Source: Chiloscyllium plagiosum (Eukaryota). From it: a stretch of 64,000 bases of DNA. The position numbers were made by a program, and so were the translations under genes. Positions 1 to 64,000 of this stretch are shown piece after piece. Under the pieces are notes generated by a model, which searched no databases, had not been told where the DNA came from, and saw nothing but the letters and a program-made list of their open reading frames with translations. The DNA lies in NCBI RefSeq assembly GCF_004010195.1, contig NC_057719.1, positions 14,320,364 through 14,384,363 of the forward strand, given 5' to 3'. How positions within the stretch are numbered: position 1 is the first letter of the stretch; every line of letters starts with the position of its first letter.

Positions 1-90
1 CTAGTGTAGGTTAGGTGGGCTTGGATCGGCGCAACATCGAGGGCCGAAGGGCCTGTACTGCGCTGTATTCTTCTATGTTCTATGTTCTAT
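1..90 (+). mobile_element. 3' tail of young CR1 (HER1-like) LINE ending in (TTCTATG)n
   Basis: gggccgaagggcctgt tail plus heptamer microsatellite; near identical to 61981-62070. Confidence 0.75.
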
Positions 91-164
91 GCTTCCAACT
101 TGGAATAATTGGTTCCCTGTCCTGTGCTAACAATCCCTACACTAGTTATCACACCTCCCATATG

Positions 165-475
165 GATGTTTCCCTTTGTGGGATAATTTAGGGTGACAGG
201 TCATAGTTTTAGAATTAGGGCTTCCTGTATTAACACAGAGATGAAGAGGAATTATTTCTTTCAAAGGGTCGTGAATCTGTACCCAGACTACAATGAACAC
301 CAGGATACTGAATAAATTTAATGAGAAGGTAGATTTTTAAGAAGTTGAAGGGTTATGGAAAGCCGATTGGAAGGTGGAGTTGAGACCTAGATGAGATCAG
401 CCATAATTGTATTAAACAGCAGAGCACTTTGAGAAGTTGAAGTGCCTACTCCTGCTCCTAGCTTCTCACTCTTTA
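165..475 (+). mobile_element. CR1 LINE 3' fragment
   Basis: Decayed ORF2 end (acagagatgaagaggaattatttc...) and cctactcctgctcct tail. Confidence 0.7.
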
Positions 476-651
476 TGGATATGTTCTGCACTGCTCCATA
501 CAGGCAACCTCTGATCAGGTAAACCTACCCCTTCCAACTGTCTTCCTTCTGTTCTGATTTTTATTACTTGATTATTTTTCCTGTTTCATAGTTCCAATGC
601 TTATTGCCTTTTTTTGTATTGTCTTTCCCCAATTACTTTTTACTTTGCTTA

Positions 652-1075
652 GAGTCATAGGGATGTACAGCACAGAAGCAGACCCTTCGGTCCAATTTGT
701 CCACACTGACCAGATATCCGAAATAAACCTAGTCCCATTTTCTATCCTTTGGCCTACATCCCTCTAAATCTCTCTTATTCATATACCCATCCAGGTACCT
801 TTTAAATGTAATTGTACCAGTCTCCACCACTTCCTCTGGCACCTCCTCCATGTACACACCACCCTCTGCATGAAAAAGGTGCCCCTTCAGTCCCTTTTAA
901 ATCTTTCCCCTCTCATCTTAAACCTATGCCCTCTAGATTTGGACTTATCCCACCCTTGAAAAAGACTTTGACTGTTCACCCTATCCATGCCCCTCATGAA
1001 TTTATAAAAGTCCCTAAGGTCACCCCTCAGCCTCCTACACTCCATTGAAAATAGCCCCAGCCTATCCAGCCTCTC
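652..1075 (-). mobile_element. CR1 (HER1-like) LINE 3' fragment
   Basis: Minus ORF LDRLGLFSMECRRLRGDL...RGHRFKMRGERFKRD, typical of the CR1 ORF2 C-terminus. Confidence 0.85.
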
Positions 1076-2359
1076 TAAAATCATGCCATTATTATAACAT
1101 CCATTTTCTACCCAATATATAGTACCTAGTTTATTCATCTATCATTGGCATAATTCCTTTTCTACATTCTTCTTTCCTTTGATTTGACTGCCCTCTTATT
1201 TTAGTATCATTTTCAGTCAGTGAACGCCTGATATTACTAATTTTTCAGAAAAGAATAAACATGTTTAGGAAGGGTTTTGAGGGATATGGGCCGGGTGATG
1301 GCAGGTGGAACTAAATTGGGTTGGGATATCTGGTCGGCATGGACGGGTTGGACCAAAGGGTCTGTTTCCATGCTGTACATCTCTATGACTCTATGATTCT
1401 ATGGGTGAGTCACTTGCATTTTCTGCTCATTCTTAGATTATTATCTCTTAAAATTCTGGGTGGAATAGATTAGTTAGCCAAGAAAAGGTTAATACTATCT
1501 CTCTCTTGTCTAATAAAATCTGGTCCTCACCTTTCAGACTATATAATAACACATATTGCAGCTGCAATTACCATTCTTAACATGAGCAAAACGTTGCTTA
1601 AAGAAAGTAATAAAATGTTAAGGTAGCAGCCTATTTAACAGCAAAAACAACACAGATGGCTTACTCAGACATGTTCTGTATTACTTCATCAGATCCCTGC
1701 TGCACTGACTTTAAATCCAAGCTTGTTACTTAAGGTATACACATGAAGCATATGTTAATTCTATCATGTTTGAGAGATAAAAATCAGACACTGGGAATTC
1801 CAGATTCTTCAGTGAGAGCTAATTTGGTTCCATATTGATTTGGCAACTCTACCAAGATAAGACAATCTGAATAGCACAATCCAAACTCTGTTCTGTCTAC
1901 TTTTATTGTATTTTCTTTTTTAAATGCCAACTTTGTGCTCCCTGTGCTGAAGCAGCTGGTAATCAACATGATTAAATTAGCTTTCTATAAATGGTCTGAG
2001 ACAACTCCCTGCTGCTACCTGCCCCATAAAACACAAATGCATGCATCAGACTGTAATGTAAAACCATATGACATAGGTTGTGCTTTGAAGACATGAACCA
2101 TTTTTTAAATGCCAATGCTGATTATGTCAGCAAACACAGCAGTCAAATTGCTCATAGCAAAACTTACCAAAAGCAAATGGATATATCCCAACTGAATCTA
2201 AGTTTGACTTGTTCTGATGATTTAAGGCACATGTCAATGTAATCCTTTCTTACTCTAATAGTTTTATCTTGAATAATATTTAACCCAAAAGTGTATTACA
2301 GTGGGAACTCGCCACTTCTTTTAGAAAACTGACAAAATTGATAGAGAGAGGTGTTCAAA

Positions 2360-2690
2360 TTAGAGAATCCTTACAAAGCAGGTCATTTGACCCATCAAGT
2401 CCACACTGACTCTCTGAAGAACATCCTATCCAGACTGACCCCCTATGCTGTAACCCTGCATTTCCCACGGCTAATCCACCTCGCCTGCATATCTCTGGGT
2501 CATTTAGCATGGCCAATCCACCTAACCTGCACATCTTTGGATTGTGGGAGGAAACCAGAACATCTAGAGGAAACCCACGCAGATGATGTGCAAACTCCAT
2601 ACAGACAGATACCCTAGAGAGGGATCAAACTGGGGTCCCTGGTACTGTGAGGCAGCACTGCTAACCACTGCACAACTCTGCCGCCCCATA
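2360..2690 (-). mobile_element. HE1-type tRNA-derived V-SINE
   Basis: tRNA-like head (cagtggttagcagtgctgcctcacag), V-domain core, CR1-like tail. Confidence 0.8.
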
Positions 2691-3459
2691 GCAACTGTGA
2701 CAAATGGGTTGCAAATTTCAAATCTGACATGTCTTTTGTTGGTGGAAATGGACTTAGAGCAGGTTGGCTTAGAATAGCTTTTGCCTGAAACATTGTTTTT
2801 CCTGCTCCTCGGATGCTGCCTTACCTGCTGTGCTTTTCCAGCACCACTCTAATCTTGACTTTAATCTCCAGCATCTGCAGTACCCACTTCTACCTGGCTT
2901 AGCCATTTAATGAGATCATGGCTAGTCCACTTTCCTGCCTTTTCCCAATAACCCTTGATTCACTTAATCGTTTACACTTTACTGCTTTAGCCTTGACAAC
3001 GCAGTCTTGAGAACCCTCTGCAGTGACAGTCTAGGAAATTATGTCTGGCGTATCTAGGGACACTAACCAATTCTGGCAATTCCAGAACTCAGCAGCAACT
3101 CCCCAACTGCACTCCAAATATCCCCTCTCTGCTCAGGCTTCCAGGGTAGAGGGGTAACGATGGGAAATGTTGAGGACGTTTCTGGGGATAGGATGGATCA
3201 CAGTGCAGGGTATTGGGGAAAGTAGGGGGACATTGGGAGAGGCTTTGAAGAGAACTGTGATAATTAATTTCAGTTTCATCTTTCTTTCTTAGAATGATGA
3301 TTACATTCCAGGGTTTAACTCCATGACTGGTCATTCATCTTGTACAATGCAATTCTTCACCTAGATTTTCATTTTAATACCAAGGGTAAAGCAGTCAAAA
3401 TGAGGGCAGCTCCTCGATCCTTTTCTACTACAGTCTTCACATCGCTTTCCAATTACATG

Positions 3460-3778
3460 GATGGCTCAGTGGTTAGCACTGCTACCTCACAGCACCAGGG
3501 ACCTGGACTTGATTCCACCCTCGGGTGATTGTCTGTGCTGAGTTTGCACATTCTCCCCGTGACCACACAAGTCTCCTCCCACAGTCCAAACCTGAGCATG
3601 CTAGGTGGATTGGCCGTGGTAAATTTCCCCAATGTGTCAAGGATTGAATAGGTTAAGAGGATTACTCATGGGAAATGCAGGGTTATGAGGGGATGGGTCT
3701 GAGTAGGATGCTGTTCCGAGGGTCAGTGTGGACTCGATGGGCTGAATGGCCTGCTTCCACACTGTAGGGATTCTATGT
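3460..3778 (+). mobile_element. HE1-type V-SINE
   Basis: tggctcagtggttagcact A-box head, core gagtttgcacattctccccgtg, tail ggcctgcttccacactgtagggattctatg. Confidence 0.85.
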
Positions 3779-4320
3779 TGACCAACTCCTTTGAGCAGTT
3801 AAATGGTGCAGCTGGAGGAGACAGTGGGATCCTTCCTTAAACATACAGTTTGGATTACAATGATATCATCAGGATTCCATCAGCAATTTGAGATGGAAGC
3901 TTGAGAAAGGGAACAGTGACAATTGCTCGGACGGGTTAGACTTGACAGAAGATGGAGCTGGTCTAACAAGAGGTCTAATAAAGGGTAGCTTCTTCTTGCC
4001 AGCTTAGTTGTATACTAGGTCAAGTTTGGGCCATCATTGGGAAGGAACTTCAGTTGCTAAGATCAGCCATTTTCCACACCTGGACTTCCTGCTTTGAAAC
4101 TTACTGGCAACTATACTTACCCTTCCTTTAAAAGAAATATGAGCAGATTTATCTCCTGGCTTGTAAAGCAAGAGGGAGTTGGCTTCTTGTTTACTTATCA
4201 ATATGAATGTTGAATGACAACGTTGCTCAAGGCATTGATGGAAAAGAGGCAAAAGATACTTAAAAAGTTAAGGTTGTGATTTCTCACTGTTGTAGAACAG
4301 ATTCACAGGGCTATATGGTC

Positions 4321-4537
4321 TACAGGTCGTTTTGTGAAAATGCGAGTTTTGTTAACACAAATTTGATATAACGCAACTGACAAATTGGGACACTGTTTCT
4401 AAAGCGTGAACTTTTAAAATGTTGGCTGTAACACGGTTGCATTGCGAACACTTTCAGCGTTGTTTCGAAAGCATTGTCTTTCTATAAAACAGGGTTGCAC
4501 AAGAATGCAACCATCGCGTTATAGAAGAACTACTTAT
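4321..4537. mobile_element. Tigger/Tc1-mariner-like MITE relic
   Basis: Imperfect terminal inverted repeats (tacaggtcgttttgtgaaaatgcg versus revcomp tataagtagttcttctataacgcg) bounded by TA. Confidence 0.5.
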
Positions 4538-4985
4538 ATTTTTGTTACTATACTCCTGTCTGTCTTTCATTTTAACAAGGTAGGTGACTTTTGACCATTT
4601 TAGTCTTTTTCATGAAATAAATTATTATTTTAAAGCTCAGAAGTGTTGACATCCAAAGGTCAATGGTTAAGTGGGTAAACACACAGCATGGTCTGGTATT
4701 GAAGCAAAAAGGCATGACAAGTCAATGTTGATTGGTGTTGAATTGGTCTGACAGTGATGGGGCGACAGAGAAAGTTCACCAGAGATCTTGGTTGTTGAAG
4801 AGGCAATCAAGTCCTGATATTCAATTACCAGCTGACACTGACTAATTATTCTGATATTTTAACAGATTAGTATTCACTAACACTTTACTAAGAATGTGTC
4901 TTAAGAAGAGCAAAAATGTGTTGTACTACTGGAATTCAGTCCTTGACTATAAAGTGCAGTATTGCATGAAACTTTCTACTTTTTT

Positions 4986-5255
4986 TAGATTAGATTACTT
5001 ACAGTGTGGAAACAGGCCCAACAAGTCCACACCAACCCCCAACCCACCCAGACCCAATTCCCCTACATTTACCCCTTCGCCTAACACTACGGGCAATTTA
5101 GCATGGCCAATTCACCTAACCTGCACATTCTTGGATTGTGGGAGGAAACCCACACAGGGAGAATGTGCAAACTCCACACAGAGAGTCGCCTGAGGCGGGA
5201 ATTGAACCTGGGTCTCTGGCGCTGTGTGGCAGCAGTGCTTGCCACTGTGCCACCC
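4986..5255 (-). mobile_element. HE1-type V-SINE
   Basis: Head, core and (tctaa)n tail on minus strand. Confidence 0.85.
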
Positions 5256-5269
5256 ATAGAAATGAAATG

Positions 5270-5700
5270 GTCAGTTTTCTTTTCTCTAAGTCTGTTCATG
5301 GCGTTTTGATGATCTGTGTGCCTAGAAATCTTTTTGGTCTTTTATTGGTTCAACCTAATCACCATTTAGAAAGTAATCTGTTGTATCCTTTTAAAGTCCC
5401 AAAGTCGATGAACTCCCCTTCATCTGCAATAAAACACATTTGCCACAGCTTTACCCATTCACATAATTCTTCAATATTTCTTTGCAATTTTATGCCCCTA
5501 TCTGCTCTGCTTGCAGTGCTGCTAATTTTGGTGTTTTGAATATAGGACTTCTTAATCCCATCATCTAAGTCACCAATGAATACAGAGCACAGTTGAGGTT
5601 CCAACACAAATCTGTGTGAGATTCGACTAGTCACATCCTGGCCATTATCCCTACTCCCTGTCTCCTTTTGCTCAGGCAATCTCTCAATCAGGTTGTGATG
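5270..5700 (-). mobile_element. Decayed CR1 reverse transcriptase fragment
   Basis: Minus ORF VLEPQLCSVFIGDLDDGI...LQRNIEELCEWVKLWQM. Confidence 0.75.
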
Positions 5701-5964
5701 CATTGTTTCAAAACGGACATTTTGTGAGCAAGATCCTCATTGAAAAAGGCAATTGAAGATGGAAACTGAGAAAGGAAAGAGACTCTGTCCATTTTTTTAA
5801 GGGGACGAAATGTGCAGCTGAGACTGCCAAACTTCTAAGCAGACTGCGACAGTTTGAAATCACATTAAAGTGACACAAAATCAGACGATATTCCCAGAAA
5901 ATAACTGTAACTGACCAAATGGGCTATTTTCAAATAAAATGCTATGGGCACATTCAAAGTAAAA

Positions 5965-6172
5965 TTCTAGATTAGAGTGGTGCTAGAAAAGCACAGCAGT
6001 TCAGGCAGCATCCGAGGAGCAGGAAAATTGACGTTTCGGGCAAAAGCCCTTCATCAGGAATATTCCTGCTCGATTTTCCTGCCCCTCGGATGCTGCCTGA
6101 ACTGCTGTGCTTTTCCAGCCCCACTCTAATCTAGAATCTGGTTTCCAGCATCTGCAGTCCTTGTTTTTACCT
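5965..6172. mobile_element. Fold-back Penelope-type terminal-repeat insertion (family A) with 15-bp TSD
   Basis: Inverted arms; flanking direct repeat acattcaaagtaaaa at 5950-5964 and 6173-6187. Confidence 0.85.
6026..6061 (-). ncRNA. Minimal hammerhead ribozyme motif (family A)
   Basis: Minus strand attc-CTGATGA-a-gggc-tttt-gccc-GAAA-cg-TC-aatt; core intact, stem I weak. Confidence 0.65.
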
Positions 6173-7364
6173 ACATTCAAAGTAAAAGACAATAGTAGGA
6201 CAAATAAATCTAGAGCTCCCTGAGTGCAAAAGAAGATAGAAATGAAATAAAATAGAAATGAAAGAAGATAAAGTGCACTTATGATAGCTTTCAGGTAGAA
6301 AATACAATAGAAAACCAAGAAAAATATAAAAGTTTCAGAAGGAAGGAGAGAAAGCAGACTGGAGAAACAAAGATGGATTCTGAGGAAAGCCTAGTAACCA
6401 AAAGAAAGGGGAATCCCAGTGCCTTTTGAAGAGTAAGGATGATTAGGGAAGGGAATGAAAGTGGAGGCATTGCAGAGTCTTTACATGAACAATTAGTATT
6501 TACTTTTACCAAAGGGAGTCAACCCATGGGTACAAGGGGTAAAAAGTCTTGTCATTGCAAGGGCTCAACTAAGGAGGAAGTGCTGGATAAAATGATGCTA
6601 CTTAAAAATCAACAAGGCACTGGGAACAGCTGAGTGTGAACGTTTCCTGTATATTTAATGAACTTATCAAATGTAAGCTGTCACTTCTTAAGCTGTCCTT
6701 TAGATGTGACACTCCAAATCAAACATTCTGATCCATAAGTAAGAATTCTTGATTATGCACTGTTGTTAAACTCACCCGTTGCTATTTTCCTTTCAATCTG
6801 GCCAAATTAAACATTTTAGAATGCACATTATGATATTGAAGATGAGCACCTCACTGAAATTCCAAGTCACCTTTACATAATTGATATTTTGGTGTGAATT
6901 AACTTCCTCACACTTAGCAGGAATGACAATTTAGGATGTTACTTTCCTGTTTTTTTTGTTCTTAATGTGATCACCAAACTATCTCACGTTAAGCTTAGTA
7001 TAAGGCATACAACACATTAAAAAAAGCTTCCTCTACTCTGTCCAAATCTAGAGATTGTTGATTGTGAAATATTTTGTTTTTAAGGCAAGTTATCTTCCTC
7101 CCTCTGGGTGAGACGAGCAATTTCAATACTGTCCATTTTCCAACTCTGCTGAAAGCTGCTTTCTGTCTGCACTTTAGCAAAATTGAACTGAATTTAATGC
7201 AGTCCATTAGGGAATAGTCACAGAAACAAAACTGAGGGAGGGGGATCGGGGTGCTCCAAATAATATTTTGCTGGAGGGAGAAATAATGCTCACAGCCCCA
7301 CTGTGCCCAAAAGCTTCCATAATCTTTGACTATGCTGTTCAACACCATGTGTTCATGTCTAAGC

Positions 7365-7780
7365 ATACCCAGGAGTGGCACACCTTTGAAAGAGGGGTGG
7401 GCAGTCAGGACGTATGACCCCTTTATGGACCATTGACTGGACGTATTAATGGCTGCTTAAGTCAGTTCTTCGATCAGACCTATAAGGAGTTGCTCCTACT
7501 TGCCTGTGTCCAAAGATCAGGGGTTTGGACATTCCACGAGTTCAAGTTCAAGAGAATTATTCAAAAGATGGGTGCAATCCACTGTGACCAATGTAAATTT
7601 GTGGTCCCTGCATTCTACGGTGCTACAGAAAGTGCCGATGGCCTGAGAGTCCTGAACTGTAGCCTCTGGTTGTACAGGATGGTCACATGCAACAGCCTCC
7701 ACTCCAGGTCTCTAATGGAAAGAGGGTGGACTCCTTCTTAGAGAGCCCCCCACTAGGCAGCAAAAGAGAGTGTCAAGGTG
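7365..7780 (-). mobile_element. Tx1/L1-clade retrotransposon ORF2 C-terminal relic
   Basis: Frameshifted minus-strand GVHPLSIRDLEWRLLH...DSQAIGTFC...LIFGH, like the zf-RVT/Cys region of Tx1 elements. Confidence 0.6.
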
Positions 7781-8514
7781 TGTCCGGGTGGAAGGTTAAA
7801 GTAAAGAAGTGGAGGATTTGCAACAAAAGCCTGTGCTGGAAACACCCTCTGCGCCACCTGGAAAGACAGCGAGGGAATCACCCCGAAGCAGCTCAGGGTT
7901 TGGAGGGCAGTTTGAAACCCCCTGAACGATTATGAAATTCTGTTTGAGCTGAAGTACACTTAGAGGGATCCCACTTCTTGTCTGCAGTTCTTCAAGATCG
8001 TTAGTGCTGTCAGGGCGAGTGGGTTTCCTCCAGGTGTTCCAGTTCCCTCCCTCAGTCTGAAGATATACAGGTTAGGTGGATTGGCTGTGCTAATTTGCCC
8101 CATAGTGGCCAGGGTTGCTCAGCCTAGGTGGATTAGCCAATGGTAACAGTGGGATAACGGGGATAGGGTATGAGGACTGGGTCTGAGTAGGATGCCCTTT
8201 GGACACTTGGTGCAGATTGATGGGTGACATGGCCACCTTTTGCACTGCAGAGATTCCATGATATGCAAGGTTAAACGTGCACTGAATGGAAACTTCCCTT
8301 ACCATCTCTTAAAGTTGGGCAGTAATTGGATAAGGCTTTGCATATTAAATGCCCACTTGAGGGTCTCAACTGGGCCATGAATGGGCATTTTAGTTCATAA
8401 TGGGAGTGGGAATATGAAGACCAACAATGGCATGGTACCCTCATTTACAGGTTCATTTGCCATTTTCAGCAGTCAACCAATAATATTGAACCCTTATTGG
8501 AAAGGTACTGTTAC

Positions 8515-8980
8515 CTAGAAAAGATTTACAAGTATTTATCAGGATTGGAGGATTTGAGTTATAGAGGAAGGCTAAATAGAGTGGGGCTGTTTTCCCTGAC
8601 GTGTCGGAGGCTGAGGGTTGACCTTAAGAAGTTTACAATATTATGAGGGGCATGAATAGGGTAAACAGATATGGTCCTTTACCAAGGGTATGGGAGTCCA
8701 AAACTTGAGGGCATAGGTTTAAGCTGAGAGGGGAAAGATATAAAATTGACCTAAGGATCAACTTTTTCATGCAGAGAGTGGTGCTGGTATAAAACAAAAT
8801 GCCAGAGTGGGTGGAGGAGGCTGGGACAACACCAACATTTAAGAGGCATCTGGATGGATATACGAATAGGAAAGGTTTAGAGGGATATGGGCCAAATGCT
8901 GGCAAAAGGGACTAGCTTAATGTAGAATGTCTGGACAAGTTGGACTGAAGGGTCTGTTTCTGTGCTGTACATCTCTATGA
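8515..8980 (+). mobile_element. CR1 LINE 3' fragment
   Basis: ORF2 end plus gaagggtctgtttctgtgctgtacatctctatga tail. Confidence 0.85.
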
Positions 8981-9714
8981 ATGTAATATGACCTTAAGGA
9001 TGTAATTATAAATAGGAAGGGATCTTGAAAGTTTCAACAAAGAATAATGAGTTGCCAAAGAGAAAAAAAATTAGATCTGATCTGCATCAACTTCAAACAT
9101 TGCGCCTTTCTTCATATAATCAACTGCATTGTTTTCTTTCCAGAAAATGAAATGTTGGACCGAGAGCTAGCCACTGCAGACACCACAGCGCCATTTCTCA
9201 ACAGGGGCTTCCTTCAACCTGCTCTCTAACTGGTGACCTCATCTTTTTGTACTTTTTATTGTTTTTCTCTTTTTGACAAGCGTTCCTGACGAGACTGCCT
9301 TTTGTCTCATTAAAAATGTTTTCTGATTCCAAGCATGCTGTGACAGAGCTACAGTGGACATCAACGGCAAACTTTACCCTTTCCATGTGACCGTCTCAGT
9401 ACTTTAACCCAAAATAGGTTTCATATCCATCAAGAGCTGCTATTTTTTCAGACCCATTATCTTACTTTCAGTCAGGTATAACCTGCCTTAGAAGCAGAAT
9501 GTAGCTTTAATTCAGAACCATAATCGCTGATATACCTATGTGATATTATCAATTCCCATCCTTGCGACATTCAGAGATGGTTAATTACAAATTTGCTAAA
9601 GTTAATTGCTTTCCTATAAACAGAAAGCATTGAAAGTCTTCATTATAGCAACCATAACCATTAGACATAAGAAGACTTCATCCTGTCAGCCGGTATTGAA
9701 CTCAGACCTAGGTA

Positions 9715-12070
9715 TAGAGTCATAAGAGTCATACAGCATGGAGACAGATCCTTTGGCCCAAACGGGTCCATGCTGACCAAAATGTCCATCCACGCTAACC
9801 CCATTTCCCTGTATTTGGCCCATATCCTTCTAAACCATTTCTATCAATGTATTTGTCCAAATGTCTTTTAAGTGTTGTCAATGTACCTGCCTCAACCACT
9901 TCCGCTGGCAGCTCATTCCATATGTATACCATCCTGTGTAAAAAGGTTGCCCCTCAGGCTCCCATTTATTCTTTCCCCTCTCACCTTAAACTGATGCTCT
10001 CTAGTCTGCAATTCCCCAACCCTGGGGAAAAAAAACCTGTACATGCTTCTCATGACCTTATACACTTTTATAAGATTCCCCTCATTCTCTTATGCTGTGA
10101 AGAAAAAAAGTCCTAGCTTGTCCAACTTCTCCCTATAACTCAGACCTTTGAGTCCTGGTAACATTCTTATAAATTTCTTCTGCACGTTTTCTAGTTTTAT
10201 AACATCCTTCTTATAGTAAGGTGACCAAAACTTAACACAATATTCCAAGTGCGGCCTCAGCAACATTCTGTACAACTACAACATAACTTCCCAACTTCTA
10301 AACTCAGTTTTCTGACTGATGAAGGTGAGTCTGCCTTCTTCACTGCCCTGTCTACCTGTGAATCCACTTTCAGAGAACCATGCACCTGAACTCCAAGGTC
10401 CCTCTGTTCCACTATATTCCTTAAGGTCCTACCATTCACCATGGAACTCCTACCTTGATTTGATGTTCCAAAATGCAAAACCTCATACTTCTTTATATTA
10501 AACTTCATTTGCCATTTCTCGGCCCACTTCCCCAGCTGATCAAGGTCCTGCTGCAATTTCTGATAATCTTCCTCATTGTCCATGATACTGCCTATTTTAA
10601 TGTACATTCTCATCCATATCATTGATATAGATAACAAACAGCAATGGGTCGCACCGACCCCTGAGGGACACCATTAATCACAGGCCTCCAGTCCTACGAG
10701 TATCCTTCCACTATTACCCTCTGCTTCCTACCATCGAGTCAATTATGGATTCAATTTGCCAGCTCCCCCAGATTCCAGAGCAGCCTATCAAGTGGAACCT
10801 TATCAAAGGCCTCACTGAAATCCATATAGACTACGTCTACAACCCACTTCATCAAACTTCCTGTTCACTTCATCAAAGAACTGTAACAAATTTGTGAGAC
10901 ATGATCTCCCACGCACAAAGCCATGCTGACTACTCCTAATCAAATCCTACCTTTCCAAATGCATGTATATCTTATCCCTCAGAATTTTCTCAAGTACCTT
11001 ACTTACCATAAATGTTAACCTTACTGGTCTATAATTCCCAGGATTCTCTTTGCAGCCCTTCTTGAACTAAGGCACAACATTTACTACCCGCCAATCCTCC
11101 GGGACCTCACCTGTGGCTAACGATGATGCAAAGTTATCAGCCAGGGCCCCCACAATTTCTTCTCTAGATTCTTGCAGGGTTCCTAGATATATCTGGTCAG
11201 GACAAGGAGATTTATCCACCTTCATACATTCTAATACGGTAAATGTTCATTGAGGACCTCACCCACCTCCTGCGATTCTACACATACATGTTCATTTTAC
11301 ACCTTGATGAATCCTATTCTCTCTCTAGTTGCTCTATTACCTTTATTCTACTTAAGCAACCTATTTGGATTCACCCTAATTTTCTCAGCCAAGGCTATCT
11401 CATGCCCCCTTTTCACTTTCCTGATTTCCTTCTTAATAAACTCCTATATACCCAATATAACTCCAGTGATTGCCTAGATCCCAGCTGCCTGTACCTGAGC
11501 TATACCTCATTTTTTCTGCTCAGGGCTTCAATTTCTCTTGTCATCCAGGGTTCCCTATTTCTGCCAACCTTGCCCTCCATCCTCACAGGAACATATAGAC
11601 CATGAACTCTAATTATCTCACTTTTGAAAGGCCTCCCACATGCCAGAAGTCCCTTTGCCTGCAAACAAACTTTTCCAATCAACCCCTACAAGCCCCTGTC
11701 TAATTCCATTAAAATCCACCTTGCCCCAGTTTGCAACTTGAACATGTCTACCAGTTTCGTCCCTGTCCATAACTATTTTAAAATTAATAGAAGTATGGTC
11801 ACTGGTCCCAAAGTGCTCCCCACTGTTAATTTAGTCACCTGTCCAATTTCCCAAGCTTAGGTCGAGTTTTGCCCTATCCCGAGTAGAACCCTCTATATAC
11901 TGTTCGAGAAAACTTCCCTGAACATACTTAACAAATTCCATCCCATCTAAGCCTTTAATGCTCTGGCACTCCCAGTCTATGTTAGGAAAATTAAAATCCC
12001 CTACTATGACAACCCTAGTGCTCCTGCCAGTCTCCCCAATCTCCCTGCATATTTGTTCCTCTAATTCTGG
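9715..12070 (-). mobile_element. About 2.3-kb decayed CR1 LINE (endonuclease through RT and 3' tail)
   Basis: Minus ORFs LQQDLDQLGKWAEKWQMKFN, LRPHLEYCVKFWSPYYKKD, REPWMTREIE. Confidence 0.9.
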
Positions 12071-12120
12071 AGGTATTTGGAGGAAATTTCTTGAAGTCTG
12101 CCTTTGAGATCTTGTCAGGT

Positions 12121-12376
12121 GATTTTTAGTTTGAGAAGATTTGTAGCTCAGGTTGAGGTTTGGGTTGTAAGTTTGCTCACTGAGCTGGAAGGTTTGTTTT
12201 CAGATGTTTCATCACCACGCTAGGTAACATCATCAGTGAGGCTCCCGTGAAGGTGGAATAAATACAGCGGGACAGAACACCAGCGCTTCACCGGAGGCTC
12301 ACTGATGATGTTACCGAGCATGGTGACGAAACGTCTGAAAACAAACCTTCCAGCTCAGTGAGCAAACCTACAACCT
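12121..12376. mobile_element. Fold-back Penelope-type insertion (family B) with 13-bp TSD and two inverted hammerhead motifs
   Basis: About 90-bp inverted arms (12162-12252 / 12286-12375); TSD gatcttgtcaggt at 12108-12120 and 12377-12389. Confidence 0.85.
12299..12338 (+). ncRNA. Minimal hammerhead ribozyme motif (family B), predicted cleavage after GUC at 12335
   Basis: tca-CTGATGA-t-gttacc-gagcat-ggtgac-GAAA-cg-TC-tga: 3-bp stem I, 6-bp stem II, palindromic ACGU. Confidence 0.75.
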
Positions 12377-13019
12377 GATCTTGTCAGGTATTTGTCCTTC
12401 AAATTGCTTGAAATAGAGTTCAAGGTTGACAGTGTCTCAGTGCTAAAACTGGCAGGTTGAATACTGTTCAAGCAAGTGGGACTTATAAAGGCGTGTTCAG
12501 GTTGAGTGCTTCGGGGAGCTAAGTGGAAGATTAGAAAAAGGTGTTTGGTTGCTTTTGCCGAAGCCTTTTCAGCTTCTAGGAATTGATGATCACTCTGTAA
12601 CAGGATAAGCTAGTTAATTGATAGGCATCTGGGAAGTGATTGAAATTCATTCTATTCCTGTGGCTCAAAGGAATAAATTTTGAGCAAAAGGTGCGTGGGT
12701 GAGGATAAAAGATGTCAATTGAAAAGCCTACCCACAGTGAGACCAGTGACGTCATGAACCACAACAATGACACGGGTGCCGGGAAAGTAACTAATGAATG
12801 AGTAGAGTTGGTGAGTATTGCTAATATTTAAAATAATTATGTTTAGATCACCAGTCTTTATTTCTTTATTAAAAATAGCTATTTAAATATAAGATCAATC
12901 CTGATCTTGTTTAGAAAAAACATTGCAATAACGTGTAAAAAGTGGGGTATTGTTCACATGTGAATAACAGTGATACCAATGTAAGTAAGTAATAAATTAA
13001 ATAAAATGCAATGGCGGTA

Positions 13020-13360
13020 GCAAGATGGGTGATGTGTTGTTGCTGCAGCATGCGGGAACAATTGGATACCAAGGTGACCCCGAATGAGCACACATTTAGA
13101 AAGTATTTGTAACTCAAGATAATCTGAATCAGAGCCAAAGAGCTGGAGCTTAATTTGTAGACAGTGTGCCACATCATGGAGGAGTAAAGTTAATGGACAC
13201 CTTTCTCCCAGAGATAGTCACATCCCTCAGATTATATCATTCAAATTTGGGCTTTGAGCAGGAACAGGAGGCTGTGACTGCAGCTGAGGCAGGTATGTGG
13301 ACCCAGGAGGAGATTTGGCCCCCACATTTGTCCAATAGTTACGAGGTTCTTACAAGCTAT
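13020..13360 (+). mobile_element. Probable CR1 ORF1 relic
   Basis: Decayed Cys-rich start (CCCCSM), then EIVT...LSNSYEVL resembling CR1 ORF1. Confidence 0.4.
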
Positions 13361-13380
13361 AGGAGTGTGGCAGTGCTGGG

Positions 13381-13842
13381 AGTCCATCACCTCCTGGTGG
13401 CTGTGAAGGTGACAGTCGCTCTGGACCTTCATGTGACTGGCACCTTCCAGGGACTGACAGGTGTAGGATTTCATGGCCAAGCAGCTACAATATACATCAC
13501 AACAGAGACCGACGCCATCTGTGCAAGATCACACTGGTTGACTTTGATTTCCCATGGCGAGCTCAGAGCTGTAGCTCAAGCAGTAAGATTCAGGAATATA
13601 CCTAGATCCGCCCAGATGCATGATCTATATCAACAATGCTGCAGGATTCATCAGCAAGAAGGGGCTTCATTCTGTTGAAGTGCAGCTGATCAATACTTAT
13701 GGTTACCACAACCTGGAAGTGTGTACACACTACCCTGGCAGCTGCCAAGACTGTTACATCCTGGAACCTGGAACATATTCTAGCGCTGGCTGTGTTTGAG
13801 GGTTCAGTGGCTTATAAGTCTAGTTATTAGGGGATAAGGGCC
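13381..13842 (+). mobile_element. PIF/Harbinger transposase (HARBI1-like) relic
   Basis: VAVKVTVALDLHVTGTFQG, then in another frame FISKKGLHSVEVQL...VCTHYPGSCQDCYIL and LLGDKG, matching Harbinger DDE motifs. Confidence 0.75.
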
Positions 13843-13859
13843 AGGGTACCTACTGTGAT

Positions 13860-14425
13860 CAAGGCGGCAGCATTTGGTACACTTGCCTTCATTGGTCAGA
13901 ACATTGAGTACAGGCTTTGAGACATCATTAGGATGTTGGTGAGGCCACTTTTGGAGTACTGTGTACAATTCTGGTTTCCCTGTTATAAGATGGATATTAT
14001 TAAATTGGAGAGGGTGCAGAAAAGATTTACAAGGGTGTTATCAGGACTGGAGGGTTTGAGTTATAGGGAGAGGCTGGATAAGCTGGGATATTTTTTCACT
14101 AGGGCGTAGGAGTTTGACGGGTGACCTTAGAGGTTTATAAAATCCTGAGGGACTTAGATAAGGTGAAAAACAAAGGTCTTCTCCCCAGGGTTGGGGAGTT
14201 CAAAACTGGGGTACATAATTTTAAGGTGAGAGGAAAAAGAGCTGTAGGCAACTTTTTCACAAAGAGGGTGCTTTGTGGAATGAACTGCCAGAGGAAGTGG
14301 TAGATGCAGGTACAGTTACAACATTTAAAAGACATTTGGACACGGACTTGAATAGCAAAGGTTTAGGGGGGATATGGGCCAAACTCAGACAAATGGGTCA
14401 AGTTTAGCTTGGGAAACTTGATCTG
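13860..14425 (+). mobile_element. CR1 LINE 3' fragment
   Basis: LVRPLLEYCVQFW-type coding remnant and tail. Confidence 0.85.
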
Positions 14426-14431
14426 TATAGA

Positions 14432-14770
14432 ACCATATAATCCCGACAATGTGGAATAGGACATTCAGCCCATCGGGTGTGCACTGACCCTCTGAAGAGC
14501 ATCCGACCCAAACTGACTCCCCTACCTCATCTCTGTAACCCTGGACTTCCCATGGCTAATCTACCTAACTAGACATCCCTGGACACTATGGGAAATTTAG
14601 CATGACCAATCCACCGAAACTGCACATCTTTGGATTGTGGGAGAGAACCAGAGCACCCAGAGGAAAATCATGTGGACACAAGAAGAGTGTGCAAACTCCA
14701 TGCAGGCAGTCACCCAATGCTCCAGTTGAACCCAGGTCCCTGGCGATGTGAGGCAGCAGTGCTAACTATA
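14432..14770 (-). mobile_element. HE1-type V-SINE
   Basis: Head, core and tail on minus strand. Confidence 0.8.
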
Positions 14771-14789
14771 AGAGCCTATGGTGATGGGG

Positions 14790-15740
14790 GAGGATATTAG
14801 TGTGGATAGAGAATTAGCTAACAAACTTAATACGGAGAGTTGGATAAGGGTGCACTTTCAGGATGGTGATGCATAACTAGAGAAGTGCCACAGGGACAAT
14901 GCTGGGGCCAGAATTATTTAGATAGATTAGATTCGCTACAGTGTGGAAACAGGCCCTTCGGCCCAACAAGTCCACACCGACCCTCCGAAGAGCAACCCAC
15001 CCAGACCCATTCGACTAGATTCACCTTTGACTAATGCACCTAACACTATGGGCAACTTAGCATGGCCAATTCACCTGACCTGCACATCTTTAGACTGTGG
15101 GAGGAAACTGGAGTACCCGAGGAAACCCACGCAGACACGGGGAGAACATGCAAATTCCACACAGTCAGTTGCCCAAGGTGGGAATTGAACGCGGGTCTCT
15201 GGCGTTGTGAGACAGCAGTGCTAACCACTGAGCCACCGTGCTGAATTATTTCAGTATATGTTATAACTTGGATGAGGGGGAGGGAACATTGACAAGCTTG
15301 TGGATGAGACAAAAATAGTTCGGAAGGCAAGTGGGAGGATAGTATAAAGAATCTACGGAGGGATATAGACAGGTTAAGTGAGTGGGCAAAAACTTGGCAG
15401 ATGGAATACAACATGGGAAAATGTGAGCTTACACACTTTGGCAGGAAGAATAAGGCACTCAAACATTATTTGAATTGAGAAGGACAGCGTAAAGCACACA
15501 GGGATTTGGAGTCCCCCTCAATAAATCACAAAACACTAGCAGGAACGATCATTGGGTAACAGGGAAGGAAAAGTACACACTGGCCTGTATTTCAAAGGAA
15601 ATGGAGTATCAAACTTGGGAAATCTTGCTAAAACAATACAAAGCATGAGTTAATTCATACCTCGAATACTGCGGACCATTTTGTTCTCCTGATCAAAGGA
15701 AAGACATTGGCATCGAAGGCAGTCCAGACAAGGTTCACTA
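14790..15740 (+). mobile_element. CR1 RT fragment interrupted by a SINE
   Basis: gtgccacagggacaatgctggggccagaattatt...RLSEWAKTWQMEYN; split at 14922-15242. Confidence 0.75.
14922..15242 (-). mobile_element. HE1-type V-SINE inserted in CR1
   Basis: Near full length; gaattattt repeated on both flanks. Confidence 0.85.
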
Positions 15741-15789
15741 GGTTGGTGTGGACTCAATAGGCTGAATGGCCTGCTTCCACACAGTAGGG

Positions 15790-16008
15790 ACTGATCTACC
15801 TAACACATTCCCAGATACCTTCTCCCCAGCCCCATTCTCCTCCCATTTATCTCTCAGCCCCCTTGGCCCACAAACTCATTCCTGATGAAGGGTTTATGCT
15901 CAAAACGTCGATTCTCCTGCTCCTTGGATGCTGCCTGTCTTGCTGTGCTTTTCCAGCACCACATTCTTGACTCTGATCTCAAGTCTCTGCAGTCCTCACT
16001 TTCTCCCG
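15790..16008 (+). mobile_element. Penelope-type 3' terminal repeat (family A) with decayed hammerhead
   Basis: attcctgatgaagggtttatgctcaaaacgtcgatt followed by gatgctgcctg...gcagtcctcactttctcc. Confidence 0.75.
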
Positions 16009-16209
16009 ATTCTGAAATCCTGTCAAAGCTTAACAGTCAGACCACATTATAACACTTTGTCACATTCTCGCAGTCTGCCCAGTAATAGGCTGGCCAGCTG
16101 TTGGGCAGAAAATAGCTGGTGATACTTAAAGACCAGCCATGGAAATATAGAGATAGTAATCACAGTTGAGTGAGTTCAGGGAATGAGGGAATGCAAAAGG
16201 AGGGAAACA

Positions 16210-16650
16210 AATCATACAGTCATTGTCATACAGCACAGAAAAAGGCTCTTTGGCCCAACTCGTCCATGCCAAACAAACTTCCTAAACTGAACCAGTCCCA
16301 TTTTCCTGAGTTTTGCTCATATCCCTCTCAACTTTTCCTATCCATGTACCTGGCCTAATATCTTTTAAATGCTGTACCACCATCTCCACCTCCCCCCCCA
16401 ACCACTTCTTCTGGTAGCTTGTTCCATACACACACCACCCTCTTTGTGAAACATTTATCCCTTGGGTCCCTTTTAAATCTTTCCCCTCTCAACTTAAAGC
16501 CATGTCCTCAAGGTTTTGGTCTCTCCTACCCTAGGAAAAAAGACCTTTCATGATTTTATAAACTTCAGCCTCTGTCGCTCCAGGGACATAAGTCCCAACC
16601 TATCCAGCCTCTCATTGTAACTCAAACCTTCAGTCTTGGTAACATCCTGG
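16210..16650 (-). mobile_element. CR1 LINE 3' fragment
   Basis: Same tail family as 652-1075. Confidence 0.8.
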
Positions 16651-19600
16651 TCCTTTTCATCATTGCCCATATTAATCACAGAACTGTCACGATACAGAAG
16701 GAAGTCATTTGGTTCAAAGGGTCTGCTAGCTCTCTGAAAGAGCAGCTCACCTAATGCCTTCTCTCCAAAGCCCTACACATTCTTCCTTTTCATATAGTAG
16801 TCCAACGAGCTCCACTTGAATTCCTCAAATGAACCTGCCTCCTTTTCTGATTGCAAAAAAGTTGCTATGTGAAAACATTTTGCCTGAGCCTCAGCAGGTT
16901 CATCAGACATTCTATCTCAAGTGTGCCGTCCAGTCCAAATCTGCCTCATCTACAAGATGACCCAGGACAGGCTACGTGCAAGTAGGGGTCCGCCAATTCA
17001 CCTTTCTCGGTTTGTGTCTTACACAGTATGCTTCCAGAGCTGCCTCCATCCAGCCACTCTCTTTGCCCTGGCCAAAACGTTACTAATTGTAGATCCAACA
17101 AACAAGCAACAGTCCATTGCCAGCAGTTGCATTCCCCAGGCTTTATTTGGTTCACTAACACCCTTCAAGGAAGGGAATCTGCTGTCGATACTTGGTCTGG
17201 CCTACGTGTGACTCCAGAATCACTCCAACATGGCTGACTATTAACTGGCTTAGAAATGGCCTTACCAAGCCATTCAGATCAAGGGGCTATTGAGGCTTGT
17301 CTGTAAATGCTGACCCAACCAGCAACGTCCACATCCCATCAATGAATAATGAATAAATAATAAGAAACGCTGCGGGACACTGCACCTGGAGGTGGCGTTT
17401 CACTGCAGAGAATGGTGCACGATGAGAAGGGCTTTCATGGCAATGTTGCAAAGCAGGCGCTATCTGTGCGAACACAGGGACAATCTTTGCCGCCAATTGG
17501 TTGTTCACAACACACATTCCATTTACGCAAGCATAAGGTAATAATATAGTTTTACTACTGAAGTGAGACAGCCTCGACATTGATGGTCATTTATTGAGAC
17601 TCAATCATCCTTGACACAGATGGTACATCTTTTTAACGAGATATTTAGTGTCTATTCACATTTTTAAAATGCATTTTATTGTTGAAATGAGGCTCCTGTG
17701 TTAAAATAGTCAATCCTCATGCACACACTTTACTGGTCTCATTTATCAGAAGATAGACTTCTTGAATCCTTAGGTCTTGAAGGAATATACCTCAGAAAAT
17801 GCACAAAGTCTAATTTGTGAATTTATCCTCAGAAAGACCGCACTGTGTAAAAGTTCAAATGAAAACTATTTGCAATTAATAGCTTTGCGCAGGCATATAT
17901 AAGGAATTGAACAGTTATCAATTTCCTTTTGGTTTACTTACAAGAGTTCAAAAATTGCACATGGGAGTTTTGGATGCTGATTTTCTACTTGTTTGACTTC
18001 AGTGTTGAGCTGATGCCAAATTAAACCAGGAATAAAACTGTAGCTGAACTTTCAGCTGGAAGATTATATATTACTGAATGTAAAAAAATTATTTTAGTTC
18101 AATGCCAGACTCTGGCAATTAGGAGAATTTCAGCTTCGTTTCTACAACATTGCTCGATATCATTTTTGAAAGTTGCATTTCTCTATAAAAATAATTGCAA
18201 CAAGAATTATACTTACTAACAACACTTTAAAAGCCATGGACATTGAAGGAATGGAAGAGTGTGCATTTTGTACAGTGCCTTCTATGCCTTTCTACTTGTC
18301 CAATTTATTCCCTCAAATGAAGTGCAGAATTGCCCCTTTGCTTCTTGGTTCTGCCAAAGTGGATGTGGTAAAGGACTGCACCCAAGCCCAAGAAGAGGGT
18401 AAAGGTAAAGTCACCATAATATTACTGGACCATAGGACTGCTCTCTCATTCAAGGTAGAGAAATGAGTAGTGGTGGTTTAACCTGAGGGTCACCATGCCT
18501 TAGCTGAGGGGAGAGTTTGAGAAGGAATGGTCACCTCAGCTGAGATGGGAATCGAAGCCCTTGCTACTGGCGTCACGTTGCATTGCAAACAAGCTGTCCA
18601 GCCAACTGATCTAACCAACCCAAGAACAGCAGCAATGGAATCCCTGAACTAGGTACGTTGGAGGGGGGACATTGGGTGGAGAAGGACTGGAAGAGGTGAT
18701 GATGGAGTGGAGTTGTGGGTTTTAATGTCCTGACGAGGAAAAGGAAGAGGATATACCACCATATAATGGCGTGGGGTGCTTTTGATGTGCAAAGCAGCAT
18801 TCATCTTCATCTCTCCCCTTTCAAACACCTTTTAAAAATAGACTGACCATGCTCATGATATTATGATTAATATGGGTCCAGCAACATGTGTTAGAATCAT
18901 AGAATCCTTACAGTGTGGAAGCAGGCCATTCAGCCCATCATGTCCACGTCGACCTTCCGAAGACCATCCTGCCCAGATCCACCCCTTTCCTATTCCCGTA
19001 ACTCTGTACTTCCCATGGCAAATCCACCCAGCTTGCACATTCCTGGACACTACAGGCAACTGAGCATGTCCAATCCACCGAACCTGCACATCTTGTTAGT
19101 TATTTACATAATTGGAGACTCTACCACTTCTGGTAATCCCTTCCCCTATATCGTAGGGTAAAGGATGAGTAGGTAAACAGTCTGTCCATCATATATCCAA
19201 TGCCAATCCTTACCTCCACTGAAAGCACACAAATCCAGCCCCTTATCTCTAAATGCTGCCTGATCTACAATAAGGTACCAGCACCAACAAGAAATGAAAT
19301 GGGTTGCTTTCTGTGCCAGTTCTATTTGTATTTTTACATTATTGTTTAAGACATGCTCATTATTTTGAATTTATTGGGTGATGCTGGATGATTTTCAAGG
19401 AATAATTTTCAGCTGCCACAGCTAGTAAGAATTATTTTTAAGTGCATGAAACAAAGACTTGCCAACCATTCTTACATAATTTCTCCAGCAAATTTACACA
19501 ACCATATTTCTTAACATGAAAAATATTCATATACAAGTTCTTTTCAGTTCAAGCTATTAACCTGAAATTCAAAATCTGCTGCTACTTTTAACAATTTCAA

Positions 19601-19668
19601 TGTCTTTGGATATGCTAATGACAAAATGTATTGCATTCAAAATTGTAAGCTATAGAATGGGGACTTAC

Positions 19669-19767
19669 CTGAAATTTCTGTTGCAAATACTGAAGCCACC
19701 TGTCTCGGGGTAGGTTCAGGAACAATTTGCACCAGAGTAGGTGGACTTGTCTTCACTAGTACTTCCA
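19669..19767 (-). CDS. LTBP2: LTBP2 hinge exon, VEVLVKTSPPTLVQIVPEPTPRQVASVFATEIS
   Basis: Acceptor ttcttgtcctacag, donor GTAAGT; 99 nt, phase 1-1; similar to the LTBP-family segment preceding the EGF array. Confidence 0.88.
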
Positions 19768-19924
19768 CTGTAGGACAAGAACCAACCATCAGTTCATAAA
19801 CTAATCTGTCCCAAAGTCAAAGAATGGGATTAAAACTAAGGGTGGAATCTTACAGCAGCCTGAACAGTGTGACCTATGGCATTATATGTGGCAGAAATGA
19901 GCTAGAAGTCCAGAAAGACTAGAG

Positions 19925-20250
19925 GATGGCATAGTGGTTAGCACTGGTGCCTCACAGCATCAGGGATGCAGGTTCAATTCCAGCCTTCGGTGACTGTCTG
20001 TATGGAGTTTGCACATTGCCCACATGGGTTTCTACTGGATGCTCCAGTTTCCTCCAACACAGTTGGAAAACGTGCAGGTTAGGTAGATTGGCCATGTTAA
20101 ATTGTCCTGTAGTGTCCAGGGATGTGCAGGCTAGGTAGGTTGGCCACAGGAAATGCAAAGATGGTGTGGATCTGGGTGGGATGCTCTTTGGAGGGTACGT
20201 GCAGACTTGAAGGGCTGAATGACCCATTTCTGCACTGTAGGGATTCTGTA
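19925..20250 (+). mobile_element. HE1-type V-SINE
   Basis: Head, core and tail. Confidence 0.8.
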
Positions 20251-20999
20251 GACCAATCTCAATAGTAAGAACAACACGCTGCATCTTTTAACTGGGTGCA
20301 GGGCATTGAGACAAGATTTTCACTGAGTAACGGCGAGGTTGTATTGTTGAACATGAGGTGCCCATGGACAAAGATGTAACATAACAGAATCAATTAATCC
20401 TTAATTACTTATTGAGATGTGTCAATGGCTGGTTGTTTTCAGCACAACATTATGAGTTTAGATGGGAAGGTTATCAGCAGGGCACACAAGCTATTGTACA
20501 TAACGCTCACGATCAAACACACACACAGCAGGGGTTGGCAGTATCGAGCGTAATGCTTAGTTATGAAAGACAAGTGTCTCTTCTAGTTAAGATTCTTTAC
20601 TAGTTGGTCCTGGAGCACTGATGATTAGACAGGAAGTGTACCATATAGGGGATATCATGATTTCATATGAGGAAAGTAAATGGGCTTTGCACAAAAATAT
20701 CATGTTTTTTTTATTTTTAGTTTGCCTTGCCTAGCTAAAGGAAGGTGCTAAGATTCAGCTTAGAGAGGAGGATTGTGTTTCTTGAGTCAGGAGCCCAAGT
20801 TGAAGACCCAACTGCTGCAGAAGTGTGTTATAACATCTCTGAACAGGTTGATTGGGAAATATTGGAAAGGAGGATGGGTTGCAGTGAACTATCCGCATCA
20901 TCAGCTGCCAACGATGGTAACCAGAGACCAATGTACTAGTCCCAACTTGCAAATATTTTTAACGAGTGGAATAACTACAATGGAATTAACTCAACTTTG

Positions 21000-22195
21000 C
21001 AAACACTGTTGAATTATGTCAGTTGTCTTTCCAAAAGTTACATTTTCAAAGTGAAGGCAGTATTTTTTTTTACCCAAGACAGGAAGGATACCACATATGG
21101 GCTATCAGGATTTCATATGGGGAAAGTAAAGAGGACTTTTACAATAATATCACAGGTGGGTTTTTTTTAGTTTGCCTCACCTAGCTAATAATAAAGAGAC
21201 CTCAAGGGAAGGTTTTTGCAGAGTTCCACAAAAGAGGGAAGTTTACAGTATTTGTGTGAGGATTCATATGCAAATAGAAATGGACAGATTTCTTGAAATA
21301 CAAATATTGTATTCATCGAAAGATAGGGTGAACAAGGTGTCAGCTTACCCCAGCTGACAGCTCTTTTACACGTGGTCCAGAGGATCCTGGAATTTAAATT
21401 CCACTCCAGGATTTGACAGCATAATGAAACTTACACTGTCTTACACTGTCAACACAACATTTACAAAATTACTTTAAAGAATAAATACTTAAGAGACAGA
21501 ATGCTGCATTGCTAAAGCCACAGGCCCCTGGAGGAGGCCTGAGGCCCACCTCCCATCTACCTGACAAATGGGCATATAAACATCCTATAAGACTATATTA
21601 AAAAGAGCAGAGATCTCCTGGTGCCCAACATCCATCTCACAACGAGATACTGTGATTGTAATTCTGATGAATGGTCATTGACTTGAAATTCATTTCTCTA
21701 TTCCTCCTTTTACGGATGCTACCAGACCTGCTGAACACTGACAGCATTTTCTGTTTTAATTTCTGCTCTTGCTGTCTATGGAATGGCACGTACTAGAACA
21801 GTGACACCACAGCATTTTTAGATATCCTGATAATGAAGAGCTTTTATAATTGGGGTAAGCTGACACATTTCAACCAATATTATCTTTCAACAAATACAAT
21901 ATCTCAAGAAATCTGTCCATTCCTCTTTGCATATGAATCCTCCAATAAATCCCATAAATTTTCCTCTTTTATGGAACTCTGCAAAAACCTTCCTTTGATA
22001 TCTCTGTATTATTAGCCAGGGAAGACAAACTAAAATTAAAACAACAAGCGTGATATTATTGTGCATGTCTTATTTTCTTTCCTCATATAAAATCATGATA
22101 TCCCCTATATGATACACTTCCTGTCTTGGGTGAAAATATTCAGCCTTCACCTTGCAAATTAGACTTTTGACTGATGTGCTTCAACAAAACGTTGA
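21000..22195. repeat. Old diverged inverted repeat, arms about 21000-21366 and 21836-22195, with partial third copy at 20628-20738
   Basis: Collinear reverse-complement blocks such as gaggattcatatgcaaatagaaatggacagatttcttga / tcaagaaatctgtccattcctctttgcatatgaatcctc and gtgtcagcttacccca / tggggtaagctgacac. Confidence 0.85.
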
Positions 22196-22462
22196 TACAG
22201 AAGATGACAAAAACATGCCCTAAGCAGGACTATCATCTTCAAAAGTAAAACAATGAGAACCTACGAGCTATAACTTTCACCTGTAATTAAGTTACTAAGC
22301 TAAAATAAAATTATAGATAAAAGATTAATTCAGTTGTTGAACCAGTTGATCACTGATGGTGAAAATGGGAGCCAAATACCTGGTTCAGGAAATCTGAATG
22401 AGGCCTTGGTTGGCAGGAATCAACACAACATTTACAAAATTACTTTAAAGAACAAATACTTA

Positions 22463-22915
22463 AGAGTCATAGAGTCATACAGCATGGAAACAGACCCTTT
22501 GGTCCAACCGGTGAGTGCCAAACATAATCCCAAACTAAACTAGTCCCACCTGCCTGCACCTAGTCCATATCCCTCCAAATCTTTCCTATTCATTATTTAT
22601 TCAATAATCTTTTAAAGGTTGTAATTGTACTCACATCCACCACTTCCTCTGGAAGTTCATTCCACACGTGAACCACCCTCTGTGTAAACAAATGGCCCCT
22701 TGTGTCTTTTTTGCAATCTCTCTTCTCTCACCTTAAAAATGTATACCCTGGTCTTGAAATTTCCCCCATCCTAGGGAAAAGACAACTACCCTATCGCGAC
22801 CCCTCATGATTTTATGACCTTCGATAAGGTCACCTCTCAGCCTCCTACGCTTTAGCGAATACAGTCCCAGCTTTTTTTTATTAACTCAAACTTTCCATAC
22901 CCAGCAACATCCTGG
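22463..22915 (-). mobile_element. CR1 LINE 3' fragment
   Basis: Tail and ORF2 end on minus strand. Confidence 0.8.
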
Positions 22916-23354
22916 CTAAAGACAAGATTCCTATGAAGTCTATGTTTGTTCAATTGAGTAGTATTGTACTTCCATGCAAACCTGTCATATTTGAATTAAA
23001 ATCTTTAACTATTATGGTAAAGTCTCCACATTAAAAAGCATGCTTTATTCACTAAAGAAGCAGCAGTTCAGGAATGATTTGTATGCACCCAACAAATTTT
23101 TACAAATGTTAAGGGAAAATGATTTACTCCTTCAGTTTCCCAATTGAAATAAAGCTCACGTTTTTATACTCCTGCACGTCCATTTAGGTTTGAAGGTAAG
23201 GCAGTAAGACAAATTTGGGGTTGTAATCAACTGCAGTGGATGAAGGCGTAATGTTCCAAGTGTCCATATGATGATTAAAATATGCAGTTTAAATCCAGAC
23301 CACAGTAGAATTACTGATGCATAAACAAACCTTAAAAAATTAGTTATTACTCAC

Positions 23355-23403
23355 CTGGATAGGCATCAATTCTTGGAATATGAGCAGGTGCAAAGGGTTG
23401 AGG
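23355..23403 (-). CDS. LTBP2: LTBP2 49-nt hinge exon, PQPFAPAHIPRIDAYP
   Basis: Acceptor gtttttgtttaaaacag, donor GTGAGT; phase 0-1; proline-rich; 20+49=69 nt keeps frame. Confidence 0.82.
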
Positions 23404-24304
23404 CTGTTTTAAACAAAAACAGATGGCACTCAGCAGATAATTCAGTAACTTTCATTACCTAACCGTAACAAACGTGATTGAGCATTGCATTTTATTTTTG
23501 GTTTCACTTTTTGGACCATTTTGTTCAGAGAACAAATTGGCAGCAGCTAGAGTTCTTCGAAGCTAAAGTTCAATCTAAATAGCCTGAATTGAAACTTTCT
23601 TCCACCATCAAAATAACAAAAAAAGTACAGTGGTTGTAAGTTATGCAACAAATCCAGTTGTGTGAACGATTTTGTGCTGTAGCACACTCCTATACATTTA
23701 ACTCTAAAAGGAATTTGATATACTGTCAAATCACACTGTGCAGGCATACAAGACCAAACACTTAACCTTGGGTTTAATCCAGTATGCTCATTAGGAGGAG
23801 GTCATCTGTTTATTTTCTCTCTGATTTTGCACTGGAATGAAGTAAAAGTTGGGCCGACAATAAAGTGGATATCTGTCTCAAACCCACCTCATTCTGGCAG
23901 TGTGGATTAGATTAAAATTTGATTTTGTGCAGACTGCCACAATTTGTGACATGCAATCGCGTGAATAGCCTGGCGCAAGGAAAAATCTCTGCAGGTGCCG
24001 AAATTGCAGGAATGGGTCCAAACAAAGTGACAGCAGTTCTGTATTCAGCCACCTCAGCAATTTTGCGTGAAAACATAACTAAGCCCCAAATGTAAAGTTA
24101 ACATGCCATCATATTACCTAATTACGTTCAGTGCCACGTTATGGACTCAATTGCATGCAAAGCTGATTGGGTATCACCCAGCCAGATTCTGTTCAAAACA
24201 GACCCTGCTCCCTTGGGATAACTCCTTCTCAAAGCTATCATTGTACTAACTTATGATCTCACTTTAATGATGGATCAGGCAAGCTAATTCTGTTTCTGTA
24301 GGCA

Positions 24305-25830
24305 CAAGTCGGTAAATTACAGACCGATTAGCCTAACCTTGGTCTTGGGTAAGATCCTGGAATCCACTGTGAAGGATGAGATTTCTGAACACTTGGAAGT
24401 GCAATGTAAAATAGGGCAAAGTCAACCTGGTTTCATCAAAGGGAAGTCATGCCTGACAAATCTGCTAGAGTTTTTGGAGGAAGTAATGAGCAGATTAAAC
24501 CAAGGAGAGCCAATGGATTTTATCTACATGGATTTCAAGAAGGCCTTTGACAAGGTGCCACACAGGAAGCTACTGGGTAACATAAGTGCCATGGCGTTCG
24601 AGGCAAGGTGCTAGCATGGATTGAAGCTTGGCTGTCTGGCAGGAAGCAGAGAGCGGGGATAAAAGGGTCCTTCTCAGGATGGCAGCTGGTGACAAGTGGT
24701 GTTCCATAAGGGTTGGTATTGGGACCACAACTTTTCACTTTATACAGTAACAATCTAGATGAAGGAACTGAGGGCATTCTGGCTAAGTTTGCATATGATA
24801 GAAAGATGGGTAGAGGGACAGGTAGCATTGAGGAGGCAGGGAGGTTGAGGAAAGATTTGGATAGGTTAGGAGAATGGGCAAAGAAGTGGCAGATGGAGTA
24901 CAATGTTGGAAAGTGTGAGGTCATGCACTTTGGTCGGAAGAATGTAGGCATGGACTATTTTCTAAGTGGGGAGAAAATTCAGAAGTCTGAAGTGTAAACT
25001 GAGAGTTCTAGTCCAGGATTCTCTCAAGGTAAACTTGCAAGTTAAGTCAGTAGTTAGGAAGACAAATGCAATTATGGTAATTATATTGAGAGGACTTGAA
25101 TGTAAAAGCAGGATGTACTTCTGAGGCTCAATAAGGCTCTGGTCAAACTACATTTGGAGTATTGCGCACAGTTTTGAGCCCCATATCTCAGGAAGGATGT
25201 ACTGGCCCTGGAGGGGGAGCAGTACATCTGCTCCAACTGCCCCTTCTTTGCCCACTCTCCTAAGCTGTCAAAATCCTTCTTCAACCTCTCTGCCTCCTCA
25301 GTGTGACCTGTCCCTCTACCTATCTTCAGAGAAAGTTCACGAGAATGGTCCCAGGAATGAAAAGCTTAAAATATGAGGAACGTTTGAGGACTCTGGGTTT
25401 ATACTTGATGGAGTTTAGAAGAATGAGGAGGAATCTAGTTGAATCATACAGAACACTGAATGCCCTGGACTGAGTAGATGTTGGGAAGATGTTTCCATTG
25501 TTAGGAGAAATTAGGACCTGAGGGAATAGCCTTAGAGCAAAGGGAACACCTTAGAACAGAGATAAGGAGAAACTTATTCAGTCAGAGAGTGGTGAATCTA
25601 TGGGAATTCGCTGCCATGGAAGACTGTGGAAGTCAGGTCATTGAGTGTATTTAAGACTGAGATAGATAGGTTCTTGAGTTTCAAGGGGATTAAGGATCGC
25701 AGGGAAAAGCTGGGAGAATGGGGTTGAGAAAGTGGGAGAATGGGGTTGAGAAACTTATCAGCCATGATTGAGTGGCAGAGCAGACAGGTTGAACTGAATG
25801 GCCAATTACTGCTCCTATGTATTATGGTCT
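24305..25830 (+). mobile_element. CR1 LINE RT and 3' end
   Basis: GFIKGKSCLTNLLEF...IYMDFKKAFDKVPH, VLGPQLFTLY...LAKFAYD. Confidence 0.92.
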
Positions 25831-26255
25831 TATTTATGCCAACAGGCGACCATATTGTGCCACCTCTGGCCAGGGACTGTCCCAACATGTGCCACGTAAG
25901 TGGATTTAATAGCATCTGAAGCTGATTTGGCAATACCTGGACAGGTTTATAGGAAAATCTTTCATAGCTGTCAGATGAATTTTAAATTGTATACAAAAGT
26001 TGACAAGCCAGTATTGTGAAGCATCATGCTTGTAATTTTTATGATAACAAATTTAAAACATTTCATAGATTATATGTGAGATACCCACTATGGAATCCAA
26101 CATGCTGCAAAATGTATGATCATTATAACTGGATAGCAATAGGTTATATCATGCACAGATAAATTCTAATGATTGAAATAACTAAATTCAAGGTGAAAAT
26201 TAATTAGTAATTACAATTGTTGATAAAGTTAATTATCATTTTCAATAATACTTAC

Positions 26256-26275
26256 AGTTTTTATTGTCGTATCGT
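26256..26275 (-). CDS. LTBP2: LTBP2 20-nt microexon, (Y)DTTIKT
   Basis: Strong acceptor ctgactttcttttctttgcag and donor GTAAGT; phase 1-0 supplies exactly the frame needed by the following phase 0-1 exon. Confidence 0.8.
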
Positions 26276-26342
26276 CTGCAAAGAAAAGAAAGTCAGTTAC
26301 AGGAATTACACGTTACATAAAGAAGAATGGTCTATTGAAATA

Positions 26343-26670
26343 AAAGACTTACATTTTTGTGGCGCCTTTATAGCTATTGCACACCTCAAAGTGTTTTGCA
26401 GCCAATGAAACACTTCTAAAGTGGAATCACTGTTTCAGGAAATATAGCAACCATTTTGTTCACAATAAACCCCTGCAAACAGCAATGTGATACTGACAAA
26501 TAAAATGTTTACTCATGTTGAATATAGTAAATATTGACCAGGATGTGGGGGGAGAATTACCCTATTCCTCTTTAAACTAGTGCCATGGAACACATTATGT
26601 TCACCTTTGAGGATAGATAGCACCTTGATTTAACATCTAATACAAAAGATGACAACTTTGATGTAGCAAC
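26343..26670 (-). mobile_element. Ancient Deu-domain SINE (SacSINE1/AmnSINE-like) relic
   Basis: Minus strand reads ...ccatggcactagtttaaagag...tcctggtcaatattt...cacattgctgtttgc...cattggctgcaaaacactttg...aaaggcgcc...aatgtaagtc. Confidence 0.6.
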
Positions 26671-27011
26671 AAACCCTCCTTGTAAATCTTTTTTGCACCC
26701 TTTCTAGTTTAATAACATCCTTCCTATAGTAGAGTGACCAGAATTGTACAAGTATGGCTTTACCAATGTCTTTGACAGCTTTGACATGCTGTTCCAAATC
26801 CTATACTTAATACTCTGACTAATGAAAGTAAGCATGTCAAATGCCTTCTTCACCAGCCATCTACCTGAGGACTGCATTGAAATATTAGTATTACAAAGGC
26901 ACTCAAGATACATAAAATCTTTACAAACCAAAATTATTCTCTGAATAAAGAAATAATAGTTAAATACATTCAATGTACTCAAAATTGTGAAAGTATATTC
27001 ACACTGTCTTT

Positions 27012-27348
27012 CATTGAATCCCTGCAGTGTGGAAACACACCATTCAGCCAAACAAGTCCATACTGACCCTCTGAAGAGCATCCCTCCCATACCCTATAAC
27101 CCTGCATTTTCTATGGCTAATCCACCAAACTTACACACTCCTGGACACTGCAGGCAATTTAGCATGACCAATTCACCTAACCTGAATATCTTTGGACCAT
27201 GGGAGGAAACCAGAGCACTCAGAGGAAACCCACGCAGACATGGGGAGAATGTGCAAACTCCACACAGACAGTTGGCAGAGACTGGAATTGAACCTGGGTC
27301 CGTGGCATGGTGAGGAAGCAGTGCTAACCACTGAACCACATGCCACCC
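27012..27348 (-). mobile_element. HE1-type V-SINE
   Basis: Head, core and tail. Confidence 0.85.
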
Positions 27349-27359
27349 CTGTTTCCTGC

Positions 27360-27422
27360 CACCATTGTTCCTTCTTCAGTTCTGTAGAATGGTTCTTCAG
27401 AACTGAAGAAGGGACAATGGTG
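27360..27422. repeat. 63-nt hairpin (25-bp arms, 1 mismatch, 13-nt loop)
   Basis: caccattgttccttcttcagttctg versus cagaactgaagaagggacaatggtg. Confidence 0.9.
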
Positions 27423-28149
27423 ATATGAAATATTCTGCGTCCACCTGAAAGGAAGTTGTTCCCAAAGAAGGGTCATTGGGCCTGAAACATTGACTCTGCT
27501 ATCTCTCCACAGATGCTGCCAGGCCTGCTGAGTTTCTCCAGCTAATTTGTTTTTGTACCTCATGTACATTGTGTATATTACTAGCCAACCTGATAGAAAA
27601 GTTTATTAATTCTTAAAAATGTTTATTTTTCAGATGTCATCCCTGCTGTAATGTCAATCTTACAATATATTCAGTTGTAGTTCAAATTCATTGAAGAGGG
27701 CATTAAGCCAATGAGTGCAGACCAGGTATAAATTACTAGCTCTCTACTAACTGCATACTGCAAGCTCTTTGTTACTTGCAATGTCAGCTGATTTAGTCCA
27801 GTTATAATTAGAATATCAGTGCAAAACAATTATGGGCACAGCTTCAATTAAAGTATAATCCAGAGCTAGGGCCCCATCTCATTCCAGAATAAAATATAAA
27901 GTTTCATTTGGGAGGAAATGTTATTCTGTTACATGGAGTCATTTCATAACTCTAGATTTACACTGCATTAGCCTGGTTTGAAGTCAATGAAAAATAACAT
28001 AAAACCCCACTGCAAATGTAGCTGTAACGATGGCAAAAGAAGAATGTGCCTTGAAAAGAACTTTGAAAATACTTAGTAATAAAAATGATACAAATATCCC
28101 TCTAAAATGTTTCACCACCGGGTTTACTTCTCTAAACTAAAATTATACA

Positions 28150-28303
28150 CAATGTGGAGGTGTTGGACGGGGGTGTATAAAATTAGAAGTCGCATAACAC
28201 CAGGTTATAGTCCAACAGGTTTATTTGAGATCATAAGCTTTCGGAGCACTGCTCCTTCGTCAGATGAAAGCTTGTGATTTCACATAAACCTGTTGTGTGA
28301 CTC
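28150..28303. mobile_element. Fold-back Penelope-type insertion (family C) with 13-bp TSD
   Basis: TSD ctaaaattataca at 28137-28149 and 28304-28316; arms 28213-28242 / 28266-28295. Confidence 0.8.
28231..28267 (-). ncRNA. Minimal hammerhead ribozyme motif (family C)
   Basis: tcat-CTGACGA-a-ggagc-agt-gctcc-GAAA-gc-TT-atga: 4-bp stem I, 5-bp stem II, palindromic AAGCUU. Confidence 0.72.
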
Positions 28304-28939
28304 CTAAAATTATACAGACCATAGAATTGTACTGAAAATATTGTACAGAAGTAGAGTATTTGAGTGAAGAATAGCTGGACACTCACCATCTTCTATCAGT
28401 GAATTCATGGAGGAGAGGCTCTAGCAATGACATTGGCACCACATTTAAAATGCTGTGAAGTTTGTATTTACTAATGACAACCTCTCATCATGTGCAGACT
28501 GCATACTGATAATTTCCCATCCATATCTACTGGTGGTGCAGTGCTGGTATCCTCACTTCTAGAATAGGAGGCATGGGAAGTCTCACCGACTTTGAGCGGT
28601 TGATTAGGAAAATATCTTCATCTATAAAAAAGACCTATCGCATGCCTGCCTGGAAAGCAGAATGCAGCTACATTGGCAGCAGGAAGACCCTGGGAGATCT
28701 GAAGGTTTAACAATGCCCCCCTCCCCTCAAGGCTACAAGGACAGTGTGTGATGTCCACTCCCCTAGGGATGGAAGGAAGTTTCTGCCCTGCCTGACCCAA
28801 CTTACTAATATTTAGATTCTTCAGATCCCAAGCATCAGGTAGAAACTGAATGGCAACAACTCACAACATAAAAGTCACTCAGTGACTCCAGCTCACTGGC
28901 TGCCCATCTACACCTCCATCTTAGGCAGCAGCATCCAAC

Positions 28940-29850
28940 AAAGAGTCATAGATTCACACCACATGGAAACAGACCTTTCGGTCCACGTTGTTAATGTCAA
29001 CCCAGGTTTGCTAAATTGAATTACTCCCATTTTCCTGCATTTGGCTCATGTCCCTCTAAACCTTTGCCATCCGTGTACCTGTTCAATTGTATTTTAAATT
29101 GTACCTGTCTCTACCACTTCCTCTGTTACCTCGTTCAATATACACACCACCCTCTTTGTGAAATAGTTGTCCCTCAGGTCCCTTTTAAATCCTTCCCTTC
29201 TCATCTTAAACCTTTGCCCTCTACTTTTGGACTCCCCTACCTTGGGGAAAAGACTGTGGCTATTGGCCCCATTCATGCCCCTCATGATTTTATAAGCCTC
29301 TATAAGTTCACCCCTCAACCTCGTTTGCACAGGGAAAAATGTCCCAGCCTATCCTAATAACTCAAATCTTCCAGTCTGGATAATGCTCTTGTGCCACCAG
29401 CAGTGGTTAGCACTGCTACCTCACAGTGCCAGGGACCTGGGTTTGATTCCTGCCTCGGGTGACTGTGTGGAATTTGCATATTCTCCCTGTGCAGGTTGCT
29501 CTGATTTCCTCCCATAATCCAAAGATGTGCAGGCCAGGTGAATTGGCCGTGCTAAATTGCCAAGTCAAGGGTAAATATAGGGTAAGGGAATGGGTCTGTG
29601 TGGGTTAATTTTCGGAGGGTCAGTGACTTGTTGGGTCAAAGAGCCTGTTTCCATAGTATTGGGAAGCTAACCAATCTTTTCTGCACCCTAATATCCTTGC
29701 TGTAACAGGGTGACCAGAATTGTATGCAGTACTCCAAACGTGGCCTCACCAGTGTCTTATACAGTCTTAACATGCCATTCCAATTCCTGTACTCACTGGT
29801 CTGACCGATGAAGGCAAGCATACTAAATGCCTTCTTCACCACCTTTCTAT
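28940..29850 (-). mobile_element. CR1 LINE 3' part, interrupted by plus-strand V-SINE (about 29400-29670)
   Basis: LYKTLVRPRLEYCIQFWSP and LRGELIEAYKIMRGM remnants. Confidence 0.85.
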
Positions 29851-30017
29851 GTGTGATACATCTCAGAGTACGCTCCCATGGGCAGTGATTGCATTCACCC
29901 ACAGAAGACGGCATGAGGCGCATACCAGCCTCAACATGACCTTATTGCAAGCTTTATACCCATTACAAGATGATTCTGCACGTCAATGCTGCACTTTCAG
30001 TGCTCCAGCACCACCTG

Positions 30018-30365
30018 GAGTGGCACGGTGACTCAGTGATTAGCACTGTTGCCTCACAGTGCCAATGACCCGGGTTTGATTCCAACCTTGGGCAACACAT
30101 CTGGTTGGAGTTTGCACATTTTCTCCATGTCTGCGTGGGTTTCTTCTGGGTGCTCTGGTTTCTTCCCAAAGTCCAAAGATGTGCAGGTTAGGTGAATTGG
30201 CCATGCTAAATTATCCCATAGTGTTCAGGACATGTGAAGGTTAGGTGCATTAGTCATGGGTAAATATAGGGTAGGGACAATGGGTCTGGGTGGGTTACTT
30301 TTCAGAGGGTTGGTGTAGACTTGTTGGGCCGAAGGGCCTGTTTCCACACTGTAGGGATTCTATGT
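30018..30365 (+). mobile_element. HE1-type V-SINE
   Basis: Near full length head, core and tail. Confidence 0.85.
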
Positions 30366-31411
30366 TTATAGGAATGTTGTTGCCAGGACACTTTAGACAG
30401 GTTTTAGTCTGAATAGACTGGACCAGGGAATACCTCAGGGCTCCTCACTTACTCACATACTCACTTTGCATGCACTTGGATCCTCACAGTACCTCTGCCT
30501 TAGACAGAGCTTAAAGGCTCACAGTCCTTCTGTCTTGCCTTGGGTCTTAGCAGAGATACAAAGCCAGGCAGGCTAGTCTGGCACAAAGCCAGGCAGGCAA
30601 GCTTACACAGCAAATTGACTGCGTGTGACTGTGTCTCAAAATCCAAGGGGAATAGACCTCAGTCAGCTCAAGGGAGACAGCTTTCAGTCAGGGGTCTCCT
30701 GTGCAGTATGTCAAAGGTATCATCCAAGATCGATCCAGGGGCTTGAACATGGTCAGTCTGTAATTTGGGTGGTCACAGTCAAAGGGCCTGCACCTCTACA
30801 ATCCTGGAAGTGGGACACGGTCAATCCTATATGTCGAGGGCAACCAGCACAGGGAGCCATGGCAAATCAGTTGGGAAGCTCCATAGAGATCAGTCAGGGG
30901 TTTGGATACTCACCAATCAGGGCTGTCCATCCAATTAATTCAGAAGCGTGGGCTATAGTCAATCCTGGCAGGCAGCTCAATGAAAGTGAAGGGGGTTGTC
31001 AGGGGCCACTGCTGAGTAGTGGTTAACTGTGGGGATTGAAGGCAGCATGCAATATGTGAAATTGTGGGGACAGGACCGTGCATTGGAGCATATCTGTTAA
31101 TGTGAAAGGGGGCTGGTCATCAATGGTCACAACAACTCTGGCTTCAATGGGTGAATGGTTGAGTGAAGATTCACATCAGACACACGTGAGGTATAGCATT
31201 CACCACTGGACACATGGAGCACCATAATGATTACAGTGATACATTATGTAACCTTTCAATCTACATGCTCTCTCATACAGGTCAGCCTGTAGCTGAACAA
31301 TGGAGAATGACTAAAGGTGAAGAGTGCAGAGACTGGGTGCTATGATCCCAGTTGATATTAATGTTGACCAATTCAGCCTTCAGAGTGAAACCTGGCCTGG
31401 TAGACTCTTTG

Positions 31412-32545
31412 AGGAGAAAGTGAGGACTGCAGATGCTGGAGATCAGAGCTGAAAATGTATTGCTGGAAAAGCGCAGCAGGTCAGGCAGCATCCAAGGAGC
31501 AGGAGAATTGACGTTTCGGGCATGAGCCCTTCCCACCCCTTCCTAGACTTTCCATTTCTATCTCGGGCGACCGAATCAACACGGACATTTACTATAAACC
31601 GACCGACTCCCATAGCTACCTAGACTACATCTCCTCCCACCTTGCCCCCTGTAAAAACACCATCCCATATTCCCAATTCCTTCGTCTCCGCCGCATCTGC
31701 TCCCAGGAGGACCAGTTCCAATACCGTACAACCCAGATGGCCTCCTTCTTCAAAGACCGCAATTTCCCCCCAGACGTGGTCGACAATGCCCTCCACCACA
31801 TCTCCTCCACTTCCCGCTCCTCCGCCCTTGAGCCCTGCCCCTCCAANNNNNNNNNNNNNNNNNNNNNNNNNNNNNNNNNNNNNNNNNNNNNNNNNNNNNN
31901 NNNNNNNNNNNNNNNNNNNNNNNNNNNNNNNNNNNNNNNNNNNNNNNNNNNNNNNNNNNNNNNNNNNNNNNNNNNNNNNNNNNNNNNNNNNNNNNNNNNN
32001 NNNNNNNNNNNNNNNNNNNNNNNNNNNNNNNNNNNNNNNNNNNNNNNNNNNNNNNNNNNNNNNNNNNNNNNNNNNNNNNNNNNNNNNNNNNNNNNNNNNN
32101 NNNNNNNNNNNNNNNNNNNNNNNNNNNNNNNNNNNNNNNNNNNNNNNNNNNNNNNNNNNNNNNNNNNNNNNNNNNNNNNNNNNNNNNNNNNNNNNNNNNN
32201 NNNNNNNNNNNNNNNNNNNNNNNNNNNNNNNNNNNNNNNNNNNNNNNNNNNNNNNNNNNNNNNNNNNNNNNNNNNNNNNNNNNNNNNNNNNNNNNNGAGT
32301 GGGGGTGGGGGCGGAGAGGTCAGGAAGAAGATTGCAGGTTAGGAAGGCGGTGCTGATTTCGAGGGGGGGGAGGGGAAATGATTTCCAACGCCCCTCCCCC
32401 AAGTCCCTCCTCCCTACCTTTTATCTTAGCCTGCTGGACACACTTTCCTCATTCCTGAAGAAGGGCTCATGCCCAAAACGTCGATTCTCCTGCTCCTTGG
32501 ATGCTGCCTGACCTGCTGCACTTTTCCAGCAACACATTTTCAGCT
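31412..32545 (+). mobile_element. Penelope-like retroelement insertion (RT C-terminal fragment with inverted family A termini) spanning the gap; 15-bp TSD
   Basis: PFLDFSISISGDRINTDIYYKPTDSHSYLDY...IPYSQFLRLRRICS at 31537-31846; TSD ctggtagactctttg at 31397-31411 and 32546-32560. Confidence 0.88.
31847..32296. other. Assembly gap (450 N)
   Basis: Run of N. Confidence 1.
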
Positions 32546-34334
32546 CTGGTAGACTCTTTGCTTTATTTGTGAACCATGACAATTAGTTACTGAATACATG
32601 CACAAGAATCATGGTAAAAAGGAAAAAGCATGCACTACATTACACCAGACAGTTGAAATACAATCATTAAGGCATCAGAAATTGTTTCAAATACACACTA
32701 CTCCATCTTGCCCAGCAATATTGTTACAAACACCTAACACGAGAAGTGAAGAGTTGCAATTATTTCCACACCAGACATTCCTACACGGCCTGCATAGCTG
32801 CACTCAGATTCTTTCTAGTGAGGTTCTACACATACACAAGATGTTTTTTTTAAATTGGTATCTCTGCCTGAAACACCTAAAACAAACTGTAAGCTAAACT
32901 CACCAATTGTTTTAACTTCAAAGCAAACCCGATTGCTGAAGCTCAGGTTGCAGCGGTCACTGTCTGGCACAGCCCCCTACAAGAACTGACTGAATTCTAC
33001 ATGTTCCTGGCTCTCACTGTGTGTCCCTTGACCCCTGTCATTAGGCTACAACTCAAATTTTCTTATCATTTTTAAAATCCACTGAACTGCTAACCCTATT
33101 TTTTTTTACTGGAAGGGTTTTTAAAATACTATTATAAAAGGCAAGGAAACAAACAAACCTGCCAACTCACAGCCACGAAACCCACAAAACAACTCTAAGA
33201 GGAAAATTAAATTAAAACCAACTCCCCTCTTCTTAACAAATAAAATGCAAAATAAGAACTAAACTTGAGGTTGCACAGCACAGAATGTCAGAATAGCTAT
33301 GGTGCAAAATGAGACCATTTGGCCCATTGGGCCTATACCAATTCTTTTATCTAATGCCAATCTCCTGCCTCTTCCCCATTTCCCTTCACACGTTACAATC
33401 CAAACAACTATCTTGAATGCCTCAACTGAATGTGCCGCTGCCACGTTTCCAGGCAGTGCATTCTAAATCCTAACCTTGATCCAGACCTGAAAAATATCCA
33501 GCGACCGTTATTCTGTTTTTAACCATCAGCCAATTTTATTTGTGTTTGAGTTCGAATTACCGTTGACACTTGTACCAAGATAAAATGAGAAATGTTGTTT
33601 TGTGCTAGGCGGGCAGATTGTACCAAACAAAGTGCAGCACGGTAGCAGAACAGAGTGAAGATACAATGTTACAGCTGCAGACAAGGTGCAGAGACAGATC
33701 AGAATGAAAGTTTGAGAGGTCTGTTCAAAAGTCTGATAACAGCAGGGAATACACTGTTCTTGAATATGTAGCTGGGAAGAAGCTATCTATGTTGTGTCCA
33801 CATTGCCACTGTCCCTTTGATAATATTGCACTTAATGCCAGGGGAAACCGGCCACTTCAGGAGGAAGAGATGGCATCCCTAGAGACTGCGCAGTCAGCTT
33901 CACTCGTCCACACCTTCCAACGGTGTAAATCCCAAAACGTATCAGTTTGCACACCGATTCAAGCATTCAAACTGGTGAGCACAGCATAGATGGGGCCCAG
34001 CAGCAGACGGAGCCCATCACAGGTCAGTTCACTATCAGTTTGAGGACGGCAACAGACCATGTTGATGTTGAGCCTGAGGATGGAGTCATCAGCAAATGCT
34101 GCAGTTGCATCATAAGTTGAGGGACTGTGTGGTGGAGCTTCCAGATGCTGTGCATTCTCAAACACAGATAATAGAGAATGGAGGCGTCTATCCTAGCATT
34201 GTCGGATCTCGGGTGTATGGATGCTTTCTACCATCCAACTCAAAAGAACTGACTGATGAGATAGTCAATGCAATTGTTTTAATGTTTCAAACATCCTTGA
34301 TTCAAGGATGGTTCCATTAGAATATAACAAAATA

Positions 34335-34780
34335 AAAACTAGGAGCAATTCAGCCTCTCAAGCCTGCTCCACCATATAATATAATCGTGGCTAATCTCAT
34401 CTCGGCCTTAACTCCAGTTCCTTGCCTGCCATTATTAATTAAAAATCTGTCTGTCTCTTCTCTTAATATAATCAGTGTCCTGGTGTCCAATGTTGTCTGG
34501 GGGAGTGAACTCCACAGATTCACAACCCTTTGAGAGAAGTCATTCCTCTTCATCTCTGTTTTAAATCTGCTACCCCTTATCTTAAAATTATAACTTCTTA
34601 TTCTAGATTGCTTCACAAGAGGAAACATCCTCTCTACATCTACTTTGTCAATCTTCTTTAATATCTTATATGCCTCAATTAGAGTTCTCATTCTTCTAAG
34701 TGCTAGAGAGTATTGGTCTAAATTGCTCAGTATCTCTTCATAAGATAAAGCCCTCATCTCGAGAATCAATCTAGATAATC
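34335..34780 (-). mobile_element. CR1 3' fragment inserted in another CR1
   Basis: ORF LSYEE...LIEAYKILK...FSQRVVNLWSSLP; flanked by plus-strand CR1 pieces. Confidence 0.82.
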
Positions 34781-34784
34781 TGAT

Positions 34785-36330
34785 TGGAATATACTGAATG
34801 TAACTACTTTATTCAAAAACTGATGGAGACGGAAAGTTACAGGCCAGTTGGTTGAACATCTGTCATAGGGAAAATATCAGAAGCTATTACTAAAGAGATT
34901 ACAGCAGAGTACTCCGATAAGTTAAAGGTAAGCAGGCACAGCTAACGCAGTTTGTGAAAGGGAAATCATGTTTGACTAATCTATTGGAGTTTTTTGAGGA
35001 GGTAACATGTAGTAGATAAAGGGGATGTGGTTGACATATTGTACTTGGATTCCCAGAAGGCACTTTATAATGTGTTTTGTCAAAGGCCGTTGTGGTGGAT
35101 AAAATCAGAAGTCACATGACACCAGGTTATCATAGAATCCCTAGAGTGTGGAAACAGGCCATTTGGCCCAACAAGTCTACACTGAACCTCCAAAGGCTAA
35201 CCCATCCAGATCCAGTCCCCTGACTAATGCACCTAACTTACATATCCCTGAATACTATGGGCAATTTAGCATGGCAAATTCACCTGACCTGCACATCTTT
35301 GGATTGTGGGAAGAAACCAGAGCACCTGAAGGAAACCCACACAGACACAAAGAGAATGTGCAAACTCCACACAGGCAGACAGTCACCTGAGGCTGGAATT
35401 GAACCCAGGTCCCTGGTGTTGTGAGGCAGCAGTGCTAACCACTGAGCCAGTGTGCCACCCGACACAGATTTATTTAAAATCACAAGCTATCGGAGCACTG
35501 TTCCTTCGTCAGGTGACTTGTAACTTTGTTCACTCCAGTCCAACACCAGTGCCTCCACATCATGGAAAATAAAAGGTCATGGTGGAGGGGGTGACACATT
35601 GGCATGGATAGAAGATTGGCTGGCTAACAGGAAACAGAGAGCAGGAATAAATGGGTCTTCTTCAGTGAGACAACATAATGAGTGATGTGTGATAGGGATT
35701 GGTACTGGGACCTCAAAAGTTTATAATCAGAAGTGCAGTAAGAGATAGATGTTGTGGCCTCATAAATTGCTCATGTAACAAAGGTAGCTAGGAAAGACTG
35801 CATCTAGAGTACTGTGCACAATATTAGTCACCTTCTTAAAAGAAGGATGTAAATACATTTGAGACAGTTCACAAAACATTTGCTTAACTATTACCTGGAA
35901 TAGGGGGTTATCTTTTGAAGCAAAGTTGAACAGGCTGGTTCATATTGGCTGGAGTTTTGAAGAGTGAAAGCTGAGTTGATTGAAACATATCAGCTCTGAA
36001 CAATCTGGACAGGATAGCTACAGAAAGGACATTTCCACTGATGGAAGAACCTGGAACTAAGGGGTCATTATTTAAAAATCAAGGGTCACACCTTTAAAAC
36101 AGAGATGAGTTTTTTTTTCTCGGAGAGGGTTGAGAGGCTTTGGAACTCCTCTTCTTGATGGATGTAGCGTCCTTGAATAATTTTAAAACAAAGGTAGATA
36201 GATTCTTGCTTAATCAAGAAAGTGAAAGGTTATCATGAGTAGGCAGGTGTGTGGATTAGTCATGACCTTATTGAATGGCAGAGCAGGCTAGAGGGGCTGA
36301 ATGGCCTCCCTCTGCTCCTAACTTGCATGT
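34785..36330 (+). mobile_element. Decayed CR1 LINE with nested family C repeat and V-SINE
   Basis: VKGKSCLTNLLEFFEEVT remnant and 3' tail; nested inserts at about 35097-35562. Confidence 0.82.
35131..35460 (-). mobile_element. HE1-type V-SINE
   Basis: Full head, core and tail. Confidence 0.85.
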
Positions 36331-37568
36331 TTGTGTGTATTAAACCTAATTGTGCCATTTAACAAAAGACTAATGTATTAGTGCTACATCGTCTTTAATT
36401 TCTTGCTACTCTGTGTGCCTTCACTTGGCTATACAAGTGGCATAGCTGACACTTCATTGTAAGTATATTTGTGAATCCCTTTGGTTCCTCCAAAGTGCAG
36501 GTTGCAAGAGATAAGGCTGTGTCATTGCTGCAGACCTGCCGAAGTGTAATGTGTGACAGAGGCTGGGCGTTGACAGCAAAAGAATGGAAGAGCCATTGGG
36601 GCTGCATAAAGGTAATTCTTTTTTGCTATGATTTCAACATGTAGTGTCTAGTGTACTAACTTGCTATAAATACATGACTTCTGTCTCTCTGCTGTAATCG
36701 CTTTCACTTCAGAATGTAGCAGCTGTTAAACACATTGCATGAAACATGATGGCAGAATAGTGCTGTTGAGATGGAGTGAATTTTCAGAGCTCCAGAAAGA
36801 GCCATCTACCAGGGGGAGGAAAGCAAAGGAAAAATTTTAAAAAAGGCTGTGTGTAACTTTGAAGTGCTAAGTGATTCAGGCTGTTAATATTCCACTCCTC
36901 ACTGCTGTGGAAATGAAAAACGACAAAGGGCATAATCAGAGTGTTATTTGCTTTCGGTGGTAAAACTATGAACTAGCCACAACATTAAGCAAAAAGGTTG
37001 ATCAAATCTTATCGGTGCTTGGGAGAGAATATTGCATGCTAGATCTCACTGAGAAGCAGAGAACACAGTTGAAAGTATTTCAACTTCATTTTTACATCTT
37101 CAGCAAGTCAATGATCTACACAATGGTGATTGTGGTTGTCCTGTGGCACGTCTAATACCTCTCCTCTGCATCTGGAGGAGGGTTTCTCAAAACACGTCCT
37201 CACTGGGTAGCTCCTTCTTCTAGATATCCATCGCTGAAGGTATGTGTGAGGGTCAGAGAAGCTTGGCACTGAGATTACTGAAGTACTTAGGTGTAATGAC
37301 AGGCTCCCAATAAAAGAAACATACACCTTAGGTAAGCAAGATCTCTTTTCATTGATAAACTGATGCCTTGCCTGCTTCATGCACACTGTCAATCACACCC
37401 TGCATCTGGGGGTGGCCTACAATGGGCCTAAGCCCAATGGACACCAGGGCTTGACTCTCTGGATTGATACAGTAGTGTACAGTCAGGCTCTCTTGGAAAG
37501 GCACTGGTTACTATCTCGATATGTTGATGCAGTGCAGACTGCAAGATCCTATATATACATCCAGTGGA

Positions 37569-37748
37569 GTCGAACAGTGTGGCGCTGGAAAAGCACAACA
37601 GGTCAGGCAGCATCTGAAAAGCAGGAGAATTGATGTTACGGGCCTAAATCCTTCATCATGCTCCTTGCACGCTTGCTGAGCTGCTGTGCTTTTCCAGCGC
37701 CACACTTTTCAATTCTGATCACCAGCATTTGCAGTCCTCACTTTCTGC
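37569..37748. mobile_element. Fold-back family A insertion with 14-bp TSD
   Basis: TSD atacatccagtgga at 37555-37568 and 37749-37762; inverted gctggaaaagcac / gtgcttttccagc arms. Confidence 0.8.
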
Positions 37749-38929
37749 ATACATCCAGTGGATGCAGAGGAGATCCAGAAATGCAGAAGATTGCTGCCAT
37801 GGTGACATATCAGCTGTTCACCAACTCCAATTAGGCTCCGCTCCAAACAACAGTGCAGCACACTAATCCGTGAGAGCATCTCTAGACAGACACATTCTCA
37901 GAAGCACAGCTGCTTGAACAGTGAGGACTCTGTATGTCACCGAGACTTGGATCATAGACTCTCTGTTGAAGATAACCACTCCTACATGAAAGAGGCTGCA
38001 TTGCCCTGCTTCCTCTTCTCCAGTATCTCCATTCTGAGACAGACTCTCCTGTTCACTCTGACATTGCTGACCACATGTTGTTTATGCCTGTATTATCCTT
38101 CTGCTGTCTTCTTTCTCTTCTCCAATGGGAATTTTGAAGCCTAAATGAGTCCTATGGCAGGTGGCCTCTCTCAGTGTAGAAGGTCTTTTATACAAATGGC
38201 ACATCCCCTCATTTGCCCCCATTTATTTCCACAAATGACAACTGATTCTTGGTCAATTGTCAGTTATAAATCTGCGATAGATTTTTTTTTGTTAAGAATA
38301 AATTCAGGGAAATAGATTTAAGGGATATGGGCATAAAGCAGGTATCTGAAGTTAGACCACAGATCTAATTTGATGAAGGGGCAGTGCTCTGAAAGCTTGT
38401 GATTTCAATTACACTGTTGGACTATAACCTAGTGTCTTGTGACATATCATTTCAGGCAGACTTTGAATTCATTCTTAATTTATGAAACGTTAAATAATTT
38501 CTGTCTGCTGTCAGCACCAGATTCTAGGGTTTCATTGTTGCTTATTGCTTGTTGTCTTTGCATCTTTAATAATTTATAAGTGTGACATGCAGATGAAATG
38601 GCTGAGAGATTTTCTTTTACTCAATGAACATATTAAACATAGCTCTTGATTGCAAAGATGTGGCCAGAGTTAGTGGATTGCTTTTGTGAGAGTTGAGTTA
38701 TAGAGGTAAGGGAATGCTGGAAAAAGACTTAGATGGTTGGAGATGGTTACGTATGGGATGTGCTATGTTGGTTAGGATTGCACTACTCAATCAGATATAA
38801 CTTCGGTTATTATAGTAATTCAAGAAAATTTTCGGCTGATGCTCTCATGAGTATTGCCATCCTTATCACAAACTACCTTATCATCAGAACTCTCATCTAC
38901 CACAAGATGTAAAGGAATGTCACAAATGT

Positions 38930-39290
38930 TATAGAGTCATAGAGATCTACAGCACAGAAAAAGGCCATTTGGCCCATCATATCTCTGCTAGTAAAAAAAC
39001 AATCATCTGACTCTTCTAATCCCATTTTCTAGCAGTTGACTCACAGCCTTGTTTGTGTTGGCATCACAAGTCCACATATAAATACCTAAATGTTATGAGG
39101 GTTTCTGCCTCTATGACCCTCACTGAGTAAGTTCCAGACTTCCACCATCCTCTGGATGAAAATGTTTTCCTTTACATATCCCCTAAACTTTCTGCCCCTT
39201 ACCTTAAATCTATGCCCTCACCCCAGTCATTGATCTTACCACCAAAGAGAAATGCTTTGTCCTATCTACCTATCTCTGCCACTCATAACT
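38930..39290 (-). mobile_element. CR1 LINE 3' fragment
   Basis: Tail motif and ORF2 end. Confidence 0.75.
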
Positions 39291-39469
39291 CTGTAAATAG
39301 AAAACAAAATGACTAAAAACTAATTTTGAATGATTTATTACTCTGGACAAAAATACCCTTTGTTATTTGTAGCAGAATGTTAATTGCAATTTTTTTTCTT
39401 CTAAATACCTTCTCTCTACCACATATATATTTGAACAACATGGATCTTGGGTATCTTGAGCCAACTTGT

Positions 39470-40025
39470 GGAATGTTTCAGAGAAGATCTCTGGGACACA
39501 CGCACTCAACAATCCCATCACCCTGTGGCAGAATACTTTAACTCCTCCCACTCCTGGGACTCCTCCACTGCCAAACCCTAACCATCTGATGTCTGGAGGA
39601 AGAATGCCTCATCTTCTGGCTTGGAACCCTCCAACCACTCAGGATCAATGTGGATTTCACCAGTTTCCTCATTTCCCCTCCTTCCACCTTATTCCAGATC
39701 CAACGCTTCAACTCAACACTGCCCTCTTGAACTGTCCTACCTATCCATCTTCCTTCCCATCTATCCGCTCCACTCTTCTCTCCAAACTATCACTATCACC
39801 CTCACCTCCATCTAACTATCGTATTCCCAGCTACCTTCCTCCCAGCCCCACCCCCTCCCATTTATCTCTCAGTCCCCTTGGGCCACAAGCCTCATTCCTG
39901 ATGAAGGGCTTATGCTCGAAATGTCGATTCTCCGGCTCCTCGGATGCTGCCTGACCTGCTGTGCTTTCTCAGCAACACACTCTTCGACTCTGATCTCCAG
40001 TATCTGCAGTCCTTGCTTTCTCCTA
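39470..40025 (+). mobile_element. Penelope-like element 3' part with hammerhead motif at 39894-39929
   Basis: GIY-YIG C-terminal remnant, then attc-CTGATGA-a-gggc-ttat-gctc-GAAA-tg-TC-gatt. Confidence 0.8.
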
Positions 40026-40460
40026 ACATTGATCAAACTCAGTTACATATTAAGATGAAGGACGTAGTCGTAGAGAGTTAAATACTTTCCATCAGTGTAA
40101 CAATAGGCATTCTTAATGTCAAATAGCATTCTAGAAGATGATCTATTATAGCTCCATCTACACTTGCCCCACTTTGTGATTATTTTTAATTGCAGAAATA
40201 TGTGTTAAGTATTTTCACCTCTTCGCAAGGCAGCTATTCAATGTAGCATTTCTGATTATGGGGCTTGCCTGAAAGCAATTCAATCCACGGACACTAGATT
40301 GAAATTACCTAAAACTAATCTCACAAAAAACCTTTATTGTTGGCAGACAGTATCAGAGAGCACTCTCATTCTGTCAGTCTAAGGTAGATTCAAAGTCCTC
40401 ACATAGAACTTAAATACAGCTTGCAAAATTAATGGATTTAAAGCAAAATAAAGTACTTAC

Positions 40461-40658
40461 ATCCTTCTAACCTAATAAATTCATCCTTTTCCTTTGAAGT
40501 TAAATCGGAATCCTTGATGGTGCTCTGCTGACTGTCAAGATATTGTTCAGAGGTAATCTGAGCTAATTCATGTTCTTCAGCAGGTCTCACTGAAATCTGG
40601 ACGTGAGACCGAGAGTAATGATACCCATGACCCGCTGGACAGATTTCATCAAAGACAG
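40461..40658 (-). CDS. LTBP2: LTBP2 exon, end of TB domain and start of hinge, [66 protein letters not shown]
   Basis: Read manually (not in ORF track); EICPAGHGY motif; AG/GTAAGT boundaries; 198 nt open frame, phase 1-1. Confidence 0.94.
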
Positions 40659-41496
40659 CTGAAATAAAACAAGACGTTACGTGTAAAAATACTATTAAGG
40701 CAAGAGTCCATGTGTTGCACTGTCAATTTGTTGAAAACATGAATGTTTGACAGACATTACTTTAAGTAAAAAAACATGTTTAATACAAAGATAATTAAAC
40801 CTAGCCTATTTGATTCCCTCGTCACTATTATAAACTGTTCCCTCTAGTGTCAGAGTAAGGCACCACTTGTTATAATTGTTTCATGTTGAACTCACTTACA
40901 CATCAGAAATCGGCTTATGTGGTTACGATAGAGCAATGTAATATACTGTTGTTAAATTAACCTCCAATACCAGAGTAGATGGTTTTTGGAATTATAAAAC
41001 TAAACATTCACATCTGTGATCACACTATTGTACCAGTAGCAGCTGCAAGCTATCCAGCTTGATAGCACTTGCTGATTTATACACAGTAATCCATATTTTC
41101 CCTTTGGTATTTTGTTAATAACTTGGTCATTCATAATGTTACAATGTTCCTAGCAGCTGTGTCAAGTATGCATACTTATATCATTTCTCCAAAACACTCC
41201 GGGGGTTGCTGTGATGGGATATTTATAATATTTTATCATTATTTGGGAACTTGGATTCGAAAGTGGAGAAATGATGGGTGGACGTAGGTTTGATTTGTAT
41301 TTCTATACTCTGTATGGTAGGAAAGGGAGACATGAGGTAGATTCCTATAGAGGCCTGGGTGATGTGGGCGATGGGGGGGAACTGGGTCAAAATCAGATGA
41401 GATCTCTGAAGAGGTCTATCTTGATTTTGGGAGTATCTTACACCAAATTTTGGCATTTGATGAGCACATGGTGAGTTTTACACACTAGAGAGCAAT

Positions 41497-41745
41497 TAAG
41501 ATTAGATTGCTTACAGTGTGGAAATAGGCCCTTCGGCCCAACAAGTCCACACCGCCCTGCCAAAGCGCAACCCACCCATACCCCTACATTTACCCCTTAC
41601 CTAACACTACGGGCAATTTAGCATGGCCAATTCACCTGACCTGCACATCTTTGGACTGTGGGAGGAAACCGGAGCACCCGGAGGAAACCCACGCAGACAC
41701 GGGGAGAACGTGCAAACTCCACACAGTCAGTCGCCTGAGGCGGGA
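41497..41745 (-). mobile_element. Young 5'-truncated HE1-type V-SINE
   Basis: CpG-rich, near-consensus V core. Confidence 0.85.
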
Positions 41746-42619
41746 AGGTTGATTATAGCTTGTCACGTGCTTTTTAATGCACAATGCACCTCATTTTGTT
41801 TTTGCTAAAAAAATTTAAAAGTGTCATTAAACAGTTTTTAAAATTTCTTTCCAGCTTCCTATCTTACCAAATTCGAACATGGAAACCAGACCAGGTAGCT
41901 GTCAACTTCAACACGCTGCATGCTCCAAGGGTCTCCTTGTTGTAGCTTGATATCTCAGGGCACATCCGTTGGGCACAGGCCACATGCACTCCACGTCCAA
42001 AGATACCAGCATTCGATATGTGCCAGACTCTAAGAACCCTAACAGCATATCTCTGGCCCACTTACAGGATGCTTCTGCACTTAAATGCTGTGCCAGCATT
42101 TGTAATGCTGCACGGGCCCAGCTCATGGACTGGACAAGGTCACACCACCGGGCTCTTCATTTACTCCATAACTCCCAAGAATGTTAACATCATCCCTACC
42201 TTGCATTACCATGCCTTGGTGTGTCTTACCCCCTCAGCCAAAGAAACTAGACTCATGTTACTTCAGTTCTCCTATGCTGTTTGGTGCAGATGCATAGACC
42301 TCAGTCAAGTGCAGGGGATAGTCTTTGCTCAGGGTTCCCAGCACAGCTGAGGACTAAATGGTAAAACTTTAACCCGCTGTTGGGAACCCTCACTTTTACC
42401 TCCTCCCACCACCCTTCTATAAGTTGGAGGCCAAACCAGACAATTTCCCCTCGACATGCAGTTTTAGTAATATCAAAATTCTGCCAATAAATGGAAATGT
42501 TTTGAAATCAAATTTTTGTCAACTAAAAACTTACCCGCTTTGAAAAAGAAAACCAACAACTTAATCATATTATGTAACATAGCTTTAAAAAGCCTCACAT
42601 TGTATCTGCTTGTTGATAT

Positions 42620-42922
42620 CAGTGGTTAGCACTACTGCCTCACAGTGCCAGGGACCTGGGTTCAATTCCAGCCTTGGGTAACTGTATGTGTGTGGAATTT
42701 GCATGTTCTCTCTCTGTCTGTGTGGATTTCCTCCCACAGTCCAAAGATGTACAGGTTGGCTATGCAAAATGGCACATAGTGTCCAGGGATGTGCAGGCTA
42801 GGTGTATTTTGCCAGGGGAAATGCAGAATTACAGCAATAGGAGTGTAGGTCTGGTTGGGATGCCCTTCAGAGGGTTGGTGTGGGCTGAATGGCCTGCTTC
42901 AACACTGTGGGGATCCTATGAT
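42620..42922 (+). mobile_element. HE1-type V-SINE
   Basis: Head, core and tail. Confidence 0.8.
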
Positions 42923-43061
42923 TGAATTTTAAATATGAATAAACTATAACTAGCAAAGGCTACTTCAATTCTGACTTGTAGCTTTTTATAATAATATCCA
43001 TCTCTTTCATATGTAATGATTTACAAAGAACAGTGAGGCAGCACGTGAAATAAATTATTAC

Positions 43062-43226
43062 CTGAGCCAGGCAGCGGGCACTTTTCACAGTTTTTACCCC
43101 ATCCTTTGCCCACTCGGCTACAGCAGCAGATCTGTTTCGTGATCTGCTGAGAAAGAGGCAGCGAGCAGTTCCTTCTGGACAGCGATCTAAAACAAGTGCC
43201 TTTTTCTACCGAAACAGCTTTGTCCG
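43062..43226 (-). CDS. LTBP2: LTBP2 exon, TB (8-Cys) domain first part, [55 protein letters not shown]
   Basis: CCC motif of TB domain; SDKA and [13 protein letters not shown] match recalled LTBP2; AG/GTAATA boundaries; 165 nt, phase 1-1. Confidence 0.96.
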
Positions 43227-44537
43227 CTGAAAAGAAAAACCAATTGCAAAAAAACAAAATCAACACATTGCTCTCAGGAGGGTAGTTCAGGAGCTCAATC
43301 ATCTCCTACCTTTGAATAACATTTACCCAACAAGCCCAATTCATTGCTGATTTGAAATCAGAAAAGTTTCAAAACCCAAATGACTTTTGTTTCTTTTCAA
43401 ATGCAGGTTGACTTGTTTTAAAATGCAGTTCCATATCATTGTTCATTGATGTGGTTTTACATTATGAACCAGAATGTGTTGTTTGTGCATAGAACAATAC
43501 GGACTAAACTTCAAAAATACTTGTTTCTAAAAACTTTGTGATGTTCTGGAGACACATGAGCAAGTACATAAGCATATGTTCTCTTTTGTTCTTTTAAATT
43601 ACACACCACCTTCCTCGAAAATATTAGAAATTTTCTTGAAGTAGCACTTCTCTAACAGTACTTTGATCAATTTTACAATAAGAATATTCACAGAAAGGAA
43701 GAAAGGTGGCAGCAAGGAATGGTGTCAGGATTATCAAAGAAGACTAAAATGAGATGAAAGAGCATGCACCAAGCACTGATCCTGTAAACCTTAACAAGTG
43801 GTTCAAAATAAACTTTAACTAAGGCCAATAACGGGCCTTTAGCTTACAAACAAGGAATTATGTACACCCCATGAGACAAGGTGAGGAGAAATCAATAATT
43901 TACTGTAGAAAGATTTTTTGCATGCACAATTTCATTTATAGCCGTCATAAAACTGCAGGTCAAGTAATGAGTTTGCTGTGAATCACTTGACGGTGTCAAT
44001 TGTGCTGTATAAATAATTGCCAGCTTTTCTTTCTCTACCATTTTACAATTCACCCTGTCACATAGTATTGAGCAATTAGAACCTAAAAGGATCCAGCTCA
44101 TGGTTCAAAAGACTAATTGTCTCTCTGAAATAAGGTATTTTAACCCCAAAACCTACCCAACTGGAAACTGGTACAATTACAATCATGTAATGTAACTGAA
44201 AACAAGACAGAAGATGTAAAATAGGCAGCCTAGAAGTCTCCAAGCTTGATGTACTTTTATTCTAATATTGTCCTATTGGAGACTTATCGCACCTGAAAAG
44301 TATCCCAAAGAGGGCCCTCTTGTGGCAGAGTGGTAGTGACCCTCCCCCTGGATCAGGAGATGGGGGTTCAAGTTCCATCTGCTCCAGAGAAGGGTAATAG
44401 CATCCCTGAACAAGTTGATTGGATAAGTAGGTTAAATAAAAGCACCCCAAATGAAATATGGAGCTCCCTGATTCATCATTTGAAGAGACTAATCATACTA
44501 AAGCAAATGTCAGTAAGGGAATGTTAACATTCCTACT

Positions 44538-44850
44538 GTCACGGTGGCTCAGTGGTTAGCACTGTTGCCTCATATTGCCAAGGACCCAGGTTTGATTCCT
44601 GTCTCAGGCAACTGTCTGTGTGGAGTTTGCATATTCTCCCTGTGTCTGCGTGGGTTTCCTCCGGGTGTTCCAGTTTCCTCCCATAATCCAAAGATGTGCA
44701 GCCAGGTGAATTGGCCATGCTAAATTGCCCCAAGTGTTAGGCGCATTAGTCAGGGGTATGCATAGGGTCTGGGTGGGTTACTCTGCGGAGGGTCAGTGTG
44801 GGCTTGTTGGGTCAAAGGGCCTGTTTCCATATTGTGGAGAATCTAATCTA
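44538..44850 (+). mobile_element. HE1-type V-SINE
   Basis: Head, core and tail. Confidence 0.85.
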
Positions 44851-45439
44851 ATATTAAACTCAAGGTTGCAGGTTGTGGAAGAAAATACTCAGATGCCAAT
44901 AATCTAATTTTCGATTATTACACAATGATCTCATGTAAAGTGTGAGATAAGGTTCAATTTCTGAGTTATAAACTGAGGGATGATGAATTATAATGCAGCA
45001 CAAGTCCAAGAACAGAAATTAGGCCAGTCTAAAATGGTGGGAACTGAGTCAGTTGGGGTTACATGGCAGTGGGCATATTTCAGTTTCCAGGCAGTGGGAA
45101 AACATGCCCCTGCTAAAGCCCATGTCCCGCAGGAGCTGACATGGAATTCCTGGCAGAAGTGGGCAAATGTAAATGAAGTTCATTAATGACATTCCCCTTC
45201 TCCTACCCTGTTAATAAAATTAAAACTAGCATTATTGTCACTTGAGTACAGTGGAAACGTTATAAGTTACCACTTATGGCACCATCTTAGGTACAAAGGT
45301 ATTCTTGATTCTTCACTACAAACTTTTAGGGGAAAAAAATTAGAAAAATAGAGAAATAAGAGGTCTAGCATTACAGATCATAATAATACATTGGAAAAAT
45401 AAGGAAACAAAAATGTCAGAATAACAATCCTTCCAACCC

Positions 45440-46088
45440 AGGAGAAAGTGAGGACTGCAGATGCTGGAGATTAGAGCCAAACAATGTGGTGCTGGAAAAG
45501 CACAGTTGGTCAGGCAGCATCTGAGGAGCAGAAGAGTCGATGTTTCAGAGAACATCTCCGGGACACGTGCACCAATCAACCCACCATCCTATGGCCGAAC
45601 ACTTCAACTCCCCCTCCCACTCTGCCAATGACATGCAAGTCACCAGACGCCTGAAGGAAGAATGCCTTATCTTCCACCTTTGGGACCCTCCAACCACACG
45701 GAATCAATGTTGAATTTACCAGTTTCCTACTTCCCTTCCCCCCCACCTTATCCCAGATCCAACCCTCCAACTCGGCACCACCCTGGTGACCTGTCCTACC
45801 TGTCCATCTTCCTTTCCACCTATCCACTCCACCCTCCCCTCCCACCTATCATCACCACACCCAACCTTCATCCACCTATCGTATTCCCAGCCACCTTACC
45901 CCAGCCCCACCCCCACCCCATCCCCACTTATCTCTCTACCCCTTTGGGCCACAAGCCTCATTCCCGATGAAGGGCTTATGTCCGAAACGTTCGACTCTCC
46001 TGCTCCTCAGATGCTGCCTGATCTGCTGTGCTTTTCCAGCACATCCTTTGATTTTGATCTCCAGCATCTGCAGTCCTCACTTTTTCCC
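45440..46088 (+). mobile_element. Penelope-like 3' part with inverted family A terminus
   Basis: Minus terminal repeat 45440-45546, then FREHL GIY-YIG remnant and plus terminal repeat. Confidence 0.8.
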
Positions 46089-46324
46089 TGTATTGTGAGG
46101 TTGACTGGTATTGAGAGTGCAGCATAAAGGAAAGTTGAAGATACATTAAGTATGTGCAGGTCAATATGGTGGTGTTTCGGCCTAGTGTGGGCTCAGCGTG
46201 GACTTCCCACCTCAAGATGATTCCAGAGTGGTCTCTGGCCTCAGGGTGAAGGCCAGTGCAATCTAGAGTCCAGGCCCAGTACACACTAGAGGCTAGATTC
46301 CAGAGAAGACTACTTTGGAAGGAC

Positions 46325-47085
46325 TGAGTCAAAAAGTGTGGTGCTGGAAAAGCACAGCCGGACAGACAGCATCCAAGGAGCAGGAGAATCAACCTTTCAA
46401 GCATAAGCTCTTCATCAGGAACGTGGTGGGGTTGGGGGGTACAGTGGGTGGTTAGGTTTTGGTGACGGAGGAGGCCCAGGTCCGGCATGTCCTTGGCAGA
46501 GTGGAAGGGGAGTTAAAGTGTTCAGCTACAGGGTGGTGGGATTGGTCAGTGCAGGTGTTCTCTGAAAAGATCCGCAAGTTGGTGTTCTGTCTCCACAATG
46601 TAGAGGAGACCACATCAGGTGCAACGGATGCAGTAGATGATATGTGTGGAAGTACAGGTAAATCTCTGCTGGATGTGGAAGGGTCCTTTGGGGCCTTGGA
46701 CGGAGGTGAGGGCAGAGGTGTGGGCACAGGCTTTGCACTTCTTGTGGTGGCAGGGGAAGGTGCCAGGAGTGACGGGTGCGTTGGTGGGGAGGGCGGGGAC
46801 CTGACAAGGGAGTCATGGAGAGAATGGTCTTTACGGATGGTGGATAGGGGTGGGGTGGGAAATATATTTCTGGTGTTAGGGTCTGTTTGCAGGTGGTGGA
46901 AATGGCGGTGGATGATGTGATTTATCCGAAGGTTGGTCGGGTGGAAAGTGAGGACCGAGGGGTGTTCTGCCCTTGTTGCTTTGAGCGGGATGGGGTTTAA
47001 GGGCAGAGGTGTGGGAATTGGAGGAGATATGTTGGAGGGCATCAACCACGTGGGAGGGGCAATTGTGGTTTTAGAAGGAGGCCAA
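46325..47085 (-). mobile_element. Penelope-like element, GIY-YIG endonuclease region and terminus
   Basis: Minus remnants VLTFHPTNLRINHIIHRHFHHLQTDP, THIIYCIRCT...LLYIVETE...FRE, HPVAEHFNSP. Confidence 0.85.
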
Positions 47086-47229
47086 AGGCAGGTTTTACTC
47101 ACCTTATAACTGGGCACAAAGAACTGAGCTGGTAACACAAGCTACATTGCAAAGATGGGTGAGAGTTTAAGACATTCCCACACAGAGGTAATGCTGCGTG
47201 CCAAATGACAAAGAGAAATAGATTTCCAA

Positions 47230-47700
47230 ATAAAACAACTAGTACAAGAAGTATAAAGCTTATTTCAAGCTAAAATTCAGAACTTTTGCAAATTCATCAG
47301 AAGTTGCAGCAATCAATTTGGTGTTAATGTAAAACCAATGTAAAAGCAGAAGAAAAAATCCATCCTGAAGAAGATACTCAAGACCATCAGAAAAGGATCA
47401 GCCAGTGGTCTGAACTTGAGAACCATGTATTCGAATGGGTCCACTAAAACCTCAAAATTATTTCACCATTGCAGGATTGGCAAAGTGTGTATGTGGCTTA
47501 AAGTGGGTGAAATCAAACCCCGATTCTGAGAAAGTTTCAGGGCAACAGTTAGCTCCTGTAAACACTTCATGCAACAAAAATGTTTTTACAGGTGTCCAGG
47601 ATTATTTAGAGATGAAAGTGTGGGATACTAATATCATCATCAGACAGTAGGTAAGCTATAAGCATCCATTATGCCACATAGGCAACATGGAAAGGATCAT
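47230..47700 (+). mobile_element. pogo/Tigger-family transposase relic
   Basis: QWSELENHVFEWV (CENP-B-type HTH) and IGNME near the first catalytic motif. Confidence 0.55.
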
Positions 47701-48120
47701 ACACTTAAAGATATACAGCATGGAAAAAGACTCTTTAGTCCAAATCCTCCATGCTGACCAGATATCCTAAATTAATCAGGTACCATTTGCCAGCGTTTGA
47801 CCCATATCTCTCTGAATCCTTCCTGGTCATGGACCATTCCAGCTGCCTTTTAAATGTTGTAATTGTACCAGTCTCCACCACCTCCTCTGGCAGCTCACTC
47901 CATACACGCACCACCCTCTGAGTGAAAAAGTTGTCCCATAGGTCCTTTTAAATCATTCTCTCTCACCTTAAACTTATGCCCTCTAGTTTTGGTCTTTCCT
48001 ACTTTGGGAAAAATGACCTTGGTTATTCATCCTATCCATGCCCCTCTATAAGGTCACTCCTCAACCTCTGATTCTCCAGGGAAAATAGCCCCAGCCTATT
48101 CAGCCCTCTCTCTATAACTA
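47700..48120 (-). mobile_element. CR1 LINE 3' fragment
   Basis: Same tail family as 652-1075. Confidence 0.8.
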
Positions 48121-49937
48121 CAGATAAGCAATTATGAACTCTGGAGATGAACTGTCTACTAGTTAAAACAAACTAAAATTTGTCACTTTATAATAAAATT
48201 CAACCCACCGAATACAGTGCAATGTAGCTTTTGTTGAAAGCGCTATAGGATGGCTTCTGTTTTATTGGATATGATTCTCACTGGCTGTGCCCATCCCTAG
48301 TTGCCCTTGAGAAGGTGGGTGGTGAGCTGCCTTCTTGAACTGCTGCAGTCCACCTGTTGTGGGCTGACCCACAATACCATGAGCGAGGGAATTCCAGGAT
48401 TTTGACCCAGAGATAGTGAAGGAATAGCGATATATTTCTAAGTCAGGATGGTGAGTGGCTTGGAGAGAAACTTGAAGTTGATGGTGTTCCCATGTATCTG
48501 CTTCCCTTGTCCTTTTAGATGGAAGGGATCATGGGTTTGGAAGGTGCTTTGGTGAATTCTTACAATGTGTCTAGTACAGAGTACACTGTGCTGCTGCTGC
48601 ACATTTTTGGTGGAGGGAGTGGATGTCAGTACATGTTGTGCCAATGAAGCAGCTTGCTTTATCCTGGATGGTATAAGTTTTATCATCACAGTGGCTGCGG
48701 CTCTCAAGTGAGCCAACCTCCTCTAATGGTCTAACATGGCCAGAGACTATAATTCAGTGCTCTGACTCATTCCAAACTCCCACAGAGGACATCAGAAACA
48801 TTAATTTTGCCACACTTCACAAATGCATCAAGATGGTCATTTGTGGCCTGTATGTCAAAGGTATGAAAAATTCACCACATTCATCCTGGATAATGAAAAG
48901 GCCTTGCAACTGGGTTCATGTTGCAAGATTACCACCAGTCCAGGGAATTAATTGTGGCCACTTTAATGATTCAAGCCTCAATATGACATCTTATGATCTT
49001 CAGGAAACAAAAAAGAGATTTATTTTGAAATAGTCAGCGACCAATGAAAGTCACACCCCAGACAGCATTCATGACATCTTCATGTTAAGCCAACCATCAG
49101 CGCCTGGGCCATTTTAAGATCAGTGCAAGCTGTTCTAAAGCAATGGTAGATGATATACTAATTTAGGATATCAACCGCAGGACCAACATGTATATCAACA
49201 GCTTGTGTGCAAAAGTGACTTCAGAAACAGGCCACCATTTGGACAGTGAATAATCATTTTTCCTGAATTTAATTGTGACTTGACCAAAATAGTTTTGTAT
49301 ATTTTTCTAGAGTTCTGTGGGACCGTGTTAATGTATTGGTCTTCAAGAAGGATAGTTGTATATATTTGCACAATTTAAACCATCTGTAAAGAAACTTTAT
49401 ATATTTGCCTGGTTTGCAACAAACTAGTCCTTCATATATTAAAGTTGAGGAACCAGGCTGATTTTTTTTTCTGATACTTAACTGTGCACAGTCTGATACA
49501 TATGAATATATAATTGATAATATTACCTTTCTTAAAAGCAAGCATTTTTATTACCAGTGGAAGAGTGGGACAAGAAAACAAATCAGTTCAGCACTCCTAA
49601 TTTGCTCATAACAGAGCAGTCAGGCTAGTCTTCAAGACAATCCTTCAGTTCTAGCTGATTGAGATAGTGTGGCTCCTACAGCTACAGGAATTATTTTCAA
49701 ATCCAGCATCCAACATTTCTGTGAGCTTTCCATTGCTTGCTTACCTTAAGTAGTAAACAGTCTAAAGGACCAAAATTAACATTAGGAATAAGATTCACCA
49801 CCAGTTTCCAAAGGATCTTTGGAGTAGACACGTTGGTCCCACACATGGAAACCCAGAGAAAGTATATCTGAAGAAGGTGCCTCTTCTCTGTTTCTCATCT
49901 CGGATTTACTTGTGGCTATTACACAAGTGGGAAAAAT

Positions 49938-50092
49938 GTACACATGCACACACATGCAAGACACAAACACACACTCATACATTTTCACTCACACGCATAC
50001 CCTCTCACAGACATATATTCTGTCACACTCATGCATACCCTCTATCAAGCTTGCACACAGGCACACACATACACACACACCTGGATACTCAC
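49938..50092. repeat. Degenerate (CA)n-rich low-complexity tract
   Basis: acacatgcacacacatgc...cacacatacacacacac. Confidence 0.75.
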
Positions 50093-51025
50093 AATGACTG
50101 ATTTCAAGAATTTTCCCTCTGTATGAAGAGGGGAGATTAGGTGTTGAGGTATTGGTATTCTTCCAAGTATTGGATATCAACAATTTTTTTCTTTCCCCCG
50201 ATATAAGCCAAGTACCTAAGATGATCCCTTGGTGGGGGCAGGTACCATCCAAGAATTATTAAGTTGTAAATGTGCCTGGCTCACAGAGTCAGTGACAAGC
50301 CATGCAGCACTTGAGATTAGCTGCCACGAAAAATTCAAGTACTTTTTGGGAACTTTAGCACTGGATTGCACAGTTTATTTCAAAGGTTTTATGGATGGAT
50401 CCATTTTTGGACAGAATGTATACTCGTAAAATACAGAAGTGGTCCAGTCAATCTGAGAGCCTTGTTCCACTGGTATGAATGCAAGCCTGAACCCACAGAA
50501 AGTGTCACATCAAAGTTCAGAACTCCCATCCTAAATTATGGAATAATGGTGGTATTTGCATAAAGGCTGCCAAGTAGACCAATAAGTACCTTGACTACTT
50601 GAAATCTTGACTTCCCACCTTTTCAATACTCCTGAAGCATTGAAGGGCTGGAGAATTTCAGACATTGAATGATCTTCAACTTGCACAGTATTCCAACTGG
50701 AACTCCTGATGTCCACCTCATAGAGTTGGATTCTTATCAATATTCCAGTCTCACCTGAGAACAAATGGGCCTTATGTTCCTCCTGCATTGACATTTCTAG
50801 GCCTTAAGCTTTGTATTAAGGACAAATATATCAAACACAACATATTTGAAACCATATTCACAAAATATTTCCTAGTAATATTTTCACAGATGTTAGATCT
50901 TTTTAACATTCTATGCATTATGAAAACTGGATGACAATGTGGTGAAGGTTAAGATCTGCCTGCCTTAACTACATCCAGAAATGTCACTGATATATACAGC
51001 ATAGAATCATCAGATTATCACTTAC

Positions 51026-51148
51026 AGATGCAGTGGCTCCTTGATGTATCCATCATATACCCAGGTTTACACGTACATCTGTAGCTACCTCTGGTGTTCA
51101 AACAGTTAGCATTTTGACACATTCCTGACATCAGGCATTCGTTGATAT
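51026..51148 (-). CDS. LTBP2: LTBP2 exon, calcium-binding EGF domain DINECLMSGMCQNANCLNTRGSYRCTCKPGYMMDTSRSHCI
   Basis: cbEGF consensus with 6 Cys; AG/GTAAGT boundaries; 123 nt, phase 1-1. Confidence 0.96.
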
Positions 51149-51439
51149 CTGAGATTAAGAAAATGCACCATGTTGTTGAGCACAAAAGAGTACATCTCAA
51201 GGTAACTTAAGAGAAAACTATGTAACAAATTATATTGGATTAATAAATCTCTGCAAAATGCAAACTCAAAGACATTGAATGAACAGCAGTACAATGGAGC
51301 AGAGTGTAGATCTGAGAGTTTGGTGAGTAAGGGAAGAAAGTGTTCCTCTCTTTTTTCATCTGTCACCCTCCAGAAGTGCAGTTGAAAAGTTTGCAAGAGA
51401 GGAGACAGAGAACCAGAAGACTTTCAGCTCTGCAACCAC

Positions 51440-51965
51440 CTCCCATCCTCAGACAATCAGCGATTAAATATAAGGTTTTGCAATGAAAAAAATGGGTTAA
51501 GGAATAAACAATACGTGGAGGTAGATTCCAAAGGGAGACAGGAACAGTTAGACAGACAAAGGAGTGGAAAGTGATCAGCCTGGGAGAACAAACAGCTACT
51601 AATGGGGGCAATTAGTGGCTGACAATGGGCTGTGTATAGTAGCAGACCATGTGATAACAAGGCCAAGTGTGCGGGGGTTGGGGTAAGGAGAAAATTGTTG
51701 AACTCGATATTGAGTTCCAGAAGGCTATGGAGTTCTCAAGGGGAAAAATGAAGTGCTGCCCTTCCAGCTTGTTCTGAGCTTCACTTGAACACTGCAGCAA
51801 GCCTGAGACAGAGATATTGGCCAGGGAACAAGGTGGTGTGTTGAAGTGGCAGGCAATTGGATGCTCAGGACCTTTTTTGCGGGCAGAATGGAGGTGTTCT
51901 GCGAACTGCACACCCAGTCTACACTTCATTTCCCTTCAGTGTAGAGAAACCACATTGTGAGCAAT
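51440..51965 (-). mobile_element. Penelope-like GIY-YIG fragment (different subfamily)
   Basis: KCRLGVQFAEHLHSARKKGPEHPIACHFNTPP...KLEGQHFIF. Confidence 0.8.
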
Positions 51966-52069
51966 GAAGGCTGAGTGAGTGTCTTACTCGTTTACCAGTA
52001 ACTTTTCAGTTCCTTTCTACTAAAGTCTTTTAAAATAGGATAAGTGCACTTGAGTCTCAAACAAACTGG

Positions 52070-52656
52070 GCAAAAGTGAAGACTGCAGATGCTGGAAACC
52101 AGAGTCTAGATTAGAGTGGTGCTGGAAAAGCACTACAGGTCAGGCAGCATCTGAGGAGCAGGAAAATTGACGTTTCGGGCAAAAACGCTTTAGGGAACAT
52201 CTCTGGGACACCCGCACCAATCAACCCCACCACCCCACGGCCCAACATTTCAACTCGCCCTCCCACTCTGCCGAGGACATGCAAGTGCTGGGACTCCTCC
52301 ACCGCCACTCCCTCACCACCTGGAGGAAGAACGCCTCATCTTCTGCCTCAGAACACTTCAACTCCAGGGCATCAATGTGGACATCACCAGTTTCCTCATT
52401 TCTCCTCCCCCCACCTTACCCCAGTTCCAACCTTCCAGGTCAGCACCATCCTCATGACCTGTCCTACCTGCCAATCTTCCTTCCTATCTATCCTCTCCAC
52501 CCTCCTCTTTGACCTATCACCTTTATCCCCACCTCCATCCACCAATTGTACTCTTTGCTACCTTCTCCCGAGCCCCAACCCCCTCCCATTTATCTCTCCA
52601 CCCCAGAGGCTCCCTCCCTTCATTCCTGATGAAGGGCTTTTGCCCAAAACGTCGAT
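52070..52656 (+). mobile_element. Penelope-like 3' part with inverted family A terminus and 15-bp TSD
   Basis: TSD tctcaaacaaactgg at 52055-52069 and 52657-52671; ends just after the hammerhead motif at 52622-52657. Confidence 0.85.
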
Positions 52657-52964
52657 TCTCAAACAAACTGGCCAACACTTCTATTTTACAGCCAGACTTG
52701 AATTTGTTTGATCAGATCTCACCAGGCTACGCAAATGCCATGGATAGTCAAGCAGTTTAGCTGAACATGAAATATTTAACCCCGATGCTTTGATCCACCT
52801 TGCCTGAATCACAACTGACTTTTGTTGCTCATCAGCAATCAACCACACTGACAGAGAGGTTAGTCATCAATATTGTCTGATACTTTCAAATCAAGGTGTG
52901 TGGTGAAGCAGGAAATAAAGGGAAATAAAAAATTAAATAAAAAGGAAAACATGCTGTCTGATCT

Positions 52965-55745
52965 AATCCTTAGAAGAGTATAAAGGCAGTAGGAGTATAC
53001 TTAAGAGGGAAATCAGGAGGGCAACAAGGGGACATGAGATAGCTTTGGCAAATAGGGTTAAGGAGAATCCAAAGGGTTTTTATAAATACATTAAGAACAA
53101 AAGGGTAACCCGTGAGAGAATAGAGCCCCCTCAAAGATCAGCCTTTGTGTGGAGCCGCAGGAGATGGGGGGAGATACTAAACGAGCATTTTGCATCAGTG
53201 TTTACTGTGGAAAAGGCCATGGAAGGTATAGAATTGAGGAAATAGATGGTGACATCTTGAAAAATGCCCATATGACAGAGGAGGAGGTACTGGATGTCTT
53301 GAAACGTATAAAAGTGGATATATCCCCAGGAACTGATCAGGTGTACCCTAGAACTCTATGGGAAGCTAGGGAAGTGATTGCTGGGCCCCTTGCTGAGATA
53401 TTTGTATCATCGATAGTCACAGGTGGAGTGCCAGAAGACTGGAGGTTGGCTAACGTGGTGCCACTATTTAACAAAGGTGGTAAGGACAAGCCAGGGAACT
53501 GTAGACCTCCATCAACATGGTGAGCCTGATGTTGTTGGAGGGAATCCTGAGGGACAGGATTTACATATATTTGGAAAGGCAAGGACTGATTAAGAATAGT
53601 CAGCTTGGCTTTGTGCGTGGGAAATCATGTTTCATGAACTTGGTTGAGTTTTTTGAGGAAGTAACAAAGAGGATTATTAAATTCTTTGAGGAGGTGACCA
53701 AGCATGTGGATGAGGTTAGAGCAGTGGATGTAGTATACATGGATTTTAGTAAGGCATTTGATAAGGTTCCCCATGGTAGGCTTATGCGGAAAGTCAGGAG
53801 GCAGGGCTGAGGAGTGGCAGATGGGGTTCAACCCTGCCAAGTGTGAGGTTGTCCATTTTGGAAGAACAAATAAGTATGCGGAATACAGGGTTAATGGTAG
53901 GGTTCTTAGTCAGGTGGAGGAACAGAGGGATCTTGGGGTCTATGTACATAGATCTTTGAAGGTTGCCACTCAGGTGGATAGAGTTTGTAAGAAGGCCTAT
54001 GGAGTATTATCGTTCATTAGCAGAGGGATTGAATTCAAGAGTCGTGAAGTGATGTTGCAGCTGTACAGGACTTTGGTTAGGCCACAGTTGGATTACTGTG
54101 TGCAGTTCTGGTCGCCTCACTTTAGGAAGGATGTGGAAGCTTTGGAGAGGGTGCAGAGGAGATTTACCAGGATGTTGCCTGGAATGGAGAGGAAGTCGTC
54201 CGAGGATAGGTTGAGAGTTCTCGGCCTTTTCTCGTTGGAACGGCGAAGGATGAGGGGTGACTTGATAGAGCTTTATAAGATGATCAGAGGAATAGGTAGA
54301 GTAGACAGTCAGAAACTTTTTCCCCGGGTACAACAGAGTGTTACAAGGGGACATAAATTTAAGGTGAAGGGTGGAAGGTATAGGGGAGATGTCAGGGGTA
54401 GGTTCTTTACCCAGAGAGTGGTGGGGGCATGGAATGCGCTGCCTGTGGGAGTGGCAGAGTCAGAATCATTGGCGACCTTTAAGTGGCAATTGGATAGGTA
54501 CATGAATGGGTGCTTAAGCTAGGACAAATGTTCGGCACAACATCGTGGGCCGAAGGGCCTGTTCTGTGCTGTATTGTTCTATATTCTATGTTCTATGTTC
54601 TGTGATTGATGAGGGCAGAGCAGTGGACGTGAACTATACAGACTTCAGTAAGGCGTTCGATAAGGCTCCATGGGACACTGGTTCACAAGGTTAGATCTCA
54701 TGGAATGCAGGGAGAACTAGCCATTTGTATACAGAACTGGCTCAAAGTAGAAGACAGAGGGTGGCGGTGGAGGGTTGTTTTTCAGACTGGAGGCCTGTGA
54801 CCAGTGGTGTGTCACAAGGACCGGTGCTGGGCCCACTATTTTTGTCATTTATATAAATGATTTGGATGTGAACATAGGAGGTATAGTTAGTAAATTTGCA
54901 GGTGACACCAAAATTGGAAGTGTAGTGGACAGCGAAGAAGGTTACCTCAGATTACAACGGATCTTGATCAGATGGCCTAATGGGCTGAGGGGTAGCAGAT
55001 GGAGTTTAATTTAGATAAATGCGAGGTGTTGCATTTTGGAAAAGCAAATCAGAGCAGAACTTATATATTTAATGGTAAGGTCCTAGGGAGTGTTGCTGAA
55101 TAAAGAGACCTTAGAGTGCAGGTTCATAGTTGCCTGAAAGTAGAGTTGCTGGTAGATAGGATCATGAAGGCGGCATTTGGTATGCTTACCTTTGTTGGTC
55201 AGAGTATTGAGTACAGGACATTAGTTAGGCCACTATTGGAATATTGTGTGCAATTCTGGTCTCCTTCCTATTGGAAGGATGTTGTGAAACTTGAAAGGGT
55301 TCAGAAAAGATTTACAAGAATGCTGCCAGGGTTGGAGGATTTGAGTCATAGGGAAAGGATGAACAGGCTCGGGTAGTTTTCCCTGGAGGGTCAGAGTCTG
55401 AGCAATGGCCTTATAGAGGATTATAACATCATGATGAGCATGAATAGAATAAATAGACCAGGCATTTTCCCTGGGGTGGGTGAGTCCAGAACTAAAGGGC
55501 AAGGTTTAGGGTGAGAGAGGAAAGGTATAAAAGGGACCTAAGGGGCAACTTTTTTACATAGAGGGTGGTATGTGTATAGAATGGGCTGCCAGAGGAAGTG
55601 GTGAAGGCTTTTAAAAGGTAAATGAAGGGGAAGAGTTTAGAGGGATATGGGCAAATGGGACTAGATTAGGTTAGGATATCTGGTCGGCATGGACAAGTTG
55701 GACCGAAGGGTATGTTTCCATGTTGTACATCTCTATGACTCTATA
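52965..55745 (+). mobile_element. CR1 LINE (RT and 3' end) with a younger CR1 nested at 53676-54600
   Basis: NPKGFYKYI, SPGTDQVYPRTL, VPEDWRLANVVPLF, VSKFAGDTKIG. Confidence 0.92.
53676..54600 (+). mobile_element. Young 5'-truncated CR1 with internal deletion, ending in (TTCTATG)n
   Basis: Open frame AEEWQMGFNPAKC...LDRYMN of over 200 aa; microsatellite tail. Confidence 0.9.
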
Positions 55746-55749
55746 TAAG

Positions 55750-56465
55750 AAGTTTCAGAGCTGATAAAGAGAGATTGGATAGACTGAAGTTGTTTTTTTC
55801 TTAAAGCAAGAGGAGCCTATAATGATGAGCTGTATAAAATTATGAGTGGTTTCGGTAGGGTAGACAGGAAGAAACTTTTGCCCTTGATGGAGTGATCAGT
55901 GACCGGGGGCACAGGTTTAAGGTAAGGAGCAGGAGCTTTAGAGGGAACTTGAGGAAAATTCTTTTCACCCTAAGGGTAGTGAGAATCTGGAGCTCATTGT
56001 CTACCAGGGTGGTACAGGCAGAAAGCTTCATAGTATTTAATAAGCCTTCAGATATGCATCTGCAAGGTCAAGGCATACAAGGGCGAGAGGGTCTGTTTCC
56101 ATGTTAGCCCTTGGCCTTGTATGGAGAAAGTGAGGACTGCAGATGCTGGAGATCAGAATCAAGAGTGTGGTGCTGGAAAAGCACAGCTGGTCAGGCAACA
56201 TCTGAAGAACTGGAGAGTCGATGTATTGGGCAAGAGCCCTTCATCATGAAATGACTCATGCCTGAAACATTGATTCTCCTGCTCCTCGGATGCTGCTTGA
56301 CCAGCTGTGCTTTTCCAGCACCACATTCTTGATTCTGATCTCCAGCATTTGCAGTCCTCACTTTCTCCATACAAGGCTATGGGCTAAGTGCTGGGAAATA
56401 GGATTGGAATAGTTTGGTGACTGGAGTGAATGTGATGGTCCTGTGCTGTAGACCTGTATGACTCT
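55750..56465 (+). mobile_element. CR1 3' fragment interrupted by a fold-back family A insertion
   Basis: RGHRFKVRSRSFRGNLRK remnant; tail resumes after 56368. Confidence 0.75.
56124..56367. mobile_element. Fold-back family A insertion
   Basis: About 100-bp inverted arms gagaaagtgaggactgcagatgctgg / ccagcatttgcagtcctcactttctc. Confidence 0.85.
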
Positions 56466-57869
56466 TTGTGATACAGTGGGCAGAACTAATAGTAAAATCA
56501 TAACCTATAAATTAACTGGAAAGCTAACCATTCACAATTTCCATTTTCAGTAAACAGGTTAAGTCTCAATGTTGAAAAGGACAGTACTGAATATGTGGTT
56601 AAAATTCCATTTTGAGATTCTACAGTGTGTAATCTTTACTTAATGGATTTAAAGCCCATTCTCTCAGGGCTGATCACAGAGTGTGCACAGTGGAGAGGAA
56701 TAGACAGCCTTTTCCTCTCCCTTGCCACCTTATTCTGAAGTTTATATTCAGGATTCAATTACATAGTTATTGATACCTCACAACGATATTTAAAATGCAG
56801 ACATGAAGCCTGATTTCCTCTTTATTTCAATGTCCCTAAGTGAATTCCTGAGGCATTCATATTAATGGGTCTTCAGTCTGGATTCATTCATTAAACACTC
56901 TGCAAGCTTTATAACGCTATAATTATTAACCAACAAGTCATTGAATTTACTTATGCAAGTATAAGCATTCCAAAGGGACAGCTGCCTCCATGATAGTCTG
57001 GTCCACTCAATCACTTCTAATACCCTTGTTACATAAAAAGTTTGACAAAATTAAAGCTTGTTGAATAAAAATGACAGTAGCAGCATGGTTGTGAAGATGG
57101 CCAAGTGACAGGAGGTGGAGGTCAGAGATGAGTTGTTGCTTTTCAGACTAGCTTAATGTACACAGTGAAGTTTCCTTAGTAATCTGGATCAGGATCACCG
57201 CTTTTCTTGATCTGTGTTGATTATGGAGACTTGGAAGTGCAGGGCACAATTCCAAAACTTAGAGTGCACAAAACTTGGAAGTGTTGCAAATTGTGTGGAG
57301 GTAAGTAATAGATAACAATAGCGCTCATCAGCAGTTTCTACATTTTGTACAACTTCTAGAAACAGAGCTGAATTCTGATAAAGTTCACTCTGTATTAATT
57401 CTGGGGACTTTCACAGAGGGTTTCTGTCTCTGAGCCCCAGAGACATTTCTCACATTGTTATCTGAAAGCAACCTATCAATAATGTACCATGTCTCTGTGG
57501 TACCTCTCTTGTCCTAGATACACTCTCGCCAGAGGAAGGAGCACTTCCCACTGCGGGATATGCTGGGATTCCCAGCACCAGTGCTATCTTTAAAGCCCAG
57601 CTTTGTATTAAGCCAAATTCTGCCAGCCAGGAGTTGACATTTACTTAGAGTGTAGCGAGAGAAGAGAGAAAAATAAATGCCATTTGAGGCACAGAAGTGA
57701 CCCAGCTGACATCCATTAGAAATGCAAAAGCGCATTCATAAATTTATTGGTGTTTAAGAAACAAACTACATAGGTTACCAGTCCTCAGCCTTACCTATCT
57801 TAGAAACCTGTCTTTTTGAGGGGGCAAGGCAGAAGGGAAGCAAGAGAAGGTAAAGACGATGTAAGCACG

Positions 57870-58920
57870 TTACGGGTATGGTGCCAATCAAGCGGGCTGC
57901 TTCGTCCTGCACGGTGTCAAGCTTGAGTGTTGTCGGGGCTATACCCATCCAGGCAAGTGGGCAGTATTCCATCACACTCCTGAATTGTGCCTTGTAGATA
58001 GTGGAGAAAGTGAGGTCTGCAGATGCTGGAGATCAGAGCTGAAAAGCAACAGGTCAGGCAGCATCCAGGGAACAGGAGAATCGAGGTTTCGGGCATAAGC
58101 CCTTCTTCAGCCTGAAGAAGGGCTTATGCCCGAAACCTCGATTCTCCTGTTCCCTGGATGCTGCCTGACCTGTTGCGCTTTTCCAGCACACATTTTCAGC
58201 CTTGTAGATAGTGGCCAGTTTTTAGTGAGTCAGGTGGTGAGTATTCCTAGCCTCTGACATGCCCTTGTAGCCACTATGTTTATGTAGTTAGTCCAGTTGC
58301 ATTTCTGGTAACCTCCAGGATGCTAATGGTGGGGGATTCAGTGACAGTAACACCATTGAATATCAAGGGGCGGTCATGTCTTTTATTGGTGATGGTCATA
58401 GTCTGGTGTTTGTGTGATGCAAATATTACTTATCACTTATCAGCCCAAGCTTGGATATCATCCAGGTCTTGCTACATCTTGATACTTCTGTATCTGAGGA
58501 GTCACAAATGGTGTTGAACAATGTGTAATCATTTGTGAACATCCCCACTTCTGACTTTATGATGGATGAAGCAGCCAAAGATGATTGGGCCTCGGACCCA
58601 ACACTAAGGAACTCCTGTCGAGATGTCCAGAAGCTGAGAGGACTGACTTTCACCAACCACAACCATCTTCCTATGTGCCAGGTATTATTTTAAACATTGG
58701 GAGAGCTAACCCCCCTGACATTTCAGCTCCTTTGAACCAAGACTGTAATGGGGTCAGGAGCTGAGTGGCCCTGGCAGAACCCAAACTGGGTGTCACTGAG
58801 CAGGTTATTGCTGAGCAGGTAATAGCACTGTTGATAACATCTTCCATCACTTTACGGATGATCGAGATTAGGCTAATGGGGCGGGAATTGACTGGATTGG
58901 ACTTGTCGTGCTTTTTTATA
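57870..58920 (-). mobile_element. L2/CR1-group LINE RT fragment (a family distinct from HER1)
   Basis: VMEYCPLAWMGIAPTTLKLDTVQDEAARLIG and VGMFTNDYTLF remnants. Confidence 0.7.
58005..58198. mobile_element. Fold-back family A insertion containing a perfect 131-bp palindrome; 16-bp TSD
   Basis: Arms 58046-58110 and 58112-58176 are exact reverse complements; TSD gccttgtagatagtgg at 57989-58004 and 58199-58214. Confidence 0.92.
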
Positions 58921-59049
58921 GAGTATCCTGGATATCATTAGGATGTAGGTACTTCTGCAACCTCTCCACGTCCTGGGAATCCCAACCTTTCACCCCCCAA
59001 AACACTGAATCCTTGATGGGTTATATTCTCTAGATACCAATCCAACCAT

Positions 59050-59375
59050 AAGATCAAGACATAGGAGCAGAAAATAGGCCATTTAGTTCATTGAGTCTGC
59101 TCCACCATTCAGTCATAGCAGAGAAGTTTCTCAACCCCGTTCTCCCACTTTCTCCCCATAACCCTTGATCCCTTTGAAAGTCAAGAACCTGTCTATCTCA
59201 GTCTTAAATATACTCAATGACCTGGTCTCCACAACCTTCTGTGGCAATGAATTCCATAGATTCACCACAGTCAGGCTGAAGAAGTTTCACCTTATCTCCA
59301 TTCTAAAAGGTCTTCCCTTTACTCTAAGGCTGTGCCTTTGGTCCTAGTCTCTCCTAGCAATGGAAACACTTTCCC
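59050..59375 (-). mobile_element. CR1 3' fragment (same family as 24305-25830)
   Basis: Reverse-complement similarity to 25490-25830. Confidence 0.8.
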
Positions 59376-60649
59376 AACAGGCTCCAATATCTCATCCAAC
59401 TGGCCATTAGAATGTGTGTCATTCTTAAATAATGGTAAGCAATCTGATCATTGAAAGCCACGTTCATGAAACCCAGCCCTGTCTGAATCTGGCATATATA
59501 CAGATATTGCCAATCGGAATCTAAATTACAACTGGGGGCAGGGACTCCACTCCATTCCACCCTCTCTCAAACTAACCAATTTCAATTTTGGTGATTCTAA
59601 TACCACTCCAACAAGGAAAATACATAACTTATCTGGTCTGAGTTGCTTAGCTGCTTATTTTGGGAAAACAAAGGAGAAAGGGCCATGTTCCCACAGTTTA
59701 AAGTGTTTTGGGAAAGTCAATCAAGTGGGTTCACATTCTATCTTAATGACTACTTAGATAAGAGTTCAAATCTACAGAGTCTAATTGGATAAAGCACTCT
59801 TCTTCATGTTTACAAGCATCCTACATCTGAGAGAAAAAATATCAGATGTAGCATTTTAAAATAACAATAGCAGGAACTGTAAGCACATAAAACTTCTTTA
59901 AATAAACATGATGCAATTGTCAGCCTCTATCAGCGAGACAGAGCAATCTACCAAGTATTTGTTTCACTGGGGCTCAGATGTTTCAACACTTTAATGGATA
60001 ACTGAGATCTCAGCCAACCCTAACCCTATATTGCTTGATTGGCTGATGATCTCCAACATTTTGTGTTTTCATTTCAGTTCATTGCCATTTGCAATATTAT
60101 TATTTTGTATGGGATGGTTGTGATTTGTTCTTAGAGGAAAAAAAGTGGAAAGGTGATTTGGTCGAGATGTTCAAATCTAGAGGAACCTGGCCAGAGTGGC
60201 TAGACAGAAATTGTTCCTGGTGACAAAAGAGTCAAAAACCAAAGGAAACTGACTCAAGATGATTGACAAAAGGAATAACTATGGTATAAAGAAAAAAAAA
60301 TAAATTTTGCAGCAGTTATTTCGGATCTCCCAAAAAGTACAGAATACAGCTATTTATGTCTTTTAGAGAAGAATTCGATAATTACCTGAAGAAACAATAT
60401 TTTTTTAAAAATCTGCAAGGCTGTTGGGAACAGACAGGAAATTGGGAGCAGATGAACTACTCTTACACAGACAAGTCAGGCTGATTGGCTGTCTTCACTG
60501 ATGTAACTATTCTATAATTCAACTTAATTATCAACTATGTTACTATTCTCTATGTACTGCCTCACTTAACAGTGGGACACGGAATTGTACTCATTCCTAC
60601 ATTGTCTAAAACCATAAGACATGTCATCTTTTAACTCCATATCACTCAC

Positions 60650-60724
60650 CTTGACAACTTGTCTGGTTCATTTTTTTATAGCCCAGAGGACATTCAACCT
60701 GGCCATTCTGTATCTTGGGATATT
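60650..60724 (-). CDS. LTBP2: LTBP2 internal exon (end of hybrid domain), (E)YPKIQNGQVECPLGYKKMNQTSCQ
   Basis: Polypyrimidine tract + AG acceptor (tttctctatctcttag) and GTGAGT donor; 75 nt, phase 1-1; resembles recalled LTBP2 [20 protein letters not shown]; splices in frame to the DINEC exon. Confidence 0.92.
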
Positions 60725-61239
60725 CTAAGAGATAGAGAAATAATCCATCATTATGATTGTTACTATATGAGTCAATATTATCCAGAACTTTGATGGACAG
60801 AAGTAGAAATCGCCTGATTGGTGATATTGTGATCAATGGGCTATTCGTGATCTATACTTCTATCAAGAAAGACTCTCAGCCAGTGCTGGAAGTGTGTAAA
60901 ATTTGCCCTGCAAAATGTAGCACACAGCAAAATCTATGGAGCAGATTTAGATAATTTATTTCAGAACTGAAGTTATCTATAAGTTGCAGCAGAATTTTGA
61001 AAATAATTTGTCAGCATTAAAGGAACATTCAAAACTTTTGAATATTTCTTAAATTATTCTCAGAATGAAAAGTGTTAGCAAACTTACTGAAAAGACATTG
61101 ATCCATAAATACAACCTTTAGTTAAGCTGCCCTTATGGATTTTGTCCACCATGAGTTTTGGGTGTCAAAGTTTGATTCTACACCTATGGTAGGATCTGGG
61201 TGCATAACGACAACTGCTTTGCCCAGGGTTATAAGAAAC

Positions 61240-61630
61240 ATCAGGCCGTTATGTGCACAGCCCAGGCTATCATGGAAGCCAACCTGCCGCAGAAAGGCCA
61301 CCAACATCAAAGACCCCTCCCACCTCAGTAATGCTCTCGTACAACCTCTCCCGTCAGGCAGAGGATACAGAACCTTGAACACAGGCATCAACAGTTTCAA
61401 GAACAGCATCTTCCCTGCTACTATTAGACTGCTGAATGGACCTGACCAACTTCAAGTAATTGTTGATCTTGCTTTGTGAATGTCCTGTGCATCCATTAAC
61501 TGTATGCCTTGCTCTGTCTGAGCACCGTATGATGTGCATATCCTTGTTTTATATGATCTGCCTTTACTGCTCACAAAACAAAGCTTTTCATTGTACTTAG
61601 GTACGTGTGACTACAATAAATCAATCAAAT
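61240..61630 (+). mobile_element. Rex1/Babar-type LINE 3' end
   Basis: IKDPSHLSNALVQPLPSGRGYRTLNTGINSFKNSIFPATIRLLN, then aataaatcaatc tail. Confidence 0.7.
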
Positions 61631-61781
61631 CAGCTCAAAATTAATACTGTCACTACTCCAAATAGGTCTCATCTTTGTTTCTGCTTTATCTAAGAGGCAA
61701 TATAGTCCTAACTTCTGCAGTTCCAATAAATTTCTTTATTTACAAAATACACAATACTCATTGAAATTGAGGGGGGAATCT

Positions 61782-62320
61782 CAGAGTCATAGAGATGTAC
61801 AGCACGGAAACAGATCCTTCGGTCCAGCTCGTCTTAGCCGACTAGAATTCCTAAACTAATCTAGTCCCATTTACTACCACTTGGCCCATATCCCTCTAAA
61901 CCCTTTCCATGCATATACTCACCCAGATGCCTTTTTAATGTTGCAATTGTACCAGCCTACCAGCCCACCAGGATAGTGGGCTAGTGTAGGTTAGGTGGGC
62001 TTGGATCGGCGCAACATCGAGGGCCAAAGGGCCTGTACTGCGCTGTATTCTTCTATGTTCTATGTTCTATGTTCCTTTGGCAACTCATTCCATACACACG
62101 CCACACTCTGTGTGAAAAAGTTGCCCCTTAGGTCTCTTTTAAATCTTTCCCCTCTCACCTTAAATGTATGCTCTCTAGTTCTGGATTTCCCCACCCCAGG
62201 GAAAAGACCTTATCTGTTTATCCTATCCATGCCCCTCATGATTTTATAAACCTCTGTGAGGTCACCCCTTAGCCTCCGACACTCCAGGGAAAACAGCCCC
62301 AACCTATTCAACCTCTCCTA
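61782..62320 (-). mobile_element. CR1 3' fragment with young plus-strand CR1 tail inserted at about 61960-62073
   Basis: Tail family as 652-1075, interrupted by (TTCTATG)n-ended piece. Confidence 0.8.
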
Positions 62321-64000
62321 AAATTATGAAGGGACTTGATAAGATAGAAGCATAGTAACAAACACCTAATTAGCTCCTGAGTGACGTTTGCGCGTGTCTG
62401 TGTCCTGCAAAGAGGAAACATCTCAATCTCTTTTGATCCTTTCTATATCGAGAAGTAACAGAAAACCTTCTGGTAGCTATTCTCACTTATTCAATAATCT
62501 ACTCTCCAAATTTCCTTGTTGGAAGGGAAAACCATAAAGTCAACTTCAGAAGGTTTAAAAGGGCAGATTGCTCAGCTAGTAAATGGAGTAAATGTACATC
62601 CCCAACTTCGGATCTTTAGCAAAAAGAAAATCAGAAGAATGAGAAACAAACCCCAAAGAAAAAAAAAACTCATTGACATCTGTGATCTGGACTGGGGCCA
62701 GAACTATGCCATGCTGACTTCTTTTCCCATTCTCACCCTTAATACTCAGGTCCTGTCTTGTCTCTTTGTGTGTCTATCTGTGTATGGGAATTTTTAAAAT
62801 GGGTACAGTTTGAGTCAGAGAAGTATAAGCTCATAATTCATGTTTCTTTCTTTGTCTTTGGTTTAAAAATGATTAGATTACAAATAGTGAGGCACTCCTG
62901 CCTTCAGCCCTTCCCTTCCTACTTCCAGAACAGCAATGGTGTTCCCCTTGTTCTCACTGACCACCCCATCTTTCTTCTCATTAAAAGGATCATGTCCTGC
63001 CATTTCTATCTCCTTCAACCAGATGCCACCACCAGAAGGCAGCTCAGAGGAGATTTCATAGAATTTGCCAAAATTAAGAGCGGGCTGGGTGGACCCATAG
63101 GGAGAAGTTGATCCACTCATAGAGCCATAGGTCCAACTCGTCCATGCCGACCATATTTCCCAAACTAAACTGCGTTTGGCCCATATCCCTCTAAATGTTT
63201 CCTATTCATGTGAAAAAGTGAATGAGAGGGCATAGATTTAAAGTGATGTGTAAACAAAGCAAGAGTGATGTGAGAAAAAGCTTTTTCACACAGTGAGTAG
63301 TTAGGGAGCAGAATGTACTGCCTGGGAACGTGGTGAAGGCAGGTTCAATTGACACATTCAAAAGGGCCATTGGATGATTATTTGGATAGAAGTGGTATGT
63401 AGAGATGTGGGGGAAAGGCAGGAGATTGTTACTAACGAAGGGACAAAGGGCTGAATGGCCTCTTTCTGCACAGTAGCAGCATTGTGATTCACTATTGTAA
63501 CGGTTCTGGTATGTTTTCACGACGAGGATTGTGGCAGCCTTGGAGACAGGCTGAGCAGAATGCCCAGTGGCTTCTGGATACAAGCTGAGACCCAATTGCG
63601 ATGTCAAGGCCTGTACAGCTCAAACCGAGGGGAGTGAGCCTCCACCTGGGCAGAGACTCTCAATAGGACACAGCCCAAGAGGCCAAAAGACACCAGAGGG
63701 TGACTGGCCAAGTTTTCCATGCCAACATGGCCAACTGCCGACCCAGCTGAGGAACCTAGGTCTTCACTAGACATAGAGGGACAGAGGGGAAGAAGAAAAC
63801 ATACTATGCACACTGAGGTAGCTACATCACTGGAAATAAGGCACAATTTTGTCAATGGATTCACACATACTGTGACAATATTTGCTGCAACATTGCTCTG
63901 GTTAAGTCAGATCCACGTGAGATGAGCAGCCCATTCTAATATCACAAAGATATAAGCTGTTACATTTGCTAAGCATTGCTCATCTTTCATTAGCAACCGA

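What the first reader, a model, noticed from the sequence alone, without database searches (positions are those of the whole stretch)
5965..58198. Small fold-back retroelements built around hammerhead ribozyme motifs, in three sequence families
Seen: short insertions consisting mostly of a terminal repeat plus its inverted copy, each flanked by a clean 13-16 bp direct repeat (5965-6172, 12121-12376, 28150-28303, 37569-37748, 58005-58198; longer ones at 31412-32545 and 52070-52656). Three unrelated repeat sequences carry the same CUGANGA / stem II / GAAA / palindromic loop / UH architecture. Family A is physically joined to Penelope-type RT and GIY-YIG coding remnants. Established: Penelope-like elements carry minimal hammerheads thought to act as dimers, and often form inverted termini. 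Inference: the coding-free 150-260 bp fold-backs are either extreme truncation products or a non-autonomous ribozyme-bearing class mobilised by Penelope RT; families B and C are assigned to Penelope only by architecture.
Basis: partly seen in the sequence, partly recalled or inferred. Interest (0 to 1): 0.78.

Follow-up and report, generated by a model that had tools for sequence, protein, structure and literature searches.

The report
Fold-back stubs of Penelope-like retrotransposons
These small hairpin-shaped insertions with ribozyme motifs are real, but they look like the shortest form of the mirror-image insertion already described for Penelope-like jumping genes, built afresh at each landing site in a shark-type genome, not a new kind of mobile element.

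Summary
Observation confirmed. All 7 insertions have exact 13-16 bp target-site duplications (2 of 1474 random positions reach 13), and a minimal-hammerhead descriptor hits once in each family versus 0 times in 200 shuffles. Family A joins Penelope-type RT and GIY-YIG remnants; B and C link to Penelope-like (PLE) ORFs only through relatives.

The anatomy is the published PLE insertion: an inverted terminal repeat with a 33-42 nt tail on one arm only. All 10 inversion junctions in the window differ. Contigs from three runs, laid on family B, show under 2% of peak arm depth at its centre and no joint carried by more than 5 contigs, so the hairpin is probably not copied as a unit.

11 of 12 short family-A arms begin upstream of the cut site, so templates were uncleaved. 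Symmetric fold-backs bury their own ribozyme, and 6 of 10 A cores are broken. Three similar TSD-flanked fold-backs occur in unrelated metagenome DNA.

Still open: whether the ~125-nt single-arm module is itself transcribed and remobilised (about 20%). This scan reported the same class on other DNA of this genome.

The parts
5965..6172 (.). Family A fold-back: left arm antisense and tail-less, core on - strand 6057-6030; right arm sense and tailed, core deleted; TSD 5950-5964 / 6173-6187
12121..12376 (.). Family B fold-back: left arm antisense with ~42 nt tail (core 12236-12203, one change in the palindrome); 33 nt centre of upstream sequence; right arm tail-less with a fully canonical motif at 12302-12335; TSD 12108-12120 / 12377-12389. 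The module reads as a PLE-type N-terminal peptide with one TGA
28150..28303 (.). Family C fold-back: left arm antisense and tailed, core 28263-28235 (-); short tail-less right arm starting near GAAA, with an internal deletion; TSD 28137-28149 / 28304-28316
31412..32545 (+). Family A: inverted tailed terminal repeat (31412-31532), then 5'-truncated copy with RT C-terminal remnant 31536-31844, N gap 31847-32296, tail-less terminal repeat; TSD 15 bp
37569..37748 (.). Family A fold-back, old (arms 78% alike, no intact core); left arm tail-less, right arm tailed; TSD 14 bp
52070..52656 (+). Family A: inverted tailed terminal repeat, then GIY-YIG-region remnant, 3' UTR and hammerhead (G12 to A); the right end stops 3-7 nt past the cut site; TSD 15 bp
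58005..58198 (.). Family A fold-back with a near-blunt centre at C3; inner 65 nt 100% complementary; both arms share a change that breaks the ACGU palindrome; left arm tailed; TSD 16 bp
56104..56387 (.).
45441..46087 (+). Family A: inverted tailed repeat plus GIY-YIG-region remnant plus tailed repeat; no TSD found
46329..47085 (-). Family A 5'-truncated copy: RT C-terminus and GIY-YIG remnants, tail-less repeat; no TSD found
39465..40024 (+). Family A 5'-truncated copy from the GIY-YIG region to the tailed end
15790..16006 (+). Family A copy: 3' UTR, terminal repeat, tail
2773..2894 (+). Family A single-arm stub starting inside the hammerhead, tailed, 8 bp direct repeat
35094..35560 (.). Family C fold-back with a ~330 bp SINE-type repeat inside its left arm (35131-35460); 6-7 nt shared at the junction near 35518
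38371..38443 (+). Family C single-arm stub starting at U4, tail-less

Best explanation
These are dead-on-arrival insertions of endonuclease-positive Penelope-like elements from three families. The PLE RT/GIY-YIG protein cuts both strands with a 13-16 nt stagger (inferred from the TSDs). cDNA starts at one of two fixed internal RNA sites 33-42 nt apart, giving tail-less and tailed ends (two ends shown; their origin taken from PAc biochemistry). When cDNA starts in the transcript's 5' terminal repeat, it runs only 90-130 nt on uncleaved RNA and stops at or within the hammerhead, probably near the RNA start (clustering shown, cause inferred). A second cDNA is laid in the opposite orientation and the two are joined bluntly or by short homology. 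Two short arms give a fold-back; a short and a long arm give the classical inverted repeat plus truncated copy. For making the mirror arm I favour independent priming from each DNA end (about 0.55) over snap-back copying of the first cDNA (about 0.35). The hammerhead is inherited from the parent's terminal repeat; in the fold-backs it is buried or decaying.
For: 7 of 7 TSDs. Two 3' ends at about +90 and +125 in family A, and exactly one tailed arm in all 7 TSD-flanked elements (in 52070 the other end stops early at +35). Family B genome-wide shows loose-end piles at 12130, 12166 and 12372 (442, 341 and 290 contigs in X1, flank agreement 0.41-0.46). All 10 junctions differ. B-centre bin depth is 2,662 against 135,000-592,000 in left-arm bins; the best joint has 5 contigs of 21,179 laid. 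11 of 12 short A arms begin between -5 and +27, upstream of the cut after +28. Core-open folding costs 21-29 kcal/mol in 12121 and 58005. 6 of 10 A cores are broken and CpG columns differ in 29 of 108 cells. A continuum from stubs to RT-bearing copies exists. L051, L078 and L096 are TSD-flanked fold-backs in unrelated DNA. The layout matches PMC3846280, PMC8557442 and PMC11167929.
Against: Short-read contigs break at palindromes; even this locus's own contig does not span the B element, only 15 of 181 joints and 24 of 54,834 pieces were shown, and the tool warns that a hole proves nothing. No full-length parent of B or C was seen. RNA reads on family B run about 80-85% in the element's sense and on into varied flanks, so dispersed copies are transcribed and could serve as templates. 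56104 and 45441 have two tailed arms, and 56104 has inverted flank DNA, which fits snap-back rather than twin priming. The 5965 right arm may begin at the cut site. Asymmetric fold-backs (5965, 28150) open their core for only 5-6 kcal/mol.
Confidence: 0.72

Rival explanations
1. The ~125-nt single-arm module (hammerhead, both RT start sites, perhaps an internal promoter) is a SINE-like non-autonomous RNA. Solo genomic stubs are transcribed and remobilised in trans by PLE protein, and the mirror arm is made anew at each insertion.
For: Short arms are 12 of 18 family-A arms. Family-B depth falls from about 420,000 at the core (both arms summed) to about 69,000 at 18 nt upstream of C3. RNA reads are sense-biased and run into varied flanks. 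The D. virilis Penelope promoter has downstream elements inside the pseudo-LTR (PMC2377424, passages). pLTRs suffice in cis for mobilisation in trans (PMC3846280, passages). Junction diversity does not count against this reading.
Against: The same data follow if full-length transcripts are primed internally near their 5' end, as shown for PAc. Family A grades continuously into ORF-bearing copies. 223 X1 contigs share one upstream continuation of B. No start or end pile-up appeared in the RNA run, which cannot show starts well.
Confidence: 0.2
2. The fold-back itself is the propagating, ribozyme-processed unit, a palindromic retrozyme.
For: Many fold-backs with clean TSDs. Non-LTR retrozymes derive from PLE pLTRs (10.64898/2026.07.22.740005). 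Palindromic junctions are under-assembled in the contigs used.
Against: 10 of 10 junctions differ. The two motifs lie on opposite strands, so one transcript carries one ribozyme, not a tandem pair. The core is paired in symmetric cases (unpaired probability 0.00-0.14). Repeated junctions among metagenome loci proved to be one locus each, seen in several assemblies.
Confidence: 0.04
3. They are MITE-like DNA transposons, or assembly artefacts of collapsed repeats.
For: Terminal inverted repeats plus TSD. One element has 65 nt of 100% complementarity and another spans an N gap.
Against: Arms are unequal, with a tail on one side. TSD length varies from 13 to 16 bp. The sequence is contiguous with RT and GIY-YIG remnants. 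Own-arm identity runs from 78 to 95% across six elements. Exact TSDs would not arise from collapse.
Confidence: 0.04

Closest known systems
Insertion units of EN+ Penelope-like elements (Penelope/Poseidon, Neptune): pLTR, adjacent inverted 5'-truncated copy, 30-40 bp tail, TSD (PMC3846280, PMC8557442; passages read)
   Same: Inverted terminal repeat at the 5' side, tail on one end, TSD, RT then GIY-YIG upstream of the repeat, palindromic junctions.
   Different: Here both arms can be only 50-130 nt, so no coding sequence remains; TSDs are 13-16 bp against 8-10 bp in the rotifer examples; density is very high (12 family-A pieces in 64 kb).
[quoted passage not shown]
   Same: Core, extra base between 9 and 10.1, G10.1-C11.1, palindromic 15.2-16.2 without helix III, short helix I. 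That paper already reports solo motifs from truncated PLEs and dual motifs 100-700 bp apart on opposite strands.
   Different: No shark family appears in the parts read; TSD-bounded fold-backs and arm ends were not analysed there; activity is untested here.
PAc, Poseidon of Anolis (Frangieh et al. 2024, PMC11167929; parts 1-2 of 4 read)
   Same: Two internal RT start sites delimit the tail; both DNA strands are cut and extended; uncleaved RNA is the main substrate; the ORF starts in the hammerhead, as family B appears to.
   Different: In vitro work on one element; it does not describe fold-back products or clustering of 5' ends.
Non-LTR retrozymes (PMC7229834, passages; 10.64898/2026.07.22.740005, parts 1-3 of 5)
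   Same: Non-coding, 150-450 bp, type I hammerhead, related to PLE pLTRs, found in one chondrichthyan genome.
   Different: Retrozymes are head-to-tail tandem repeats that yield circular RNA; these are head-to-head, with one sense ribozyme per transcript.

Membership tests
EN+ Penelope-like element (family A) | PLE-type RT followed by C-terminal GIY-YIG upstream of the terminal repeat | tested here: met
   The 31530-31844 piece is 81% and 75% identical to shark proteins and about 52% to full-length RVT_1 + GIY-YIG proteins; tblastn places RT-end and GIY-region remnants in order at 31.5k, 39.5k, 45.5k, 46.4-47.1k and 52.1k. Remnants only.
EN+ Penelope-like element (family B) | Terminal repeat continuous with a PLE ORF | tested here: inconclusive
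   The module peptide hits 9 proteins (E 1e-7 to 6e-4). In P0126 it heads a frame whose later part aligns (E 3.7e-6, pairwise) with a PLE N-terminal region in L080, itself matching P0013 at E 8e-13. No RT is attached in any of the 9. Indirect.
EN+ Penelope-like element (family C) | Terminal repeat continuous with a PLE ORF | tested here: inconclusive
   L097 matches family C at 75% over 75 nt, including 13 exact bases outside the search pattern, and lies about 210 nt behind a GIY-YIG-end-like peptide that scores weakly (59 of 2000 shuffles as high). L044 has a C-like motif (88% over 33 nt, largely the search pattern) inverted against a PLE RT remnant (E 4e-20). No parent from this genome was seen.
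EN+ Penelope-like element | 30-40 bp tail, usually on one end | tested here: met
   A: ends at about +90 and +125. B: loose-end piles 36 nt apart in three contig runs. One tailed arm in 7 of 7 TSD-flanked elements; two tailed arms in 56104 and 45441.
EN+ Penelope-like element | Inverted 5'-truncated copy at the 5' end, with TSD | tested here: met
EN+ Penelope-like element | Clade placement by RT phylogeny (Neptune versus Poseidon) | not tested
   No reference set was at hand; A as Neptune-like and B as Poseidon-like are recalled resemblances.
Minimal type I hammerhead | Core, G10.1-C11.1, bulge after A9, palindromic 15.2-16.2, short stem I | tested here: met
   3 strict hits against 0 in 200 shuffles; core identical in A, B and C while stem II and the palindrome (ACGU or AGCU) differ and still pair.
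Minimal type I hammerhead | Self-cleavage as a dimer | not testable with these tools
   Cofolding did not give the active dimer as minimum-energy structure; no pile of ends in the RNA run; neither is a test of activity.
Non-LTR retrozyme | Head-to-tail tandem units, each with a hammerhead | tested here: not met
   Paired motifs within an element lie on opposite strands; no tandem direct copies among the family hits.
Non-LTR retrozyme | Abundant circular RNA | not testable with these tools
   Only a poly(A) single-cell run was laid.
Propagating non-autonomous fold-back family | Same junction at many loci with different flanks | tested here: not met
   10 of 10 window junctions differ; B centre not shared; repeated metagenome junctions are the same locus. 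Power is limited by window size and contig breakage.

The most novel reading that the evidence does not exclude
The ~125-nt terminal module of several PLE families is a self-sufficient SINE-like unit: transcription starts just upstream of the hammerhead, both RT start sites lie inside it, solo stubs are re-transcribed and remobilised in trans, and the mirror arm is synthesised anew at each insertion. The tens of thousands of stubs would then be a hammerhead-headed non-autonomous class, and their ends a genome-scale record of how PLE RT primes both strands.
Probability: 0.2. Interest if true: 0.6.

Novelty: new member of a known kind. Interest (0 to 1): 0.3.

Why it matters
How PLEs make their inverted repeats and tails is still called undefined in the papers read (PMC8557442; PMC11167929). 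Very short TSD-bounded fold-backs keep both cDNA ends, the junction and the target stagger within 150-260 bp, and a genome that may hold tens of thousands per family makes twin priming versus snap-back, and RNA start versus ribozyme cut, countable. The element class, the ribozyme motif and the inverted layout are already published, so the value is as a dataset rather than a new system.

Tried and rejected
Rfam: no hammerhead model hit; the miRNA hits are hairpin artefacts. Pfam on 8 window ORF fragments: nothing. Solved structures for the RT piece: none. Family-specific patterns found 0 matches in metagenome, viral and prokaryote collections, so no DNA of this organism with long flanks was obtained. 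Word-based protein searches for the B peptide and the L097 peptide: nothing. Atlas search of P0126 residues 161-372: all hits under 0.9 and poor structure matches, not used. Empty-site test: no other window copy spans any of the 7 joined flanks, and B is not inside a recognisable LINE frame as I first thought; the lay had zero depth at 12084-12115, so it could not show an empty site. A contig of organism B carries the right junction of the B element, but with only 26 letters on one side, below the 31 needed. No RNA holder of 5000-13000 was listed, which is no evidence either way. Core versus flank conservation among A copies: 3 of 118 against 39 of 578 non-CpG cells, p = 0.09; inconclusive and not a valid test on dead copies. 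The joint 12160-12372 is a tailed sense copy mapping across the two arms, not a fold-back junction. Lunse et al. (PMC5785218) was not held; only its title was seen.
Full report
Setting. The RT fragment at 31530-31844 has shark proteins among its closest hits (Chiloscyllium 81% and 75%, Rhincodon 64%, Stegostoma 62%), so the host is very likely an elasmobranch.

1. The observation. A strict minimal-hammerhead descriptor (core, stem II of 4 or more pairs, palindromic 15.2/16.2, UH) hits at 6057(-), 12302(+) and 28263(-), one per family, against 0 hits in 200 shuffles; relaxed, 8 against 4 in total. The core is the same in A, B and C while stem II differs (4, 7 and 5 pairs) and the palindrome is ACGU or AGCU, which is the pattern expected from selection on the parent elements. 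Self-BLAST adds more copies: 12 family-A pieces, 3 of family C and 1 of family B.

2. Link to Penelope-like elements. For A, tblastn with 13 of the 120 fetched proteins places RT C-terminal and GIY-YIG-region remnants directly upstream of the repeat in five copies; three of the five proteins scanned carry RVT_1 and GIY-YIG. For B, the module reads as a peptide with one TGA, and 61% of X1 depth has C at that base, which opens the frame. A profile of the peptide finds 9 proteins, three from whale shark. In P0126 it heads a frame whose later part aligns with a PLE N-terminal region (E 3.7e-6 to the L080 ORF, which matches P0013 at E 8e-13). None of the 9 has an RT domain. An ORF that starts in the hammerhead is the PAc arrangement. 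For C, L097 matches at 75% over 75 nt including 13 exact bases outside the search pattern; the peptide ending about 210 nt upstream aligns to the GIY-YIG terminal motif only weakly (59 of 2000 shuffles score as high). L044 has a C-like motif inverted against a PLE RT remnant. B and C are therefore probably PLE termini, but no parent from this genome was seen.

3. Anatomy. Numbering C3 as +1, family-A arms end 3' at about +90 or +125, a 33-nt tail. Each of the 7 TSD-flanked elements has exactly one tailed arm; 56104 and 45441 have two. In the lay on family B (12020-12480; 21,179, 16,625 and 16,376 contigs in X1, X5 and X10), loose ends pile at 12130, 12166 and 12372 with heterogeneous flanks, so two fixed 3' ends exist genome-wide. 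Of 18 family-A arms, 12 are short; 11 of these begin between -5 and +27 and one downstream of the cut after +28 (the 5965 right arm is ambiguous and may begin at the cut). Family-B depth, both arms summed, is about 420,000 at the core, about 140,000 at -9, 69,000 at -18 and 20,000 at -27 in X1; part of that fall is an edge effect, because this copy's upstream homology ends at 12266. The templates were therefore mostly uncleaved, as found for PAc in vitro. That the arms stop at the RNA start is my inference; family A has TCATTCC just before C3, which fits the initiator consensus as I recall it. Pausing at stem II or homology-driven joining are alternatives: 31412, 35094 and 45441 show about 5-7 shared bases at the junction by eye, while 5965 and 58005 are near blunt.

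4. Does the fold-back propagate? All 10 inversion junctions in the window differ. At the B centre the X1 bin depth is 2,662 against 135,000-592,000 in left-arm bins (X5 5,046, X10 1,335; each under 2% of that run's peak arm bin); no listed piece spans it, and the best-supported joints have 1-5 contigs per run (15 of 181 shown). Against this test: contigs break at palindromes, this locus's own contig does not span the element, and the tool states that holes prove nothing. Of 116 matches with enough downstream sequence, 13 have an inverted arm nearby. These reduce to 8 loci, because L020/L032/L100 and L034/L072 are the same loci in different assemblies and two loci match on both strands; L051, L078 and L096 have 13-14 bp TSDs. 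The product is thus not peculiar to sharks.

5. Ribozyme state. The two motifs of a fold-back lie on opposite strands, so a read-through transcript has one ribozyme and its antisense. Opening the core costs 26-29 kcal/mol in 12121 and 21 in 58005, but only 5-6 in the asymmetric 5965 and 28150. Six of 10 family-A arms covering the core have a core change, and CpG columns differ in 29 of 108 cells, which is neutral decay. Core versus flank conservation was inconclusive (p = 0.09). In RNA run X21, 448 reads were laid from about 2% of the run; about 85% (left arm) and 80% (right arm) lie in the element's sense if the library is stranded in the usual way, they cross the cut site without a step, and no pile of ends was reported. 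Activity was not tested.

6. Mechanism. Shown: TSDs, two fixed 3' ends, clustered 5' ends, unique junctions, continuity with coding remnants. Taken from PMC11167929: both strands cut and extended, two internal RT starts, cleavage not required. Inferred: two cDNAs, one from each DNA end, joined head to head; short arms come from priming in the transcript's 5' terminal repeat. Snap-back copying is the main rival for the mirror arm; 56104, with two tails and 19 nt of inverted flank, and the shared palindrome change in both arms of 58005 fit it, and PMC3846280 proposes self-priming.

7. Comparison. Inverted pLTR plus tail plus TSD is described in PMC3846280 (passages), PMC8557442 (passages), PMC8969392 (passages) and PMC2377424 (passages). 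Solo and opposite-strand minimal hammerheads from truncated PLEs are in PMC4209133 (parts 1-2 of 4); PMC6765202 reviews dimer cleavage (passages). Retrozymes need tandem units (PMC7229834, passages; 10.64898/2026.07.22.740005, parts 1-3 of 5), which is not met here. Five searches listed no paper on shark pLTR-only fold-backs or on 5' ends clustering at the hammerhead; the library lacks most subscription papers, repeat databases were not available, and I read no supplements, which may bear on that point. Clade names for A and B are recalled, not tested.

8. Verdict. Real, abundant, and a new member of a known kind. Earlier notes of this scan reached the same reading on other pieces of this genome; they are not independent support. 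Interest 0.3. The boldest reading left open is a SINE-like single-arm module (probability 0.2, interest 0.6).

Noticed in passing
window 27352-27545: Another small inverted repeat (arms 27352-27389 and 27393-27430) with hammerhead-like starts, next to a diverged family-A-like stub at 27465-27545; possibly one or two further PLE families, with related traces at 21664 and 37103.
   Followed up: partly
window 56074-56122: The 56104 element has 19 nt of its right flank repeated in inverted form on the left, plus about 21 nt of filler, before the displaced direct repeat; a candidate snap-back or template-switch scar.
   Followed up: partly
window 45545 and 52185: Two independent family-A insertions join the inverted arm to nearly the same point of the GIY-YIG region, where the ORF carries a sequence complementary to the hammerhead's GAAACGT; a possible homology-driven hot spot. 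The 39465 copy starts about 20 nt upstream of it.
   Followed up: partly
window 51660-51932 (-) and 62890-63036 (+): Older PLE coding remnants (GIY-YIG region and post-RT region) without a family A, B or C repeat attached.
   Followed up: no
window 31847-32380: 450-base N gap inside the 31412 element, followed by about 80 nt that look like 3' UTR in inverted orientation; may be an assembly problem.
   Followed up: no
window 52650-52660: The right end of 52070 stops 3-7 nt after the predicted cut site, with 4 bases shared with the TSD; it matches neither usual 3' end.
   Followed up: no
proteins P0123, P0128, P0129, P0130: The family-B peptide is embedded in predicted proteins of whale shark and king cobra, including ones with ornithine carbamoyltransferase and adenosine deaminase matches; probably gene-prediction noise from PLE termini.
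   Followed up: no
L025, L026, L079, L001, L008: Tandem multi-copy PLE arrays with GIY-YIG ends about 300 or 3000 nt before a minimal hammerhead.
   Followed up: no
L122:4001-4029: One match to the generic hammerhead pattern in a viral contig, with a 2-pair stem II and no palindrome; probably chance.
   Followed up: no
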